Positions 1-64,000 of a stretch of 64,000 nt of DNA are shown here, one piece after another (within the stretch, counting starts at the first letter, position 1; each line of letters opens with the position of its first letter). The notes beneath the pieces were generated by a model. That model was not told the origin of the DNA and did not search any database. It saw only the letters and a list, made by a program, of their open reading frames with translations. Made by a program: the position numbers and the translations under genes. Source of the stretch: a virus (Duplodnaviria; Caudoviricetes); IMG/VR virus record IMGVR_UViG_3300025121_000014, positions 1 through 64,000 of that record; one strand, given 5' to 3'.

Positions 1-1
1 T

Positions 2-1651
2 TTAGCCAAATATTATACAGATACATTAGAAAATATCAACCAATATATTATTGAAAATAATCTTACTGATTTACCATTTAAACAACAAGTTTATCACTGG
101 TTAAATGAAATAAATCATATTATTAAATGTAAAGAATGTGATAAAAAAGTAAAATTTAAAAATAGTACAATTGGGTATTATACATTTTGTTCAAAAAAAT
201 GTATGAATAAATCTAATATAACAAAGAATAAAAGAATAAACACAAATATAAAAAATTTTGGAACAAAAACCCCATCTGAATCAGAAATAATTAAAAATAA
301 AATAATACAAACCAATATTAAAAAATATGGACATAATTGTTCTTTACAAAACAAAAAAGTTAATGAAAAATCAAAAAATACATTAAAGAAAAATTATAAT
401 GTTGATAATCCATTAAAATCAAAAATAATTCTTGATAAATTAAAAAATACTAATTTAAAAAAATATCAAGTAGATAATGTTTTAAAAAGTGATAAAATTA
501 AAAAAAAGATACAAAATACACTTATTGAAAGATACGGTGTTAATCATGCTATGAAAAATAAAAAAATTGCTAATAAAATGATTAATACATTATATGATAC
601 ACTTAATGAAAAATTACTTAAACATTATAAAGAATATAATATTTTAAATATTAATAATACTGATAGAATTTATACAATGGAATGTAAAGCAAAACACAAA
701 TTTGATATTACATACATATTATTAAATTCAAGAAGAAAAACAAATACTGAAATATGTACAATATGTAATCCTATTAATAAATCTATATCCGGATTACAAA
801 TACAATTATTGAATTTTATAAAAGAAAATTATAATAAAGAAATTATCATAAACGATAGAAATATAATTAAAATAGAATTAGATATTTACTTACCTGATTT
901 AAAATTAGCATTCGAATTTAATGGATTATATTGGCATAATGAATTATATAAATCAAAAAATTATCATAAAAATAAAACAGATTTATGTGAAGAAAATGAT
1001 ATTCAATTAATTCATATTTATGAAGACGATTGGATTTATAAACAAGATATAGTTAAATCAATGATATTAAATAAATTAGGTAAAACACCAAATAAAATTT
1101 ATGCTAGAAAAACAGAAATAAGAGAAATAACTGATAATAAATTAGTTAGAGAATTTTTAAATAGAAATCATATTCAAGGATTTGTTGGTTCAAAAGTTAA
1201 AATAGGATTATTTTATAAAGATGAATTGGTTAATTTAATAGTATTCGGTAAAAATAGAAGAATGATGTCTAATGGGGATAATAATGTAGAACTATTAAGA
1301 TTTTGTAATAAGTTAAACACTAATGTAATAGGTGGTGCTTCAAAATTATTTAAATATTTTATTAAAAAATATGATTTTAAAAATATAATTACTTATGCAG
1401 ATAGAAACCATTCAAATGGAAAATTATATGAAATTTTAGGGTTTGATTTTATACATAAAACTAAACCAAATTATTATTATATAGTCGATAAAATTAAACA
1501 ATATAGATTTAATTTTAGAAAAGACATTTTAGTTAAAAAAGGATTTAATAAAAATAAATCAGAACATGAAATTATGTTAGAAAGAGGAATTTATAGAATT
1601 TATAATTCTGGTAATATAAAATATAATTATTTAAAAAACATTCAAAAATAG
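2..1651 (+). CDS. Free-standing homing endonuclease, Hef-like (5' partial; frame open from position 2)
   Basis: Frame is open upstream of the ORF-track Met (CKEC...FCSKKC zinc motif). KYG/V-xN repeats, a PD-(D/E)xK core (ELDIYLPDLKLAFEFNG...WH) and a C-terminal IYARK...FLNRNHIQG domain. Confidence 0.7.
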   Translation, partial: LAKYYTDTLENINQYIIENNLTDLPFKQQVYHWLNEINHIIKCKECDKKVKFKNSTIGYYTFCSKKCMNKSNITKNKRINTNIKNFGTKTPSESEIIKNKIIQTNIKKYGHNCSLQNKKVNEKSKNTLKKNYNVDNPLKSKIILDKLKNTNLKKYQVDNVLKSDKIKKKIQNTLIERYGVNHAMKNKKIANKMINTLYDTLNEKLLKHYKEYNILNINNTDRIYTMECKAKHKFDITYILLNSRRKTNTEICTICNPINKSISGLQIQLLNFIKENYNKEIIINDRNIIKIELDIYLPDLKLAFEFNGLYWHNELYKSKNYHKNKTDLCEENDIQLIHIYEDDWIYKQDIVKSMILNKLGKTPNKIYARKTEIREITDNKLVREFLNRNHIQGFVGSKVKIGLFYKDELVNLIVFGKNRRMMSNGDNNVELLRFCNKLNTNVIGGASKLFKYFIKKYDFKNIITYADRNHSNGKLYEILGFDFIHKTKPNYYYIVDKIKQYRFNFRKDILVKKGFNKNKSEHEIMLERGIYRIYNSGNIKYNYLKNIQK

Positions 1652-1745
1652 TGGTTTTTTTTAGTTTATTTAATTTAATATATAATATTAACTTTTATAA
1701 AAAAAATTTTTTATATATAGTAATAGAAAAAATAATTTAAAAAAA

Positions 1746-2306
1746 ATGGCATTACCACATTTTACAAATATTGACAGTCATAATAAAAACTGGGAACCAG
1801 TTTGGAAAAATTTATTTGAAGTAGAAATATTTCTTCCTCAAATTATTGCTGATAAACACCCTCTCGGTAAAGACTTATTATTGGAAAATACTACATCAGT
1901 TAGTTTACCTATTTATCCAACATTAGGTATAAAAGATCAAAGATTTAAATATTCTACTAGACTATTTGTCGGATTACCTGATACTACTTCTATTAATGAT
2001 TTAGGTCTTACTTTTAATATTAACCAAAACGACTCAAATCAAATGTTTACTTTTAGAATGATTAAAGACTGGTATGATCTTGCTTGGAATAATGAAGATG
2101 GTTCTTCTAACTACAAGAAAAATATGCTAGGTGAAATTATCCTTTATCAACACGATAGAGAAGGACTTATTATTAGAAGAATATCTTATCATAATTGCCA
2201 AATTTTTAAATTCGCTGCTGACGAAGGACTTGATTGGTCTACTAATGATATTGCAAAATTAACTGCATCCTGGGCTGTTGATTACTGGGAAGATTACTAT
2301 TTCTAA
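1746..2306 (+). CDS. Tail tube protein, T4 gp19-like
   Basis: MALPHF...EP..KNLFEV N-terminus, WYDL...G..NYKK and terminal W.VDYW pattern typical of jumbo-phage tube proteins; late-type promoter upstream. Confidence 0.72.
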   Translation: MALPHFTNIDSHNKNWEPVWKNLFEVEIFLPQIIADKHPLGKDLLLENTTSVSLPIYPTLGIKDQRFKYSTRLFVGLPDTTSINDLGLTFNINQNDSNQMFTFRMIKDWYDLAWNNEDGSSNYKKNMLGEIILYQHDREGLIIRRISYHNCQIFKFAADEGLDWSTNDIAKLTASWAVDYWEDYYF

Positions 2307-2335
2307 AATATCTAATAATTAAGTAGTTATAATAG

Positions 2336-2364
2336 AACCTTATCTTAGTGATGAGGTTTTTTTT
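2336..2364 (+). terminator. Rho-independent terminator
   Basis: AACCTTATC/GATGAGGTT stem followed by a T-run after the tube gene. Confidence 0.5.
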
Positions 2365-2433
2365 AATATTATAAAAAGATTTTTGGGAAAACTTTAACAA
2401 AAAGATGTGTTACATTTAATATATTAAAACATT

Positions 2434-3102
2434 ATGGTAGAAATTAAAATTTGTAATAAATGTAAAGAAGAAAAAAATATATCAGATTTTTCTAAAAAAT
2501 ATAAAACAAAAGAAGGGATACAAAAATATCAACCTATTTGTAAAGTATGTTTTAATTTAGATAGTGATGTAAGAAGAAATTTACCAGGTGCAAAAGAAAA
2601 AAGAGATGCTTATGATAAAGAATTTTATATAAAAAATAGAAAAAAAATATTAGAATATAAAAAACAACATCATATAGATAATCAAAAAGAAATATTAAAA
2701 AAGAAAAAAATATACAGAGATAATAATAAAGATAAAATATTAAAATATAGGAAAAATAATAAAGAAATATATGCTAATAGTTCAAGAAGATATAGACAAA
2801 AACATCCTCATATTGTGGCTTGGCGTAATATCTTACATAGAACATTAAAATATTTAGAAATAGGTAAGAAAGGTGATACAAAAGAAATGTTAGGATATAG
2901 CGCAGCTACGTTGAAGCATCATATTGAAAAACAATTTACTGATGGAATGACCTGGGAAAATCATGGTGAATGGCATATTGATCATATATTTCCATTAACA
3001 AAATTTCCAAAAGATACTGATGTTAGTGAAGTAAATGCATTAAATAACCTACAACCATTATGGAAAGATCAAAATTGGTGTAAATCCAATAAAATATTTT
3101 AA
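2434..3102 (+). CDS. HNH homing endonuclease
   Basis: N-terminal CxxC...CxxC, basic helical linker, C-terminal WENHGEWHIDH...NNLQPLW...N HNH motif. Confidence 0.8.
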   Translation: MVEIKICNKCKEEKNISDFSKKYKTKEGIQKYQPICKVCFNLDSDVRRNLPGAKEKRDAYDKEFYIKNRKKILEYKKQHHIDNQKEILKKKKIYRDNNKDKILKYRKNNKEIYANSSRRYRQKHPHIVAWRNILHRTLKYLEIGKKGDTKEMLGYSAATLKHHIEKQFTDGMTWENHGEWHIDHIFPLTKFPKDTDVSEVNALNNLQPLWKDQNWCKSNKIF

Positions 3103-3227
3103 TATATAAATTATTATATAAATATATCAACAAATTAAAAAACTCAAATTTAATAAATTAAATGACTATTATTATATGTTATTGCCCATACTATAATAAT
3201 ATATAATTAAAAAACAATCAGTTTTAA

Positions 3228-4193
3228 ATGACAAAGAAAGATGAAAATATAAAGAAAAACCAAGATTATTTGGAAAGTTTACTAGGAAATACAAGTAGTA
3301 CAGTATCTGGTGTAAAACAACCCACACCAAAACCAATAATAGATAAAACATATGATGCACCGAGTATAGAGTATACTAGTATTAATATAGATATTTTACC
3401 AGCCGGAAGATATTATAAACGAGGCACAAAAATAATGATTAGAGGTGCTAAAGTAAGTGAGATACAAGCATATAGTATGGTAAGTGATAATTATGTAGAT
3501 ATTACAGAAAAGATGAATGAATTGTTATCTAGAAATATACGTTTTTATCATCCAGATGGTACACAAGGGAATTATAAGAATGTAAAAGATTCTGATAGAA
3601 TATTTTTAATATTTATGATAAGGGAATTAACTTTTCAAGGTGGTAATACATTAACACATTCAGTAAGTTGTGAACATTGTAAAAATGATTTTGTAATACC
3701 ATTTAGATCAACCCCTGGTAATGAAACACCAAGTACATTTAATTTACATGAACCTAATGAATTAATTGAAGATTTTTATAATAAACAAGAACAATGTTAT
3801 GAAATAATTCATAACGGAGCATCGTGGAAATTAGGACCACCAACAATTGGAATACAAGAGGATTTTTATGAAGAAATAAAAAGGAATGTACAATCAGATA
3901 AAAAACCTGATGTAGCATTTATGAAAATAATTCCATTTTTATTATATGATAGATCAAGTATAACAGATGAAGGATTAAAGGCAAAACAAAAGGAATTTCA
4001 AAATATGAATGATTTAGAATTATTTCAAGGATTAGATGAAATAATAAATAATATGAAAGTCGGCATAAAAGGATTAAAAATGAAATGTCCTGAGTGTAGT
4101 ATGGAGGTCTGCACCGACTTAACATTTCAAGGTGGGGCATCTTCCTTATTTAAACTCCCTGGCATCTTGGACAAGTTTAGAAGAAGAAAATAA
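3228..4193 (+). CDS. Baseplate hub assembly protein, T4 gp26-like
   Basis: LP..G.YY, RIFLIFMIR, two CxxC zinc motifs (CEHC, CPEC); position in the tail module. Confidence 0.55.
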   Translation: MTKKDENIKKNQDYLESLLGNTSSTVSGVKQPTPKPIIDKTYDAPSIEYTSINIDILPAGRYYKRGTKIMIRGAKVSEIQAYSMVSDNYVDITEKMNELLSRNIRFYHPDGTQGNYKNVKDSDRIFLIFMIRELTFQGGNTLTHSVSCEHCKNDFVIPFRSTPGNETPSTFNLHEPNELIEDFYNKQEQCYEIIHNGASWKLGPPTIGIQEDFYEEIKRNVQSDKKPDVAFMKIIPFLLYDRSSITDEGLKAKQKEFQNMNDLELFQGLDEIINNMKVGIKGLKMKCPECSMEVCTDLTFQGGASSLFKLPGILDKFRRRK

Positions 4194-4266
4194 TAAAATA
4201 ATAGGTAGAATATTTTCATTATTTCAAACCCCAATAGAAGACATATTAAAGAATAAATTTCAATTA

Positions 4267-4512
4267 ATGATACAAGATACAAAATGTCCAACAACAGTAT
4301 CAAATACGTGGTATTATTGGGAATATGAAGAGTATATCAAATTACTTAATGAAAAGAATAAAGAAGAAACTGAACAACAAAAGAAACAACAGGAAAATCA
4401 ATCATCACAGATGAATTCTAGTAAATTTAATCCATCAAGTGTAATGAAACAATACAATCCTTCGACCTTTATGAATAATTTTGGAAATAATACATCGTTT
4501 CCTAGAATATAA
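4267..4512 (+). CDS. Small baseplate assembly partner, gp51-like (ORF track starts at 4132; likely start 4267)
   Basis: W..WEYEEYIKLLNEK motif typical of the small gene that follows gp26-like genes. Confidence 0.5.
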   Translation: MIQDTKCPTTVSNTWYYWEYEEYIKLLNEKNKEETEQQKKQQENQSSQMNSSKFNPSSVMKQYNPSTFMNNFGNNTSFPRI

Positions 4513-4513
4513 T

Positions 4514-5014
4514 TTATCCTTTTTCTTCGGATTTTTCTTTATTTTTATATTTTAAATATATTTCTTTTAATTTTTGTTTTTTGCTTGATGGTCCACTAAC
4601 ATTTGTAATGGTATTTTTTATATAATTTATGTCAGCTCCTAAAATTAATAGATATTCAAATGCATCTGGATTTACTTCTTCAATTGCTTTTTCTAATGAA
4701 AAATTTAAATATTTTTGTCTTATAATTTCATCTTTCATTGGTAAGATATATATATCAATGAACATTTTTACATATTTCATATCGTGATGTAAAATTTCAA
4801 AAAATAGTTCATTTAAATTTCCTTTTTCCTTTATCATATTATAAAATTCTTCATCAGTTGGTAAAAAATGTTCAGGAACATCAAATTTTCTAATTGCACG
4901 AAATATATCTGCTGTTGATTTATTTAAAAATATTTTTTTAATTTCTTCATCAGATTTAGGTTTAAGATGACCTATTACATTACTTTCGTTTATGAATTGT
5001 TTAAAAGTTTTCAT
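4514..5014 (-). CDS. Capsid-targeting-sequence (CTS) module protein with ankyrin-like C-terminus
   Basis: MKTFKQFINE start, LKPKSDEEI module, LEKAI...FEYLLILGADIN ankyrin-like end. Confidence 0.55.
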   Translation of the reverse strand: MKTFKQFINESNVIGHLKPKSDEEIKKIFLNKSTADIFRAIRKFDVPEHFLPTDEEFYNMIKEKGNLNELFFEILHHDMKYVKMFIDIYILPMKDEIIRQKYLNFSLEKAIEEVNPDAFEYLLILGADINYIKNTITNVSGPSSKKQKLKEIYLKYKNKEKSEEKG

Positions 5015-5016
5015 AT

Positions 5017-5934
5017 ATGGTATATATTAAATTTATATATAGTATATTAAAAAATATATTTTTAAGTATGAAAAAAACAATTCACTTTTTTGATTTAGAT
5101 GGAACATTATGGAGAATAAAAACTAATGCTTGGATTATTGAAAAAGCAAGACCTGGAAAACCACTTTTTAAATTATCACATATAGAGTTAAATAATATAT
5201 TATCAGGTGCATATAAAAAAGATGATATTATATTAGAATTTAATGGTAATCAATATTGGATAAGTGAAAAAATGTTTAATAGAATTAAAAGAAAAAGAAA
5301 AGATATTGAAGAAAAAGATTTAGGAATTTCTTTTATTGAAAAAACTGATCCAGATTATTATAATGATATAATTATTTATAAAGAGAATGTTAGACATTTA
5401 ATAAATAATAACGATTATGATTTTGGTATTTTAAGTGCAAGATATAATGAAGATAACGATGCTAAGATATTAAAAAAATTAAGAGAAGAATTAGAGAATA
5501 TAGGAATACATATTGATAAATCATATTATGTATCTGAAACTTATAATCAATTAAATAATGATAGTATAGGATATAAAAAATCTGATGTATTATTAGAACA
5601 TTTAATCGGGTTTAAAATTTCAAAAGATAAGTTTATTCCTATTAAACAAGATAAATACGATACTGTATATTTTTATGATGATGAATATCAAAATATCAAT
5701 ATTGCAAATACAATTCAAGATATATTAGAAAATTATTTAAGAAATACTGATGATGAAGTTTATGATCGTATTATTAAACGAATAAAAAACAATAATTTAG
5801 TATTATTTAATAATTTAGTAAGTAGTAATAATATTAAAAAATATGAAACTACAAAAATAGAATTAATAGAACCTATAAAGTATCCTATAAGAATTGATGA
5901 AAAGAAAATATATAGATTTAAAGATTACAAATAA
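5017..5934 (+). CDS. HAD-superfamily phosphatase-like protein (likely start 5068)
   Basis: FFDLDGTLW motif I, ILSAR motif II, FYDD motif IV. Confidence 0.6.
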   Translation: MVYIKFIYSILKNIFLSMKKTIHFFDLDGTLWRIKTNAWIIEKARPGKPLFKLSHIELNNILSGAYKKDDIILEFNGNQYWISEKMFNRIKRKRKDIEEKDLGISFIEKTDPDYYNDIIIYKENVRHLINNNDYDFGILSARYNEDNDAKILKKLREELENIGIHIDKSYYVSETYNQLNNDSIGYKKSDVLLEHLIGFKISKDKFIPIKQDKYDTVYFYDDEYQNINIANTIQDILENYLRNTDDEVYDRIIKRIKNNNLVLFNNLVSSNNIKKYETTKIELIEPIKYPIRIDEKKIYRFKDYK

Positions 5935-7523
5935 TGAGTCAAATAGCACAAAATTTTGAGACAGTAGGTATATCTGATACAGCATCTGTATCTATTGATG
6001 TAGATGCAATGGTTAGAAAGGCTATGATTAAATTATTTGAATTGAAAGATGCAAATGGTAATCAAATGAATGAATATGATAATGCATATTTTGATGCAGG
6101 ATTGCCAACTACTGATGAACCAGGTATGCCATCTTTAACAAAAAGTTTTATTATATTTGAAACAGAAACATTAAGTTTTTTATTTCAGCAAGTATTATAT
6201 ATTTTAACTCCTATAAAAACAGCTTTAGAATTACCTCAATTATTAACAAATCCAAAAGCTCTTATAGAAAAAATAAAAGAAATTATAGATAATGTTAAAA
6301 AAATGATTGATGATGTAACTACTTTTTTAACAGATACTAAACAATGGTTCATAGATACATTATTAGGAGGTTTAGCCGATATTAATATTCCAATACCAGA
6401 GATAACCATAACTATACTTGGAGTTGATATAACATTACCTAAAATTGATAAGAAAGGTCTTTTTGATACAGATACATATAAAGAAAAATTAGACGGTAAA
6501 GCAGGTGAATTAAAAACAAAAATAACTGATTTAAAAAAAGAACTAAGTCAAATTAAAGATAAGGCTAATGAAAATATAAGCAAATTACAAGATAATGTAT
6601 TAGTATCTTTACAAGAATTAAAAACACAATTAAATGCAATATTATATCAAATTGTATATGAATATTATGAACTATCTTACCAATTACATGAAAAAATATT
6701 AGAAAAAGAAAATTTAGCTGTTATTTATATGAATAATAATAATATTGGATATATATCAACGGATATTGTAAATAGAACAAATGATATATTATTAATAAAA
6801 ACAGAATTAGATAATATCACAAATAAAGATGGATTAAAAATATTTAATGATACAATTGTAAGATTAATAGAAATACCATCTGATTTAACATCTATATTGA
6901 CTAATGAAATAGAATCATTAACTACGTTAATAACAAATAAAAATATAGTATTAGTTACAACAGAAATTGATGATACTATTGAAACTTTAAAAAATAGTAT
7001 AAGTGAAAAGTTAACTGAAATGATACAACCACAAGACGATTTAATTAAAAATCAAGAAGGTATAGACAAAATATTAGCATCTGTAAAAAATTTTACAGGT
7101 AATTTAACTTTAAGAAAAAAACAAATTGAAGATAAAATAAAAGAAACATATGATGAATTAGTAAATTTAAGTCCTGCTACAGCCTGGATACAAAAAATGA
7201 TAGATTTATTTTTAAATATAATAAAAGCACCAATAGATTTTATTATAGCATTAATAACTAAATTAATGGAAGGAGTAATAGAATTTTTAAAAGAATTACC
7301 ATTACCTACATTCACAAAATTTAAAGAATTTTTTTCTGATTTATTAGGGTTAGCAAATGTATCAAAAATGTCTGATTTTGTAAATAGTCTTTTAGAATCT
7401 TTAGCTCCATTGGCTAATCCGGATTTAATAGCAAAAATTTCTGAATTTTTACCAGATTTAATAGTTACAATAGGTGTTAAATTCATAACGTCAATAGTAG
7501 AACCATTACCGATTCCAATTTAA
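5934..7523 (+). CDS. Hypothetical coiled-coil protein, probably virion-associated
   Basis: 529-aa ORF, long heptad region flanked by related IP.P segments. Confidence 0.4.
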   Translation: MSQIAQNFETVGISDTASVSIDVDAMVRKAMIKLFELKDANGNQMNEYDNAYFDAGLPTTDEPGMPSLTKSFIIFETETLSFLFQQVLYILTPIKTALELPQLLTNPKALIEKIKEIIDNVKKMIDDVTTFLTDTKQWFIDTLLGGLADINIPIPEITITILGVDITLPKIDKKGLFDTDTYKEKLDGKAGELKTKITDLKKELSQIKDKANENISKLQDNVLVSLQELKTQLNAILYQIVYEYYELSYQLHEKILEKENLAVIYMNNNNIGYISTDIVNRTNDILLIKTELDNITNKDGLKIFNDTIVRLIEIPSDLTSILTNEIESLTTLITNKNIVLVTTEIDDTIETLKNSISEKLTEMIQPQDDLIKNQEGIDKILASVKNFTGNLTLRKKQIEDKIKETYDELVNLSPATAWIQKMIDLFLNIIKAPIDFIIALITKLMEGVIEFLKELPLPTFTKFKEFFSDLLGLANVSKMSDFVNSLLESLAPLANPDLIAKISEFLPDLIVTIGVKFITSIVEPLPIPI

Positions 7524-7837
7524 CCAATATCTTCTATTTTTTCTATTTCTGATATTTTTTTAACAGTTTCTAATTTCTTTTGATTATCTTCTGATTTAAG
7601 TTCAGATGATTTTTGTTTTTGTTGCATAAATAATACACTACCAAAAATAGTTGCAGAACCAGTAAAAAATGCACCCATTGCGCCCCAAGTTCCGGCATCA
7701 ATACCATCTCCTTTTATAGCACGTATTAAAATATATAATCCAACACAAAATAATACAAAACAAACAGTATAAATTATTGTTGTTACATTTTTTCTCATTG
7801 AACTCAAATTTCCAGAATTATCATGCATTGCGCCCAT
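7520..7837 (-). CDS. Holin-like two-TM membrane protein
   Basis: DNSGNLSSMR N-motif, two hydrophobic helices, charged C-tail. Confidence 0.5.
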   Translation of the reverse strand: MGAMHDNSGNLSSMRKNVTTIIYTVCFVLFCVGLYILIRAIKGDGIDAGTWGAMGAFFTGSATIFGSVLFMQQKQKSSELKSEDNQKKLETVKKISEIEKIEDIG

Positions 7838-7885
7838 TTTATTATATTTATTTTTTAATATATATTAAAAAATAAATATAATAAA

Positions 7886-8782
7886 ATGATAATTAAATAT
7901 AATCAATATGTAAATGAAGAGCTAAATCTTTTTGGTGCATTAAAAAATATGTTTGGTAAGTTATTACAAAACATATCAGATGAATTAAAAAAACCAGTAG
8001 AAGATTTAACTGCTAAACTTGCTAAATCTAAAAAAGAAGATATGAAAAAGATTATGACAGATTATTTAAAAATTCATAATGAAACATTAAATAAAGAATT
8101 AGCAAAAGTTACTACTTTACCAGATTTATATAAAATAATTAAAGATAATTTAAAAGCTATATATGCATCCATTAAAGCAGTTGATACATCATTAGGGGAT
8201 GGTAAATTTTCATTACAGAATATTTTTATAGATTCGAATGATAGAATTAAAAAATTATTTGATAAAGATGAAAAAAAATTTGAAGCAAATGTTAATACAT
8301 TTGCATATAATACATTAATAATGTTCGCTAAATCTAAGTATAATGAAAAAGAAATCAAAGAATTATTACCAGAAAAATTAATAAATGAAAGTGTTCTTAA
8401 TGAAATACAAAATCCTAATGTTCAAGTACAAACTAATCAATCAACAGGTAATCAAAAAGATAATCCTATTAAAAAAGATGAAGCTGAAATTAAAAATGTT
8501 CAACAAGATGAAAAAATAAAAATAATATCAGACCAAATAAAAAAATGGTTTAGTGACGCAATTTATAAAAAATTAAATATTAAATTAAAAACAGATACAA
8601 ACGATGTAAACCAAAAAGGACAAATTGCATTTAATACTAATAATATTACAGGTGCTAAAAAAATAATTAGCACAATTCAAACATTAGATAAGACTGAGTT
8701 TGCTGCTGTTAGAGATTTATTAATTAAATTAGGTAAAGGAGAAAAAAATGATTATGGTACTTTTGGTGATCCAGAAAATTAA
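7886..8782 (+). CDS. CTS-bearing hypothetical virion protein
   Basis: MIIKYNQYVNEE start; TAATATATA promoter at 7856-7864. Confidence 0.5.
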   Translation: MIIKYNQYVNEELNLFGALKNMFGKLLQNISDELKKPVEDLTAKLAKSKKEDMKKIMTDYLKIHNETLNKELAKVTTLPDLYKIIKDNLKAIYASIKAVDTSLGDGKFSLQNIFIDSNDRIKKLFDKDEKKFEANVNTFAYNTLIMFAKSKYNEKEIKELLPEKLINESVLNEIQNPNVQVQTNQSTGNQKDNPIKKDEAEIKNVQQDEKIKIISDQIKKWFSDAIYKKLNIKLKTDTNDVNQKGQIAFNTNNITGAKKIISTIQTLDKTEFAAVRDLLIKLGKGEKNDYGTFGDPEN

Positions 8783-8953
8783 AACCTCATATCTTAAAAC
8801 CTAATATATCAAGGATTTTTAACAATATCCTATTTTAACTATTATCCAAAGGTGTTAATTTTAAAAAATAATATGCTAAATTTTTTAAGTCTTTTTAATA
8901 ATTATTGTATATAAACTTTAATATTTAAAAACAAACTAAAAATAAGCAAATAA

Positions 8954-9742
8954 ATGAAAGATTTTATATTAAACACAGAAAAAACAGAGTTATTCAATAC
9001 AGATTTATTCAGTACAGATTTATTTAATATTCTCAAATCTAATGGTAGAAGTAAACACCCAGAGGATACAAATTTATTATATCTTTATTATCAAGCATAT
9101 AATAAACAACCTCAATTATTTCAACCGTACTCAAAAAATAACAATTATTACGATTGGAATATAGTAGTAAACGGATTAAAAAAATATTATAAAAATCCAA
9201 AAATAATTTATGCTAATACATATTATGATATCGAAAAACAAATAAAATATAGTAAAAATGAAATTTGGGAATTAGATAATGAATTAATGGTTAGTATAGA
9301 AGGTGGACTAACAGATGATTTTTATTTAGTAAATCATAATGTTGAAGATATTAAAAGAATATGTTCAAATAGTATATTTTTTCATAATGGTAATTTTAAT
9401 GATGAAGAAGTTATAAGTAAAATATTTGCCAATGCTCAAATAGTTGAGAATAAAACAGTAACTATTGGAATGGTATCTATCGATGATGGAACATTCTATG
9501 TTAAAGATTTTGATATAATGAAAAATCTTATAGAATTAAATCATTTAGATTTACATTATGGTGATGGTTTTGAAGATTTTATGGAAGAATTATTAGTAAG
9601 ATTAAAAAGAGAAAATAAAGGATTAACTTTATTTCATGGTGAACCAGGAACAGGCAAATGTGTAAAAGGTAATACTCAAATTAAAATAAGAAACAAAAAA
9701 ACAGGACTAATAGAATATATAGATATCGAAAAACTTTTATAG
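8954..9742 (+). CDS. AAA+ ATPase N-extein fused to a 27-aa split-intein N-fragment
   Basis: Walker A GEPGTGK directly followed by CVKGNTQIKI... (intein block A, Cys at 9659), then TAG. Confidence 0.85.
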   Translation: MKDFILNTEKTELFNTDLFSTDLFNILKSNGRSKHPEDTNLLYLYYQAYNKQPQLFQPYSKNNNYYDWNIVVNGLKKYYKNPKIIYANTYYDIEKQIKYSKNEIWELDNELMVSIEGGLTDDFYLVNHNVEDIKRICSNSIFFHNGNFNDEEVISKIFANAQIVENKTVTIGMVSIDDGTFYVKDFDIMKNLIELNHLDLHYGDGFEDFMEELLVRLKRENKGLTLFHGEPGTGKCVKGNTQIKIRNKKTGLIEYIDIEKLL

Positions 9743-9871
9743 TTTTTCCCTTTCCTGGTTATTATTTTTATATTAGGATATGATATATTAATAATATGGC
9801 AACAAGATGTATTAAATGACAAACAAAAAATGATAAACAAATGTATTAATTTTATTAAAAAATAAAAAAAA

Positions 9872-10753
9872 ATGATGAATAATAAAAAATTTATAGAAAC
9901 AAAAAAAATTAACGATTATGAAGTATTTACTGATAATGGTTGGATAGATATTGACGCAATTCATAAAACTATTAAATATGATATATGGATAGTAAAAACA
10001 AAAGACTATATTTTAGAATGTGCAGATAAACATATACTATTTAACGAAAATTTAGAAGAAATATTTGTTGAAAATTTAAAAGTAGGTGATGGTATATTAA
10101 CTGAAAAAGGTATTCAATATATTATAAATATTGAAAAAACAAACGAAAAATGTAATATGTTTGATTTACAGTTAAATGAAGATTCAGATAAAAGATATTT
10201 TACAAATGGTATATTAAGTCATAATACAACAATTATTCGTCATTTAATTAAGAAAATTAAACAAGATGATAATAAAAATAATGTTTTATATTTTCCTCCA
10301 ACTATGGTAGATTCTATTACCGAACCAAGTTTTATAAATTTTATATCAGAATGGGTTGCTGATAGTGAAGGAAAGAATTATTTATTAATAGAAGATGCTG
10401 AACCTTTATTGGAATCAAGAGATAGTTCAAGAAATATAGGTATAACTAATTTATTAAATATTACTGATGGTTTATTAAATGATATATTAAATATTCAAAT
10501 TATAGCTACTTTTAATACATCTTTAAAAAATATCGATAAAGCATTATTAAGACCAGAAAGATTAATTGCTAGAAAAGAATTTAATAATCTTAGTATAGAA
10601 AATGCAAAAGTTTTATGTGATAAAATTGGTATAAATTCTGAATTAATAGATAAAGAAGTTTCATTAGCTGATTTATATGCTATGAAAAAAGAATCTAAAC
10701 CTATTATACACGGATTTCAAAAGAAAATTAAAGTAGGATTTCAAAGAGTTTAA
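9872..10753 (+). CDS. Split-intein C-fragment (118 aa) fused to AAA+ ATPase C-extein
   Basis: CADKH (block B), FDL...YFTNGILSHN/T junction at 10225/10226, then Walker B LLIEDAE and DKALLRPERL. Confidence 0.85.
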   Translation: MMNNKKFIETKKINDYEVFTDNGWIDIDAIHKTIKYDIWIVKTKDYILECADKHILFNENLEEIFVENLKVGDGILTEKGIQYIINIEKTNEKCNMFDLQLNEDSDKRYFTNGILSHNTTIIRHLIKKIKQDDNKNNVLYFPPTMVDSITEPSFINFISEWVADSEGKNYLLIEDAEPLLESRDSSRNIGITNLLNITDGLLNDILNIQIIATFNTSLKNIDKALLRPERLIARKEFNNLSIENAKVLCDKIGINSELIDKEVSLADLYAMKKESKPIIHGFQKKIKVGFQRV

Positions 10754-10916
10754 AATAAAAAATAGAAAAAAATAGGTTTTTTGATTTTAATATATAAATA
10801 TAGACTTGATTCACCCATTAACATAAGATATAAAATATTTATATATCTTTAAAAATAAGTAATTTAGTCCACAGTTTACACTCTATATATCCAGGGAAAA
10901 TGTTTTCCCTCTAATT

Positions 10917-10952
10917 AAAAATAAACCATCTAATTTAGATGGTTTATTTTTT
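10917..10952. terminator. Bidirectional terminator
   Basis: ATAAACCATCTAA-T-TTAGATGGTTTAT hairpin flanked by A- and T-runs between convergent units. Confidence 0.7.
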
Positions 10953-10983
10953 AATATTTTTATCAAATTATTGAACAATATTT

Positions 10984-11253
10984 TTAGGAATAAGTAATAG
11001 ATGTTACAATTCGTCTATATCCAAATTCAGTTTTCCATGTATTACCAGACAAATTAGCATCATATTCATAATATTGGTAAGCTATCCCACCATCATTTGA
11101 AAAACGTTGATCTTCTAAAACGTAGCTAGTTGTTCCTGTTGGTAAACCATTATCTATTAAATATTGTGCTACTGATGTATCATCTCCTGCAATATAAACA
11201 TCTTTTACATTATAATGTAGTACGTTATTGGTTGGGTAAGTAATTGTTGGCAT
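10984..11253 (-). CDS. Hypothetical protein (late-promoter-driven)
   Basis: 89-aa ORF; two minus-strand TTTAATATATA motifs upstream. Confidence 0.55.
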   Translation of the reverse strand: MPTITYPTNNVLHYNVKDVYIAGDDTSVAQYLIDNGLPTGTTSYVLEDQRFSNDGGIAYQYYEYDANLSGNTWKTEFGYRRIVTSITYS

Positions 11254-11319
11254 ATTTTTATAATTCTTTTTTTCTTTATATATTAAATTTATATATTAAA
11301 ATTTAAATATCTAAAATAA

Positions 11320-11366
11320 CTATTAACTAAATATATTAATTTTTTGCTAATATATTTAGTTAATAG
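11320..11366. repeat. Perfect 19-bp inverted repeat with 9-nt loop
   Basis: CTATTAACTAAATATATTA / TAATATATTTAGTTAATAG. Confidence 0.8.
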
Positions 11367-11426
11367 AAGTAATATGATTTCCAAACCACTTTTAAACTAT
11401 AAAATTTAAGGATTTTCTTTAAAAAA

Positions 11427-12470
11427 TTATAAATCTTTACAAATAGTTTTAATAATTTTTCTAGTTACTCTATAAGGGTCAATATTAGCTGCAGGTCTTC
11501 TATCTTCAAAATACCCTTTTTTATTTAAATGAACTTGCCAAGGAATTCTAATACTTGCTCCTCTATCAGATACACCATATTTAAACTCATTTATAGAACA
11601 AGTTTCATGTTCACCAGTCAATCTATATTCATTATCTTCTCCATAAAATAAAATATGATTATCATGTCTTTCTTCTAATTTTTGAATACCTTTTATTATA
11701 GCATCATAATTATTTCTCATTTCTTCTGTTGAAAAATTAACATGTGCTCCTGCACCATTCCAATCACCTCTTACTGGTTTAGGATCTAATGTAGCACTAA
11801 CATTATATTTAGCTGCAACTCTATATAACATATATCTACCAATCCATAAATCATCTGATACTGTTAAAGGATCTCCTGTACCAATTTGAAATTCCCATTG
11901 ACCAGGCATTACTTCGGCATTAATTCCTTCAAATAATAAATTCATTTCTAAACATACATCCATATGTTCTTCAACTATTTCTCTACCAAATACTTCATCC
12001 GCACCTACTCCACAATAATATTTTCCTTGTGGTGCTGGATATCCACCTTCTGGAAATCCTAATGGTCTTAATCCAACCATAAAAGTGTATTCTTGTTCTA
12101 TACCAAATAAAGGTTTAAAATCTTTATATTGTTTATAAGCTTCTCTTAATTTAAATCTTTTATTTGTTTCGTGTGGTGTTCCATCAACATTATAAACTTC
12201 ACATAAAACAATATACCCATTTTTTCTTAAAGGATCGTTATAAAGTTTTACTGGTTTTAAAACACAATCTGAATTATCACCTGTTGCTTGATTAGTAGAC
12301 GAACCATCAAATCCCCACATAGGAACTTTAATTTCGTTCTGATTTTCTAATGAAAGAGGAAGAATTTCTTTTGGTAATTCTAAATTTTGTACAATTTTTG
12401 TTTTACTTCTTAATTTTGCAGTTGGTATTTGACCATCTAACCAAACGTATTCTAATGTAGTTTTATTCAT
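11427..12470 (-). CDS. glnII: Glutamine synthetase type II
   Basis: EYVWLDG, LRSKTK, FDGSST, GIEQEY, GINAEVMPGQWEFQIG, WNGAGAHVNFS, RLTG.HET, DRGASIRIP, YFEDRRPAANIDPY. Confidence 0.95.
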   Translation of the reverse strand: MNKTTLEYVWLDGQIPTAKLRSKTKIVQNLELPKEILPLSLENQNEIKVPMWGFDGSSTNQATGDNSDCVLKPVKLYNDPLRKNGYIVLCEVYNVDGTPHETNKRFKLREAYKQYKDFKPLFGIEQEYTFMVGLRPLGFPEGGYPAPQGKYYCGVGADEVFGREIVEEHMDVCLEMNLLFEGINAEVMPGQWEFQIGTGDPLTVSDDLWIGRYMLYRVAAKYNVSATLDPKPVRGDWNGAGAHVNFSTEEMRNNYDAIIKGIQKLEERHDNHILFYGEDNEYRLTGEHETCSINEFKYGVSDRGASIRIPWQVHLNKKGYFEDRRPAANIDPYRVTRKIIKTICKDL

Positions 12471-12548
12471 GCATAAAAATTATTTTTTATCTTATAGTAC
12501 TAAAAATAAAAAATGTTTTTAAACATAAAAAAAACTTAGTTTAAATAA

Positions 12549-12758
12549 CTAAGTTTGTTTTGGTTTATTTTTACTGCCTTTTGGGCGACCTTTCTTTTTT
12601 TCATATGGATTAGTCATTACTAAATCCTGTAAATGAATGCATTCATAACAATGTAATGAACTATATCCAACTCTTTGACACCAAGCTACTTCATCGGGTT
12701 GCTTAGATTGTAAACAACTCTCACATACTGGTAATTCTTTAACTGTTTTCTTTGCCAT
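12549..12758 (-). CDS. Small Zn-binding protein with AT-hook
   Basis: CESC...HCYEC and KKGRPKGSKNK. Confidence 0.5.
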   Translation of the reverse strand: MAKKTVKELPVCESCLQSKQPDEVAWCQRVGYSSLHCYECIHLQDLVMTNPYEKKKGRPKGSKNKPKQT

Positions 12759-12810
12759 TTTTTATTCTTTTAATATTTTTATATTCATAAAATGATTTGT
12801 TTAATTAATA

Positions 12811-13290
12811 TTATTCTAATTCATCATCATCTAATTCTTCTCCATCTATACTAACTTTAACATTATGTGCATGAAATCTATTAGGTATATTAAATCTATT
12901 AGGTATAGTATCTATATTAAAAAATTTTTTTAATAACCATCTTTTAAATAAAACAATAATTGGTAAAATTATTTCAAATATTGTTAAATAAAAAATACTA
13001 AGAATAAAACTACTACTAAATAATATTATCCAATCATTAGTTCTTTCTATTATCGCATTATTTCCTGTTAATAATATAATAATGGTTAATGCAAATGTCA
13101 CCATTATATAAAGTGATACTAATTTTATAACTGGATATACAATAAAGATAAATATTTTATCTTCTTCTCCTTTTTTTAAAGATTTATATATTTCACCCAA
13201 TATGCATTTTTCGGGTATATCATTAAAATATTTTGATAAATATTTTCCACCTTTTAATAATATCTTCAAAATTTTTTTTAAAATTTTCAT
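12811..13290 (-). CDS. Hypothetical membrane protein
   Basis: Two long hydrophobic segments. Confidence 0.5.
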   Translation of the reverse strand: MKILKKILKILLKGGKYLSKYFNDIPEKCILGEIYKSLKKGEEDKIFIFIVYPVIKLVSLYIMVTFALTIIILLTGNNAIIERTNDWIILFSSSFILSIFYLTIFEIILPIIVLFKRWLLKKFFNIDTIPNRFNIPNRFHAHNVKVSIDGEELDDDELE

Positions 13291-13305
13291 TATTATACGT
13301 TTTAA

Positions 13306-13692
13306 TTATAAAATCCAATAATCCCCATTGAAATTACACGTTACTTTTGATTTATCATTTTTAAATATGTCACATTCATTACCCCACTCTAATAATCCTT
13401 TATATAATCTACTTAACCATTCTTTTCTTAAAGTATCATTAGCAAAATTTTTTATAATTGAACTAGATTTATAATTACTTTTAGTAGGAAGTCTTAAAGA
13501 TATAGGAGTTATTGCTAATGTTTTTCTAGAATAAATATAAAAATTTGTAACTTTTGATTTAAAATATAAAAATCTTCCATTAGGAATAGATTGAAATCTA
13601 TTATCTAGATATACTAATGTAAGTCTTAAATTCGTATCTCCAAATAGTTCTATCTTTAATACTATTTTATTTAAATTTTTTGTATGCTCCAT
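13306..13692 (-). CDS. Hypothetical protein
   Basis: 128-aa ORF directly downstream of a host-type promoter. Confidence 0.55.
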   Translation of the reverse strand: MEHTKNLNKIVLKIELFGDTNLRLTLVYLDNRFQSIPNGRFLYFKSKVTNFYIYSRKTLAITPISLRLPTKSNYKSSSIIKNFANDTLRKEWLSRLYKGLLEWGNECDIFKNDKSKVTCNFNGDYWIL

Positions 13693-13708
13693 TTTTATAT
13701 AATTTGTA

Positions 13709-13740
13709 CAAATATAAGCAAAATTAAATATTATACCAAA
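13709..13740 (-). promoter_or_regulatory. Bacteroidota-type housekeeping promoter
   Basis: Minus strand reads TTTG-N20-TATATTTG, matching the TTTG/TAnnTTTG consensus. Confidence 0.7.
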
Positions 13741-14088
13741 TTATTGTACAATTTTTTCATTTATGTGTATCCAAATATTAGGTTGGTATTTTAATAATTT
13801 ACGATTAACTTTTTCAATTCCAAATAATAATTTAACAACATCGTAATGTTCATTCTTTAAAGCTAGTCTTATAGCTTTATTACTATCATCTGATGCATCT
13901 ACTCTTTTATCTTTTAATAATTCTTTTATAATATCTAATTGATTATCTCTACTAGATACTATTATAGCATAATTATTTTGTTCTGATGGATCAACTAAAT
14001 TACTTTCTAATAGATATTTTATAGATGCTACATTTCCACTTAAACAATTATTTAAAAATCTTTTATATAAAGTAATTGGCGCTGCCAT
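13741..14088 (-). CDS. Ankyrin-repeat protein
   Basis: DPSEQNNYAI...IIKELLKDKRVD repeats. Confidence 0.8.
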   Translation of the reverse strand: MAAPITLYKRFLNNCLSGNVASIKYLLESNLVDPSEQNNYAIIVSSRDNQLDIIKELLKDKRVDASDDSNKAIRLALKNEHYDVVKLLFGIEKVNRKLLKYQPNIWIHINEKIVQ

Positions 14089-14131
14089 TTATTGATGATA
14101 ATTTTAGATATATATAAAATATGATGAGGTA

Positions 14132-14596
14132 TTATTTTTTATAGATTTTTAAAATCTTTTTTTTTCTAAAAGTAGTATTTATTTTATCATATAAATTTAA
14201 ATTATATTTCTTTAAATTATTTTTTAATATATCTATTTCAAATAAAAAATCAACAATATCATAATGTTTATTTGTATAAGCAAATTCAATAGATTCATAA
14301 TTATTATCTAAATCTAATCTTTTATCGGATAAAAGTATTTTAAGAATTTTAATATAACCATTACCTGCTGCTTGACTAAAAGCATAATTATTATAATCAG
14401 ATGGATTGACTTCTGGAAAATTTAAAATAAATTTTACTAAATCTAAATTACCATGTTCACAAGCTAAACCAATAGGATAATTTTGTTTTATATTTACTAA
14501 AGAATTATTTTTGTTAATTAAATCTTTTATTTCGTTAACTTGATTTTTATCAAATAAACTAATAAAATCTATAATATGGTTTTCTTCAAATAGCAT
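14132..14596 (-). CDS. Ankyrin-repeat protein with C-terminal RxxK tag
   Basis: LACEHGNLDLVKFIL, QAAGNGYIKILKILL; ends FRKKKILKI. Confidence 0.8.
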   Translation of the reverse strand: MLFEENHIIDFISLFDKNQVNEIKDLINKNNSLVNIKQNYPIGLACEHGNLDLVKFILNFPEVNPSDYNNYAFSQAAGNGYIKILKILLSDKRLDLDNNYESIEFAYTNKHYDIVDFLFEIDILKNNLKKYNLNLYDKINTTFRKKKILKIYKK

Positions 14597-14613
14597 GTAT
14601 TAAAAATTAAAAA

Positions 14614-15711
14614 TTATTTAAAATCTCGCTTATCAACAGACCATCTAAAATCTTCATATTTGAAATGTTTTTCATATGCTGCCATAATACCTTCAAATGT
14701 TATATCGTTTAATATAGGTTCTATATTCCACTTTTCTGGTGATATTAAATGACCTATTTTACTATATCTATTTATTTCATTTTTTCTAAATAACACAGTA
14801 TAAAAATCTTTCATTATATTAAATCTTTCTTCTGTTAAGTATACACTAGGATTTGTTAATATTTCTTTATAAACATTTAATACTTCATCAACATTTTCAT
14901 TATCTGTTACTAAACTTGTTGATAATAATCCTTGATTTGCGGATATAGAATTTATAAAAGTAGATACACCATAAGTCAATCCTCTTTTTTCTCGCAATTC
15001 ATTATAAAACGGTGATTTTAATGACCCACTTAATATAGCAATAATAAATTTTATATAACAAAAATCTTCTACAATTAATTTATATCCTATAATAGATGAT
15101 TTATCAAAATCTGCTCTTTTTTCTATTATTATTTTTGTATCTGAAGTTTTATAATTATTATTATTAAGTTTAGCAAAATCTGTATATCCACTGAATTCAG
15201 AATACTTAGATACATTAATTATTATACTTGGTTTTTTCATATAAATATTATAAAATTTTAACATATTAGTATATGTTAAATTATTTAATGATTCATATTT
15301 ACCAATTGGTCCATAATGACCCAAATAATATCTCATTACATTTGAATAATGTGCATCACCTTGATCTTGAAAATGATCAATATATTCTTGTAAAATTATA
15401 TTTTTCTCAGTATTAAATTGTTCTTCAGTTATATTAAATTGTAATAATGAATTTAATAACTTATCTTTATACATATTAATGTATTCATCTAATCCTGTCA
15501 TATGAAATACAACGTTATTATTTGACGTAAATGCATTCCAATTTATTCCAAATCTATCGAAGTCATCATAAAGATCTTCAAATTGTTTGCAAAGCAAATG
15601 TTCAATTATATGCGACACCCCAAACGACTTAGGTGTTTCATTAAGAACCGCACCATTAAATACTATGTAAAAACCTGAGAAATCATTTTGTGATTTTAAA
15701 TTATATATCAT
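14614..15711 (-). CDS. M16-family zinc peptidase (single half)
   Basis: GVSHIIEH inverted HxxEH, NAFTS, EKNIILQE, ELREKRGLTY. Confidence 0.88.
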   Translation of the reverse strand: MIYNLKSQNDFSGFYIVFNGAVLNETPKSFGVSHIIEHLLCKQFEDLYDDFDRFGINWNAFTSNNNVVFHMTGLDEYINMYKDKLLNSLLQFNITEEQFNTEKNIILQEYIDHFQDQGDAHYSNVMRYYLGHYGPIGKYESLNNLTYTNMLKFYNIYMKKPSIIINVSKYSEFSGYTDFAKLNNNNYKTSDTKIIIEKRADFDKSSIIGYKLIVEDFCYIKFIIAILSGSLKSPFYNELREKRGLTYGVSTFINSISANQGLLSTSLVTDNENVDEVLNVYKEILTNPSVYLTEERFNIMKDFYTVLFRKNEINRYSKIGHLISPEKWNIEPILNDITFEGIMAAYEKHFKYEDFRWSVDKRDFK

Positions 15712-15889
15712 ATTTTTTATCTTTTTTTGTTTAATTATATATTAAATAGATTATTTAATTTATTTATTTTTTTAGTCTATTTAATAATAAAAGTCTTTGT
15801 TTATTTCTTTCAATCATTTCATTCATTATTACTATTACTTCTGCATAATTAGTAGCATTAAATGTTTTCATCATATTTTCCATCATTTT

Positions 15890-16315
15890 TTAATCATTAT
15901 TATTTTGGTTCATCTTTTTTAAAATATTAGATATCTTTTTTGATCTTAATTCTAATTTTTCCATAAAGTTAAATTTCCAATCAAAATCTGTAATATTTAA
16001 ATTTATTTTATCATTATTGGTATAATTAAAATTTTTATAATTTAAAACTGGTTTAAAATCTATGAATTGTATAATTTTATTTAATTTAGATGAATCTAAA
16101 GTAGATTCAAAATTCGCAGTAAGTTCATAATTTTTTTCATTATATTTTATATCAGTAATAGTTATGAAAAAATTATTTTTTGGAAAATCTGAAATATAAT
16201 TATATCGTGTTCCAACTAATATACGTTCTATTTTAATTTCTATATTATATTCATTTTTTAATTCATCGATATTAATATTATAATATTCATTAAATTTTTG
16301 GATTAATGCTTTCAA
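15890..16315 (-). CDS. RxxK-tagged protein; degenerate prohead-protease-like fold
   Basis: ITITDIKYNEKNYELTANFEST...FKP aligns by eye with 17462-17917; ends LRSKKISNI. Confidence 0.4.
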   Translation of the reverse strand: MKALIQKFNEYYNINIDELKNEYNIEIKIERILVGTRYNYISDFPKNNFFITITDIKYNEKNYELTANFESTLDSSKLNKIIQFIDFKPVLNYKNFNYTNNDKINLNITDFDWKFNFMEKLELRSKKISNILKKMNQNNND

Positions 16316-16856
16316 TGCTATTCATTATTTTTTCTACTTTTAAATATCTTAATTTTAACAAAGGTAAATATTTACAACTGAAATTAAATTTAAATCCACT
16401 AAAATCTTCTATTTGTATACAATTATAATAAAACTTGTCTATATTAATTCCACCATATTTTTCAATAATATTATTAATAGATATGGACATTTGTTCTATA
16501 ATAGTATGTTCTATATGTTGTTGTAACGAAAAATATGCTATATTCATTTCTTGCAAATGTTCGTGTGATAAACTGATAGATGTTGTAATTTTTTGGCAAT
16601 TTATAGTATCATTTTTTATAAAATCTATAAAATTTACATTATCTAAATTATTCAATTTATTTAATGTTATTAAATTCATTGATAACATATTAAAATCATA
16701 TATAGTGTTATTTTGATTACTATGTTCATTAAGAAAATAATCTGACATTCTTTCACAATATTTTGCAATTTTTATATAATTTTTAGGATTTATATTAGTT
16801 AAATTACCAAATATAGGTATCCATTTTTGCAATAATCTACTATCACTACTATTCAT
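16290..16856 (-). CDS. RxxK-tagged protein; weak major-capsid-like segments
   Basis: LLQKWIPI...KYCE...LNE resembles a capsid propeptide; SLSHEHLQEM...EQMS..IN resembles a gp23 core segment; ends LRYLKVEKI. Confidence 0.35.
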   Translation of the reverse strand: MNSSDSRLLQKWIPIFGNLTNINPKNYIKIAKYCERMSDYFLNEHSNQNNTIYDFNMLSMNLITLNKLNNLDNVNFIDFIKNDTINCQKITTSISLSHEHLQEMNIAYFSLQQHIEHTIIEQMSISINNIIEKYGGINIDKFYYNCIQIEDFSGFKFNFSCKYLPLLKLRYLKVEKIMNSIESINPKI

Positions 16857-17094
16857 AATTTTTAATTATTTTATTTAATTTTAATTTTCTAAGTTTAACA
16901 TTTTCTTCTTTAATAATTTTTAAAGTGTATTTTTCCCAAAAAATTTCATTTTCATTTATAAAATTGGGTGTTACTTGTTTAATTATTTGTTTATCATTAG
17001 CAAATTTAAATATTATCATTACTTTTTCTCCACCGTCATATACACTACTAATAGATAATATTCCATGTTGTTCTAAAAAAATTTCACTTATCAT
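16849..17094 (-). CDS. RxxK-tagged hypothetical protein
   Basis: Ends LRKLKLNKI. Confidence 0.55.
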   Translation of the reverse strand: MISEIFLEQHGILSISSVYDGGEKVMIIFKFANDKQIIKQVTPNFINENEIFWEKYTLKIIKEENVKLRKLKLNKIIKNYE

Positions 17095-17095
17095 T

Positions 17096-17461
17096 TCACT
17101 TATTAATTATTTTATTTAATTTTAACAATCTTAAATATACAACATATTTATCCATATCTATATCTATATTACCAATTGGCAAATTAATAACTTTACGAAC
17201 GAATATATTAAATCTATTTGTTATAGTTATAGTTATCATGATAATACCTTGATCTATTATATCAGGTGGGTTATTAGTTTCATCACATTTAACCCAAAAA
17301 TCTTTTGAATAAATATTTTTATTTAAAATTCTTTTTGTTAAATCGTATTTTAATTTATTTCTAGTATCTTGTGTATTAAATTTATAATCATAATAATGAA
17401 ATAGTTCAAAATATGATGTATAAATAGCGGCATCAATTAATTTATCCGAATCGATTATCAT
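17096..17461 (-). CDS. RxxK-tagged miniature tail-sheath C-terminal domain
   Basis: FNTQDTR...DFWVKCDETNNPPDIID matches the gp18 C-terminal F.N...TR...V.CD.TNNTP.VID pattern; ends LRLLKLNKI. Confidence 0.7.
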   Translation of the reverse strand: MIIDSDKLIDAAIYTSYFELFHYYDYKFNTQDTRNKLKYDLTKRILNKNIYSKDFWVKCDETNNPPDIIDQGIIMITITITNRFNIFVRKVINLPIGNIDIDMDKYVVYLRLLKLNKIINK

Positions 17462-17917
17462 TTAATTTTTTATATTGTTTAATATATTTAATATTTTTTT
17501 TGATCTTAATTTTAATATATTAGTGTATTCTTTAAATGAATCTTCTTCAACTGGAATTGCATCAAACGTAATTAAATTTGTTAATATAGTATAACCATTT
17601 TCATCAACATTTCCAATTCCGCGTGGACGAAATACTATTGTATTTGTATTAAGTAAATCATTTAATATATTACCATTTGGTGTATTTAATATTTCTACTT
17701 CACCCATTAAATAATTATTTTTTAATTCTATATTTGTTATTAAATGGGATACCCTAGATAAAGATATATCCATTTCACCCATACCTAATTCACCATATAA
17801 TCTTCCATTATCTATTTTTTCTTTTAATTTATTAAAATCAATTGATTCTTTTGTATAAATCCTATTATTTAAATTTTTAAATCCAAATGGTATTAAATTA
17901 ACTTTTATCTTTTTCAT
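17462..17917 (-). CDS. RxxK-tagged prohead protease (gp21-like) paralog, predicted inactive
   Basis: NNRIY, LYGELG, VSHLIT, GEVEILNTPNG, RG.G and FDA present; GELxHP His and SSRG Ser replaced (GELGMG, FRPRG). Confidence 0.8.
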   Translation of the reverse strand: MKKIKVNLIPFGFKNLNNRIYTKESIDFNKLKEKIDNGRLYGELGMGEMDISLSRVSHLITNIELKNNYLMGEVEILNTPNGNILNDLLNTNTIVFRPRGIGNVDENGYTILTNLITFDAIPVEEDSFKEYTNILKLRSKKILNILNNIKN

Positions 17918-18266
17918 ATTTTATAATTTCCTTTTTTATTTTATCACATTCAATATAATCTTCTATTTCTAATGCTTTTACAAAATTTACATATAAAAGA
18001 AACAATTCTTTATTACCTAAAACTTCTATCAAATCTATTTGTATTTGCATAATATTAATAAGATTATCATGATTATTTATAAATAAATCAATTATTTCTG
18101 TTTGTAAATTAATTAAATATTCTAATTTATCTATATCTTTATTTAAAATATCAGACGATTTTGTAATATTTTTACTCTGTAATTCTTTTAATGTATTAGA
18201 ACTATCATCAAATTCACTCATTAATTCAAGAAATTCTTTTATTATGTTAATATTTTCTTCATCCAT
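17898..18266 (-). CDS. Coiled-coil protein with UVR-like C-terminus
   Basis: ALEIEDYIECDKIKKEI. Confidence 0.45.
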   Translation of the reverse strand: MDEENINIIKEFLELMSEFDDSSNTLKELQSKNITKSSDILNKDIDKLEYLINLQTEIIDLFINNHDNLINIMQIQIDLIEVLGNKELFLLYVNFVKALEIEDYIECDKIKKEIIKYEKDKS

Positions 18267-18291
18267 TTCTTATTTAATTATTTTTAATATT

Positions 18292-18307
18292 TGTTCCACG
18301 TGGAACA
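18292..18307. promoter_or_regulatory. parS-type palindrome
   Basis: Perfect intergenic TGTTCCACGTGGAACA; identical core at 55600-55615. Confidence 0.85.
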
Positions 18308-18313
18308 TTATAT

Positions 18314-18556
18314 TTATATTTTTGTAATTAATCTATTTAGTTTATATCTTCGTAATTGTTTAGTATCTAAAAAATATTTTTTCCATCCACCCCTTACAGC
18401 ATGAATTTTTTTATTTTCATCTATTAAACAATAACCATCTAAATCAACATCAACTATTCTATAATATTTTCCTTTTATAAAATCTATTTTTTCAGAATCA
18501 GAATCATAAGGTTCTTTCATATATAATGTATATTTACAATATAAATATTTTAACAT
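18314..18556 (-). CDS. RxxK-tagged small protein (paralog of 18550-18786)
   Basis: FIKGKYY...WKKYFLDTKQLRRYKLNRL. Confidence 0.6.
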   Translation of the reverse strand: MLKYLYCKYTLYMKEPYDSDSEKIDFIKGKYYRIVDVDLDGYCLIDENKKIHAVRGGWKKYFLDTKQLRRYKLNRLITKI

Positions 18557-18786
18557 TTCATTAATTTTTTAATTTTTAATCTTCTTAATTGTATAGTATC
18601 TAAAAAATATTGCTTCCAAGAATATGGTCCATTAGATAATTTTTCTTTATTATTTAATTCATTTGTGACTATAACACTATTTTTTGAATTATTCATATTA
18701 TAATCTTGTTTATAATATTTACCTTTTATGAAACGTATTTCATTTTTAAATCCTAAATTTTTAGTACAATACAAATAATTATTCAT
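18550..18786 (-). CDS. RxxK-tagged small protein
   Basis: FIKGKYY...WKQYFLDTIQLRRLKIKKL. Confidence 0.6.
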   Translation of the reverse strand: MNNYLYCTKNLGFKNEIRFIKGKYYKQDYNMNNSKNSVIVTNELNNKEKLSNGPYSWKQYFLDTIQLRRLKIKKLMKC

Positions 18787-19420
18787 TTTTAATTAATTTT
18801 AATATTTTATCTCGTCTATCGTGTCTTTCCCATATTATTCTTTTATCTAATATATCAACACTAATTATATTTTCATGGTCATCTATATCTTTTAAAATTA
18901 TATTTTTTAAATATGGAAATTTAACACTTTTCCACCAATTATTTAGTTGTTCTTTTTTACAATCTGGTTTAACATAAATTTTACCTGAATCATTATATCC
19001 ACTAATTATACTTGGCATTCCTTTAAAATATATCTTTTTATACTTTAATTTAGAAAAATTTGTTAATTTTAATTTATCCATTAATTCGTCTAATTCATAT
19101 ATAATACTTCGTGCTTTATTAAAAGCATAATCTAAATCTTTTGCATAACATTCATAAATGATAGTTTTATTTAAATTAATTGTAATATTACTAAATCCTT
19201 TTACAAATGAATTTTTAATAATATTACCTTGTTTAATATCTATATCCCAGCATCTTTTATTAATATTTTTTTCGGTATAAGGAACATATTTTTCTTCTTT
19301 ACTAAAAAGATTATTATCCATTTTTATCCATAATGTACCATTATCATGTTCTTTATCTGGAATATCTACAACAGTATATATTGCACCTCTAATCAAGATA
19401 TCATTTACAATATTTTTCAT
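18779..19420 (-). CDS. RxxK-tagged hypothetical protein
   Basis: Ends DRRDKILKL. Confidence 0.6.
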   Translation of the reverse strand: MKNIVNDILIRGAIYTVVDIPDKEHDNGTLWIKMDNNLFSKEEKYVPYTEKNINKRCWDIDIKQGNIIKNSFVKGFSNITINLNKTIIYECYAKDLDYAFNKARSIIYELDELMDKLKLTNFSKLKYKKIYFKGMPSIISGYNDSGKIYVKPDCKKEQLNNWWKSVKFPYLKNIILKDIDDHENIISVDILDKRIIWERHDRRDKILKLIKNE

Positions 19421-19523
19421 TTATTATATTATTCATTATTTTTTTAATCTTTTCCCTTCTGATATAATCATTATAACGAATAGATTTTCCTGTTTTCTTA
19501 CTAGTTATCCAATTTTCGTCCAT
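19401..19523 (-). CDS. 40-aa RxxK-tagged micro-protein (not in ORF track)
   Basis: MDENWITSKKTGKSIRYNDYIRREKIKKIMNNIINEKYCK; overlaps both neighbours in operon fashion. Confidence 0.5.
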   Translation of the reverse strand: MDENWITSKKTGKSIRYNDYIRREKIKKIMNNIINEKYCK

Positions 19524-19740
19524 TTATATAATTCATTATTTTTTTTATCTTTCTTTTTCTTAAATTGTGTATTTCATATTCACTATAACTTATATTATGT
19601 GATATACGTTCAGCAATATATTCTGAATAACTTATACCATGTGATATACGTTCAGCAAGATGTTCTGAATAACTTATATTTATATTATGTGATATATGTT
19701 CAGCAAGATATTCTGAACAACTTGTATTTATATTAATCAT
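19501..19740 (-). CDS. RxxK-tagged protein made of SYSEY[LI]AE repeats (scaffold-like)
   Basis: Four ISYSE(Y/H)(L/I)AE(R/H)ISH-type units, also visible as DNA repeats; ends LRKRKIKKI. Confidence 0.55.
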   Translation of the reverse strand: MININTSCSEYLAEHISHNINISYSEHLAERISHGISYSEYIAERISHNISYSEYEIHNLRKRKIKKIMNYINGRKLDN

Positions 19741-19937
19741 AATGTATTTATTATTTTTTCTAATTTTTGTTTTCTTTTTTTTAATATATCTTTATCAATT
19801 AACCATTCAGTATATCTTATTATATCTTCTTTTGTTACCCCACCAGGTAAATCAACTAATTTAACCATAGTTATAGCTAAATCATAATATCCGTCTTCTA
19901 TTATTGTTTCTATTGATTTACTCATAATCCATTTCAA
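19737..19937 (-). CDS. RxxK-tagged small protein
   Basis: Ends KRKQKLEKI. Confidence 0.55.
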   Translation of the reverse strand: MKWIMSKSIETIIEDGYYDLAITMVKLVDLPGGVTKEDIIRYTEWLIDKDILKKRKQKLEKIINTL

Positions 19938-20316
19938 CTATATTTTGTAATATCCGATTTAATTTTATTCTTCTTAAAAGTAAAAACTCATTTTCTTGTC
20001 CAATATATGCATATCTAATTATATATTCACCTGTATGCATATCCTTTTTAAAAAAGCATTTTTCTTCTAAAGGTATGTATATAACAACCTTATATTGTAA
20101 TTGTTTAATAACATTTATGAAATGATTTAAATTTTTAAATTTAGTATACTTAACACTTACATTTTGATTTATTACTCTAGGTTCACCGTTTATTTTTTTA
20201 ACATAATAATTTACAAATACTGGAATGAAAACATATTTTATTTTTGATATATCTACATCTAATCCTTCAAATAACATATTATTTATTTTTTCTAATTCTT
20301 TGGTTATTGTTGACAC
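19918..20316 (-). CDS. RxxK-tagged protein (weak capsid C-terminus-like YIPL...IRYA)
   Basis: Ends LRRIKLNRI. Confidence 0.5.
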   Translation of the reverse strand: MSTITKELEKINNMLFEGLDVDISKIKYVFIPVFVNYYVKKINGEPRVINQNVSVKYTKFKNLNHFINVIKQLQYKVVIYIPLEEKCFFKKDMHTGEYIIRYAYIGQENEFLLLRRIKLNRILQNIVEMDYE

Positions 20317-20696
20317 TTCATTAATCTTTCAATTTTATATTTTCTAATATATTCCATAGTATGTATTTGTATTATGGAATAATCTACATTGAATTCTATT
20401 AGAATAATATTATCATCATCATAGATATAATCTTTAATGAATATACCATGTAAAATAAGTGATTTAGTATCATCAAAAATTTTTATTTTACTACATTTAT
20501 GTCTATGTTCATCCTGCATATATTTTATTAAATTAAATAAATTATAATCATCTTTTCTATTTGGTAGTAATTTACATTCTAAAATATAATCCAATTCAAC
20601 AATATCGTGATTGATATCTTCTGAATATTTAAATTTTGAATTAAAAAAATCAAATATTTTATCTTCTATTTTTATTAAAAATCCATTAAATATCAT
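20304..20696 (-). CDS. RxxK-tagged protein (weak tube-like beta pattern)
   Basis: IKIFD...LHG.F...IEFNVDY; ends IRKYKIERL. Confidence 0.5.
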   Translation of the reverse strand: MIFNGFLIKIEDKIFDFFNSKFKYSEDINHDIVELDYILECKLLPNRKDDYNLFNLIKYMQDEHRHKCSKIKIFDDTKSLILHGIFIKDYIYDDDNIILIEFNVDYSIIQIHTMEYIRKYKIERLMKCQQ

Positions 20697-20895
20697 TTAT
20701 TAATCTCTTTAATTTTTTATATCTAGCCCACATATTTACTAATACCATATTTACCATCATATAATTTTTACTTGTATATGGTTTATATGTTATATAAACC
20801 AAATTTTCAGTAAATGGTGGTTTAGTCATATATGTATAATCAGTTATTCCTTTTTCTGTTTCTAGATAAATATCTAATAATTGTTTATTGAACAT
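20686..20895 (-). CDS. RxxK-tagged small protein
   Basis: Ends ARYKKLKRL. Confidence 0.55.
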   Translation of the reverse strand: MFNKQLLDIYLETEKGITDYTYMTKPPFTENLVYITYKPYTSKNYMMVNMVLVNMWARYKKLKRLINDI

Positions 20896-21118
20896 TTAAT
20901 TTCTTTATTTTTTTACTTCTTAACCATTTAATATAACCAGATTTATCTAATCCAAAACCTTTTGTATCTCTATTATTTAATTTTACATAATCATCTAATA
21001 TTCTAATTATTATCGATTTATCTATTACTTTTATTGTTTCGATCATTTTATCGGTATATTGTGTGTTACTACACCAATAATTTAAATATTCAATTATAAG
21101 TTTATTATCGTATTCCAT
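20885..21118 (-). CDS. RxxK-tagged small protein
   Basis: Ends LRSKKIKKL. Confidence 0.55.
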   Translation of the reverse strand: MEYDNKLIIEYLNYWCSNTQYTDKMIETIKVIDKSIIIRILDDYVKLNNRDTKGFGLDKSGYIKWLRSKKIKKLNVQ

Positions 21119-21336
21119 TTAATATTTTGTTTAATTTTTTACTTCTTAACCATAAATCAAAATCTTCTTTTTTTACAAATTTATCGGCAATTTTATTTTT
21201 TTTTATAATAATTGTTAGAAAAATTAACATATATGAAATTCCATTTATCTAATTTTATTAAATTCGGTCTTATTTTAGAAATATCATTTATTTGCACATT
21301 TAAATATTTTGATATAATATTTTTATTTAATTCCAT
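21105..21336 (-). pseudogene. RxxK-tagged gene frameshifted at an A9 tract (21196-21204)
   Basis: MELNKNIISKYLN...NNYYKKK* in one frame; ...KIADKFVKKEDFDLWLRSKKLNKILNGIR* in the adjacent frame. Span is 77 codons + 1 nt; paralog of 21323-21556. Confidence 0.65.
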
Positions 21337-21556
21337 TTAATATTTTTTCTAATTTTTTACTTCTTTCCCAAATATGATAATCATTATATCTTATTATTTC
21401 ATTAAATGTTTTAATTTTTATACCATATTCATTAGTAAAATAAACTAAAAAATAAATCAATTTAAATTTAAATATTAATATTCTATCAATATCATCAACA
21501 TTAATATTTAAATATTCAGCTACACTTTCTTTACTTGGTTCTATCAGTTTTATCAT
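21323..21556 (-). CDS. RxxK-tagged small protein
   Basis: Ends ERSKKLEKILNGIK. Confidence 0.6.
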   Translation of the reverse strand: MIKLIEPSKESVAEYLNINVDDIDRILIFKFKLIYFLVYFTNEYGIKIKTFNEIIRYNDYHIWERSKKLEKILNGIK

Positions 21557-21633
21557 ATTTTTTAGAAAAAGTTTTCCAATACTTAAGGTAGTAAATATTA
21601 TTCTTTAAAACAAATTTTTAATATATAAAATGT

Positions 21634-23301
21634 ATGAAAACTTTTAAAGAATTTATAAATGAAAATATTAAAGATTTACTTCAAGGTAGATCAGAAGATG
21701 ATATAGAAAAAAGATTAGAAGGATTAGATGATATAGAAAAAATTAAAATGGTACTTCAATATGATTTACCAGAAAAATATTTACCCCAAAAATATTACGA
21801 TATAGTAAACGAATACATTACAAGTATTAAAAATAGTGTTAAAGAATTAAAAAATATATTAAATAAACCTGTAATTAACGTGGAAAGTTATATTGAAATA
21901 TTTAATACAATAATATTAGCATATACACATTTTTCTAATGTTGAAGATCAATATGATGATTTAGAAGTAGATGAAATTATTCATGAAATTTCTGAATTAG
22001 ACGAAGATAGAATAAAAATTATAGTTTGGTATAATTATACAGATGATTATGAAACGTTTTATACAACATATGATAAACTTAATTTTTTTGATTTAGATAT
22101 GCTCGATAAAAAATTAAAAAAAGCGATTAAAACTTTTAATTCTATTAATGAAAATATTAAAGATTTACTTCAACCAAAATCTGATGATGAAATAATTAAA
22201 GCATTAGAAGGTTTATCTGATTCAGATAAGATAAAACAAATAATTATAAATCAATTAGATTTTAATTTATTACCTCGAAATAAAGATGGAATATGTTTAT
22301 ATGATGATTGGTTAATAATATCTAAATCGAATATAACAGAATTACCAGATAATTTATTAGTAAAAGGTTGGGTATTATGTGATCATAATAAATTATCTAA
22401 ATTACCAAAAGGTTTAACTGTTTTAGGATCACTTTATTGTCAACATAATTTATTAACAGAAATACCAAATGACATTTATGTTAAAGGAAAGTTATTATGT
22501 TACGATAATGCAAAAGTATTAGAATTGCCCGATGGAGCTGAAGTTGGAGAATTCCAAAACATTGAAGTTATAGAATCAATGTATGAAAGTGTAAAAGATT
22601 TGCTTCAACCAAAATCTTATGATGAAATTAAAAAGAATTTAAATTATTTAAATGCATTTGACAAAACAAATATGATTATAAAATATCAATTAGATAGTAA
22701 ATTAATGCCGTCAAAAGATGATATGATTAAATCATTAGATGTTGTAAACACATTAGATAAAATAAGATATATTTATAGATTTGATTTACCAAAAAAATAT
22801 TTACCTTCGGATAAAGATATAAAAGAAGCATTAAAAAATGTTTCTGTTCCTAGTATAATATCATGGGTAAGAACATTTAAATTATCTGAAAAATTATTAC
22901 CAATTTTAAATAAAATAAAAGAACATATTAAAAAATTAGATAATAATGATCAAATAATGTTCATATTTGAAAATGGACTACCCTATGATTTATTACCTAG
23001 AACTAAAGATGGTATATGTAAATTTTATAAATATTATAATACTGATTTAAATATTCAAAATATTGGTTTAACTAAATTACCAGATAATTTAACAGTATAT
23101 AATAATTTAGATTGTAGTAATAATAATTTAAAAGAATTACCAAAAGGCTTAAAGGTTTATAAACATTTATTTTGTGATAGTAATTTATTAACTGAATTAC
23201 CTGATGACTTATATGTGATGGGTGATGTATATTGTGGTAATAATAAAGCAAAACTAAAATTACCAAAAGGCGCTGTTGTTATAGGAGAAATTATTAATTA
23301 A
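21634..23301 (+). CDS. CTS-bearing modular polyprotein with three DLL-KS modules and LRR-like solenoids
   Basis: MKTFKEFINE; ENIKDLLQGRS, ENIKDLLQPKS, ESVKDLLQPKS; two LPDNL.V.G.L.C..N.L repeat blocks. Confidence 0.7.
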   Translation: MKTFKEFINENIKDLLQGRSEDDIEKRLEGLDDIEKIKMVLQYDLPEKYLPQKYYDIVNEYITSIKNSVKELKNILNKPVINVESYIEIFNTIILAYTHFSNVEDQYDDLEVDEIIHEISELDEDRIKIIVWYNYTDDYETFYTTYDKLNFFDLDMLDKKLKKAIKTFNSINENIKDLLQPKSDDEIIKALEGLSDSDKIKQIIINQLDFNLLPRNKDGICLYDDWLIISKSNITELPDNLLVKGWVLCDHNKLSKLPKGLTVLGSLYCQHNLLTEIPNDIYVKGKLLCYDNAKVLELPDGAEVGEFQNIEVIESMYESVKDLLQPKSYDEIKKNLNYLNAFDKTNMIIKYQLDSKLMPSKDDMIKSLDVVNTLDKIRYIYRFDLPKKYLPSDKDIKEALKNVSVPSIISWVRTFKLSEKLLPILNKIKEHIKKLDNNDQIMFIFENGLPYDLLPRTKDGICKFYKYYNTDLNIQNIGLTKLPDNLTVYNNLDCSNNNLKELPKGLKVYKHLFCDSNLLTELPDDLYVMGDVYCGNNKAKLKLPKGAVVIGEIIN

Positions 23302-23314
23302 TATATAACTATAT

Positions 23315-23650
23315 ATGAAAACATTTAAACAATTTAATGAAAGTATAAGAGATTTACTTAAAGGGAAATCAAAAGATGATATTGAAAATGTATTAAGTAA
23401 TATGGATATTCCTAGTAGATTAATTAATATTAGTAAGTATGATTTAGATACAGAATATATGCCAACAAAAAAAGAATTAGAAGAATATATTAAAACATTA
23501 ACAACACCCGGGAAAATGTCATACATTATAAATTACAAATTAGATAAAGAATTTTTACCAAGTAATGAAGAAATTAAAGAATACATTAAAAAATTTAGTA
23601 ATGACCAACAAATAGAATATATTATTGAAAATGAACTACACATTAAATAA
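23315..23650 (+). CDS. CTS/DLL-KS module protein with helical repeats
   Basis: MKTFKQFNESIRDLLKGKSKDDI; Y.L..E(Y/F)(M/L)P..EE repeats. Confidence 0.65.
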   Translation: MKTFKQFNESIRDLLKGKSKDDIENVLSNMDIPSRLINISKYDLDTEYMPTKKELEEYIKTLTTPGKMSYIINYKLDKEFLPSNEEIKEYIKKFSNDQQIEYIIENELHIK

Positions 23651-23657
23651 ATATTAA

Positions 23658-24978
23658 TGTGTTTCCAGAACTTAAACAAGTTCCTTCTCTTTAAACGCTT
23701 CATTGCTTATGCCATCAAATGATGGTCTTATTTTGGCTCTGCGTTTGTAATCGGAAGTCCCTCCCGATATATTTTTTCTATATCCTTCATTAAAGATATT
23801 GATTGCTGCATTTACATCTCTATCATGAACTTCACTACATTCAGGGCAAGTCCAAGTTCTATCTTTCAAATGTAATGGTTGATTGATATAACCACATTTA
23901 TGACAGGTTTTACTTGAAGGAAAAAATCTATCTATATGTATTATTTCCTTTTCATTCCACTCTGCTTTGTATGTAAGAATATCAATGAATTTACCCCAAC
24001 TAACATCACCAATGGCTTTTGCTAATTTATGGTTTTTCATCATTCCTTTTACATTCAAATCTTCAAGATAGATTTTATCGTATTGATTTACAAGGTTTAA
24101 TGTAGTTTTATGAATTAAATCCATTCTTGAATTAGTTATTTTTTCATGAATTTTTGCTACTTTAATCCTTTGTTTTTCACACCTTGATGAACCTTTTGTT
24201 TTTCTTGATAGATATTTTTGATTTTTGGTTAAAAGTTTTTCATAGTGTTTAAGAAATCTATGGTTCTTGATTTTCGTTCCATTAGATAACACTAAAAAAT
24301 CTTTTATTCCTAAATCTATTCCTACTGATTGGTTTGTTTTAACTAAAGGTGTATATTCCTTTTCAGTTAGAATTGAAACAAAGTATTTACTAGTAGGGGT
24401 TTTACTTAATGTTGCTTTTTTAATTATTCCTTTAATTTCTCGTTCCATTATCATTTTAATTCCTTCTTGAAATTTTGGTATGAAAAGTAATACATCTTCA
24501 TTTCTAACAAATTGAGGACAAGTAAATGAGTTTTTTGATTTTTTTGACTTAAAACGAGGAAATTGAGTTCTTTTATTAAAGAAATTTTGGTATGCCTGAT
24601 CTAAACATTTCAATGAATATTGAAGTGATTGACTATTAACTTCTTTTAACCAATCTGTTTCATTTTCTTGCTTTAATTGTGTTAAACATTTTGATTGTTT
24701 GTTATAAGTTATTGATTTTTTACTATTTAAATATTCTTCTTTTCTTTGATTAAGAAAATAATTATATGACCACCTAACTGAACCAAAATGTTTATTTAAA
24801 AGAACTTCTTGTTCCTTTGTTGGTTTCAGTCTAAATTTATACGTATATTTAATTATTTTCACTTAAACAAAATTGTTTTTTTTGTATAAGTATATATTAA
24901 ACAAAAAAAGTCACATTTTTCCATTTTTGAAAGTCAAATTCATCCATTAAACTGAAGATTTAACGGTTTTCTTTGACA
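23658..24978 (-). mobile_element. IS200/IS605-family (IS1341-like) tnpB-only element, right end apparently truncated
   Basis: Left-end hairpin GTCAAAGAAAACCGTTAAATCTTCAGTTTAATGGATGAATTTGAC near-identical to that at 46475; no tnpA. Confidence 0.75.
23672..24862 (-). CDS. tnpB: TnpB RNA-guided nuclease
   Basis: YKFRLKPT HTH, GIDLG, LEDL, CHKCG...CPEC, DRDVNAAIN. Confidence 0.92.
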   Translation of the reverse strand: MKIIKYTYKFRLKPTKEQEVLLNKHFGSVRWSYNYFLNQRKEEYLNSKKSITYNKQSKCLTQLKQENETDWLKEVNSQSLQYSLKCLDQAYQNFFNKRTQFPRFKSKKSKNSFTCPQFVRNEDVLLFIPKFQEGIKMIMEREIKGIIKKATLSKTPTSKYFVSILTEKEYTPLVKTNQSVGIDLGIKDFLVLSNGTKIKNHRFLKHYEKLLTKNQKYLSRKTKGSSRCEKQRIKVAKIHEKITNSRMDLIHKTTLNLVNQYDKIYLEDLNVKGMMKNHKLAKAIGDVSWGKFIDILTYKAEWNEKEIIHIDRFFPSSKTCHKCGYINQPLHLKDRTWTCPECSEVHDRDVNAAINIFNEGYRKNISGGTSDYKRRAKIRPSFDGISNEAFKEKELV

Positions 24979-25001
24979 GATTAAATAAATTTCAATTATT
25001 T

Positions 25002-28000
25002 TTACATTTTTAGACTTGATATTCCATATTCATCCTTTTCAACTGTAATTAAGTAATCGTAATTAATAGTTTTATCGTGTTCAATTATGATAAGTTTATC
25101 TACTTGGTTTTTAATACTATCTAATAGGTCTATAAATTTTTCAACACTCGAATCAACGAGTTTTGACATTATCTCGTCTAACATTAACATAGAACATTTT
25201 GATTTTGAATTAACAGATCTTAACGCTATTTTTAAACTAACAGCAGCAAAAGTTCTTTCCATACCACTTGATTGTTCTATTCCTTGACATACATCCAACC
25301 GATTATCATTCGATAATTTTAAATTTAATTCTTCATCAAAATAAATTGTATAATCTACATCAGTTAAAATATTATTTAATTCTTGATTAATTATTGATAT
25401 TGACTTCTTTAATAAATAAGTTGGAATTCCATCTCTATGAACACACTTTAAATATACAGTTAAAATTTCATCTCGTTTTTGTTGTTCTTTAAATTTAATT
25501 AAAATTTTATCTAATTCTTCTAACTTACTATTAATCAACATCATATTAGCATCTATATTAGATTTTTCATTAGATTTTTCATTAATTTGAATATCTAATT
25601 CATCCAGTAATATATTTAAATCATTAATTTTAATTAAAAGATCTTTATTGTGTTGAATTTTATGTAATTCATTATTATAAGTTTCAATTTCTTTTTCAAG
25701 ATTAAGTATTTCTGATTTACATTTTATAATATCTAAATTTATTTTATCTTCTAAAGCAATTGCTTCTTTTTTCTTTTGGTATTTAACTTCTTCTTCTTCT
25801 AAAATAATAATATCTATTTTTATTGTTTCCAAACTACTTTTCTTAATAGAAATATGATTAATTAATTTTTCTTTTTCTTTTTCTATATTATTTATTTTAT
25901 CAATAGTATATTCTTTTTGTTCATATGATGATTTTAATTTTAATCTTAAATTATTTGATAAATTATCATCCTTAATTAAAGTAATGTTTTTATTAATTTC
26001 TTCATTATTATTTTTATAATTAGAAATTTTATTTAAAACATCATAGTAAGATTCTTTTAAATCATTATCAAAATTATAATCTTTTTCAGATATTTTTATT
26101 AATATACTTTCTTTATTTTTTATTGATTCATTCAAATTATTATATTCTATTTTTAATAATTTAACTTCTTCCATTATGTTTAACATCCTGGATTTATTTT
26201 TTTCTATTTTTTCACCAATAATAATAATATCTTTTTCTTCTAATGGTCTATGGCAAGTTATGCAAATTTTACTATGTTCTAAATCATTATTCTCTACTTT
26301 TAACAATTTGCCATCATTCATTAAATTATCAATTTTTGTTTGAACATTATTTTGCTGTAATGTTATTTTATGAACATTTTCTTTGATATCAGATTTTAAT
26401 TTAATTATTTTATCATTAAAATCTGTTTTTAATTTAGATATTTCATTATCATTTGTTTCTATTTCTTTTTCAAGTGTTCTAATATGTTGATCGATGATAT
26501 TTTTAATATCCATATTGATAGTTTTTATATCAGATGATAGTTTACCTATCTCAATATCAAAGTCCTTGGATTGTATGTTTAAATCGTTTATTTCGTCTTT
26601 TAAATTATTTAATTTATCTCTTTTTTCAATTAATTCTACATTATTATAATTTTTAATTTCTTCTTTTAATTGTTCAATTTTAGTTAATTGTTCTTCTCTT
26701 TTTTCAATAGTTAATTTAACTACTTCTATTTTATCTTTAACATTAATTAAATCGAAATTTTCTAATGATTTATCTATTTGATGCATCTGACTTAAATATC
26801 CATCTTTTTCTTTAATAAGAGGTTTCTTTTTTTCTTCAACAACTTTTATTTCCATAATTTTATTAACAAACTTAGATTCTAATAACATCATATTTTCGTT
26901 ATGAATTTTTTTATTTTCTTCATATTGTGTTAAATCGAAATCTATTCTGCTACTATTTAATTCTTTTTTATATATTTTGAATTCTTCTAATTTTTTTTCA
27001 AAAATATCATAACCAGCATATCTAATAACAGAATCAATAAATACTGATCTATCCATAGAAATTAAATCATTTAAATTATCTGCTGTAGTTAATACTAATC
27101 TTATAAAATCAGTAAAATCTCCAATAGTATTTTCTATAATTTTTTGAGTATCTTTCTTTTGTTCATCAGTTAAATTAGCATCATCTATTATATCACGACC
27201 TATGTAATAATTAACAGAAGTAGAACAAGAAGTTATTTCTGTTTTATTTCTATTCCATTTTCTTTCTGTTCTTCTTAAAATAGTATATTCTTGTTCATTA
27301 ATAGAAATTATTGCACCACCATTACAATAATCTAAATCTCTTTTGTTATTTATATATCGATTGTCTGAATTTTTTTCTCTTTTTAAAGTAGTTAATGTTT
27401 TCCCATAAATAATATAACAAATTGCATCAAGAATAGTTGTTTTTCCTTGCTGATTAATTCCAGTTAATTGATAAATTCCATTATTACTTTCCCAATCTAT
27501 AATAGTTTCATCACCATACGATTTAAAATTTTCAAACCAAAATTTATTTATACTCCAATTAACACCGATAGTGTTTTTAGATTGATCCATTCTATCATTA
27601 ATAATAGTATCAATATCTAATATTTCATTGATAAAATCTTTTTTATACCCATTCAATTTAAGAAATTCAATAAATATTTCTTTTTGAACATCTATATTTG
27701 TTAAATCGATTGATTCATTAATCATTTCAACCCCAGACATATCAGTATAAATAGCTTCTCTTTTGACTTTAATTTTAGGTAAATTATATTTATCTTTAAA
27801 ATATTGTCTTATTTTAATTTCATTTTCATTATTAACATTAGCGCTGATATCTTGCCATTTAACTTTAACTTCTGATTGTTCAGTTAAATGTTTAGATGTT
27901 AAATTAAGATTATTATAATCAGTATTAGTAGGAATTGTGAAATTTATATAATTATGTTCATTATGGATATGATGAAATATAGATTTAAATTCATCTTTGG

Positions 28001-28691
28001 ATTCAATTTGCCACTCTATAAACCCGTGATTTTCAACACTTTCCCCAAAATTTTGCTGAATTAAACTTGAACTATAAGCCATAGATTTATTTTCCCTAAA
28101 ATATTGCAATTTGTGAATATCATTTAAAAAGCAGTAATAGTTTTTGTCAAAAAATGCTACATTTTTATATTTTTTATCCGTAAATTTCATTCCTAAATCT
28201 GTAACAGAATTATTTATTGGGTCGTGAAAAAGTCCGATATAAATTTTATCATTATTTTTTGTATGTGGAATATCAATCCAAGGAATTATATGTTTTTCTA
28301 TATGTGAATAATTTACCCATATTATATCACCATCTTCATAAAAACCAGATTTTTCTAAATATAATATATTAGGATTATTAAGTAATTTGACTATTGGTCT
28401 GATTGAATTGACACGATTTTTGTTCTTGGACATAATGTCGTGATTACCCGGAATCACTATAGTCTTAGCGATATTAGCAAGTTCAGTTAAGAATTCTCCT
28501 GCTAATTCTTCCGCTTCATTAGATATAGCAACAAAATTATCAAACAAATCTCCACCGATTACAATCCGATCGGGCTTCAACTCATTTAATTTGTCATAAA
28601 ATTTTTGAAATTGGATTCTATATTCTTCATGTCTTTGTAAATTGAAAATATGTATATCTCCGCAGTGGGCTATTATAATAGGATTAGACAT
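25002..28691 (-). CDS. Fused SbcD(Mre11/gp47)-SbcC(Rad50/gp46) nuclease-ATPase
   Basis: N-terminal DIH, GGDLFD, GNHD and DIH phosphoesterase motifs; Walker A GINQQGKT, CITC hook, SGME, LMLDE, IIEH. Confidence 0.9.
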   Translation of the reverse strand: MSNPIIIAHCGDIHIFNLQRHEEYRIQFQKFYDKLNELKPDRIVIGGDLFDNFVAISNEAEELAGEFLTELANIAKTIVIPGNHDIMSKNKNRVNSIRPIVKLLNNPNILYLEKSGFYEDGDIIWVNYSHIEKHIIPWIDIPHTKNNDKIYIGLFHDPINNSVTDLGMKFTDKKYKNVAFFDKNYYCFLNDIHKLQYFRENKSMAYSSSLIQQNFGESVENHGFIEWQIESKDEFKSIFHHIHNEHNYINFTIPTNTDYNNLNLTSKHLTEQSEVKVKWQDISANVNNENEIKIRQYFKDKYNLPKIKVKREAIYTDMSGVEMINESIDLTNIDVQKEIFIEFLKLNGYKKDFINEILDIDTIINDRMDQSKNTIGVNWSINKFWFENFKSYGDETIIDWESNNGIYQLTGINQQGKTTILDAICYIIYGKTLTTLKREKNSDNRYINNKRDLDYCNGGAIISINEQEYTILRRTERKWNRNKTEITSCSTSVNYYIGRDIIDDANLTDEQKKDTQKIIENTIGDFTDFIRLVLTTADNLNDLISMDRSVFIDSVIRYAGYDIFEKKLEEFKIYKKELNSSRIDFDLTQYEENKKIHNENMMLLESKFVNKIMEIKVVEEKKKPLIKEKDGYLSQMHQIDKSLENFDLINVKDKIEVVKLTIEKREEQLTKIEQLKEEIKNYNNVELIEKRDKLNNLKDEINDLNIQSKDFDIEIGKLSSDIKTINMDIKNIIDQHIRTLEKEIETNDNEISKLKTDFNDKIIKLKSDIKENVHKITLQQNNVQTKIDNLMNDGKLLKVENNDLEHSKICITCHRPLEEKDIIIIGEKIEKNKSRMLNIMEEVKLLKIEYNNLNESIKNKESILIKISEKDYNFDNDLKESYYDVLNKISNYKNNNEEINKNITLIKDDNLSNNLRLKLKSSYEQKEYTIDKINNIEKEKEKLINHISIKKSSLETIKIDIIILEEEEVKYQKKKEAIALEDKINLDIIKCKSEILNLEKEIETYNNELHKIQHNKDLLIKINDLNILLDELDIQINEKSNEKSNIDANMMLINSKLEELDKILIKFKEQQKRDEILTVYLKCVHRDGIPTYLLKKSISIINQELNNILTDVDYTIYFDEELNLKLSNDNRLDVCQGIEQSSGMERTFAAVSLKIALRSVNSKSKCSMLMLDEIMSKLVDSSVEKFIDLLDSIKNQVDKLIIIEHDKTINYDYLITVEKDEYGISSLKM

Positions 28692-28710
28692 TAATTGTTT
28701 TGATTATTTT

Positions 28711-29238
28711 TTAAAATGGTTGTATAATATCTTTAATAATAACATTTAAATCTTTATTTAAATGTTCTTTATTTTCACCTTTATTTTTTATATATGACAA
28801 TAATATATCTTTAACCGATGGTGGATAAGTTCCATATTTTTTAGTACTAAAAGGCAAAAAATAATTATAATTTAAATTATTTTGATTTATTTTTTGAATT
28901 AAATCAGATTCTTTAAATCTTATTTGAATTTTATTATCATCACATAAAACTATAACACTATATTTTATATTTACTTTATTTGACAATATCATTCCTAGTT
29001 CTTTAGACAATCTATTTAAAGTTGTATCAAATTTTGGATCTAAATCAATGCTTAAATCTATTTTATTTTCGTATTTTTCAAAATAAGACTTAATTATTAT
29101 TTCATCAGGAATATTAGACATTTTAAATATCCATTTTGATATTGAATTAAAATATTTTTTATCATAAAAATATATACCAATTTTTGTAATATTACGTCTA
29201 AATATAGATGAAATAAGCCAAATTAAAATTTCTTTCAT
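28711..29238 (-). CDS. Hypothetical protein
   Basis: 175-aa ORF translationally coupled (ATGA) to the upstream RHH gene. Confidence 0.5.
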   Translation of the reverse strand: MKEILIWLISSIFRRNITKIGIYFYDKKYFNSISKWIFKMSNIPDEIIIKSYFEKYENKIDLSIDLDPKFDTTLNRLSKELGMILSNKVNIKYSVIVLCDDNKIQIRFKESDLIQKINQNNLNYNYFLPFSTKKYGTYPPSVKDILLSYIKNKGENKEHLNKDLNVIIKDIIQPF

Positions 29239-29393
29239 TTTTCCTTATTATTTTTTTCAAAGTGTTCATTCAACACTTTTTCTATAAATTGTGATTTATT
29301 TTTTACATCACCATCTTTAATCATTTTTTCAATTATTTCGTTTATCTGTTCATTTATAGTAAATGACACTTTAATCTTATTTTCCTTCTTCAT
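29235..29393 (-). CDS. Ribbon-helix-helix DNA-binding protein (52 aa, not in ORF track)
   Basis: MKKENKIKVSFTINEQINEIIE...NKSQFIEKVLNEHF. Confidence 0.65.
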   Translation of the reverse strand: MKKENKIKVSFTINEQINEIIEKMIKDGDVKNKSQFIEKVLNEHFEKNNKEK

Positions 29394-29538
29394 ATAAATT
29401 ATTTCATTTTAATTATTATATAAAAAAATAGTAATTATGTTTATTTTAATTATTTAGAATGATTATGAATTAAAAAATAGTAGTACAAAACACTACTTTT
29501 GACTTTCAATATTTTATATATAAAAATAAAGGAAAGTT

Positions 29539-29700
29539 ATGAAAAAGAGAAAAATAAAGACTAAAATTTCAGTATCAATTAATAAAGACATTATAGATAT
29601 ATTAGATGATTTAACATCAAATCGTTCTAATTATTTAGATAGGGCATTATTAGAATATCTTAAAAATACTGGAATAGATATATCAAAAATTAAATTATAA
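29539..29700 (+). CDS. Ribbon-helix-helix DNA-binding protein (53 aa, not in ORF track)
   Basis: KTKISVSINKDIIDILD...NRSNYLDRALLEYL. Confidence 0.7.
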   Translation: MKKRKIKTKISVSINKDIIDILDDLTSNRSNYLDRALLEYLKNTGIDISKIKL

Positions 29701-29702
29701 CT

Positions 29703-30749
29703 ATGCGAAAACCAAATGGTTATTGGACAAAAGAAAGATGCCACGAAGAAGCATTAAAATATACTAAAAGGAATAATTTTATAAAAAATTCAAATAATGC
29801 ATATGAAATTGCAAGAAGAAATAATTGGTTAAATGATATATGCCATCATATGATAAATAAAGTATATAAACAAAAAGGATATTGGACTAAAGAAAAATGT
29901 AAAGAAGAAGCATTAAAATATTATACCAGAACAACCTTTGAAAACAATTCACATAGTGCATATCGTATTTCATTAAGATGTGGTTGGTTAGATGATATAT
30001 GTTATCATATGGAACTACAACATAAGCCGAATAATTACTGGACAAAAGAAAGATGTCATAAAGAAGCACTAAAATATAACACAAGAACAGATTTTCAAAA
30101 AGAATCAAATGGTGCATATGATTCAGCATTAAGAAATTTATGGTTAGATGAAATATGTTATCATATAATAAAAAAAGGAAATTATAAAAAAAGATGTATT
30201 TATGTATATGAATTTAATGATAATAGTGCATATGTTGGATTAACATATTATATAGAAAATAGACATAATAGACACTTAAATGATAAAAATAGCCAAGTAT
30301 ATAAACATATTAATAAAACGAAAAATTATAAACTTATTAAATTAACTGATTATATTAATGTTAATAATGCTATAAAATTAGAAAAAGAATATGTTAATTT
30401 ATATAAAAACAATGGTTGGAATATATTGAATAAAGCAAAAACTGGATCAATAGGAGGAAATATTTTAAAATGGACATATGATAAATGTAAGAAAGAAGCA
30501 TTAAAATATAACACAAAAAGTGAATTTATAAAAAATAATGGTAATGGTGCATATTCATCTGCTAGTAAAAATAAATGGTTAGGTGAAATATGTAGTCATA
30601 TGAAATCAAAAATTATTAAATGGACTAAAGAAGATGAACTATTTCTATTAGAAAATTATAAAAATAAAGGTGTAAATTTTTGTATGGAAAAATTAAATAG
30701 AAATAAAAACGCAATACGAAGTAGATATTATAAAATACAAATTAAATAA
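29703..30749 (+). CDS. GIY-YIG-type homing endonuclease with WTKE.C..EALKY repeats
   Basis: IYVYEF...YVGLT...R...H, LE...W..LN core plus four helical DNA-binding repeats. Confidence 0.7.
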   Translation: MRKPNGYWTKERCHEEALKYTKRNNFIKNSNNAYEIARRNNWLNDICHHMINKVYKQKGYWTKEKCKEEALKYYTRTTFENNSHSAYRISLRCGWLDDICYHMELQHKPNNYWTKERCHKEALKYNTRTDFQKESNGAYDSALRNLWLDEICYHIIKKGNYKKRCIYVYEFNDNSAYVGLTYYIENRHNRHLNDKNSQVYKHINKTKNYKLIKLTDYINVNNAIKLEKEYVNLYKNNGWNILNKAKTGSIGGNILKWTYDKCKKEALKYNTKSEFIKNNGNGAYSSASKNKWLGEICSHMKSKIIKWTKEDELFLLENYKNKGVNFCMEKLNRNKNAIRSRYYKIQIK

Positions 30750-30826
30750 ACATAAAATACAAATTAAATAAACAAAAATGACATTATATTCTATATTAAT
30801 AGAACTAAAAAATAATCAAATTATGA

Positions 30827-31843
30827 ATGAATAAAGTGAAATATGGACAATTTTATACTAAAAATTCTCATTATATTGTTGGAGATTTAATAAATATTAT
30901 TCCTAATGATAAAATAGTTGTGGATCCTTTTGTTGGATATGGAGATTTAATAAAATTATTACAAAATGAAAAAGAAATTTATGATATTGATCCTAAAATA
31001 GATAATACTATAAAGCAAGATACATTATTAAATCCATTAAATTATATTAATAAATGGATTATAACTAATCCACCTTATTTAGCAAGAAATAAAAATAAAG
31101 ATAAAACTCTTTATGATAAGTATGATTTAAATGATTTATATAAAATAGCATTAAAAACAATAATGGGTTGTGAAGGTGGTGTAATTATAATACCATTAAA
31201 TTTTTTTTCAGGACAAGATGATAAAATAAGAAAAGAATTTTTATCACAATATAAAATAACAAAATTAAAAATATTTGAAGAACAAGTATTCGATGATACA
31301 TCATATACTGTTTGTGCATTTTCTTTTATAAAAGAAAATAATGATAGACAAATAATAAATACTATATTTTTACCATCTGAAGAAATTAAAAATATAGAAT
31401 TAACATTATCTAATAATTATATGTTTGGTGAAAATTTTTTTAAAATAATAAATCATGAAAATCCATTAAAAATTACAAGATTAGTAAATTATAATGTTAT
31501 AAAACCAAATACATATTTATATTTAAGAGCTACTGATACTGGAACAGATGATGGTAGGATTAGTTTAACTATAAATAAAAATCATTTTTATGGTAAAAAT
31601 ACAGATAGAACATTTGCTACAATAATATTATCAGATGATTTTAGTAATATAGATATAAATCAACAACAAAATATATGTAATATTTTTAATTTTTTATTGG
31701 AAAAATATAGATTAGAATATAATTCATTATTTTTAAATAATTATAGAAATTCTACAAAATCATATTCAAGAAAAAGAATTAGTTTTAATATGGCTTATAA
31801 ACTAATATCATATATTATTAAAAATGAAAAATGGGATGTTTAA
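30827..31843 (+). CDS. Type II N6-adenine DNA methyltransferase
   Basis: GQFYT, DPFVGYG (motif I), TNPPY (motif IV). Confidence 0.88.
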   Translation: MNKVKYGQFYTKNSHYIVGDLINIIPNDKIVVDPFVGYGDLIKLLQNEKEIYDIDPKIDNTIKQDTLLNPLNYINKWIITNPPYLARNKNKDKTLYDKYDLNDLYKIALKTIMGCEGGVIIIPLNFFSGQDDKIRKEFLSQYKITKLKIFEEQVFDDTSYTVCAFSFIKENNDRQIINTIFLPSEEIKNIELTLSNNYMFGENFFKIINHENPLKITRLVNYNVIKPNTYLYLRATDTGTDDGRISLTINKNHFYGKNTDRTFATIILSDDFSNIDINQQQNICNIFNFLLEKYRLEYNSLFLNNYRNSTKSYSRKRISFNMAYKLISYIIKNEKWDV

Positions 31844-32603
31844 ACATTCCATTTTTTTAATATATTAAATATAGATTCTATATTGCATACATATGTAAAA
31901 TCACTATTATATTTAGATAAGTAATCCCATCTTTTTTTATAATATTCACCATCTAATAATGATATATATCTTATATTTTCATTTGCACATTGAATAGCTT
32001 GTTTAGCAAAATCAACAGCATCTTTATATTGGTTTGCTTGCGCACCGCCTTCTTCTTCTGTTGTTTTATCATAAATATATATGATTTTATTATTACCAGA
32101 AATTTTAAAATCTATAGATTTTGTTGATAATGATTTATCATAATTAAGGTTATTAATATACATCAATTTACCATCACATAAATATAAAGCATCATTTCCT
32201 TTATCTGGTAATTTTACAATATTATAACCGTTATATTCTATAAATGATTTTTTAAAACTTTCACAAGTGTTTTGCTTTTTAGTGTTTTTAATTAAAATTG
32301 ACATTATAATTTCATCAGCTTCAGTTAAATCATCTATTCTATCGTATGAAATTATTCTATCTATAAAATTATTACATTTAATTTCAATGTTATCTTTATC
32401 TAGACCACTATTATATAATATACTATCTAATTTTTGAATATATTCACTTTTATTTTTTTCTTTTGTATTGATTTAAAAACTATTTTTAATTTATCTTGTA
32501 ATTTTTCTACAGATAAATATCTTACTACCTTATTTAATTCTAATGGTATTTCACCATTTATTATACTTTCATTAACTTTATCAAAATTGATATTATTCGT
32601 CAT
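31840..32603 (-). pseudogene. Restriction-endonuclease-like gene split by a -1 frameshift (A7 tract 32453-32459); ORF track shows only 31840-32304
   Basis: IDFK, GGAQANQYKD, LLDGEYY motifs. Frame is open upstream of the annotated Met; the 5' part (MTNNINF...) lies in the adjacent frame; 764 nt = 255 codons - 1. Confidence 0.6.
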
Positions 32604-32755
32604 CTCCGAATCACATATTATTTTTTAATCCTTTTTAACGGATTAATACTTATATATGATTTACTAAAATTAGTTTGTTTTTTTATTTTAGATTTCATAT
32701 TTTTATTTTTCTATAAAATATAGTTTAAATCAAACAAATTGTTTAAAATTAATAT

Positions 32756-32795
32756 ATGAACTATCCACTAAACTGAAGAATTAACTGTTTTCTTT
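32756..32795 (-). mobile_element. Orphan IS200/IS605-type end hairpin
   Basis: Minus strand AAAGAAAACAGTTAATTCTTCAGTTTAGTGGATAGTTCAT; shares the TCTTCAGTTT core and AGTTCAT terminus with the tnpB element ends. Confidence 0.65.
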
Positions 32796-32881
32796 TATAT
32801 GTCATATAAAAAATTCATAATGAAGAAAACATTAAATGAATTTAAAAATTAATATATAGTTTTAAAAATAATATTAATCAA

Positions 32882-33688
32882 ATGATAATAAAGTTTAATG
32901 AATATATATTGGAAGCAAAATTAACAGAAGGTTATGATGATTATATACGTCAATTTAATAGTATATATTCTTTAATTAAAGACATTGGTGGTACAGTTAA
33001 TCCAATTGAGTTGAAAGCTAAAAAATCTTTTTTAAAAAAAGATATAGATGCTTTTATAGAAAGAATAACAGAAGATAATATATCATCGACTGATATAGAT
33101 AAAATTCAACAATATATTAAAGATAAAAAGAAATTACTACATAAAAAATTATTTAATTTATTTGAAAATTTAGATAATATTAAAAGAGATATTAAAAGAA
33201 AAAAATTAAGAAAAACACAAGAAAGATTTGTCGAAGATAATCCAATAATTAATGGATTAAATAAAATAGATACATTAGAAAGTTTTTATAATAACATAGA
33301 GACTTTATTAAAAGATAATAGTAAAACTGATGTTCTATTTTTCTTATATGGTTTATTAGCATACTTCAATAATAATTCATTAAGTCGTGTAGATTTATTT
33401 AGTTTTATTTCTATGCATGATGATGAAATGACAGGAAATCTTATTAGAAATTTGAATTGGGAAATGGCAACATGGGATGATAAAAAATATGACCAATGGC
33501 ATTATATTGGTGGAGTTATGAATCAATTATTTAGGGGAACTGATAAATTTACAGATACAGATTTAAAAGAAGAAAATCCATATACTGATAGAGAAAATGC
33601 TATTTATGAAATATCAGATGAATTCTATTCATATATAAAATCAGTCTTAGTAAAATTTGTGGAAACTGGACAATTTGATTTAATTTAA
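32882..33688 (+). CDS. CTS-bearing hypothetical protein
   Basis: MIIKFNEYILE start; late promoter at 32850-32858. Confidence 0.55.
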   Translation: MIIKFNEYILEAKLTEGYDDYIRQFNSIYSLIKDIGGTVNPIELKAKKSFLKKDIDAFIERITEDNISSTDIDKIQQYIKDKKKLLHKKLFNLFENLDNIKRDIKRKKLRKTQERFVEDNPIINGLNKIDTLESFYNNIETLLKDNSKTDVLFFLYGLLAYFNNNSLSRVDLFSFISMHDDEMTGNLIRNLNWEMATWDDKKYDQWHYIGGVMNQLFRGTDKFTDTDLKEENPYTDRENAIYEISDEFYSYIKSVLVKFVETGQFDLI

Positions 33689-33695
33689 ATTATTA

Positions 33696-34325
33696 GTTGT
33701 ATCTACCTATCATTCCAAGGTTATATCCAACATTGGTAGTATAAATAGGGATGATTGTTATGTTGTATCTACCTATCATTCCAAGGTTATATCCAACGAA
33801 ACAAGTTTTTTCTGAATTACAGACACTGTTGTATCTACCTATCATTCCAAGGTTATATCCAACTAATTATAAAAATGAAAAGATAATGTAAGGGTTGTAT
33901 CTACCTATCATTCCAAGGTTATATCCAACACTGAATATTTATGGTATTCCGTCTGAAGCGTTGTATCTACCTATCATTCCAAGGTTATATCCAACTCGAT
34001 GGTAAATGCCTTAAACGGTATTAGAGTTGTATCTACCTATCATTCCAAGGTTATATCCAACCATAATCTAATAATGGAATATTACTCCCTCGTTGTATCT
34101 ACCTATCATTCCAAGGTTATATCCAACATATTGGGAAGGTGAACTATTAGCAGGTTCGTTGTATCTACCTATCATTCCAAGGTTATATCCAACGTATTAT
34201 GTGATACTTTTTGTTCTTTATCAGTTGTATCTACCTATCATTCCAAGGTTATATCCAACAAATGATATTTTTAATATACCTATGAACTTGTTGTATCTAC
34301 CTATCATTCCAAGGTTATATCCAAC
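33696..34325. CRISPR. CRISPR array: 10 identical 36-nt repeats, 9 spacers of 30 nt
   Basis: Repeat GTTGTATCTACCTATCATTCCAAGGTTATATCCAAC at 33696, 33762, 33828, 33894, 33960, 34026, 34092, 34158, 34224 and 34290. Confidence 0.99.
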
Positions 34326-34476
34326 CTATGACCATTTAAATACTTAGTTTAAAGATAGTTAGTGAGTGCTTACTGAAATTAAAATATATAATAAAAATAC
34401 AAATGAAACATAAGTCTCTTTATTTTTTAATTTCTACCTCACCGTAAGGGCATACAATTGCCCCATCTAAATATTA
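34326..34476 (-). ncRNA. Leader / candidate tracrRNA-like region between cas12f and the array
   Basis: GGGCA-N6-TGCCC hairpin (34448-34463); short partial repeat matches at 34354-34362 and 34433-34439; AT-rich middle. Confidence 0.4.
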
Positions 34477-35739
34477 TCAAAGAACTTTTTCTTTATTTTT
34501 TAATTTATAATATTGTGTATTTTCATATTTATCAACATATAATTTTGATTTGGCAATATTATATGCTGCATTATAATCAGAATCTATATTTTCATTGTGT
34601 ATTTTACACTTATCATTTTGACATATAAATGTATCCCCATTTCTTTCCCCTATTTCCCCACATATAGAACATATTTGACTAGTATGATAAGGATCGACAA
34701 ATTTCAAGTTTATTCCATAAGAATCTACTTTATATTTTAACTTGTCTATAAAATTAGAAATTGGCCAATATCTAGAAAAAAATGAATTCTTATCAATATT
34801 TCTATTTAATAATTCCATATTAATCTGTTCTACTTTATACTTTATACAAAAATCAATAACCTGTTTACTTAATTTATGTAAAGCAGTATTAGTAAAATTA
34901 ATTTCTTTTTTTCTGATAGTGTCTAAATATTTTAATTTTCTATTTCTACCGTGTCCACCTTTTGCCATAACCATAGATTTCTGGTATTCTCTTCTTTTCT
35001 TATTAATATCCATCTTTACACGGATTAAATCATCAGAATGAATTGATTTTTGTACATGTATATTATCATTTAATCTTATTGATACAAATCGTCTAACACC
35101 TAAATCGATGCCACATACTCTACCTTTTACTTTTTCGTAATCTTCAGATTCTGTTTCATATGTAAATATTATATAATAATGTTTGTCTCTTTTATTGTAT
35201 GTTACGTTAAAAACTCTATTAATATTTAGTGATTTATCATTTTTATCCATTAATCTTTCTAATAGTTTTTTGTTACCACTTTTATCTTTACCAAATAATA
35301 GTTTAAAATCTAATCCATTTTTTATTCTTAATATGATATCATCATTTACATTATGAAAATTTGGATTAATCCCACCACTATTAAATTGGTATATAATAGG
35401 TGCTCCATATTTATATAATCTAGGTGTTCGTTTACCTTTAAATAATCCGTTTTTTATGTCATTAGAAAAATCTTTCTTAACCCTATGACATATATTAGAT
35501 AATATAGCTGTTGGGAATGTTGGATGCAAATCTCTTACAGAGTGATATACTTTTGTTGTTTTTGCAGATTTTACTGGAATAATACTTTCTGACAATTTTT
35601 GTTTTATAAATACCCATTCGTGTGAATATGCATCATTATATATTTTATTTGTTTGATACATTAAATTATTTATATAATCAAATGTATTTTTATTTAATGG
35701 CACTATTCTTATTTTTACTGCGGATATGTATTTATTCAT
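34477..35739 (-). CDS. cas12f: Compact type V effector, Cas12f-like (TnpB-derived), RuvC intact
   Basis: GIDLG (RuvC-I), GHGRNRKL helix, NMEL (RuvC-II), WP...DKLKYK...G...VDP.HTSQ.CS.CG, DSDYNAA (RuvC-III); 420 aa; adjacent array. Confidence 0.82.
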   Translation of the reverse strand: MNKYISAVKIRIVPLNKNTFDYINNLMYQTNKIYNDAYSHEWVFIKQKLSESIIPVKSAKTTKVYHSVRDLHPTFPTAILSNICHRVKKDFSNDIKNGLFKGKRTPRLYKYGAPIIYQFNSGGINPNFHNVNDDIILRIKNGLDFKLLFGKDKSGNKKLLERLMDKNDKSLNINRVFNVTYNKRDKHYYIIFTYETESEDYEKVKGRVCGIDLGVRRFVSIRLNDNIHVQKSIHSDDLIRVKMDINKKRREYQKSMVMAKGGHGRNRKLKYLDTIRKKEINFTNTALHKLSKQVIDFCIKYKVEQINMELLNRNIDKNSFFSRYWPISNFIDKLKYKVDSYGINLKFVDPYHTSQICSICGEIGERNGDTFICQNDKCKIHNENIDSDYNAAYNIAKSKLYVDKYENTQYYKLKNKEKVL

Positions 35740-35837
35740 ATTATTGTTTCTTTAATTATAAAGATAAACTAAAAAATAATAAAAACCAAATATTTTATAA
35801 AATATTTTATATATAGATGTAAAAATAAAAACATTAA

Positions 35838-38800
35838 ATGTTAGACTTTAAATTATTCGAAAATGTTGCTCAGGCTAAGTCTTTTTTAAGACAAAATAAT
35901 ATTCCTGAAACCGATTCATTATACCAATTAGTAAGAAAATCATTTAAAGGTAAAGAAGGTTATGTCGGTTGGATTACTAAATTAATATATCGTATGTTAG
36001 CTTTTGAATCTAACGGAAAATATTTGGCACTTGATAAAAATTCTTTGATTGATAGTACAGTTAATAGTAGTAATATTATTAATAATACTTTAAATCGCGC
36101 TAAAAGACAGTTTGATATATTACTTGATTATTTATCTGAAAAAGAAGTTATAGATAAATTAGAAAAACCTGTAATTGAATATGAAACATTCGAACAATTT
36201 GTTGATGCCTTTATAATTGCTGAAGATAAACTTAAAGCTAAAAGAATTTATGATGAATTTCCTGCTGAGCAAAAGAAATTAATTAATATAAACATTGATT
36301 ATAAATTATTAAAACAATTACATGATAAAAAAAATAAAAAAATATTTATTAAAAAAATATCATCGTATCATGATAGAAAAAATTTAATATCTAGAATAAC
36401 TGCATTTATTAATGAAGTAATCGATGATAATTTTAATAATAAAATAAAATATTTAAAAAATAATAAATTAGAAATTGTTCACCAGAGTGAAAAAGATAAT
36501 ATTATTATTGCTAAAATATTTAACTACCAACAATGTTCAATAGTAGGTGCTGAAACATCTTGGTGTATAGCAAGAGATTCTAATACTTATAGTAATTATA
36601 TAAAGAACGATTTAGATAGACAATATATTATTTATTTAACTGATAAACCACCAACAGATAATGAAAGTATTATTGGTGTTACTTTTAAATTAAATTCTTA
36701 TTATACTGCACATTATAAAGATGATGCATATTTAACTGAATCAAAACTTAATGAATTGTTTGAACAAAGAAAAGTTGATAAAAAAATATTTAAAATTAAA
36801 AAAAGTGAAATAAATGAACATAATATTAAAAATGTTAATCCATATGGTTTATTTAAATTAGGATTTACAAAAGATGAAATTATAAATAAAAAAGGTAAAG
36901 AATATTTAACTGGAATGCAAATTTTATTATTAAAAGAAATGGGGTTTACAAAAGATGAAATTAAAGAATATTCTCATTTTAGAGATCCATTAGAAGATAT
37001 AAAAAAAGTTGGATTTACAGAAGAAGAAATAGAAGAGTTGGTACCTAATTTAAAACAAAAAAATATTGAAGAATTTATAGAAGCTAAATTATCAAAAGAA
37101 TTTATAATGAAATATATAAATTTCGATACTTTATATGTTCATAGTTTATTACATATGTTTACAAAAGAAGAAATTTTAAATAATAAACAAGTATATGTTG
37201 AATCAGAATTAGATAGTTTTAATCAAGAACAAATAAAAAAATATGATTTAAATAATAAAGTAAGATTAGATGGTTATACAATTAGTGTAGATGAATTAAA
37301 AAAATATATTAAAACTGGTGAAATTTATAAAATTATAAATAGATTAGAACCAAAATCAATATATTTATTTAAATTAATTAATGCTGGTTTAAATTTAAAC
37401 GATTTACAACAAATAAAGAATCTTTATGAAAAATTAATTGATATTGATCGAGATTTTTATAAAAAACATTGTTATAAACCAAAAGAAGAAACGAAAACGA
37501 ACGAATATAGAATATATAGTTCGAATACATTTTATTTAGATCATACTATAAAAAAATTAAAAATATATAATATTACACCAGATGATATATCATTAGAAAA
37601 ATTAGAATATGTGTTAAATGGAATATCACATTTGGCGGTTCCAAGAGTTGTTAACTTTTTAATAGAACAAGAATATTCTTATACTGAACAAGAAATTAAA
37701 AATTTTTTACTTAAAATTATACATATTAATGTTGATAAAAAAGAACTATTTAAAAGTGGCATAGAAGCTGGTATAAATTTTTATCCAGAATTAATGATAT
37801 TTTATCTTGAAAATAACGATGTAATTGATCCACGTGAATTTGATACCGCTAAAAATCTTCTAAGCGAAAAATACCCAGATAAATGGGAAATTATTGAAGA
37901 TAAACAAAAAAAAGCTATATTTATTAAACATACATTACGTCAAGCAGGATATTTGGCTATAGGTTCACAATATGATGATTTTGGTGATTGGGATACTGAA
38001 CGCAAAGATTATGCATTAAACTTAAATTGGAAAAATGAAATGAAAGGTGAAAATGAATATTTAGCATATGTAGCAACAATAATAATTTTAGCATTAAATG
38101 ATGATTGGGAAAGTTTATATAAATTACCACAATGGGATTGGGGAGATAATACAACTAATGTTGGTGATAGTTTAGATAATTATAAAGTATATTTATCTTA
38201 TTTAGTTAGAACTATATTAGGTGCAAATGTTACAAAATCATATTCAAAATTTAGAGAAACAGACGAATTAACAAAAAATCAAATAAGTAAAATATATACT
38301 TGGATAATGAATTATGTATGGCCAACTATTGAAAATAAAGAACAACAAGAACCAGAATTACAATTAGCTTATTATCTTCTTGATAAAAAAAGATGGAATG
38401 ATTATTTACAAAGAACTAAAAAGAAAAAAATGAATTATTTTCGTAAAGATAGTTATTGGATATCATACTCTGATAAAAAAATCGGAACAAAAGAAATAAA
38501 AATGACATATAGATTTTATAACATTGCACAAGTTGTAGAATATTTATGTAATGATAGAAAATATATAAATTCACCATATTATAAAAGTATTCCTAAAACA
38601 AATATGGAATTAGATAAATTATTATTTGAATTCACAGATGGAATAACAATGGGTAAAAAAGAATTAAAAAAAACAATATCAACATTATATCGAATAAATA
38701 TTTGGAATGATAATAAAGATAGAACAAAAATAATAAATGATATATTTAATAAATATATTCCTATAATAAATGAAAGTATAATGACCAATTATGATAACTT

Positions 38801-38846
38801 TATATATAATTTAAAATTTAATAATCCTAAGAATGTTAGACTTTAA
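35838..38846 (+). CDS. Large CTS-bearing protein with SWCI-motif domain and helical repeats
   Basis: MLDFKLFE start, TSWCIAR, YYTAHY..D, LGFTK(D/E)EI repeats. Confidence 0.55.
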   Translation: MLDFKLFENVAQAKSFLRQNNIPETDSLYQLVRKSFKGKEGYVGWITKLIYRMLAFESNGKYLALDKNSLIDSTVNSSNIINNTLNRAKRQFDILLDYLSEKEVIDKLEKPVIEYETFEQFVDAFIIAEDKLKAKRIYDEFPAEQKKLININIDYKLLKQLHDKKNKKIFIKKISSYHDRKNLISRITAFINEVIDDNFNNKIKYLKNNKLEIVHQSEKDNIIIAKIFNYQQCSIVGAETSWCIARDSNTYSNYIKNDLDRQYIIYLTDKPPTDNESIIGVTFKLNSYYTAHYKDDAYLTESKLNELFEQRKVDKKIFKIKKSEINEHNIKNVNPYGLFKLGFTKDEIINKKGKEYLTGMQILLLKEMGFTKDEIKEYSHFRDPLEDIKKVGFTEEEIEELVPNLKQKNIEEFIEAKLSKEFIMKYINFDTLYVHSLLHMFTKEEILNNKQVYVESELDSFNQEQIKKYDLNNKVRLDGYTISVDELKKYIKTGEIYKIINRLEPKSIYLFKLINAGLNLNDLQQIKNLYEKLIDIDRDFYKKHCYKPKEETKTNEYRIYSSNTFYLDHTIKKLKIYNITPDDISLEKLEYVLNGISHLAVPRVVNFLIEQEYSYTEQEIKNFLLKIIHINVDKKELFKSGIEAGINFYPELMIFYLENNDVIDPREFDTAKNLLSEKYPDKWEIIEDKQKKAIFIKHTLRQAGYLAIGSQYDDFGDWDTERKDYALNLNWKNEMKGENEYLAYVATIIILALNDDWESLYKLPQWDWGDNTTNVGDSLDNYKVYLSYLVRTILGANVTKSYSKFRETDELTKNQISKIYTWIMNYVWPTIENKEQQEPELQLAYYLLDKKRWNDYLQRTKKKKMNYFRKDSYWISYSDKKIGTKEIKMTYRFYNIAQVVEYLCNDRKYINSPYYKSIPKTNMELDKLLFEFTDGITMGKKELKKTISTLYRINIWNDNKDRTKIINDIFNKYIPIINESIMTNYDNFIYNLKFNNPKNVRL

Positions 38847-38997
38847 ATTATTAGAATATTTAAATGCTTATAAAATAGATTATATTAATGATAATGATAG
38901 AAAAAGAAAACTTAAAAATATAGTTAATAATATATTCCAATTAAAAGAAAATACTATATCTAATTTTAATTTATTTAAGCATAAATTATTGATTTAA
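38833..38997 (+). CDS. 54-aa ORF sharing its first 20 nt with the 35838 gene
   Basis: MLDFKLLEYLNAYKIDYINDNDRKRKLKNIV... Confidence 0.35.
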   Translation: MLDFKLLEYLNAYKIDYINDNDRKRKLKNIVNNIFQLKENTISNFNLFKHKLLI

Positions 38998-39324
38998 TTT
39001 TTTTCTTGGTATATAAGATGGTTCTTTTATACCATATTCTATAATTGATTTATATATCGGATTATTAAATTTATATAAAGTATTATCAGTATCAAATTTA
39101 GTTGTAATATATTTTTGTATATATACAAAATCTCTTTGAATATATGTTAATCTTTTATAATTTAAACTTATAAATATACATACAGGATAGTAAGAATTTG
39201 CTCTATTTCCGGAAAAACCAAGCCAATAAAAACCCTTATTAATAAGATATTTTTGTAGTTCATAATATTCATATTCATTAAAACACACAACTGCAATTGA
39301 TCCATATTCATATTTATATATCAT
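38986..39324 (-). CDS. PxYxPR-tailed paralog 1
   Basis: Ends YGIKEPSYIPRKKL. Confidence 0.6.
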   Translation of the reverse strand: MIYKYEYGSIAVVCFNEYEYYELQKYLINKGFYWLGFSGNRANSYYPVCIFISLNYKRLTYIQRDFVYIQKYITTKFDTDNTLYKFNNPIYKSIIEYGIKEPSYIPRKKLNQ

Positions 39325-39662
39325 ATCTTATATCTTGGTATATAATTTGGTACTTCAGTACCATATTTCAATATATGTTTAAGAATATTAATATTATTTT
39401 TATCATATATAAAAGTATTTATAAAATAATTATTATTTCTATTTCTGAAATTTATATATTCTCCTATATTTTTAAAAGAACTACCTTGCATGACGTGATA
39501 TGTAACAACTTTTTTATTTAAATAAATTAATAAATAAATTGGAAGTACATATGGAGTACTTAACATAACTGATATATTATTATCTACGAGAATGTTTTTA
39601 ATATAATTATAATCGATTATATCTATAACATTATATACTATAACATCATATTTAAATTTCAT
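39321..39662 (-). CDS. PxYxPR-tailed paralog 2
   Basis: Ends YGTEVPNYIPRYKI. Confidence 0.6.
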   Translation of the reverse strand: MKFKYDVIVYNVIDIIDYNYIKNILVDNNISVMLSTPYVLPIYLLIYLNKKVVTYHVMQGSSFKNIGEYINFRNRNNNYFINTFIYDKNNINILKHILKYGTEVPNYIPRYKI

Positions 39663-40036
39663 TTTCTTTTACTTCTTGGTCTATAATCAGGAGTAGCAAT
39701 TTTAATACCTAAATTTATTATGTTTTTTAAAATGCTTAAATTATTTTTTTTATTAATTTTTTTATAAACAGTAGGATCTATATTATAATATATAATATTT
39801 CCATGTTCGTCATTAAATGTTGAAATTTTATTATTTCGTAAAAAATATCCATATATTGGATAATATATCGATATTTTTTTAACTATTTTAATTTGTAAAA
39901 AAATTACTAAATAATCATTATTAGATTCATAATTAGAAGTAAAACGATATCCTTTATTTATAAGATACGTTTTAATATCTTGAAAATCATCGTAATCTCT
40001 TGGTTTATAAATTACTACATTGTACTTATATTTCAT
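39659..40036 (-). CDS. PxYxPR-tailed paralog 3
   Basis: Ends LGIKIATPDYRPRSKRK. Confidence 0.6.
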   Translation of the reverse strand: MKYKYNVVIYKPRDYDDFQDIKTYLINKGYRFTSNYESNNDYLVIFLQIKIVKKISIYYPIYGYFLRNNKISTFNDEHGNIIYYNIDPTVYKKINKKNNLSILKNIINLGIKIATPDYRPRSKRK

Positions 40037-40088
40037 TCTTTCTTTTTTGACTTATGTGATGGTATCATAATATTATATTTATATATTG

Positions 40089-40119
40089 CAAAGATAGTAA
40101 AAAATAATAAGCATACAAA
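40089..40119 (-). promoter_or_regulatory. Bacteroidota-type housekeeping promoter
   Basis: Minus strand TTTG-N19-TATCTTTG(CA). Confidence 0.75.
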
Positions 40120-40137
40120 ATTGTTTATATTTAACTA

Positions 40138-41037
40138 TCATTTTAATCTATATCCTTTTTTAGTTTTTTCTAATATATTACAAATTGGTGCATTATTTTT
40201 AGCAAATTCATATCCATCTTTCCATAATTTAGTCATTTCTTTTTTATTAAAATTTAATGAATTTAAATTTGGAATATATGGAATACGATAAATATTTAAT
40301 TGTATATTTCTTTGTGTTCCTTCTAATTTACTTATTGATATATCATTGTTATTTATTTCAAAATTCATTAATGATATTGTTTTACTTGCAATATCAAATA
40401 TATTTTTAGATTTTTTGGTATCTTCTCTATATTCTGATGATAAAATAAAAATGTCGATTACATCACATTTTTCATCTATTGCTTTTTGAACTGGTATAGG
40501 TTCTAATATCCCACCATCTAAATATTCACATTCATTTTTTACAACAATATCAAAAGCAATAGGAACACTTGCTGATGCTAACATCCATTCACAAAAATCA
40601 AAATATGTTTCACGTCCTAATTTTTTATATTCTACTATCGATTTAGTCATATTAGATACCGTAATAAACACATCTTTACTATTTAAACTATAATAATCTT
40701 TTACGGTTAATATTTTTTTTATTTCTTTTAATAAATTAGATGCATCACCTAATGATGTTTTACCTAAAATTATTCTTTTTATTGCATTGAAAACTTTTAA
40801 TTTACCTTTTGAATTGTAAGGCACTACACTAAAAATATCACTATTAGTAACATTTGTATATTTATCTTTTAATTCATCTATTTTTCCAAGTGATATAAGA
40901 GGAATTAATAACGCTCCCGTACTTGTCCCAACCAATACATCCCAATCCATATTTTTTTCTTTCATAAGATATTCTACACAACCACCTGCAAATGAACCTT
41001 TTACCCCTCCCCCTGAGATTACTAATCCTCTTTTCAT
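40138..41037 (-). CDS. Patatin-like phospholipase
   Basis: SGGGVKG, GTSTG nucleophile elbow, ASASVP, YLDGG. Confidence 0.92.
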   Translation of the reverse strand: MKRGLVISGGGVKGSFAGGCVEYLMKEKNMDWDVLVGTSTGALLIPLISLGKIDELKDKYTNVTNSDIFSVVPYNSKGKLKVFNAIKRIILGKTSLGDASNLLKEIKKILTVKDYYSLNSKDVFITVSNMTKSIVEYKKLGRETYFDFCEWMLASASVPIAFDIVVKNECEYLDGGILEPIPVQKAIDEKCDVIDIFILSSEYREDTKKSKNIFDIASKTISLMNFEINNNDISISKLEGTQRNIQLNIYRIPYIPNLNSLNFNKKEMTKLWKDGYEFAKNNAPICNILEKTKKGYRLK

Positions 41038-41276
41038 ATTAATATTATTATTTTAATATTATATATTAAATTAAAAAACTTTATATTATTTTGATAATAT
41101 AAAATTTAATTATTTAAATGCGATAATTTCAATCCAAATAATTTAAAAAAAGATAACTTCAATATGAAAACAATTAACAAAGTCAACTTAAACACAACAA
41201 AAAATCCTTTAATCTTTTAATAGAAGATATAAACAATTACTTAGAATTAAAATTCAAAACTTATAATAATCCATCA

Positions 41277-41933
41277 ATGTTCAATTCAATACATTGGTAT
41301 GATATGTTACAAACAATGAGTGCTATATTAGATAGATACTACAATATAGAAGATGTTATAGATGATTTTTATTATAATTCAGCAGTAACATATAGTGGGG
41401 GGTTTGTAGCATTATCTGATAAATATAAAGAAAGATTTATAAAAGATGTATATGAAGTATATATTATAACTTCATATCCACAGAGGATAAATAAATTGAT
41501 AAAGGAAAATAAATTATGGTTTAGTGATAAAAAATTAAAATATATTTATCATATATTATATGAACACACTAATTATGGTATATTAAGAAAATTATTTATT
41601 AATTATACTTATGGTTTAATAATATCTAAAAAATCAAAAATATATTCAAATATAGATTTAGGATTAGAAGTATCTGATTATTATAATAAATTATTCAAAA
41701 AAATTAGTGAAGAAGTTGATTATATCTATATCGATACTGATACTTTTTATGTAAAAGAAAGTGAAGTAGAAAAAATTATAAATCTTTTTTTAGATAATGA
41801 TATTATTAATTACGAATCAGATGGACCTTATAATTATATATTTTTTAGGAAAAAATCATATATTAAATTTGATAGATATACTATTCTTAGAAAATGTGGA
41901 ATAGAAGAAAAAGAAAATCCCCGTTATTATTAA
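41277..41933 (+). CDS. Miniature, degenerate family-B DNA polymerase palm domain
   Basis: YSGGFV, TSYPQRI (motif A lacking Asp), RKLFINYTYG (motif B), YIDTDT (motif C), KKSYI. Confidence 0.65.
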   Translation: MFNSIHWYDMLQTMSAILDRYYNIEDVIDDFYYNSAVTYSGGFVALSDKYKERFIKDVYEVYIITSYPQRINKLIKENKLWFSDKKLKYIYHILYEHTNYGILRKLFINYTYGLIISKKSKIYSNIDLGLEVSDYYNKLFKKISEEVDYIYIDTDTFYVKESEVEKIINLFLDNDIINYESDGPYNYIFFRKKSYIKFDRYTILRKCGIEEKENPRYY

Positions 41934-41947
41934 AGAGGATTTTTTAA

Positions 41948-42652
41948 TTATTTTTCTAATTCTTTTAACATTTTTATTAATTCAGGTTGTGGATGGCAAT
42001 CTGATTTATCTGATCTGTAAGAAGTATGTCCCCAAACACCAGATTTTCCTAAAAGAGCATCTCTTGAAATATCCCACATATCATCATTATAAGTTAAAGG
42101 AATATTAAATTTATCTTTCCAAAACAATAATAATTGTCTTGTAGTTTCAATTTGTTCATCTGTATATTTTTCAAAATATTTAAAACCTCTAAATGGTTTA
42201 TCATATATTTGAATATTATTAATATCTTTATATTCTTTATTATATGCATCATAATATTTACCATCATCTTTTAATACAAGTGGTCCTAATGAATCTAATT
42301 CAACACCAATAGATGCTTGATTAAGTATTTCATTATTAGCAATATACTGTCTTCCGTTACTATTTGTTTTAAATATAAAATCAATATCATTAGCTTGAAA
42401 TACAGGAACTTTTACACCTAAATGATGAGCCCATGCCGAATTTGTAGAATAACATTGGTATGGAATACCTTTCCAATCAATAATAATATGTGTTGATACT
42501 CTAGCATCATCACTTAACCACCAATTTATATCACCTTGTACTCCTCTATAACTAACCGTATGATGCAAAACAATTTGTTTTTTTTCTGTTCTTTCTTTAT
42601 AATATTGTTCTTCAGGATAATCCACACTTACAATTTTATCTAATATGCTCAT
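41948..42652 (-). CDS. N-acetylmuramoyl-L-alanine amidase (Amidase_2) endolysin
   Basis: IVLHHT, STHIII, SIGVEL, GHTSYRSDKSDCHP. Confidence 0.88.
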   Translation of the reverse strand: MSILDKIVSVDYPEEQYYKERTEKKQIVLHHTVSYRGVQGDINWWLSDDARVSTHIIIDWKGIPYQCYSTNSAWAHHLGVKVPVFQANDIDFIFKTNSNGRQYIANNEILNQASIGVELDSLGPLVLKDDGKYYDAYNKEYKDINNIQIYDKPFRGFKYFEKYTDEQIETTRQLLLFWKDKFNIPLTYNDDMWDISRDALLGKSGVWGHTSYRSDKSDCHPQPELIKMLKELEK

Positions 42653-42669
42653 TATATTTTAATTATTTT

Positions 42670-43182
42670 TTATATTATCTTAAATTTAGATAATTTTTCT
42701 TTTATATTTTCATTATATTTAATTCTAATTAATTTAATATTATTATCTTTACAAAAATTATTTTTAATATTATCTAATTTTTTTCTATATTTAAAATCTT
42801 TTTGACCTCCCCAATGTTTTATAGGTTTAAAATGTTGTTCTCCGTCAAATTCTATACACAAATTATCTTTTGGTAAATAAAAATCAAACGGTAATATTCT
42901 TTTATATTTACATTTACCAAATTTTTTTTGTGTTTCAAATAGAATGTTATTATTATTTAATAAATTTTTTATTTCTCTTTCTCCCTTACTTTCATTACAT
43001 ATAGGGCATCCTGATCTATTTAAATGACTATTTGGAGTTTGTTCAAATTCTCCATGTTCTTTACATATAATTTTAATTTTAGTTTCGTTATTTTTATAAT
43101 TTACTAATGAGTAATCATATTTATTACTATGTATATTTTTAGCTCTTTCTACAATTTCTTTTGTAGTTAATTTTTTTGACAC
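42670..43182 (-). CDS. PD-(D/E)xK (DUF559/Vsr-like) homing endonuclease
   Basis: KYDYSLVNY...IICKEHGEF repeat; LPFDFYLP...CIEFDGEQH. Confidence 0.75.
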   Translation of the reverse strand: MSKKLTTKEIVERAKNIHSNKYDYSLVNYKNNETKIKIICKEHGEFEQTPNSHLNRSGCPICNESKGEREIKNLLNNNNILFETQKKFGKCKYKRILPFDFYLPKDNLCIEFDGEQHFKPIKHWGGQKDFKYRKKLDNIKNNFCKDNNIKLIRIKYNENIKEKLSKFKII

Positions 43183-43189
43183 TTAATTT

Positions 43190-43714
43190 TTAATTATTTT
43201 TTTGTAAGAATTTCTTTTTTATTTGTTTACGATATTCTTCTCTTGATAATGTTTGATCAATAGAATATCTTTTGCCATTATTTTTTTCATCAGTAGCAAT
43301 CCAATTTTCTTCATTTTTTAATTGTTCGTTAATAATATTTTGATTTTTGTCTTCTGTTTGTTTTTCTTCAGTTTCAAAGTCATCTATTTTTCTAAGAGTT
43401 TCTAAGATATAATTTTTTAAATCCACAATATCTTCTTTTTTAAAAGTAATTTCATAAATATCATCATCTTTAAATATAATATATGAATCATTTTCCATTC
43501 TTACATCTTCATAAAAATTTATTCTATCTCCTATTCTACCGAATTTTAATATATCACGATTAAATAATCTTTTATATTTAATTGTGAAATCGTCTAATTT
43601 CCTAAACTCGTCTTTTGTGGATCCTACTATTTTTCGGGATTTACCAAAATCTAATGTAAAGAAATCCAATCCACGAAGATTTCTCAGAAAGTAAGTACTT
43701 GATACTATTATCAT
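43190..43714 (-). CDS. Hypothetical protein
   Basis: 174-aa ORF in a minus-strand operon. Confidence 0.55.
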   Translation of the reverse strand: MIIVSSTYFLRNLRGLDFFTLDFGKSRKIVGSTKDEFRKLDDFTIKYKRLFNRDILKFGRIGDRINFYEDVRMENDSYIIFKDDDIYEITFKKEDIVDLKNYILETLRKIDDFETEEKQTEDKNQNIINEQLKNEENWIATDEKNNGKRYSIDQTLSREEYRKQIKKKFLQKNN

Positions 43715-43732
43715 ATGTAATTTATTATATTT

Positions 43733-44212
43733 TTAAAATGTTGATGAGTCTTCTAAATCACTATCAGAATCTGGTAATGTTTTAGCTGTTGCTTCCTCAC
43801 TTGTTTCTGAGTCTAATTCAGAAAATAATTCAAGAATTTTATCTTCGTTTATATCTTTTACATTAACATCTTTTCCTAGTGTTCTATAAAGATTTCCATC
43901 GCTATCATATTTTTTAACTTTAATGTAGCAATCTGTTAATTGGTCTTGTGCTACATCTTTTAATGAAATAATTATATATACTTGATAATGAAATTGATCA
44001 TCATCAAAATCAAACACTAAATTTTTATCTGGTTCATTTAAATTACTAATATTAATATCCCCTAGTGTAGCTCCATTAAGTGATAATGATCCATTTATAA
44101 ACCAATCATTAATATTTTTCGTTAATTCTTTAAAGAAAGATTGAATCATATAATCAGGTGTTTCAATATATTTCTCATTAAGGAATTCAGAATATTTTTT
44201 TATATTTTTCAT
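43733..44212 (-). CDS. CTS-bearing hypothetical protein
   Basis: MKNIKKYSEFLNE start. Confidence 0.6.
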   Translation of the reverse strand: MKNIKKYSEFLNEKYIETPDYMIQSFFKELTKNINDWFINGSLSLNGATLGDINISNLNEPDKNLVFDFDDDQFHYQVYIIISLKDVAQDQLTDCYIKVKKYDSDGNLYRTLGKDVNVKDINEDKILELFSELDSETSEEATAKTLPDSDSDLEDSSTF

Positions 44213-44302
44213 TTATTAATATTTTTGTTTGATTATATATATAAAATTGTATTTCATTAATTTATATATAAAAAAAATAGACTTAAAAAAAATAATATTT
44301 TT

Positions 44303-44506
44303 ATGAAAAAACAAGAAAGAAAGAAAGTAGAACATTATAGCATACTTAAAATGATATTACGAATTTTAACACTTGCAATTGCAATTTGGGCATTAGTCAT
44401 AGCATATCAAGCTAAACAAACAGCCGAATGGGTGAATATTAAACAAGATAATGTTATTGAACAATTATTATTTAATAATAATTCACCAATAATTAAAAAA
44501 AATTAA
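44303..44506 (+). CDS. Small single-TM membrane protein
   Basis: ILRILTLAIAIWALVIAY hydrophobic helix. Confidence 0.55.
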   Translation: MKKQERKKVEHYSILKMILRILTLAIAIWALVIAYQAKQTAEWVNIKQDNVIEQLLFNNNSPIIKKN

Positions 44507-44519
44507 GTTTATAATAATT

Positions 44520-44885
44520 ATGAAAAATATAAAACAATTTGAACAATTTATTAATGATAATTTTAATAACCCGTTTAAAAGAAAAAACATAATTAGAATA
44601 ATTGAAAATCCACCAAAAGGTTCAATATATTCTGAACCACGAGAAAACGAGTTAGAATTTATTAAGTTAACTAATTTAGATAATGGTAGATGGAAAATAG
44701 AATTTAAAGATTATACTATGGAATATGGTTGGGGATTTTTTATTTATAATCAATTAGATAATGAAATTGAAGATATTGAAAGATATGGCTATGAACAACA
44801 ACAAATACCACATTATTTAGAACCAACAGAAGATACAATTATAGATATTAAAAAGATTATTCAAAAAAATAAAAAGAAGGTATGA
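44520..44885 (+). CDS. CTS-bearing hypothetical protein
   Basis: MKNIKQFEQFIND start. Confidence 0.55.
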   Translation: MKNIKQFEQFINDNFNNPFKRKNIIRIIENPPKGSIYSEPRENELEFIKLTNLDNGRWKIEFKDYTMEYGWGFFIYNQLDNEIEDIERYGYEQQQIPHYLEPTEDTIIDIKKIIQKNKKKV

Positions 44886-45352
44886 AAAATATAAAAGGTT
44901 TTAATCAATTTTTAAATGAAGATGGTTCCACAACTGCTGTTGTAGGATCAGGAACTGCCGTAAGTGGTCCATCTTTTTCAAGTGTATCTGTTGCAGGAGT
45001 TAGCATAGACGGTGGGCATTCAACACAAGGGAGTAGTGGTGTATCTACATTAGGCAATGTATCTGGTATGGGAGATGTTGTTTCTGCTCAACCATCTGAT
45101 ACACCAGGTGATGTTGCTGGTAGTACTAAAGGATCAGGTGATATTGGACAAACTTTAAAACCATTTACTAAATCATTTCCTAATACAAGAAAGAAGAAAA
45201 AAGAAAAAAAGAAAAAAACTAATTCTGAAAAAGGAGCACAAATAGATAAATTTTACACTTCTAAATATTCAGAAAAATATATAAAATCTGGAAATGTAAT
45301 TCAAGATTGGAAAACATTTAATAAAGAAAAAAATGGTAATAAAAAAGTTTAA
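44882..45352 (+). CDS. CTS-bearing Gly/Ser-rich, probably disordered head protein
   Basis: MKNIKGFNQFLNEDG; G/S/T-rich; basic stretch; C-terminal IQDWKTF. Confidence 0.6.
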   Translation: MKNIKGFNQFLNEDGSTTAVVGSGTAVSGPSFSSVSVAGVSIDGGHSTQGSSGVSTLGNVSGMGDVVSAQPSDTPGDVAGSTKGSGDIGQTLKPFTKSFPNTRKKKKEKKKKTNSEKGAQIDKFYTSKYSEKYIKSGNVIQDWKTFNKEKNGNKKV

Positions 45353-46562
45353 TATTTTTATAAATGAAAATATAACTAGTTTACTTAAAGGAAAATCTAA
45401 TGATGAAATGATTAAAGCATTAGAAGGTTTATCAAATAATAAGAAAATAGAATATATAATTGCATATCAATTAGATTATGATTTATTACCAAGAGATAAA
45501 AATGGTAGATGTATTTATCATAATAATGAAGATGAATATGGTGCTTATAGTTGTAATCTAACTGGTTATGGGATAAAAAAATTACCTGATAATTTAACAG
45601 TTCATGGTAATCTGATTTGTAATAATAACCCAGAATTAACTGAATTGCCTAAAGGATTAATCGTTAATGGTGATATGTATTTTTTTGATTATCCTAAAGA
45701 ATTAAAATTACCACATGATATACAATTAAGTGGAAAATATTATCATAGTATTAAAGGTAAAAAATTAATAATAGAAAATATAAAAGATTTACTTAAAGGT
45801 AAATCAGATGATGAAATTGAAAAAAAATTAAAAGTAAGTTCTGACGAAAATATAGCTCGTGGTGTGTTTAGTTATAATTTACCACTTAAATATTTACCTA
45901 AAAATTATGATAAATTAGTAAAAGATATTATTAAAGAAATAAAAGAACTTGTTAAAGAATATGGTGGTAATATTACTGTATATGATTTGGGTGTAGAAAG
46001 TATTGATTATGAAGGTGAAACACATTATTATGCAATATCTGTATTAACTACTGATTATGTATGGGTAGAGGAATATCTATTAACTGATTTTACTAAAAAT
46101 AGAACATATGAAGCACCATATGAAGAATTAAATTATTATCAATTAAGTGAAATAAAAGAAACAATAGAATGGGCAATTGGATCAGGAAATTTAGAACATA
46201 AATTATATGAAAGTGTTAAAGATTTATTAAAAGCAAAATCATATGAAGATGTTGAAAAACAATTAATTGGTTTATCGGATTTAGAAAGAATTATAAAAAT
46301 AGAAGAACACGATTTACCAAAAGAATATTTACCAAATAATTATAACGATATTAAAAAAATACTTATAAATGGTATTAAAAGCAAATTAAAACAGTTTAAT
46401 AATGTTTTAAATTTTTTAAATGATTTTGATTTACAAGACGAATTATATTTATACCCATATATTTTATACATCTTGTCAAAGAAAACCACCAAATCTTCAG
46501 TTTGGTGGATGAATTTGACTTCCAAAAACGGAAAAAACAGACTTTTAACTTTTAATATATAA
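45333..46562 (+). CDS. CTS-bearing modular polyprotein (three DLL-KS modules), 3' end interrupted by IS
   Basis: ENITSLLKGKS, ENIKDLLKGKS, ESVKDLLKAKS; LRR-like block; last ~29 codons are read through the IS left end. Confidence 0.7.
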   Translation: MVIKKFNIFINENITSLLKGKSNDEMIKALEGLSNNKKIEYIIAYQLDYDLLPRDKNGRCIYHNNEDEYGAYSCNLTGYGIKKLPDNLTVHGNLICNNNPELTELPKGLIVNGDMYFFDYPKELKLPHDIQLSGKYYHSIKGKKLIIENIKDLLKGKSDDEIEKKLKVSSDENIARGVFSYNLPLKYLPKNYDKLVKDIIKEIKELVKEYGGNITVYDLGVESIDYEGETHYYAISVLTTDYVWVEEYLLTDFTKNRTYEAPYEELNYYQLSEIKETIEWAIGSGNLEHKLYESVKDLLKAKSYEDVEKQLIGLSDLERIIKIEEHDLPKEYLPNNYNDIKKILINGIKSKLKQFNNVLNFLNDFDLQDELYLYPYILYILSKKTTKSSVWWMNLTSKNGKNRLLTFNI

Positions 46563-47763
46563 TTTAAAGGAAAAATAAAATATCTTTAAAAATGTTAAAA
46601 TCATATAAATACAGAATATACCCAAATCAAGCCCAAAAAGAACTTCTTTCAAAGATTTTTGGTCAAGTAAGATTTGTATATAATCTTGGTTTAGAAACTA
46701 AAATAACAGCATATACAGGAAACAAAAAAAATATTGATGTGTTTGATTTAAATAAGCAAATTAAAGAATTAAAAGATAATGAATGTGAATGGTTAAAAGA
46801 AAGCCCATCACAAGCACTTCAAATGAGTATGTCTAATCTAGATAATGCTTATACAAATTTCTTTAGAGGAAAAGGTTTTCCAAAATTTAAGAATAAATAT
46901 TCAAAACAATCATTTCAACTACCACAAGGTGTTTGGTTATCAGATAATAATAAACAAATTTTTATACCGAAATTAAAATTCACCGATATAGATTTACATC
47001 GTGAATTTAAAGGCGATATTAAAACTGTAACAGTAAGTAAATCAATAACTAATAAATATTATATATCAATTTTAACAGATAATTTACAACCTAAACCAGA
47101 AAAAAAACCAATTAAGTTAAATACAACAATTGGAATTGATTTAGGGATTAAAGATTTTGCTATCACTTCAGATGGAAAGAAATTCAAGAACCACGATTTC
47201 TTTAAATCTGCTTTAAGAGAACTAAGGGTTGAACAGCGATCTCTTAGTAGGAAAAAGAAAGGATCAAACCATTACAATCAACAAAAAATGAAAGTCGCTT
47301 TAATACACGAACACATTAAAAATCAAAGAGAAGATTATTTACATAAAATCAGTAAATATTTAGTTGATAATTATGACACTATATGTATTGAAAATCTTGG
47401 TGTATCTAATATGATTAAAAATCATAAATTATCTAAAGCAATATCAGATATGGGATGGAATAAATTTAAATCTATGCTTGATTATAAATGTGAATGGTAT
47501 GGTAAAAATTTAAGTGTGATTGGTAGATTTGATCCGTCAAGTAAATCATGTAGTTCTTGTGGGACAATAAATAAAGAATTAACATTAAAAGATAGAGAAT
47601 GGGTTTGTAAAGAGTGTGGTGTTAAACACGATAGGGATATTAATGCTGCAATAAATATAAGAAATTTTGGGTTGAGGAACCAACCTAGCGTCACACAAAG
47701 TGAATGGTTGCATTGTGCTTGTGGCGTAGAAACACACAAATCTTCAGTTTGTGTGTAGTTCAT
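46474..47763 (+). mobile_element. IS200/IS605-family tnpB-only element with both ends
   Basis: Left end GTCAAAGAAAACCACCAAATCTTCAGTTTGGTGGATGAATTTGAC; right end GAAACACACAAATCTTCAGTTTGTGTGTAGTTCAT. Confidence 0.8.
46592..47758 (+). CDS. tnpB: TnpB RNA-guided nuclease
   Basis: YKYRIYPN, GIDLG, IENL, CSSCG...CKECG, DRDINAAIN. Confidence 0.92.
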   Translation: MLKSYKYRIYPNQAQKELLSKIFGQVRFVYNLGLETKITAYTGNKKNIDVFDLNKQIKELKDNECEWLKESPSQALQMSMSNLDNAYTNFFRGKGFPKFKNKYSKQSFQLPQGVWLSDNNKQIFIPKLKFTDIDLHREFKGDIKTVTVSKSITNKYYISILTDNLQPKPEKKPIKLNTTIGIDLGIKDFAITSDGKKFKNHDFFKSALRELRVEQRSLSRKKKGSNHYNQQKMKVALIHEHIKNQREDYLHKISKYLVDNYDTICIENLGVSNMIKNHKLSKAISDMGWNKFKSMLDYKCEWYGKNLSVIGRFDPSSKSCSSCGTINKELTLKDREWVCKECGVKHDRDINAAINIRNFGLRNQPSVTQSEWLHCACGVETHKSSVCV

Positions 47764-48308
47764 CTACTATAAGTAAAATTGTTAAAATAAAACAATATGG
47801 TTTAGATAAAAAATATATGCCATCAAAAGATGAAATTAAAAAAGAATTTGATAATTGGGGTAATAGTATACATAGTACAGATTTAAAAATTTATCATATA
47901 ATTATATTAGAATTACCATTTGATTTATTACCTATAAGAAAAGAACCGAGTAAATTAAAAACAATTTATAAAGGGAATAAAAATAAAATTATTTGTAGTA
48001 CAGAGTTAGATGTAAGTTATAAAAATATAACTAAATTGCCAGATAATTTAGTTATTTATGGTGATTTGAATTGTAGTAGTAATCAATTAACTGAATTACC
48101 AAAAGGATTAGAAGTATTTGGAAATTTAAAAGCAAGTTATAATAATTTAACCGAATTTCCAGATGATACAATAGTACACGGATATTTAGATATAACTGGT
48201 ACTAAAATAACTAAAATACCTAAAACAGCAGTAATTTGGGAAGCTATATATTCTGATTATAAGTTAAATTATTTTAACCCAAAATCTGATGAAGAACATA
48301 TATTATAG
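47751..48308 (+). pseudogene. Headless remainder of a module/LRR-like gene downstream of the IS
   Basis: Begins mid-module (KIVKIKQYGLDKKYMPSKDEI); ATG lies inside the IS right end; LPDNL...LTELPKGL repeats. Confidence 0.55.
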
Positions 48309-48311
48309 AAT

Positions 48312-49016
48312 ATGAAAACATTTAAACAATTTATTAATGAAAATGTAAAAGATTTACTAACAGGAAAATCTGATGATGTTATTAGTAAAGAATTAGATAA
48401 ATTAAAAATACAAGATAAATTAAGATATATTCAAAAATATGATTTATCTGATAAATTTATGCCATCTGATAAGGAAATTAAAAATTATTTAAATAAATTC
48501 AGCACATATCAAATTATTGATAAAATACATTATTTAAATTTACCTAAAAAATTTATGCCAACTGATGAAGAAATTAAAAAATTAAAACCTTCGAAATTAT
48601 TAGAATTTATATCAAGAGGATGTATTTCTAAAAAATTTGAACCTACAAAAAAAGATTTAAATACATTTATGGAAAATATACCTAATGATATTAAAAATAT
48701 ATTGCAAATATATATTGATGCTGACGATAATTATGAATCAACAGGATTTTTTTTAAATTTTATTGATCAATTTACTACTTGTAAAAATTATTATAAATAT
48801 ATAATAGATATTGTTAATACTCACATAGAAGATTATTCTGACCATGAACCTAATCCATATTCACATATTAAATCTGATCAAGAAAAACTAAATTTTATGG
48901 ATTCTGATTTACTAATAGAATTTGTTGGTAATGGTATTTTTTATATTGATAGTAACACATATAATCATTTTATAGAAGATTTGAAAAAAACTAGTTGGAA
49001 TGATATAGTGGAATAG
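48312..49016 (+). CDS. CTS/DLL-KS module protein
   Basis: MKTFKQFINENVKDLLTGKSDD. Confidence 0.65.
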   Translation: MKTFKQFINENVKDLLTGKSDDVISKELDKLKIQDKLRYIQKYDLSDKFMPSDKEIKNYLNKFSTYQIIDKIHYLNLPKKFMPTDEEIKKLKPSKLLEFISRGCISKKFEPTKKDLNTFMENIPNDIKNILQIYIDADDNYESTGFFLNFIDQFTTCKNYYKYIIDIVNTHIEDYSDHEPNPYSHIKSDQEKLNFMDSDLLIEFVGNGIFYIDSNTYNHFIEDLKKTSWNDIVE

Positions 49017-49053
49017 ATTTAACAAGTTAACGAAAATATTTATTAATTTTTTT

Positions 49054-49091
49054 AAAAATCTATTTTTAATATATATTAAAAATAGATTTTT
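49054..49091. repeat. Perfect 38-bp palindrome centred on the late-promoter motif
   Basis: AAAAATCTATTTTTAATATATATTAAAAATAGATTTTT. Confidence 0.85.
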
Positions 49092-49095
49092 TGCA

Positions 49096-49539
49096 ATGAT
49101 TTATAAATTTAGTGAATTTGAAAGATTAAATGAGGAAACAAAACCAAGTAAAATATATAAAAATGTTATGTTTGATGATTACGAAATTAGAATTGGTCGT
49201 AATAGTCAGGTCAATGATATATTAACATTTGAATATGCTAATGATAATGATTTATGGTTTCATGTTAGTGGATACCCTGGTTCACATGTTGTAATAAAAG
49301 TTAAGGAAAATCAAGAAACACCAAACAAAGTTATTTTAGAAGCTTCTAGATTAGCTATTTATAATTCTAAGGCAAAAGGAAAAGGATTAGTTAAAGTAGT
49401 CTATACAGAAAGAAAAAACGTTACTAAGACCGATAAACATAATCCAGGGCAAGTTAGTGTTGATTATAGTAAATCAAAATTTATAAAAATAGAAGTTTTA
49501 AAAAAATATAATATAAATGAAACATATAAAAATATTTAA
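49096..49539 (+). CDS. NFACT-R (DUF814) RNA-binding domain protein with CTS
   Basis: IGRNSQVNDILT, DLWFHV...PGSHVV, A...S, V.YT..KNV.K, PGQV. Confidence 0.85.
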   Translation: MIYKFSEFERLNEETKPSKIYKNVMFDDYEIRIGRNSQVNDILTFEYANDNDLWFHVSGYPGSHVVIKVKENQETPNKVILEASRLAIYNSKAKGKGLVKVVYTERKNVTKTDKHNPGQVSVDYSKSKFIKIEVLKKYNINETYKNI

Positions 49540-50050
49540 AGAATTTTTTGATAAAGAAAAATTAGATAAAATACCAAATCAATATTTAAATACAATTAAT
49601 GAAAATGTAAAAAATGTTCTTCTACCTAAATCAGATGATGAAATTAAAAAAGAATTATCTAAATTAGATGTATACGATAGAATAGAAGTTATTACTAAAA
49701 ATAATTTATCACCAGAATATTTACCATCAAAAGAAGAAATTGCAAAAGCACATGAAGAAAAATATAATTCATATAGCGATAAATGGTCAAAAGGATATTT
49801 TAATACTGAAACACTTAAAGTTAAAACACCATATTGGAATATTTATATTCCAAAATGTAAAAGTTGTGATGAAGTTACCGAATTAAAAAATTGTTTTATA
49901 GACAGACAAATGATAGGAAATGTTTATCAAACATTATGTAATTGTAGTAAATGTAATAAATATATATTACTTGACGAAGACAAATATGATGATTTAATGA
50001 GATATATAGAAAATAATAAAGAAGTAAAAGGAAATAATGATAAACTATAA
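49517..50050 (+). CDS. CTS/module protein with Zn-ribbon cargo
   Basis: ENVKNVLLPKSDDEI; CKSC...CNCSKC. Confidence 0.6.
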   Translation: MKHIKIFKEFFDKEKLDKIPNQYLNTINENVKNVLLPKSDDEIKKELSKLDVYDRIEVITKNNLSPEYLPSKEEIAKAHEEKYNSYSDKWSKGYFNTETLKVKTPYWNIYIPKCKSCDEVTELKNCFIDRQMIGNVYQTLCNCSKCNKYILLDEDKYDDLMRYIENNKEVKGNNDKL

Positions 50051-50084
50051 AAGGTTTAAATAAATTAAAATATTAGTATAGTTA

Positions 50085-51140
50085 ATGAATACATTTAAAC
50101 AATTTAATGAAAATATAAGAGATGTTCTTTTACCTAAAAGTAAAGAAGAAATTGGTAAAGCATTACAAAGATTTACAAATAATGATGATTTAATAAGATA
50201 TATAATAAAATATAAATTGCCATATGAATTTTTACCTAGAAATGAAGAAGGTAGATGTGTTATTAATAAAAATCTTTATTATGCTTCTTCAAATATTGAA
50301 ATATTACCGGATAATTTTACTGTTAATGGTATGTTAGATATATCATATTCTTCAATAAAAGAATTACCAGATGGTTTAATAGTTAGAGATGATTTATGGT
50401 GTTTAGATACAGATATAACTAAATTAAAAGATGATACAATAATTGGAGGTAAAACATTCTTTAAAACAACTTATAAAGTATATGAAAGTGTAAAAAATGT
50501 TCTTCTACCTAAATCAATTGATAAAATTAAAGATGCAATGAAAGGTAAAAATATTTATTCTAAAATATATACAATTAAAAATACACCAGATTTAGAAAAA
50601 ATTTTTAGATATCCATCTAAAAAAAAATTATATGATGTAATAAATAAACCATTTGAAAATTATGAACAAGTTTATAAAGATATAATAGATGATAAAAAAA
50701 TCAAATTTAGTAAAGTAAGAATGAATGATGTAGAATATTTTCAGTTATATCAATTAATAGTTGATTATATTAAAGTAATATGTAACACCGAAAAAAAAAT
50801 ATTTGAATTTGCACCTAATACACATGTTATTAGAGTTTTTGGTGTAATTTTAAATCATTTGGAATCTGAATATATATTTAAACCTGTTTATAAGGAAAAC
50901 GGATTTGATATTTTTAAATTAGCAAAAAAAATTTTTAATAGAGATTTATTATTGCAAAACGGTCATATAGAAGTAAATGATGCCTATAAAAAATATACAA
51001 AAAGTCAAATTAGAATAGATATTAATTCAATTAACTATAAATTTAGTGATATAACTTCACCATATTGGTCAAATTTACATGGTTGGGAGATAGAAAGAAA
51101 ATATGTTAAGAAACACGAAAGAAAATTCGGTAAAACATAA
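50085..51140 (+). CDS. CTS-bearing two-module polyprotein with LRR-like block
   Basis: ENIRDVLLPKS and ESVKNVLLPKS. Confidence 0.65.
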   Translation: MNTFKQFNENIRDVLLPKSKEEIGKALQRFTNNDDLIRYIIKYKLPYEFLPRNEEGRCVINKNLYYASSNIEILPDNFTVNGMLDISYSSIKELPDGLIVRDDLWCLDTDITKLKDDTIIGGKTFFKTTYKVYESVKNVLLPKSIDKIKDAMKGKNIYSKIYTIKNTPDLEKIFRYPSKKKLYDVINKPFENYEQVYKDIIDDKKIKFSKVRMNDVEYFQLYQLIVDYIKVICNTEKKIFEFAPNTHVIRVFGVILNHLESEYIFKPVYKENGFDIFKLAKKIFNRDLLLQNGHIEVNDAYKKYTKSQIRIDINSINYKFSDITSPYWSNLHGWEIERKYVKKHERKFGKT

Positions 51141-51172
51141 TTAATATATAAATAAAAAATAATTGTGTTTTA

Positions 51173-51565
51173 ATGAAAAATATCAAAAACTTTGACAAAT
51201 TTATAAGTGAAAGTATTACTAATTTATTAACGTCTAAACCAAACGATGAAATCATTAAAAAACCTATAGGATATATGACATATAGAATATTAAAATTCGT
51301 TAGTGAACATCCAGAAGGTATTAGACGTAAAGATTTAATAAAAATGATATTTGATATAAAATACGAAGACACTTTAATAACTTATGATACAAGTAAACAT
51401 TCTAGGTTTTATAGTAGTTTCTTTTCTAATACTAATTTATTAAATAAAACAGGTAAAGGAAATAATGCTAAATGGTATATAAACGCAAATGGTTTAGATA
51501 AATTAAAATATTATGAAAAAAAATTTAAAGATTATGATATTGAAAAAATTAAAAAAATAATTTAA
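51173..51565 (+). CDS. CTS/module protein with winged-helix-like cargo
   Basis: ESITNLLTSKP; RILKFVSEHPEGIRRKDLIKMIF. Confidence 0.55.
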   Translation: MKNIKNFDKFISESITNLLTSKPNDEIIKKPIGYMTYRILKFVSEHPEGIRRKDLIKMIFDIKYEDTLITYDTSKHSRFYSSFFSNTNLLNKTGKGNNAKWYINANGLDKLKYYEKKFKDYDIEKIKKII

Positions 51566-51570
51566 ATATT

Positions 51571-53079
51571 ATGTTACTTAAAAAATATAATGATTTTATG
51601 ATTGACAAATTACTTTTAGAATCATTAAATGAATTTAAATTTATTTTATCAGGTCGTTTAAAAAATATATTAAAAAATATAAATAGTGAAATATCTGATG
51701 CATTACTAGCATTACATAATGATGATGATTATAAAAGTAAAAAAACGTTTATAGATATTAATGAAAGAGATGATGAAACTTTAACATTAATTCAAGCAAA
51801 TAAAGCTACTGAAATATTAAAAATAGATAATCAAGAATATTTAGATAATAATCCTTATTCAATACAGCGATATAAAAAATTAAAATCTGATCATGATGTA
51901 TATAATAAACATAGAATATCCGTAAGAGTAGGTCGTTTAATTAATTATTTATTTCCTAATAGATTTCCTAGTGCTTCACCAACAGATATTACCAAAAAAT
52001 CAAAAGATATTGAAAATTTTGTTAGAATGTATAAATCTATTGTTTTTCAAAACGAAAGATTTAAATTATTAGATTTGGTAAATGGTGATAATATATCATA
52101 CTGGTATGATTGTAATAATTATGATAGTAGTGATTCTGGATCATTAGGTAGTTCTTGTATGGCAAGTGTATATGAAGAATATTTTGAAATATATGTTAAT
52201 AATCCAAATACTATACAATTATTAATATTATATTCTGATAATTCTAAATCATATATATCTGGAAGAGCCTTAGTTTGGACATTATATGAACCAGAAAATG
52301 GTAGAAAATATATGGATAGAATTTATACAAATGATAGTTCAGATGAACAAGTATTTATTGATTATGCTAAAGAAAATGGTTGGTTATTTAGATCATCACA
52401 AGGTTGGAATAATACTGATATTGTTGATTCATTAACAAATCAAACTATTAATACGAATTTAATGGTTCGTACAACTAAAGACGATTATAGTTATTATCCT
52501 TGGATGGATACTATGTGTTATTATAGTCCGGAACTTGGAATTTTATCTAATAAATCAAATAATTTACGACTATATCTGCAATCACAAGATGGTTCAAGTT
52601 CAACAAATAGTGATTATTATGAAAATGAAGATGATACTTATATATTTAGTAAATATGAAGGGGAAGATATACTTCGAAGAACCGCAGTATATTGTTATTA
52701 TGGAGATGATTGGGTTCATACATCAGTAGCCAAAAGAGTATTTAATGCGGGATTAGTAACAAATCCAGATGGGACTAATAGAATTTATTCTATTCCTGTA
52801 CATCCTGATGTTGTTAGATCATATATTCCTGATATTAATTATGATAAACATTTTCCAAAGAAAAAATGTATTTGGTCAATTTATTTAAATGCTTGGATTT
52901 TTAAAGATAGTAAAGTAAAAATATATCTAGATGTAAATAGAGAAAAATTTGGATATGACCACAAAAAACGTAAAGATATAAATTTTGGAAAAGTAGGTAG
53001 AGTTCATTATGTAATTGAATTACTTGAAAAAAATGAAAATGATCAATGGAAATTAAAAAAAGAAAATGAAAAAGTTTAA
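51571..53079 (+). CDS. CTS-bearing conserved phage protein (SCM...GRALVW...MDRIY family)
   Basis: LLESLNE; GSLGSSCM, GRALVW, YMDRIYT, YPWMDT. Confidence 0.6.
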   Translation: MLLKKYNDFMIDKLLLESLNEFKFILSGRLKNILKNINSEISDALLALHNDDDYKSKKTFIDINERDDETLTLIQANKATEILKIDNQEYLDNNPYSIQRYKKLKSDHDVYNKHRISVRVGRLINYLFPNRFPSASPTDITKKSKDIENFVRMYKSIVFQNERFKLLDLVNGDNISYWYDCNNYDSSDSGSLGSSCMASVYEEYFEIYVNNPNTIQLLILYSDNSKSYISGRALVWTLYEPENGRKYMDRIYTNDSSDEQVFIDYAKENGWLFRSSQGWNNTDIVDSLTNQTINTNLMVRTTKDDYSYYPWMDTMCYYSPELGILSNKSNNLRLYLQSQDGSSSTNSDYYENEDDTYIFSKYEGEDILRRTAVYCYYGDDWVHTSVAKRVFNAGLVTNPDGTNRIYSIPVHPDVVRSYIPDINYDKHFPKKKCIWSIYLNAWIFKDSKVKIYLDVNREKFGYDHKKRKDINFGKVGRVHYVIELLEKNENDQWKLKKENEKV

Positions 53080-53098
53080 ATAATTTATAAATGAAAAT
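53066..53098 (+). pseudogene. Decayed copy of the CTS-coding cassette
   Basis: ATGAAAAAGTTTAAATAATTTATAAATGAAAAT vs ATGAAAAAGTTTAAACAATTCATAAATGAAAAT at 53404 (CAA to TAA). Confidence 0.65.
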
Positions 53099-53140
53099 TT
53101 AAAATATAATAAGTATAACTTAAAAATAAATGAAAAATAA

Positions 53141-53395
53141 ATGAAAAGCATAAAAAAATTTAATAATTTCTTAAATGAAGGATTAAGCACAAGTAATAAA
53201 TTAGAAATAAAATATGTTAATATACATGGTGAAGAAATGATATTAAAATATGATGGAGTAGAAAGTACATTTTTTCATAGTGACATAACTGACATACCTA
53301 TTCCCTTACGATCTACTACTTTAGATGATTTTATTTTAAATAATGAAGAACAAAAAGTAATTGATTGTTTTTTATCTTTAGTGGATATAAATTAA
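53141..53395 (+). CDS. CTS-bearing small protein
   Basis: MKSIKKFNNFLNEG. Confidence 0.6.
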   Translation: MKSIKKFNNFLNEGLSTSNKLEIKYVNIHGEEMILKYDGVESTFFHSDITDIPIPLRSTTLDDFILNNEEQKVIDCFLSLVDIN

Positions 53396-53403
53396 AAAAG
53401 AAA

Positions 53404-53934
53404 ATGAAAAAGTTTAAACAATTCATAAATGAAAATATTAAAGATTTACTTAAAGGTAAAACAGAAGAAGAAATAAATAAAAATATAATTAATTTAAGTT
53501 CTTATGAAAAATTAAAATTAGCAAAAAAATATGAATTTAAATTATCAGATGTCGATGAAAAAGATGCTATTAAATCTGCGCTTATATATAATCCTGAAGA
53601 ATTAATTTTAGATTTAAAATATGATTATGATGATTTATCTAAAATAGTTTCTGATGAAGAAATTAAAAAAGGATTAAAAAGTATTACAAAACGTTTATTT
53701 AACATTATGAAAGGTAATAACAGAGAAAATGCATTTGAAGAATTAGAAAAAGTAGTATTTTATCTTTTTAAAAATGGATATCTATATGATAACACAGATA
53801 CACTTGGTAATTTATGGTTTAAACATAAAACATATGATAAATATAAAGGTGGTAGCACTACTTGGAATGGATATAATACATTAAGTGATGCGATAGATTA
53901 TGTTACTAGGATGCAAAAATTAAATAATTCATAA
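53404..53934 (+). CDS. CTS/DLL-KS module protein (true start 53404; ORF track 53365)
   Basis: MKKFKQFINENIKDLLKGKTEEEI. Confidence 0.65.
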   Translation: MKKFKQFINENIKDLLKGKTEEEINKNIINLSSYEKLKLAKKYEFKLSDVDEKDAIKSALIYNPEELILDLKYDYDDLSKIVSDEEIKKGLKSITKRLFNIMKGNNRENAFEELEKVVFYLFKNGYLYDNTDTLGNLWFKHKTYDKYKGGSTTWNGYNTLSDAIDYVTRMQKLNNS

Positions 53935-53981
53935 ACGATAATATTAATAATTCATTTAATCTACATTTTTTAATATATAAT

Positions 53982-54104
53982 AATAAAAAATATTGTAAAG
54001 ATAATAATATAAATCTTTTAAGAATTAAATATGATGAAAATATAAAAGAAAAATTAAATATTGTTTTAAAAACAAAAAAAACAAAAAAGATAAAAAATGA
54101 GTAA
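53982..54104 (+). pseudogene. 3' relic of a DUF559-type homing endonuclease
   Basis: KYCKDNNINLLRIKYDENIKEKL matches the C-termini of 42670-43182 and 58887-59858; no start or core. Confidence 0.65.
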
Positions 54105-55413
54105 AATGATTAAATTAGATAACAAAATAACAGAAGAAGAATTTATACAAAGTTTATCTGATAAAGAACTTATCATCTATGAAGATATCCAGGGATCGAA
54201 AGTTTACGTGAAGTTTGATGGAGATAGATTTATTATAAAACCACGAAGTTTTAAAAATGAAGAATTAAATTTTGTAGATTTAGCAGTACAACGCTATTAT
54301 AATATGATTTTCGCGTTCTTCCATTCACTTCCACGATATATTACAGATATTATAAATAGAAACTGGTGGTTCTGCTTTCAGTATCTTTACGATGAATCTG
54401 GAAGCCATACTAAATATAATAAAATACCTAAAAATAATTTAATATTAACATCAATAGTAAAAGGTAGTAAACATAAATTTAATTATGATGAAATAGTAGA
54501 ATATTCTAATTTATTTGATGTTGAACCATTACCTGTAATTTTTAAAGGTGAACTATTACCAAAACAATTAGAAGTTATTGCATTATTTTTAAAATCAAGT
54601 GTAGAAGATTTAAAATTTGTATTTGGTGATGATAATTTTGCAAAATTTTTCTATAATATTTTAAATGTTAAAATAGAAAATTCTTTTTTAATGGATAATA
54701 ATTTTAATGATAATTTAGAAAAAATTATTATTAGAATTGACGGTGATGATAGATTTTCATTTGAAATATTGAACCCGTTATTTAAGAAAAATTTAAGTGA
54801 TAATGCAACTGAATATGCACAAATATTTAGTTTAATTATTGTTAACTTTTTAGAATTTTTACAATTAAAAAATATTAAAAAATATAAACCAAAAGGATTA
54901 ACAAAAGATGAAATGTATATTAATTTAATATCTATAATTTTTAATGAATATATGGATAATATTAAAGATGATATTAAAGATTGGGAAATATCTATTCCTA
55001 AATTTATTAAAGATGATAAATTTAAATTAAATACAAATTTAATTAGAAATAAAATAACAAAAGAATATGTTCAATCTAGTGAAAAAATAGAATATCTTTT
55101 TAAAATAATTCTTGGAAATTTTAATAGGTATCGTAATGAGAATAAGATTATGGGTGTCTTTACAGAAAAAACTGTTGAATTACTTAACAAAAAAGTTGAA
55201 GAAATTAATAAATATTTAGAAGAACAACTTAAAATATACAGAGATTACCGCTTCCAACAGATTGATTTGCTGAACTTTAGGGATTACTTTGATTTAAAAT
55301 TTGATAAAGATGCTTCGGGAACCATATATCCAGATATTTCGGTCGAATTTGAAGATGAACAAGAAACTGAAACAAGTAAAAAGGGAAAGAAAGGTAAGTG
55401 GGAAAAAAAATGA
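54097..55413 (+). CDS. RNA-ligase(Rnl2)-like fold protein lacking the adenylated Lys
   Basis: YEDIQGS in place of EKxxG; LP.IFKG, EKIIIRI, FEILNP.F. Confidence 0.4.
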   Translation: MSKMIKLDNKITEEEFIQSLSDKELIIYEDIQGSKVYVKFDGDRFIIKPRSFKNEELNFVDLAVQRYYNMIFAFFHSLPRYITDIINRNWWFCFQYLYDESGSHTKYNKIPKNNLILTSIVKGSKHKFNYDEIVEYSNLFDVEPLPVIFKGELLPKQLEVIALFLKSSVEDLKFVFGDDNFAKFFYNILNVKIENSFLMDNNFNDNLEKIIIRIDGDDRFSFEILNPLFKKNLSDNATEYAQIFSLIIVNFLEFLQLKNIKKYKPKGLTKDEMYINLISIIFNEYMDNIKDDIKDWEISIPKFIKDDKFKLNTNLIRNKITKEYVQSSEKIEYLFKIILGNFNRYRNENKIMGVFTEKTVELLNKKVEEINKYLEEQLKIYRDYRFQQIDLLNFRDYFDLKFDKDASGTIYPDISVEFEDEQETETSKKGKKGKWEKK

Positions 55414-55595
55414 TAATTTTAAAAATTATCTTTTAAGTTAATACCCCTTTTAATCAAATCATCTTTTATTAAATTTTCAATATATTTTGATTTAGTACTA
55501 TAATACCCATTTAGATAATATTAATGTATATACGATAGAAAACATTTGTAAATTAACAGATGAAGAAGAATTTATAAGTTATAAAAATTTTATTT

Positions 55596-55619
55596 AAATT
55601 GTTCCACGTGGAACAATTT
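55596..55619. promoter_or_regulatory. parS-type palindrome (24-bp perfect)
   Basis: AAATTGTTCCACGTGGAACAATTT, intergenic. Confidence 0.85.
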
Positions 55620-55620
55620 T

Positions 55621-55650
55621 AAAAAGGTCAGTTCAATTCTGACCTTTTTT
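55621..55650. terminator. Rho-independent (bidirectional) terminator
   Basis: AAAAAGGTCAG-N7-CTGACCTTTTT. Confidence 0.8.
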
Positions 55651-55702
55651 GTTTATGCTAATTTTAAATTTAATATATAGAAATAAATTTAAAATATTTT
55701 AA

Positions 55703-57100
55703 ATGTCAAATCAAACAATTAGGATAGCAGAGATACTTAAAAACCTTAATTTATCAAATGTAAATATACCATATGATTCATATTCTTTAACAAAGTTGAA
55801 ATTAAATACAACTACAACAACAAGAACTATAAAATATGGATTTTTAGGTGATGATATAACATTCTTATTATTAAAAATTACTTATGATGATCAAAATCCG
55901 TTTTCCATAATTGAAGAAAATCAAAATATAGAATATTGGTTTGAAGATGAACCAACAATAATAAGAAAAGCACATAAACTATTACTTTTTACAGGAAATT
56001 CAACACATAGAATTCCACAAATTTATTTAAAAAATACTAGTGGATTAAAAGTTGATATTGATATTTTAATGGCTAATTTATCACAATCAGATATAGATAT
56101 TTTAACATTCCCTAATAAAATTATTACATATTCAGGATTATATTATAATTCCATTCGTTCAAATACATATTGGAATGCAACCGCAAATGTTAGTGGATCG
56201 TCACAATTTGAAATATATGATTTAGATGATGTTAGATTATTATCATTACCTTATTTAGATTTACCAACATTCAATTTAAGTGGTAAAAAAATTACTATAA
56301 TATTAACAGGTACAACATATATTTTAGATTTTGTTAATGAATTTGAAATGTATCAAGCAAATAGTAGAATGTTATGGGTTATGGAAGAAGAATATATTAG
56401 ATATTTATCTAAAACTAATCCTACATTAGATATTATTGAACCTACATTTATTTTAAATAATAATATAACTCCATTAGATTTAACTGGTAATACATATATT
56501 TATCAATATATTACAGGAACTACAATAATTAAAGACGATATATTATTCCACTTTATAAGCGGAATTATAGATAATAGAGATGGTATTATAAATATAAGTG
56601 GATGTACTGTTGAAATTTATGATAGTAATATGGTTTCATTAACTGGCATTACAGAAAGTGGTGATTATAATATTATAATTTATATAAAAGATAATGCTAA
56701 TAATATCATATTAGTAAATTATATTTTAAAAGTAGGTGCATATGTTATTATTGTAGAAAACGAAACATATATATTACCTACTGAAAATACTGAATTAAGT
56801 GTTATATATAGTGGTAGTGAAAATACAACATCTAATTTAGTTATAAGTGGAACAACAATAATAATATCTAATTCTGGTGGTAGTTTTGTTTGGGATTTAG
56901 GTGGTATTGATCAACATATATTTACATATATCGGAGAAACTATAATAGTTACTATTTCTAGTATAAACTATACTATTACTTGGAATGGATATGGTAGTTT
57001 AGTATTTAATTTAAAAATGATTACTGACTGGTTATTGAGTTCTGGTTATTGGGATAGTTCTAAAATTTGGGATAGTGACGAATATTGGATTAGTGCTTAA
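55703..57100 (+). CDS. Virion structural protein, paralog of 59847-61565
   Basis: Shared FLLLKITYD, HKLLLFTGNSTHRIPQIYL, EFEMYQA.SR.LWV, GI.DNRDG, NSGGSFVWDLGG; late promoter. Confidence 0.6.
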   Translation: MSNQTIRIAEILKNLNLSNVNIPYDSYSLTKLKLNTTTTTRTIKYGFLGDDITFLLLKITYDDQNPFSIIEENQNIEYWFEDEPTIIRKAHKLLLFTGNSTHRIPQIYLKNTSGLKVDIDILMANLSQSDIDILTFPNKIITYSGLYYNSIRSNTYWNATANVSGSSQFEIYDLDDVRLLSLPYLDLPTFNLSGKKITIILTGTTYILDFVNEFEMYQANSRMLWVMEEEYIRYLSKTNPTLDIIEPTFILNNNITPLDLTGNTYIYQYITGTTIIKDDILFHFISGIIDNRDGIINISGCTVEIYDSNMVSLTGITESGDYNIIIYIKDNANNIILVNYILKVGAYVIIVENETYILPTENTELSVIYSGSENTTSNLVISGTTIIISNSGGSFVWDLGGIDQHIFTYIGETIIVTISSINYTITWNGYGSLVFNLKMITDWLLSSGYWDSSKIWDSDEYWISA

Positions 57101-57143
57101 ACTACAACCAAATTAAAAATAATATAAAAAAAAATAAAATAAA

Positions 57144-58661
57144 ATGGCAAAAATAAATCAATTCGTAGATGGTGAAATAGGTTCATCTATATTATCTAAA
57201 ATAAATGAAGCAATGAAAACTGTCGAAATATCTGGTGATGTTTTATCAGGAGATGGGACTAGTGGAAATACACTTACGGCGGATTCTTATACAAAATCTT
57301 ATATAGATAATGTATTAACTGTATCTGGCGGAACAACATATACTAGTGGAAATGGAATTACAGTAACAGGAACAACTATTAATTTGGGTGGCACATTAGA
57401 TGAAGGATCAACATATATATTAGGACAATCTTTTAATAGTTCTTTAATTATAGGTGATGAAATAAATGCAAGTCAAAGGTTAAGTTATTTTAATGTAATT
57501 ACTGATCAAAATGATATTAGTTATCAAAAATTAACTCTAGATGAATCTGGTGTTAAATTAACAGATATAGATTTATCTAGTGATGAATATAGTCGGTTAA
57601 CAGTTAAAGATCACGGAATTTATGCAAATACATCTAAAATAATAGGAATTAAACCTAATTTTCAAATTGGTGAGTCTTCATCTAGCACTAGATTTAGAAA
57701 TTTTAATTTTTATGGAACTTTAGTTGGTGGTGATTTATATGTTGATTTTGGAACAGATGAAAATGCTGAATCATTTTATGTTAAATCTGGAAATAATATA
57801 AATTTTAATGATAAAAAATCTAGCTTGGAAATGCTAATTGATGAATTAACATTATCAGTAAGTAATTTAACATCAGAAAATAGAGTTACTTTAGCTTTTC
57901 ATGAAACTAGTCTAGATATATATACTAATAGTGGTACTACATTCGGTGGTATAAAATATCTATATGATTATTCTGATAATTATACAAACAGATCTTTAGT
58001 AGATAAATCTTATGTAGATACTGCTATTTTTAATTCTGGTGGAACTTCATATACTAGTGGAAATGGAATTACAGTAACAGGAACAACTATTAATTTGGGT
58101 GGTGATTTAACAGCAAATACTATAATAGAATTAACGGGAAATGAGTATACATTAATAATACATACTATAGTAGATCAGTATTATACCAAGTTTAGAGCTG
58201 GTGAAATTGATGTATCGTCTGATGATGAATCACTTAAAGCAGTACATAATATATTAGGATTTTATGTACAAAGTAATAATTATAATATTCAAATAAACAA
58301 TAACCAGATACAATTTGGTAATAATTATACTAGTTATTTAACTACGAATATAAATTCTAGTTCTATTATTGTTAATAGTGGTAATCCTACTTTTTCGGGA
58401 TTGACGTATTCATCAGATTATTCTGCTAATTATACAAATAGAAGTTTAGTAGATAAATCTTATGTAGATAGTTATTATATATCTGGATTTACAGATGATA
58501 TTCCAACAAATGCAGAAATAGTAGCAGTATTAGGAACAGCTTCATCTAAAGGTGCAGGTTTTAAAGCAACTCTTAAAGATAATACAGGTACATCATTGAC
58601 ATATTTTGTTGTATCTGATGGTACTGATTGGTATTATTATACAGGAACAAAAGCGGTATAA
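57144..58661 (+). CDS. Tail-fibre-like protein with duplicated modules
   Basis: S/T/G-rich; two YTSGNGITVTGTTINLGG and two YS.NYTNRSLVDKSYVD units. Confidence 0.6.
   Translation: MAKINQFVDGEIGSSILSKINEAMKTVEISGDVLSGDGTSGNTLTADSYTKSYIDNVLTVSGGTTYTSGNGITVTGTTINLGGTLDEGSTYILGQSFNSSLIIGDEINASQRLSYFNVITDQNDISYQKLTLDESGVKLTDIDLSSDEYSRLTVKDHGIYANTSKIIGIKPNFQIGESSSSTRFRNFNFYGTLVGGDLYVDFGTDENAESFYVKSGNNINFNDKKSSLEMLIDELTLSVSNLTSENRVTLAFHETSLDIYTNSGTTFGGIKYLYDYSDNYTNRSLVDKSYVDTAIFNSGGTSYTSGNGITVTGTTINLGGDLTANTIIELTGNEYTLIIHTIVDQYYTKFRAGEIDVSSDDESLKAVHNILGFYVQSNNYNIQINNNQIQFGNNYTSYLTTNINSSSIIVNSGNPTFSGLTYSSDYSANYTNRSLVDKSYVDSYYISGFTDDIPTNAEIVAVLGTASSKGAGFKATLKDNTGTSLTYFVVSDGTDWYYYTGTKAV
57337..58102 (+). 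repeat. 55-bp exact direct repeat (57337-57391 and 58048-58102)
   Basis: CATATACTAGTGGAAATGGAATTACAGTAACAGGAACAACTATTAATTTGGGTGG. Confidence 0.85.
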
Positions 58662-58886
58662 AATAAAAATTATAATATAATTATATTTAATATATAGAAT
58701 ATAAAAATACATATGTAAATATAAGTGATATTACAGATAATTTTTCAAATTAATGATGTATGGAATAATATTGAAGAAAATCCAAAAATTGATTTAAGAT
58801 TTACAAATATAAATCCTATATATTTAGTTAATCTTGGTGAAATGGTAGATGCCGATTTATTAACAGACACATTTAATAATAGTATT

Positions 58887-59858
58887 TTATAAAATAGAGA
58901 TTTTTGATAATTTATCTTTAATATTTTCATTATACCGGATTCTAATTAATTTAATATCATTATTTTTACAATAATCAGTTTTAATTTTATCATTTATTTT
59001 TAATTTCTTAAATGTTTTTAAACCACCAAAGAATTCTATAGGTTTGAAATGTTGTAATCCATCAAATTCTATACATAAATTATTTTCTGGTAAATAAAAA
59101 TCAAAAGGTAAAACATTTATATTTCTACAATTATTAAATGTTTTTTGAACTTCATACTTTATATTGTTTTTTTCTAATAATAATTTTATTTTTAATTCAC
59201 CTATAGATTTTTGACAATCTGGGCATCCATGATTATTTAAATGTTTTGTTGGTTTTTGTTCAAATTCACCGTGTTCTGGGCATATAATTTTAATTTTAGT
59301 TATAATATTTATGTAATTAACTAACGAATAGTCATATTTAAATCCTTGTTTTTCGTTAGCTTTTTTTATAAACGATTTAGTATCATATTTACCAACTCCA
59401 CCGCAATCAGGACAACCATTACCATTTAAATGTGAATTTGATATTTGTTCAAATATACCATGAATAGGACATATAATTTTAAGTTTGGTATGATTATTTT
59501 TATGTTCTTTTATTAATGAATAATCATATTTATTACCATGAATTTCTTTAGCTTTTTTTATAAATACTTTTTTAGTTAATGCTAATTTACTTGCTTTATA
59601 TTTTATTGCACATTTTGGACAACCTTGACCACCTATATGACATTGTGCTTTTTGTTCAAAACTTCCATGTATAGAACAAATAACAATTATTTTTGTTCTC
59701 ATATTAATATATTTTGTTAAATCATAATTGTATTTATTATTGTGGATCTTAGAACATTTGTAAATAAAATCTATTTCATTTAATCTTTTCATATATTGAA
59801 AATTAATTTTAATATATAAGTATATATTAAAAAATAAAATGTAAATATGTACATCCAA
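58887..59858 (-). CDS. PD-(D/E)xK homing endonuclease with three KYDYS..ICP.HG.F repeats
   Basis: Same family as 42670-43182; real start probably the internal MKRLNE. Confidence 0.75.
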   Translation of the reverse strand: MDVHIYILFFNIYLYIKINFQYMKRLNEIDFIYKCSKIHNNKYNYDLTKYINMRTKIIVICSIHGSFEQKAQCHIGGQGCPKCAIKYKASKLALTKKVFIKKAKEIHGNKYDYSLIKEHKNNHTKLKIICPIHGIFEQISNSHLNGNGCPDCGGVGKYDTKSFIKKANEKQGFKYDYSLVNYINIITKIKIICPEHGEFEQKPTKHLNNHGCPDCQKSIGELKIKLLLEKNNIKYEVQKTFNNCRNINVLPFDFYLPENNLCIEFDGLQHFKPIEFFGGLKTFKKLKINDKIKTDYCKNNDIKLIRIRYNENIKDKLSKISIL

Positions 59859-61565
59859 CCAAACAAAATGTTAAGTAATTCATCAAGAGTAATTAGACCA
59901 TTTAAATGTAGCTTTTTAGCAACAGAAGGACCAAACATTTTAGGAAAAATAGATTTAGCAAATATAAATATTTTATATGAATCTCAAGCAACTGCTAGAA
60001 TGATATTAAATCCACAATCTGTAAATCAACCAATTTTATATGGTAGTTTAGGAAATAATGTTACTTTTATATTATTAAAAATTACTTATGATGAAACTGA
60101 TCCAAAATGTCAAATTGAAGAAGAACAATATATTAGTTATTGGATGGAAGGTGAACCAAATATTATTAGATATGCACATAAATTATTATTATTAACTGGA
60201 AATTCTACAAATAGAGTTCCTCAAATATATTTAAATAACCCTTCTGACTATACTATTTATATAGATGTTCTAATGGCTAATTTAACACAATCTGATATTT
60301 CATTTGAAGATGTTACTAATGAAATTGTTAATATTACTGGACTTTATTTTAGTAATGTTATTTCAGATACATTTTGGAATACTGGAGAAAGTATTAGTGG
60401 TTCTACAATGTTTACAATTACTGATATTACTGATGAAATACAAGTTAGTATACCATATACTGATATTCTTACATATACATTAGATACTACTAATTTTGAT
60501 ATATTAATTACAACTACTGGTAAAACTATAACATTAGATTTCTTATCAGAATTTGAAATGTATCAAGCACATAGTAGAATATTATGGGTACAAGATAATC
60601 CAACAATTAGATATTTAACATCTACTGAACCTACATTGGATTTAATACCACCTGTATTTACTATGAATAGTGGTGCTACACCTACTACTCCTAGTGGAAG
60701 TACTTATGTATTTCCAGTAACTAGGGATGGTAGTGGTAATGTTAATATATCATCATCAACAGTATTATACTGGTTTATCAGTGGAATTACAGATAATAGA
60801 GATGGTATTTTAGCTATATCTGACGCAACAATACAAATAAGAGAATCTGGGTTGGTTTTACCATTAACTGAAATAATTGAAACTGGTACATATGATATAA
60901 TAGTTTATATAAGTGATAACGCAACAAATAAAACATTAGAAAATTATATAATTTTAGTAGATGATATTGGACCAATTATTACATTTACAAGTAAAGGTAG
61001 TGGTGTAACATTTGATATGACTATTCCAGATGATACACAAATACCAGCATCTGGTATAACTATTGATGATATTATTAGAGAAACAATTGATTCAGTATAT
61101 GATGCAGTAGATGGTACAATACCAAATTCTTCTGTTAGTATAATTATATCAGGTGATACAGGTATAACATATGTATTTGAACCTGGTCAATATAGTATAA
61201 ATTATTCTGTTACTGATGCTTCTAATAATACAACAACATATGATAAGACTATGGTAGTAACAGGTTCTATTGTAATAAATAGTGGAGAAACTTATACATT
61301 AGGTATGGCTATTACTGGTACGTCATTTATATTTAATGCACCTAATACTGGTGATACTGCTACTATAATAATAAGTGGAGAAACTAATGTAATTGCATCT
61401 AACTCTGGTGGAAGTTTTGTTTGGGATTTAGGTGGACTATATGAATATACATTTACTACAGAAACTGAATCTACAAGTGTTACAATCCAAGGTTCCGATT
61501 ATACTATTACATATGATGGATCAGGAGTTGATACATTATTATTTACAATTGATAAATTAACATAA
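59847..61565 (+). CDS. Virion structural protein with Ig-like repeats
   Basis: Paralog of 55703; P..T...D..DG...Y...DA..N Ig-like pattern. Confidence 0.6.
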   Translation: MYIQPNKMLSNSSRVIRPFKCSFLATEGPNILGKIDLANINILYESQATARMILNPQSVNQPILYGSLGNNVTFILLKITYDETDPKCQIEEEQYISYWMEGEPNIIRYAHKLLLLTGNSTNRVPQIYLNNPSDYTIYIDVLMANLTQSDISFEDVTNEIVNITGLYFSNVISDTFWNTGESISGSTMFTITDITDEIQVSIPYTDILTYTLDTTNFDILITTTGKTITLDFLSEFEMYQAHSRILWVQDNPTIRYLTSTEPTLDLIPPVFTMNSGATPTTPSGSTYVFPVTRDGSGNVNISSSTVLYWFISGITDNRDGILAISDATIQIRESGLVLPLTEIIETGTYDIIVYISDNATNKTLENYIILVDDIGPIITFTSKGSGVTFDMTIPDDTQIPASGITIDDIIRETIDSVYDAVDGTIPNSSVSIIISGDTGITYVFEPGQYSINYSVTDASNNTTTYDKTMVVTGSIVINSGETYTLGMAITGTSFIFNAPNTGDTATIIISGETNVIASNSGGSFVWDLGGLYEYTFTTETESTSVTIQGSDYTITYDGSGVDTLLFTIDKLT

Positions 61566-61672
61566 AAATAATTTTATTCTTATAAAATGTGTATTTTTTT
61601 AATAAAAGTACACTTTTTTTTATTTTAGACCACATTTATATAATATATAAATAAAAAACAAATTAAAAAATT

Positions 61673-62137
61673 ATGAAAAATAGAAATTTATACGAATATC
61701 TTGAAGCATTAAATTCTGTATCAGAATTAAAAGGGGTGAAATTCGCATTTACTGTTATTAAAAATAAAAAGAAATTGGAAGAGGAATTAAAAAATTTAGA
61801 AGAAGCAATTAAAGCATCAGAAGAATTTACATCATACGAAAATCAAAGAATTCAATTATGTAATGTACATAGTGAAAAAGATGATAATGGACAACCAATT
61901 ATAGAAAATAATAGATTTAAAATAATAGATTTAAATAAATTTGATGAAGAATTAAATTCATTAAAAGCAAATTATTTAGAAATTATTTCAGATAGAGAAA
62001 AACAAATTAATGAATATAATCAGTTATTAAATGAAGATTGTTCTTTAGTTTTATCTAAATTAAATTTTGAAGATTTACCACAAGAAATTACGACACAACA
62101 ATTAGAAACAATTGATTTCATGATTAATTTTGATTAA
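61673..62137 (+). CDS. Helical hypothetical protein in the tail-fibre module
   Basis: KFAFTVIKN...LEEE motif; late promoter and own terminator. Confidence 0.5.
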   Translation: MKNRNLYEYLEALNSVSELKGVKFAFTVIKNKKKLEEELKNLEEAIKASEEFTSYENQRIQLCNVHSEKDDNGQPIIENNRFKIIDLNKFDEELNSLKANYLEIISDREKQINEYNQLLNEDCSLVLSKLNFEDLPQEITTQQLETIDFMINFD

Positions 62138-62160
62138 CACCTATTTTGAAAAAATTTATA

Positions 62161-62194
62161 AAAAAGACTAATTTTAAAATTAGTCTTTTTTTTT
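62161..62194 (+). terminator. Rho-independent terminator
   Basis: AAAAAGACTAATTTT/AAAATTAGTCTTTTT plus T-run. Confidence 0.75.
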
Positions 62195-62246
62195 ATTTTT
62201 TAATTTGTAATTTTTAATATATAAAGAAAAATATATAATAATTACA

Positions 62247-63149
62247 ATGGGTAATTTATCAGCAACCGAACAACAAAAATTATCATATTTTCATGCATTA
62301 AGCAAAAGTTTAACAGAAGCTACGCAAAATGTATATGAAAGTAAATATAAATCATCACATAATGTTTCATTAAATGATGTATGGAATAGTTCTATTAATC
62401 CTGCATTTACTTATACAGATGCTATAACAGAAGCAAGTGCTAATTACGCAGTTACTGCTTTTGTTCAAGTAGAATTAGATATGATTTATGGATCAAATGG
62501 ACAAGCATATACTTATATATCTGGTGGTACATTTAAAGATAATTCTTATCCAGTTGAACAAAGAGGTCAAGTTACAACAGGTGGTAAATTTATTAGACCT
62601 TGGATTTCTCCAGTTGATGTACCAGAAGCATTAACAAATGAACCTAGTTATGGTTTTCAATTAAGATTATTTCAAGGGAATGGTACAGAAATATATCAAA
62701 CACAAGGTGCTTGGACAGTAGATTATTATTCTGGAATAATTCATTTTTCAGAAGGTTATACACCTACTAATATGGGATGGGGTAGTATTAAAGCTACTTT
62801 TTTCCAATATACAGGAAATTATGGTGTATCTGTTTTAAATGATGGAAAATTATCAGGTGCAAATATTGGAATGACAGCAAGAAATACATCAGTAGTAGCA
62901 CCAAAAGCAACTGATATAAAATTATTACAATCTAATGTAACAGGTTCAGCAGTAAATGTTTATGTTAATGGTGTACAAATGTTAATAGGAACAGATTGTT
63001 ATTTTTCAGCAGATGGATTTACAGAGAAAACACCTGGTCAAGAAGCAATAAATGATAGTTTATATTGGAAATATACTGGTTCTATTCCAAATGCAGGATT
63101 TGAATTAACAACTTCTGATAAAATTTCATTTGTTTATATTAATAAATAA
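62247..63149 (+). CDS. Putative virion structural protein
   Basis: S/T/G-rich, WTVDYYSGIIHF; late promoter at about 62215. Confidence 0.55.
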   Translation: MGNLSATEQQKLSYFHALSKSLTEATQNVYESKYKSSHNVSLNDVWNSSINPAFTYTDAITEASANYAVTAFVQVELDMIYGSNGQAYTYISGGTFKDNSYPVEQRGQVTTGGKFIRPWISPVDVPEALTNEPSYGFQLRLFQGNGTEIYQTQGAWTVDYYSGIIHFSEGYTPTNMGWGSIKATFFQYTGNYGVSVLNDGKLSGANIGMTARNTSVVAPKATDIKLLQSNVTGSAVNVYVNGVQMLIGTDCYFSADGFTEKTPGQEAINDSLYWKYTGSIPNAGFELTTSDKISFVYINK

Positions 63150-63206
63150 GAATTGAAATGAAATATTTATATATAATAAAAAAAGACAAAAAATAATTAA
63201 AACAAA

Positions 63207-64000
63207 ATGCCAAAAATTCAAGGAAAACAAATAGCAGATAAAACAATAGATCAAGCAAATATATTATTGACTACACCAACGATAACTGATACGTTATCAG
63301 CAGTAACAGTAGAATATGTAACTACTGCTATATCAGCAGTTACTAGTACAAGTGGTATACTTGGTATACCTACTGACGGTTCATATTCTGATGGTATATT
63401 TACTGATTGGACTAGTGGTACAACAGTTGCTAATATGGCTGATGCTGTTAACGAAATGCTTTTATTATTGGCACCTTCACCTCCTTTAACAAGTTGGGAT
63501 AATGTTTTTAGTAATTTAAATATTGGTGGTACTTTATACGAAAGTATGAAAATAGCTGGTGGAACAACAACAACAACATCTTCTATAACAACAAATACTA
63601 CACCCGATATATCAGTTAGTGTTATTAGTTTAACAGGATCAGCAGCAAGATCAAGAGATGGTGGTATTTTTACTCTAAGTGATACTGTTCATAGTACCAT
63701 AGAAACAGTAACTTTAACAACAAGTTCTGTTACTAAATCTAGTGGATGGATTAGATATACAATAGCTGATCCATATTATGGGATAGCAGGTCAAGCTGGT
63801 TTTTGGACGGGTGTTACCGCATTCAGTTTAACTGATAGTACAAGTGCATTTACACCAAGTGCTACTTTAAGAACACTAACTTTTGCTCATCCTGGTACAG
63901 ATACACCAGAAACAAAAAGTTTTTATGTAGATGAAGTTGCAAGTACAGTAGTAGTAACAACTAATAGTGAAACTATGCCTACTATGTCATCTTATATATC
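63207..64000 (+). CDS. Putative virion structural protein (3' partial)
   Basis: MPKIQGKQI... frame open to the window end; very S/T-rich. Confidence 0.65.
   Translation, partial: MPKIQGKQIADKTIDQANILLTTPTITDTLSAVTVEYVTTAISAVTSTSGILGIPTDGSYSDGIFTDWTSGTTVANMADAVNEMLLLLAPSPPLTSWDNVFSNLNIGGTLYESMKIAGGTTTTTSSITTNTTPDISVSVISLTGSAARSRDGGIFTLSDTVHSTIETVTLTTSSVTKSSGWIRYTIADPYYGIAGQAGFWTGVTAFSLTDSTSAFTPSATLRTLTFAHPGTDTPETKSFYVDEVASTVVVTTNSETMPTMSSYI

What the first reader, a model, noticed from the sequence alone, without database searches (positions are those of the whole stretch)
21634..53934. Shuffled 'E[NS]IKDLLxxKSxDEI' adaptor modules build apparent self-processing polyproteins
Seen: ten ORFs carry about 15 copies of the module. 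It directly follows the CTS Glu and recurs internally after xNE/xYE/xIE in 21634 (x3), 45333 (x3) and 50085 (x2). It is followed by helical Y.L...(Y/F)LP..EE repeats and variable cargo (LPDNL.V.G.L.C..N.L solenoids, ankyrin, Zn ribbon, wHTH). 47751 ends in a broken module (NPKSDEEHIL). Inference: the head protease cuts these polyproteins into separate effectors that share an N-terminal adaptor, and the module acts as a recombination cassette for mix-and-match injected effectors. I do not recognise a described family.
Basis: partly seen in the sequence, partly recalled or inferred. Interest (0 to 1): 0.75.

Follow-up and report, generated by a model that had tools for sequence, protein, structure and literature searches.

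The report
Shuffled capsid-tag junction modules in megaphage
An uncultured, very AT-rich giant phage builds many one- to three-part proteins from swappable units, each opening with the same short junction motif that looks like the cut site of phage T4's head-loading tag. They are probably packaged proteins, some perhaps cut into pieces in the head, but no experiment shows this.

Summary
A profile built only from outside proteins finds 13 full modules and one degenerate copy in the window, then a clear score gap; a broken remnant ends ORF 47751. Three ORFs carry 3, 3 and 2 copies.

The module is the front of an undescribed family. It has 526 clusters in metagenomes, with up to about 12 modules per protein, and no Pfam or PHROG model. 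Its core reads hydrophobic-N-E-S/N-[VI]-[RK]-D-x-[LM]-x-[PG]-K-S-x-[DE]-[DE]-I. AlphaFold models it as a three-helix cap that continues into 32-residue helical hairpins or sits on LRR cargo. Relatives carry ankyrin cargo.

Recombination at the module is shown. Near-identical strains swap cargo with breakpoints inside it, and a stand-alone gene with its own T4-like leader is the ortholog of segment 2 of ORF 50085.

Internal cleavage is inferred only. Internal copies keep Glu (98%) and the hydrophobic P3 residue that T4 processing needs. They lose the aromatic residues that T4 targeting needs (5% against 70%). The same residues could instead be a helix cap. The only gp21 homolog in the window lacks its catalytic His and Ser. 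"Self-processing" is unsupported.

Other agents of this scan reported the tag and the 32-residue repeat elsewhere in this genome.

The parts
21634..23301 (+). Three-segment protein of 555 aa. It has a T4-like leader MKTFKEFINE. Segment 1 is module plus an alpha/beta 'X' domain, segment 2 is module plus LRR, and segment 3 is module plus helical hairpins plus LRR. Module cores lie at 21658-21729, 22147-22218 and 22582-22653.
23315..23650 (+). One-segment protein of 111 aa: leader, module (23336-23407) and about 2.5 helical hairpins. Its 3' end abuts or overlaps the right end of a TnpB element.
23622..24978 (-). TnpB (IS605-family OrfB) element. The gene is at 23672-24862. The ends were estimated by similarity to the second copy.
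45333..46562 (+). Three-segment protein of 409 aa: LRR, then X domain, then an X-like domain. Module cores lie at 45363-45434, 45771-45842 and 46206-46277. The last 29 codons (46475-46562) are insertion-element sequence, so the gene is truncated.
46475..47772 (+). TnpB element with the gene at 46592-47758. The left boundary is fixed at 46475, because a contig from another sample (L007) is collinear with the window only from that base onward.
47751..48308 (+). Leaderless fragment with a hairpin and an LRR. It begins inside or just after the insertion element and ends in the broken module NPKSDEEHIL* (48276-48308).
48312..49016 (+). One-segment protein of 234 aa: leader MKTFKQFINE, module (48336-48407), three to four 32-residue helical hairpins, then unique cargo.
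49517..50050 (+). Protein of 177 aa. It has a leader-like start ending in Asp (MKHIKIFKEFFD), a 16-aa spacer, TINE plus the module (49598-49669), one hairpin and Cys-rich cargo.
50085..51140 (+). Two-segment protein of 351 aa. Segment 1 (residues 10-134) is module plus LRR. The junction is KVYE|SVKNVLL. Segment 2 (residues 135-351) is module plus helical cargo. Module cores lie at 50106-50177 and 50481-50552. The identical ORF occurs on 9 independent contigs.
51173..51565 (+). One-segment protein of 130 aa: leader MKNIKNFDKFISE plus a divergent module (51206-51277). Its cargo is unassigned.
   Evidence: E 2.4e-4 with the outside-only HMM
53404..53934 (+). One-segment protein of 176 aa, counted from the ATG at 53404. 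It has the leader MKKFKQFINE and the module at 53428-53499.
4514..5014 (-). Tenth ORF, outside the stated range: leader MKTFKQFINE, a degenerate module (4919-4981), a hairpin, and a weak ankyrin-like C-terminus.
17462..17917 (-). gp21 (Peptidase_S77) homolog lacking both catalytic residues. It reads GELGMG where active enzymes read GELxHP, and FRPRG where they read VSSRG. It is a pseudo-protease, not the processing enzyme.

Best explanation
These ORFs belong to a large, undescribed family of segmental proteins in AT-rich megaphages.

Each segment opens with a junction module. The module is hydrophobic-N-E, then a short helix (S/N-[VI]-[RK]-D-x-[LM]), then a P-K-S-x-[DE]-[DE]-I capping box that starts a 32-residue helical hairpin. 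Together they form a three-helix cap on variable cargo: more hairpins, LRR, ankyrin or other domains. The first segment is preceded by a T4-type capsid-targeting leader, M-K-x-[FY]-x-x-[FY]-(x)-N-E.

Shown: segments are exchanged, fused and split by recombination whose breakpoints lie in the module. This produces proteins of 1 to about 12 segments.

Inferred: the leader loads the whole protein into the prohead core. A gp21-type prohead protease, encoded outside this window, cuts after the Glu of the leader. It probably also cuts after the Glu at each internal junction. One leader would then deliver several separate capped binder proteins, which stay in the head and leave with the DNA.
For: 1. 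Family and motif. The window holds 13 full copies plus one degenerate copy, recovered by an HMM built from outside proteins only. The profile search gives 526 clusters at E <= 1e-3 and 166 at E <= 1e-10, with up to 12 matched stretches per protein.

2. Glu is nearly invariant. When copies are anchored only on the downstream PKSxEDI motif, Glu sits 8 residues upstream in 338 of 346 copies.

3. The leader matches the T4 CTS. In T4, residues 4 and 7 serve targeting and residues 8 and 10 serve processing (PMC9026906, read). MKTFKQFINE has F4, F7, I8 and E10.

4. Processing residues are kept and targeting residues are lost. N-terminal copies (n=109) have E 97%, hydrophobic P3 90%, and [FY]xx[FY] 70%. 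Internal copies (n=238) have E 98%, P3 hydrophobic or T/A/C 89%, and [FY]xx[FY] only 5%.

5. Leader-only proteins in the window also end in hydrophobic-N-E with no module after it. So that tripeptide belongs to the leader, not only to the module.

6. Fission and fusion occur exactly at the junction. P0151 (MKKYKEFITE...) is 60% identical to residues 132-350 of ORF 50085, and it is a separate gene abutting an upstream gene. Cargo that is 50-82% identical sits in the first segment of one protein and the 2nd to 8th segment of another.

7. Recombination breakpoints lie in the module.

8. Each segment is modelled as its own folded unit. Residues 10-125 of ORF 50085 have pLDDT above 90, the leader (residues 1-8) is low, and the junction is low. 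The module plus hairpins of 48312 have pLDDT above 90.

9. The lineage is T4-like. The window holds a gp21-family homolog. A promoter-like motif, TTAATATATA, is shared with tail-fibre-like genes: 24 sites against 8.5 expected.
Against: No proteomic or N-terminal data exist, so packaging and cleavage are both inferred.

The only gp21 homolog in the window lacks its catalytic His and Ser. I did not see an active protease, because the rest of the genome could not be searched.

Hydrophobic-N-E followed by a helix is also a classic helix N-cap with a hydrophobic staple. Its conservation could be purely structural.

Conservation runs 15 residues past the putative cut, far more than gp21 recognition needs.

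Within this window the modules show no recent gene conversion. Same-codon use among identical residues is 0.78 against 0.72 expected, and the longest exact runs are 27-28 nt.

The junction model for ORF 50085 rests on a shallow alignment.
Confidence: 0.5

Rival explanations
1. These are capsid-loaded proteins that are not polyproteins. Only the N-terminal leader is removed. Multi-segment proteins stay whole as beads-on-a-string binders. The internal hydrophobic-N-E is conserved because it is the N-cap and hydrophobic staple of the first helix of the cap domain.
For: AlphaFold starts a helix one or two residues after the Glu and packs the module tightly on the cargo. Conservation extends 15 residues beyond the Glu. 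The later hairpins use an analogous capping box, P-S-D-E-E-I.
Against: Leader-only proteins carry the same hydrophobic-N-E with no helix-cap module after it. The same cargo works as a stand-alone gene with its own leader and as an internal segment. Linkers before internal sites are short and Lys-rich, as exposed sites are.
Confidence: 0.28
2. These are not virion proteins at all. The conserved N-terminus is a translation-start or other sorting feature. The family consists of intracellular host-takeover binders (LRR and ankyrin) expressed from a shared promoter. The likeness to the T4 CTS is convergent.
For: No structural evidence ties them to the capsid. The complex prediction gave no verdict and is recorded under Tried and rejected. 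Ankyrin and LRR proteins are common non-virion host-interaction proteins. The genes lie outside an obvious head-gene block.
Against: The leader matches the T4 CTS at all four functionally mapped positions. It is shared by many unrelated proteins in a phage with a gp21-family homolog. Glu is 97-98% invariant.
Confidence: 0.17
3. The multi-module ORFs are artefacts: assembly errors, or insertion-element-driven fusions of separate genes, with no biological meaning.
For: Two TnpB elements break genes of this family in the window. One contig from another sample joins different DNA at the element boundary.
Against: ORF 50085 is identical on 9 independent contigs from several samples. Hundreds of outside clusters have 2 to about 12 in-frame modules. 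Junctions are in frame and conserved.
Confidence: 0.03

Closest known systems
T4 internal proteins IPI, IPII, IPIII and Alt with their capsid targeting sequence (CTS, MKTYQEFIAE), removed by prohead protease gp21
   Same: Both have a leader of about 10 residues with aromatic residues at positions 4 and 7, a hydrophobic residue at 8 and Glu at 10. In both, the leader is shared by otherwise unrelated cargo proteins (PMC9026906 and PMC3012670, read).
   Different: Here the leader is followed by a conserved cap module of about 45 residues. The cut-site-plus-module recurs inside proteins up to about 12 times. The cargo is repeat-type binders (LRR, ankyrin). The family is far larger. Nothing has been tested at the bench.
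Variable internal-protein locus of T-even phages, where CTS-coding sequence was proposed to aid gene exchange (Repoila et al. 1994, recalled from memory and not read here)
   Same: A conserved 5' coding segment flanks variable cargo genes and serves as a site of exchange.
   Different: Here the breakpoints are mapped inside the post-leader module. Exchange also creates in-frame multi-segment fusions.
Processed ejection and inner-body proteins of giant phages phiKZ, 201phi2-1 and SPN3US (cleavage motif A/S/G-x-E; a diverged protease paralog)
   Same: A gp21-related protease cuts many head proteins after Glu, sometimes at several sites. Paralog families share N-termini, and a diverged protease paralog exists (PMC5694885).
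   Different: In those phages the extra cuts lie in long propeptides that are discarded. Here each predicted product would be a complete capped domain. The motif is hydrophobic-N-E, and the leaders are short and T4-like.
Polyvalent proteins of phages and conjugative elements (Iyer, Burroughs, Anand, de Souza & Aravind 2017, PMC5512222)
   Same: Both are multi-domain proteins of 2-15 units, thought to be packaged and delivered with the DNA and possibly cut into separate effectors.
   Different: Polyvalent proteins combine enzymatic effector domains with built-in peptidases. Here the units are non-enzymatic repeat binders separated by a dedicated, repeated junction module, and no peptidase domain is found.

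Membership tests
T4-type CTS-led internal head proteins | N-terminal leader of about 10 residues with targeting residues at positions 4 and 7 and processing residues at position 8 (hydrophobic) and 10 (Glu) | tested here: met
   MKTFKQFINE and its variants fit. Glu lies at residue 9-13 in 99 of 117 N-terminal copies. The residue roles come from PMC9026906.
T4-type CTS-led internal head proteins | A catalytically active gp21 (Peptidase_S77) prohead protease in the same genome | tested here: inconclusive
   The only homolog in the window (17462-17917) lacks His and Ser. The rest of the genome was not searchable.
T4-type CTS-led internal head proteins | Protein present in the virion with the leader removed | not testable with these tools
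   This needs virion proteomics or N-terminomics.
Polyvalent proteins (Iyer et al. 2017) | Several distinct effector domains in one phage-encoded polypeptide | tested here: met
   Proteins have 2 to about 12 segments with differing cargo.
Polyvalent proteins (Iyer et al. 2017) | Enzymatic effector domains and built-in peptidase (for example MPTase) domains | tested here: not met
   Pfam finds only ankyrin domains, one GNAT and weak LRR hits. No peptidase is found.
Leucine-rich repeat proteins (cargo only) | Beta-solenoid of LxxLxLxxN-type repeats, 20-25 residues each | tested here: met
   The AlphaFold solenoid has pLDDT above 90. Foldseek's best rows are IpaH and SspH1 LRR domains, but weak (E 0.2-1). 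Pfam LRR hits fall below the curated cut-off.
Ankyrin repeat proteins (module and hairpins) | 33-residue helix-turn-helix-loop repeat recognised by the Pfam Ank models | tested here: not met
   The 32-residue hairpins get no Ank hit and no fold match. Ank models hit only the separate cargo regions of relatives.
Any curated family covering the module (Pfam, PHROGs) | A significant profile match over the module | tested here: not met
   Pfam gives nothing. PHROGs gives only phrog_22807 at E 0.006 over residues 12-35 of ORF 21634. GenBank phages give no tblastn hit.

The most novel reading that the evidence does not exclude
Megaphages have turned the T4 capsid-targeting system into a polyprotein delivery system. 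One leader loads a chain of up to about 12 capped binder domains into the prohead. The prohead protease then cuts at a dedicated, recombination-prone junction module, so the set of injected proteins can be re-dealt by simple in-frame exchange.
Probability: 0.4. Interest if true: 0.85.

Novelty: new variant of a known kind. Interest (0 to 1): 0.66.

Why it matters
If the reading is right, giant phages carry a much larger and more modular load of head-packaged proteins than T4. A built-in junction would serve both as the cut site and as the place where cargo is swapped. That would explain how such phages diversify their first-wave host-interaction proteins.

It would also define a compact tag, about 55 residues of leader plus cap, for loading and releasing several proteins from one gene. 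This is relevant to T4-style protein-delivery engineering.

The family is large (526 clusters) and unannotated, so a model for it would label many "hypothetical" or "ankyrin repeat" proteins in metagenomes. The hypothesis can be tested directly by virion N-terminomics.

Tried and rejected
- Complex prediction of the pseudo-protease (17462-17917) with residues 1-60 of ORF 48312 gave no verdict. It counts neither for nor against binding.
- Foldseek against PDB and a shape search of the ESM Atlas with the 48312 model gave no significant match. There was only a faint likeness to MgtE_N and to designed helical repeats. The protein-atlas look-up was uninformative.
- tblastn of ORF 48312 and of P0007 against GenBank phages found no module hit. 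The only hits were ankyrin matches to Wolbachia phage WO.
- IMG/VR searches failed. The protein scan found nothing. The alignment was too variable for pattern design. The one DNA-pattern hit was a chance match in a portal gene.
- I looked for recent gene conversion among the window's own modules. Same-codon use was 0.78 against 0.72 expected, so there is no signal inside this window. The signal appeared only between strains.
- The whole genome and the records behind the loci could not be searched. An active protease and the capsid gene were therefore not examined.
- A large MAFFT container alignment for a family-wide Pfam scan failed. I replaced it with a scan of ten proteins.
- Homolog search for ORF 21634 gave no close ortholog with a different segment order. 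The hits were mostly generic LRR proteins.
- I rejected the idea that the module is simply part of the CTS. Leader-only proteins exist, and the module recurs without a leader.
- I rejected "self-processing", because no peptidase domain is present.


Full report
**What is in the sequence**

The window has about 21% G+C and is phage DNA. It holds a gp21-family head-protease homolog, tail-fibre-like genes and TnpB elements. Identical genes occur on groundwater metagenome contigs.

Because that scan is partly circular, I built a second HMM from 339 modules of non-window proteins. It recovers the same 13 copies plus the degenerate copy in ORF 4514-5014 (14 hits, E <= 0.007). The next hit is at E 0.069.

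ORFs 21634, 45333 and 50085 carry 3, 3 and 2 copies. ORF 47751 ends in the remnant NPKSDEEHIL*.

**What the module is**

Aligned copies share a block of about 50 residues with one invariant Glu.

AlphaFold models residues 10-125 of ORF 50085 at pLDDT above 90. Three short helices (11-15, 20-27, 33-42) cap an LRR solenoid. The leader (residues 1-8) is low-confidence, and so is the stretch from residue 128 across the junction.

In ORF 48312 the module continues into three or four 32-residue helix-turn-helix hairpins, also at pLDDT above 90.

So the module is a short first helix (S/N-[VI]-[RK]-D-x-[LM]) followed by the first hairpin, which starts with the capping box P-K-S-x-[DE]-[DE]-I.

No Pfam or PHROG family covers it. 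No PDB or ESM Atlas fold matches it. Another agent of this scan independently reported the 32-residue repeat elsewhere in this genome (e1-5341919).

**How widespread it is**

A profile search of 1.84 billion cluster representatives gives 526 proteins at E <= 1e-3 and 166 at E <= 1e-10. Single proteins have up to 12 matched stretches, for example P0003 at 1591 aa.

The median spacing between modules is 145 residues. Cargo in the large relatives is mostly ankyrin repeats.

Contexts are phage-like and AT-rich. One is a 616-kb contig with Phage_30_3, a tRNA synthetase and Peptidase_S74. Another is a 122-kb contig with a run of such genes, 25 modules in 13 kb. GenBank phages show no hit.

**The link to capsid targeting**

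The N-terminal copies follow M-K-x-[FY]-x-x-[FY]-(x)-N-E, with Glu at residue 9-13.

In T4 the CTS is MKTYQEFIAE. Residues 4 and 7 carry targeting, residues 8 and 10 carry processing, and Asp at position 10 blocks processing (PMC9026906). MKTFKQFINE matches at all four positions.

I anchored copies only on the downstream PKSxEDI motif, which does not force any upstream residue. Glu then lies 8 residues upstream in 338 of 346 copies.

| Feature | N-terminal copies (n=109) | Internal copies (n=238) |
|---|---|---|
| Glu at P1 | 97% | 98% |
| Hydrophobic P3 | 90% | 68% (89% with T/A/C) |
| [FY]xx[FY] leader | 70% | 5% |

The residues T4 needs for cutting are therefore kept at internal junctions. 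Those it needs for targeting are lost.

At least seven leader-only proteins in the window also end in hydrophobic-N-E with no module after it. That ties the tripeptide to the leader.

**Fusion, fission and recombination**

P0151 is a 227-aa stand-alone gene starting MKKYKEFITE. It is 60% identical to residues 132-350 of ORF 50085, and the homology starts at the junction. It abuts a separate upstream gene.

Among the 150 best representatives, cargo that is 50-82% identical sits in the first segment of one protein and the 2nd to 8th segment of another.

Inside the window, segment order differs: X-LRR-LRR in ORF 21634 and LRR-X-X in ORF 45333.

Two contigs of 22% G+C (L014, L015) share 4.3 kb at 96% identity but carry different neighbouring cassettes. 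Three mosaic patterns appear in their alignment:
- One gene pair is 60% identical over the leader and early module, then 96% identical downstream.
- A second pair is 94% identical up to the module, then falls to about 45%.
- A third pair shares a 96% patch limited to the leader plus module.

A 119-nt patch that is 96% identical also links the internal module of ORF 21634 to the N-terminal module of a stand-alone gene in L015.

The module is therefore a real site of exchange. Inside the window alone the copies look old. Maximum nucleotide identity is 83%, exact runs reach 27-28 nt, and there is no excess of shared codons.

**What weakens the cleavage reading**

The gp21 homolog in the window has Met in place of the catalytic His and Arg-Pro in place of Ser-Ser. 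So do its nearest relatives, while more distant homologs keep GELxHP and VSSRG. I could not search the rest of the genome for an active enzyme.

Asn-Glu before a helix, preceded by a hydrophobic residue, is also a standard helix cap. Conservation runs well past the putative cut. There are no protein-level data.

A complex prediction between the pseudo-protease and the leader plus module returned no verdict.

**Broken genes**

A TnpB element occupies about 46475-47772. The left boundary is exact, because contig L007 from another sample matches the window only from 46475 onward and has ribonucleotide-reductase DNA to the left.

ORF 45333 is therefore truncated: its last 29 codons are element sequence. 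ORF 47751 is a leaderless remnant. A second element at about 23622-24978 abuts ORF 23315.

**Verdict**

Recombination at the module and segment shuffling are shown. Capsid loading is a strong inference from likeness to the T4 CTS.

Internal cutting into separate proteins is plausible, at about 0.4-0.5, but unproven. "Self-processing" is unsupported.

The closest known systems are T4 CTS-led internal proteins, the processed ejection proteins of phiKZ and SPN3US (PMC5694885), and polyvalent proteins (PMC5512222). The repeated junction module and the multi-segment architecture are new relative to all three. My searches found no paper describing them.

Noticed in passing
window 15890-21556 (- strand): At least 14 consecutive small ORFs end in a basic amphipathic tail such as LKLRSKKILNIL, LRKLKLNKIIKN or WERSKKLEKIL. 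The gp21-like pseudo-protease is one of them. This may be a C-terminal address peptide. Another agent of this scan has reported on the array (e1-5341852).
   Followed up: partly
window 17462-17917 (-): The gp21 (Peptidase_S77) homolog has both catalytic residues replaced. Its closest relatives (P0154-P0156) share the FRPRG/FRPRS substitution, so this is a conserved pseudo-protease clade and not a one-off loss.
   Followed up: yes
window, 24 sites, e.g. 21618, 23298, 46552, 49066, 51141, 55670, 59809, 62214: TTAATATATA occurs 24 times against 8.5 expected. It lies mostly 7-40 nt upstream of gene starts. These include leader genes, both TnpB genes and the tail-fibre-like genes, so it is a likely shared promoter element.
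   Followed up: partly
window 46475 and L007:2534: A contig from another sample is 98.9% identical to the window from the TnpB left end onward, but has DnaB and ribonucleotide-reductase DNA to the left. This is either a TnpB-associated rearrangement between strains or an assembly join at a repeated element.
   Followed up: partly
window 7886, 32882, 43733(-), 44520, 44882, 49096, 53141: These proteins have the leader but no module: MIIKYNQYVNE, MIIKFNEYILE, MKNIKKYSEFLNE, MKNIKQFEQFIND, MKNIKGFNQFLNE, MIYKFSEFERLNE and MKSIKKFNNFLNE. ORF 49096 is an NFACT-R_1 (RNA-binding) domain protein. ORF 44520 has Asp where Glu is expected; in T4 that change blocks processing but not targeting.
   Followed up: partly
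window 14614-15711 (-): A short Peptidase_M16 (insulinase-type) protein with an intact HxxEH motif (HIIEH) lies near the head-related array. It could be a second processing enzyme or a peptide-clearing enzyme.
   Followed up: no
window 25002-28691 (-), 11427-12470 (-): A single 1229-aa protein joins an Mre11-like phosphoesterase to a Rad50/SMC-like ATPase. There is also a phage-encoded glutamine synthetase-like gene.
   Followed up: no
L002 (122-kb ENA contig), 3000-13285: A relative with 33% G+C packs 25 modules into about 10 kb across six adjacent genes. All use the NESVRDKMTPKSEEDI variant with ankyrin cargo.
   Followed up: partly

Follow-up and report, generated by a model that had tools for sequence, protein, structure and literature searches.

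A type V-F1-like (Cas12f) CRISPR-Cas locus, with cas12f, the tracrRNA and the array in this order on the minus strand, was recognised on a huge phage, with a probability of about 0.85 for this reading. The window, i.e. the whole stretch of 64,000 nt that was analysed, belongs to a very AT-rich phage from groundwater (GC 22%); the neighbouring genes and related IMG/VR contigs of 365–676 kb point to a huge phage as the carrier. The miniature system is complete, consisting of a 420-residue Cas12f nuclease, a helper tracrRNA (predicted) and a nine-spacer array; the analysis demonstrates these parts with their homology and complementarity. The locus belongs to the known Cas12f family, as a divergent member, and is not a new Cas12/Cas13b hybrid. 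Its features are as follows:

34477..35739, minus strand: cas12f gene (P0001), 420 aa; open reading frame and translation, Pfam and NCBIfam matches
34345..34466, minus strand: predicted tracrRNA core; covariance model R1 and minimum-energy fold
34326..34353, minus strand: linker and leader, from the anti-repeat to the first repeat; comparison of intergenic regions
33696..34325, minus strand: CRISPR array, 10 repeats and 9 spacers; exact repeat spacing and tracrRNA complementarity
35740..35837, minus strand: intergenic region upstream of cas12f, presumed promoter region; position only

Organisation of the locus and its array

The array adjoins the gene, the ten identical repeats starting 151 nt 3' of the cas12f stop codon. 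On its upstream side (35740..35837) cas12f is divergent from an ORF of 1002 aa, and a promoter scan of this region gave no enrichment over shuffled sequences.

Ten identical copies of GTTGTATCTACCTATCATTCCAAGGTTATATCCAAC (plus strand) occupy positions 33696–34325 with a start-to-start distance of exactly 66 nt, so that the 36-nt repeats enclose nine spacers of 30 nt; the strict geometry described in the first-pass annotation, with ten identical repeats, therefore holds. A "tenth spacer" of 30 nt (34326–34355) was considered and rejected because no repeat follows it and it overlaps the predicted anti-repeat; this segment was assigned to the tracrRNA and the leader. Since the stem-1 loop and the anti-repeat of the predicted tracrRNA can base-pair with the repeat of the window, the array with its nine spacers was read on the minus strand, the functional repeat being GTTGGATATAACCTTGGAATGATAGGTAGATACAAC, followed by the spacer. 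This orientation is supported by the homologous locus L001, where gene and array share a strand, the array lies 3' of the gene, and the repeat farthest from the gene is degenerate. The plus-strand reading, in which the repeat shares 26/36 positions with the Al3-like repeat and has ATATCCAAC at its end, was rejected because neither a hairpin with a GTTGGA loop nor an anti-repeat was found for it outside the array (the best candidate, a 9-mer, fell within a methyltransferase-like ORF) and because the covariance model places the minus-strand tracrRNA at a position homologous to that of other loci.

The end-to-end fold proposed earlier for the repeat (GTTG/CAAC and ACCT/AGGT) is its predicted minimum-energy structure, but its stability was no greater than that of shuffled sequences (z −0.9 and −0.65). 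A locus from the window's own phage (L003) carries a seven-repeat variant without the three trailer-end spacers, which fits a deletion rather than a new acquisition. In public reads, 12 runs hold the locus, all of them DNA and kept as contigs; these contigs are interrupted at the array, which in one of them is collapsed to a single repeat.

The Cas12f nuclease and its relatives

P0001 matched the Pfam families Cas12f1-like_TNB (1.3e-15) and OrfB_IS605. Its best NCBIfam match was the general model guided_TnpB (145 bits, cut-off 100), and its score against the Cas12f2 model was 87 bits, far under the cut-off of 450; NCBIfam holds no Cas12f1-specific model. The RuvC residues D212, E309 and D388 and the zinc ribbon C357/C360/C373/C378 were invariant in an alignment of 34 sequences and in register with the motifs of CnCas12f1, in agreement with the intact 420-aa effector annotated before. 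The protein thus corresponds to the small single effector of type V-F1, with a split RuvC D/E/D and a C-terminal TNB zinc ribbon.

The best relatives of solved structure in phmmer searches were CnCas12f1 (8HR5, 2.2e-48), RhCas12f (9NZP, 1.2e-44) and Al3Cas12f (9NZO, 6e-44), named according to PMC13186708; ISDra2 TnpB reached only 3e-8, versus 2e-48 for CnCas12f1. With the AF2 model of P0001 (pLDDT 86.7), Foldseek gave 8hr5 as top match (E 1e-25), a TM of 0.71 for AsCas12f and of 0.53 for ISDra2 TnpB. In both sequence and fold, P0001 resembles characterised Cas12f more than transposon TnpB, at an identity to characterised enzymes of only about 27% (Foldseek alignment, CnCas12f1). Fold and domain order are those of the tracrRNA-dependent V-F1 enzymes CnCas12f1, RhCas12f1 and Al3Cas12f (8HR5; 9NZP; 9NZO/9NZR), with which P0001 shares the RuvC D/E/D, the CxxC...CxxxxC zinc ribbon and the C-terminal ...YYK.K tail; its size is near that of RhCas12f (415 aa). 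The window also shares with these systems 36-nt repeats ending in CAAC or similar. It differs from them in being phage-borne, with 22% GC, and in its stem 2, which is a long AU-rich hairpin; in addition, P0001 matches the three enzymes at 1e-44 to 2e-48, whereas other sub-clades reach 1e-85 to 1e-258 (L024 protein with Al3Cas12f, 1e-258; L109 protein with RhCas12f, 7.5e-134). In the tree, the lineage of the window (with L085 and L001) forms a long branch in a basal polytomy.

An ordinary transposon TnpB beside an unrelated or decaying array is hardly credible as an explanation. The window does hold two canonical TnpB genes (23672–24862, minus strand, and 46592–47758, plus strand), and the general guided_TnpB model is the best NCBIfam match of P0001. 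Nevertheless, P0001 lacks HTH_OrfB_IS605, present in both canonical copies, and lies far from them in the tree (root branch 2.8, outgroup end branch 5.6); the RNA predicted downstream fits the tracrRNA model and shows complementarity with the adjoining repeat, and ten identical repeats are at odds with a decaying array. The arrangement of an IS200/IS605 TnpB (N-terminal HTH_OrfB_IS605, omega-RNA fused to a single guide at the transposon end, no array) was not found for P0001, beside which there are an array and a separate predicted tracrRNA.

To place this Cas12f locus among its relatives, 164 loci were compared, comprising L001–L004 and 160 homologue loci. An array was present near the gene in 83 of the 164, four of these "arrays" being 54-nt coding repeats and one of the loci, L003, coming from the window's own phage. 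Many loci showed 36-nt repeats with a period of 65–66 nt, 3' of the gene, and others had shorter or upstream arrays; beside homologues of P0001, GTTG...CAAC repeats of 36 nt with spacers of 30 nt are the usual form. The nearest relatives are the Cas12f-like loci of other huge phages in IMG/VR (L085 and L086/L001, 422 kb and 676 kb; L115, 365 kb), with proteins of 420–423 aa and 39–40% identity, the same order of gene, tracrRNA and array, no Cas1 or Cas2 in their records, and repeats 19–25/36 identical to that of the window. Peptides of P0001 by themselves gave no match in IMG/VR, from which the phage itself was judged to be absent from that collection. The tracrRNAs of L001 and L085 differ in having an extra 5' module, with the repeat-end complement in a stem arm and not in the stem-1 loop.

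CasPhi and Caslambda are proteins of 700–800 aa and are not known to need a tracrRNA. Unlike them, the window locus is predicted to be of the tracrRNA-dependent Cas12f1 type, and fold matches of P0001 to Cas12l and Cas12j-like entries were weak (TM about 0.4). The compact type V systems published for phages, namely CasPhi/Cas12j, Caslambda/Cas12l, Cas14j/k and viral V-F1/V-U3 hits (PMC12607003, PMC11748809), have in common with the window a compact array, one small effector, no adaptation module and a large phage as carrier.

The predicted tracrRNA

Between gene and array, a stretch of 151 nt encodes a predicted tracrRNA of the type found in the Cn/Rh/Al3 Cas12f clade. A covariance model (R1) derived from 18 loci other than the window matched positions 34466–34345 (minus strand) with 47.9 bits (E 1.9e-8), the only match on both strands of the window. 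Stem 1 (34464–34447) carries the loop AUUGUA (34458–34453), and stem 2 is closed by GUGAG (34442–34438) and CUCAC (34366–34362); the predicted minimum-energy fold contains both stems (z −2.86). In the alignment of the 18 loci, 99% of cells were paired versus 77% in shuffled alignments, with 42 double-sided changes versus 13.6, values that none of 500 shuffles reached; covariation was present in both stems.

The anti-repeat CUAACUAUC (34362–34354), read from the sequence, has 8 of 9 bases paired with GAUAGGUAG of the repeat. Additionally, AUACAA of the repeat has its complement in UUGUAU, which comprises the last five loop bases and the base that opens the closing stem strand. The anti-repeat duplex is short (5–9 bp plus 5–6 bp). 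The two-part tracrRNA:repeat pairing of type V-F1, by pseudoknot loop and anti-repeat, is predicted in silico. The stem-1 loop and the repeat end covary across loci (GTTGGA/TCCAAC, GTTGTA/TACAAC, ATTTTG/CAAAAT, GTTTCA/TGAAAC), the window having TTGTAT/ATACAA. A common layout of stem-1 loop, GAGG...CACUC and anti-repeat is seen in the sgRNAs published for Al3, Rh and Os Cas12f (PMC13186708, supplement); with GAGG...CACUC in stem 2, it was also found in the window and in the 18 other loci. The linker and leader (34326..34353) are conserved with locus L001 (...ATTTAAAT..GGT.ATAG).

Simple alignment and RNAduplex scans for the anti-repeat gave AT-rich noise only, and a duplex-energy matrix failed to tell cognate and non-cognate repeats apart, owing to the bipartite pairing and the dominant effect of GC content; the hairpin-loop test and the covariance model took its place.

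By homology to CnCas12f1, RhCas12f and Al3Cas12f, a course of events from expression of the locus and processing of its RNA to dimer formation and cleavage of a target may be outlined as follows. The tracrRNA, encoded directly after the cas12f stop codon, would make two contacts with each repeat: its stem-1 loop would bind the last bases of the repeat (AUACAA) to form a pseudoknot, and the anti-repeat, 3' of the conserved CACUCAC element, would bind GAUAG(GUAG). In the mature guide, a spacer would then come after the 3' portion of the repeat. With its intact RuvC site, Cas12f would cut PAM-flanked double-stranded DNA, probably as a dimer bound to a single guide (an asymmetric homodimer on one guide RNA is inferred from the family; PMC13186708).

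Repeat likeness, adaptation and role

The first-pass annotation had taken 36-nt repeats, 30-nt spacers and GTTG...CAAC ends as the hallmark of the type VI-B arrays of Bacteroidota. VI-B arrays and the window do share these traits, and VI-B arrays often lack cas1/cas2 of their own as well, but the geometry is not diagnostic. Besides being the norm beside Cas12f homologues, it was found in 401 Bacteroidota genomes once each beside Cas13b, beside Cas9 (II-C), beside a dCas12f–sigma factor pair and in an orphan array. Cas13b turned up in few of the sampled genomes (one of 401, followed by two weak matches in 301), and the comparison set for VI-B consisted of two tool-verified arrays, G325 (with Cas13b at 746 bits and Csx27) and G519, and the published PspCas13b repeat.

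Identity of the window repeat to these three was 23/36, 19/36 (counted by hand) and 18/36, respectively, versus 15.1 ± 2.6 in controls with the middle shuffled; the part in common, in the same transcript sense, is ...TTTGAAGGGTAnnnACAAC, that is, the 3' half ...TTTGA.GGGTA....CAAC. The likeness to Cas13b repeats put forward in that annotation is real but not specific: repeats beside Cas12f homologues reached 19–25/36 (L115, 25/36; L053, 24/36), and the best match was a Bacteroidota orphan array (G129, 27/36). In this low-GC genome, which gave no Cas12f or Cas13b match, GGTCATAG lies three bases upstream of the first repeat; in the window it abuts the repeat directly.

The same protein clade and repeat family are found in the dCas12f-sigma-E systems (Hoffmann et al., bioRxiv 10.1101/2025.06.10.658865; PDB 9N9C), whose repeat in a Sphingobacterium genome, GTTGTTACTCATCACAATTTGAAAGGTATACACAAC, is 21/36 identical to that of the window. 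A scan of genome contigs with TTGAAAGGTANNNNCAAC gave, among the matches listed, mostly chance singles and two real arrays, both of dCas12f–sigma factor systems. One repeat family, in the same sense, appears to be common to Cas12f, dCas12f-sigma factor and Cas13b arrays, and may deserve a survey; if confirmed, it would bear on how class 2 systems without adaptation genes acquire and keep arrays.

The proposal that an independent TnpB-derived nuclease captured a VI-B/II-C-compatible array, or that a dual-use array gives crRNAs that load or decoy host Cas13b, is highly improbable. It could draw on the likeness to true VI-B repeats in the same sense, on the long branch of the window lineage in the polytomy, on the negative search for adaptation genes in the window and on the gain of spacers by VI-B arrays through II-C Cas1, a point of the annotation that is borne out by PMC8092290. 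However, the same repeat family and geometry occur, with equal or higher identity, beside many Cas12f homologues and also beside dCas12f–sigma factor pairs, and the predicted tracrRNA, which fits the window repeat, has the architecture known from the Al3, Rh and Cn clades; this speaks for a shared ancestry of protein, tracrRNA and array. The effector is a RuvC DNA nuclease, whereas Cas13b is a HEPN RNase; Cas13b guides have the repeat 3' of the spacer, and in the window the 3' part of the repeat would stand 5' of the spacer, with a tracrRNA. No VI-B effector (Cas13b with two HEPN, Csx27/Csx28) was found in the window: its only ORFs above 900 aa are SbcCD-like or the 1002-aa protein, which had no match to the NCBIfam VI_Cas13b model (a true Cas13b scored 746 bits with it), and the Pfam sweep of the other ORFs gave nothing Cas13b-like among the families listed. 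The observation of the first-pass annotation is confirmed and its interpretation partly supported; its special reading fails because protein and repeat both fall within a described Cas12f clade, an outcome that it had itself named as counting against it.

As annotated, the window holds no recognisable adaptation module: Cas1, Cas2 and Cas4 were not found in the Pfam sweep of its 64 other ORFs of at least 100 aa, among the 25 listed of 28 matched families. Five related huge-phage records, of which four are 98% complete or more, likewise lacked Cas1 and Cas2. Any new spacers would therefore have to come through host Cas1-Cas2, and the use of host adaptation genes is plausible and generic for phage CRISPR loci.

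Exact single-pattern scans found no protospacers among INPHARED phages or in the window, none in IMG/VR for the three spacers tried, and only chance-level matches in the five related huge phages. Spacers of related arrays did not match the window, the six listed being copies of window spacers in L003. The lack of phage protospacers, together with relatives such as the nuclease-dead dCas12f-sigma systems of the same repeat family (bioRxiv 10.1101/2025.06.10.658865), would suit a non-cleaving, regulatory use of the Cas12f-family system (RNA-guided repression, host takeover), which is nonetheless very unlikely. In the dCas12f-sigma systems a truncated, nuclease-dead protein is paired with an ECF sigma factor, and the arrays are degenerate; P0001, on the other hand, is full length relative to RhCas12f, without C-terminal truncation, its three RuvC residues and zinc ribbon are intact and invariant, and no sigma factor or HTH partner adjoins cas12f. 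Most likely, the type V-F1-like locus would serve to attack rival phages or plasmids, or else the host genome, a role already suggested for CRISPR loci of other phages.

A broader reading, considered unlikely, is that GTTG...CAAC Cas12f arrays (phage, gut, Al3-like and dCas12f-sigma) and Bacteroidota VI-B arrays form one same-sense repeat family, kept alike by shared host adaptation machinery acting in trans, e.g. II-C Cas1-Cas2. If so, a Bacteroidota host integrase could extend the phage array and host Cas13b might bind its pre-crRNA. Huge phages with CRISPR but without adaptation genes are an already published pattern, of which this is one more case. With a 420-aa nuclease and a predicted tracrRNA core of about 120 nt, the system is a candidate hypercompact editor of modest interest, beside RhCas12f (415 aa) and AsCas12f (422 aa), and the Cas12f family gains a deep-branching, phage-borne lineage.

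Organisation of the locus and phylogeny of its nuclease

Judged from its sequence, the locus is a real type V-F1-like minimal CRISPR-Cas system on a huge phage, made up of cas12f, a predicted tracrRNA and a nine-spacer array:

34477-35739, minus strand: cas12f ORF, 420 aa (protein P0001)
34466-34345, minus strand: predicted tracrRNA, covariance-model match
33696-34325, minus-strand reading: CRISPR array, 10 identical 36-nt repeats, exact 66-nt period

The window had a GC content of 22% and carried phage-type genes. The ten identical 36-nt repeats and 30-nt spacers described in the first-pass annotation were confirmed; at a 66-nt period the repeats leave nine spacers, all unique, and such an array cannot be due to chance. 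The 30 nt beyond the "last" plus-strand repeat are predicted anti-repeat and leader rather than a tenth spacer. The end-to-end folding ascribed to the repeat was recovered as its predicted minimum-energy structure, with a stability no better than that of shuffled sequence. The minus strand was taken as the functional reading, with a predicted crRNA order of GTTGGATATAACCTTGGAATGATAGGTAGATACAAC and then spacer, on two grounds: the complementarity of the predicted tracrRNA to the repeat, and the layout of the nearest relatives, where gene and array share a strand with the array downstream and where degeneration affects the repeat farthest from the gene. L003, another assembly of this phage, had seven repeats; the three trailer-end spacers were missing and the leader-end spacers were identical, which looks like deletion rather than new acquisition. 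The locus was also present in groundwater metagenomes. Public runs containing it were all DNA, kept as contigs, and these contigs ended at the array.

P0001 matched Cas12f1-like_TNB and OrfB_IS605 (Pfam) and guided_TnpB (NCBIfam, 145 bits; cut-off 100). Residues D212, E309 and D388 and four zinc-ribbon cysteines were invariant in an alignment with 33 homologues and lined up with the catalytic motifs of CnCas12f1, confirming the intact Cas12f-like nuclease proposed at first pass. The best solved structures by sequence were 8HR5 (2.2e-48), 9NZP (1.2e-44) and 9NZO/9NZR (6e-44), which correspond to CnCas12f1, RhCas12f and Al3Cas12f, respectively (PMC13186708). With the AlphaFold2 model (pLDDT 86.7), all top 20 Foldseek matches were Cas12f structures: CnCas12f1 was matched at E 1e-25, and AsCas12f, SpCas12f1 and OsCas12f at TM ~0.7. 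ISDra2 TnpB scored TM 0.53.

An IMG/VR contig of 676 kb encoded the nearest homologue, P0002 (420 aa, 39-40% identity); a contig of 422 kb held a close copy of it. Stretches encoding relatives of P0001 numbered 405 in the metagenome contig scan and 458 in the IMG/VR scan. Among 164 loci (160 from both scans, plus L001-L004), an array-like repeat lay near the gene in 83; four of these (L050, L113, L114 and L119, 54-nt period, units GGTGCATCCTCAGCTACAGGA...) were array-detector false positives, most likely coding tandem repeats. Many of the arrays consisted of 36-nt repeats with a 65-66-nt period and lay on the gene's own strand, downstream of it; others were shorter or upstream.

When 78 sequences were placed in a tree, with a canonical TnpB gene of the window itself as root, P0001 and the protein of the 422-kb phage formed a pair (SH-aLRT 100) on a long branch, within a basal polytomy alongside array-bearing clades. 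As those clades hold close relatives of characterised enzymes (L109 protein against RhCas12f, 7.5e-134, and CnCas12f1, 1.3e-126; L024 and L010 proteins against Al3Cas12f, 1.3e-258 and 1.3e-103; L047 protein against CnCas12f1, 1.7e-88), P0001 stands as a separate, deep-branching lineage in the Cas12f1 group and is no close orthologue of the characterised enzymes.

One Cas12f-like sub-clade (L020, L036, L039, L045, L071, L081 and L162) lay beside GC-rich repeats of 27-29 nt (22 nt recovered in L162), mostly with a 61-62-nt period, which resemble type I-E repeats and are wholly unlike the 36-nt arrays. Array exchange or chance adjacency could account for them.

Predicted tracrRNA

The single-guide RNAs of Al3Cas12f, RhCas12f and OsCas12f have a common plan, in which the loop of a 5' hairpin pairs with the final 5-6 nt of the repeat, ...GAGG... 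and ...CACUC... strands then close a variable stem 2, and the anti-repeat follows (PMC13186708, supplement). The minus strand of the window immediately after the cas12f stop reads GGGGCA-AUUGUA-UGCCCU, UUAC, GGUGAGGUAG, ~70 AU-rich nt, GCACUCACUAA and CUAUC. UUGUAU of stem 1 is complementary to AUACAA of the repeat, and CUAACUAUC pairs with GAUAGGUAG of the repeat at 8 of 9 positions; the predicted tracrRNA shares with these guides the stem-1 loop directed to the repeat end, stem 2 and the anti-repeat.

The same elements were found in other loci at equal distance from the array, and the stem-1 loop and repeat end changed together across loci (GTTGGA/TCCAAC, GTTGTA/TACAAC, ATTTTG/CAAAAT, GTTTCA/TGAAAC, GCTTTG/CAAAG). 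In an alignment of 18 regions, from which the window and its two nearest relatives were left out, the two stems were paired in 99% of cells (77% in shuffles), with 42 double-sided changes against 13.6 expected, a number matched by 0 of 500 shuffles; slid controls collapsed. The covariance model from these regions gave a single match in the 64-kb window, both strands being searched (47.9 bits, E 1.9e-8), and also picked out the equivalent position in the 676-kb and 422-kb phage contigs (L001 and L085). Both stems were present in the minimum-energy fold of 34466-34345 (z -2.86).

The motif GTTCTTTGA occurred at 34478-34486 (minus strand) and also in L001, L085, L010, L115 (a 365-kb huge-phage contig), L014, L024, L027 and L042, preceding stem 1 of the tracrRNA by 12-40 nt in these loci. 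It encodes the last cas12f codons (V-L-stop) in the window, L001, L085 and L010, and lies 30-50 nt beyond the stop, in non-coding DNA, in Al3-like loci and L115. Conserved in either setting, it may be a tracrRNA promoter element.

Relation of the repeat to type VI-B arrays

The first-pass annotation had read the locus as a Cas12f paired with a type VI-B-like array, either captured from the host or of dual use with host Cas13b. The window repeat was compared with the type VI-B repeats of two genomes, G325, whose array adjoins Cas13b (NCBIfam VI_Cas13b, 746 bits) and Csx27, and G519, and with the published PspCas13b repeat. In the Cas13b sense these share ...TTTGA.GGGTA....CAAC with the window minus-strand repeat, with identities of 23/36, 19/36 (hand count) and 18/36, respectively, against 15.1 +/- 2.6 of 36 in middle-shuffled controls. 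The likeness is therefore real, but it is not specific to type VI-B: repeats beside Cas12f homologues reached 19-25/36, that of a dCas12f-sigma factor array 21/36, and that of a low-GC Bacteroidota orphan array 27/36, its last 13 nt being identical.

The 36+30 geometry and GTTG...CAAC ends had been regarded as a type VI-B hallmark. Among 401 sampled Bacteroidota genomes, GTTG-N28-CAAC arrays with 29-31-nt spacers were found once each beside Cas13b, II-C Cas9 and dCas12f with an ECF sigma factor, and once as an orphan; as the format also occurs beside Cas12f homologues, it is not a type VI-B marker. The capture reading is not supported: by repeat and predicted tracrRNA, the array is a normal one of its own protein clade. 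That it serves or decoys Cas13b is unlikely. The wider V-F/VI-B likeness, real by repeat comparison and not found stated in the literature searched, could reflect either shared descent or adaptation machinery shared in trans.

In Sphingobacterium genomes, L193 (2180-4536) and L226 (1730-4587) carried long degenerate arrays of the same family (GTTGTTACTCATCACAATTTGAAAGGTATACACAAC) adjoining an ECF sigma factor; the L193 array also lay beside a 364-aa TnpB-like protein, the putative L226 counterpart (a 233-aa ORF) being cut by the locus end. Both match published dCas12f-sigma-E RNA-guided transcription systems. The orphan array (L307, 276-742 of G129:C8; 31.5% GC locally) has the repeat closest to that of the window, and GGTCATAG, which directly abuts the repeat in the window, is separated by three bases from the start of its first repeat, on the upstream side. 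Genome G129 yielded no match to Cas12f or Cas13b. This array may hint at the phage host lineage.

Gene neighbourhood, adaptation and targets

23672-24862, minus strand: canonical TnpB, 396 aa (HTH_OrfB_IS605, OrfB_IS605, TNB)
30827-31843: DNA-methyltransferase-like gene (phrog_18657)
31840-32304: Tsp45I-restriction-enzyme-like ORF (weak, E 2.8e-4, below Pfam cut-off)
32882-33688, plus strand: immediate neighbour, 268 aa
35838-38846, plus strand: immediate neighbour, 1002 aa, internal repeats of ~75-80 nt
46592-47758, plus strand: canonical TnpB, 388 aa (HTH_OrfB_IS605, OrfB_IS605, TNB)

Given its two canonical TnpB genes, the phage bears transposon-type RNA-guided nucleases besides the CRISPR-associated one. 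Next to the CRISPR locus, in 29703-32304, a GIY-YIG protein gene with three 156-nt tandem repeats (29709-30177), the methyltransferase-like gene and the Tsp45I-like ORF may form a small nucleic-acid-conflict island. Neither immediate neighbour had a Pfam or PHROG match; in NCBIfam the 268-aa protein had none and the 1002-aa protein a weak, sub-threshold one (halo_CC_star_2, 21.8 bits; cut-off 140).

As noted at first pass, cas1, cas2 and cas4 were not found: a Pfam sweep of the window's 64 other ORFs of at least 100 aa matched 28 families, and none of the three was among the 25 of these that were listed. Cas1 and Cas2 were likewise absent from five related huge-phage records, four at least 98% complete, in agreement with published surveys of such phages (PMC12607003). 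The spacer search from which a PAM was to be derived yielded no protospacer in INPHARED phages, the window itself or related huge phages, nor in IMG/VR for the three window spacers searched; spacers from related arrays did not match the window.

The phage-borne compact CRISPR setting has already been published (PMC12607003, PMC11748809). The minimal V-F1-like system of the window is apparently complete and, on the sequence comparisons, a divergent addition to the known Cas12f family.
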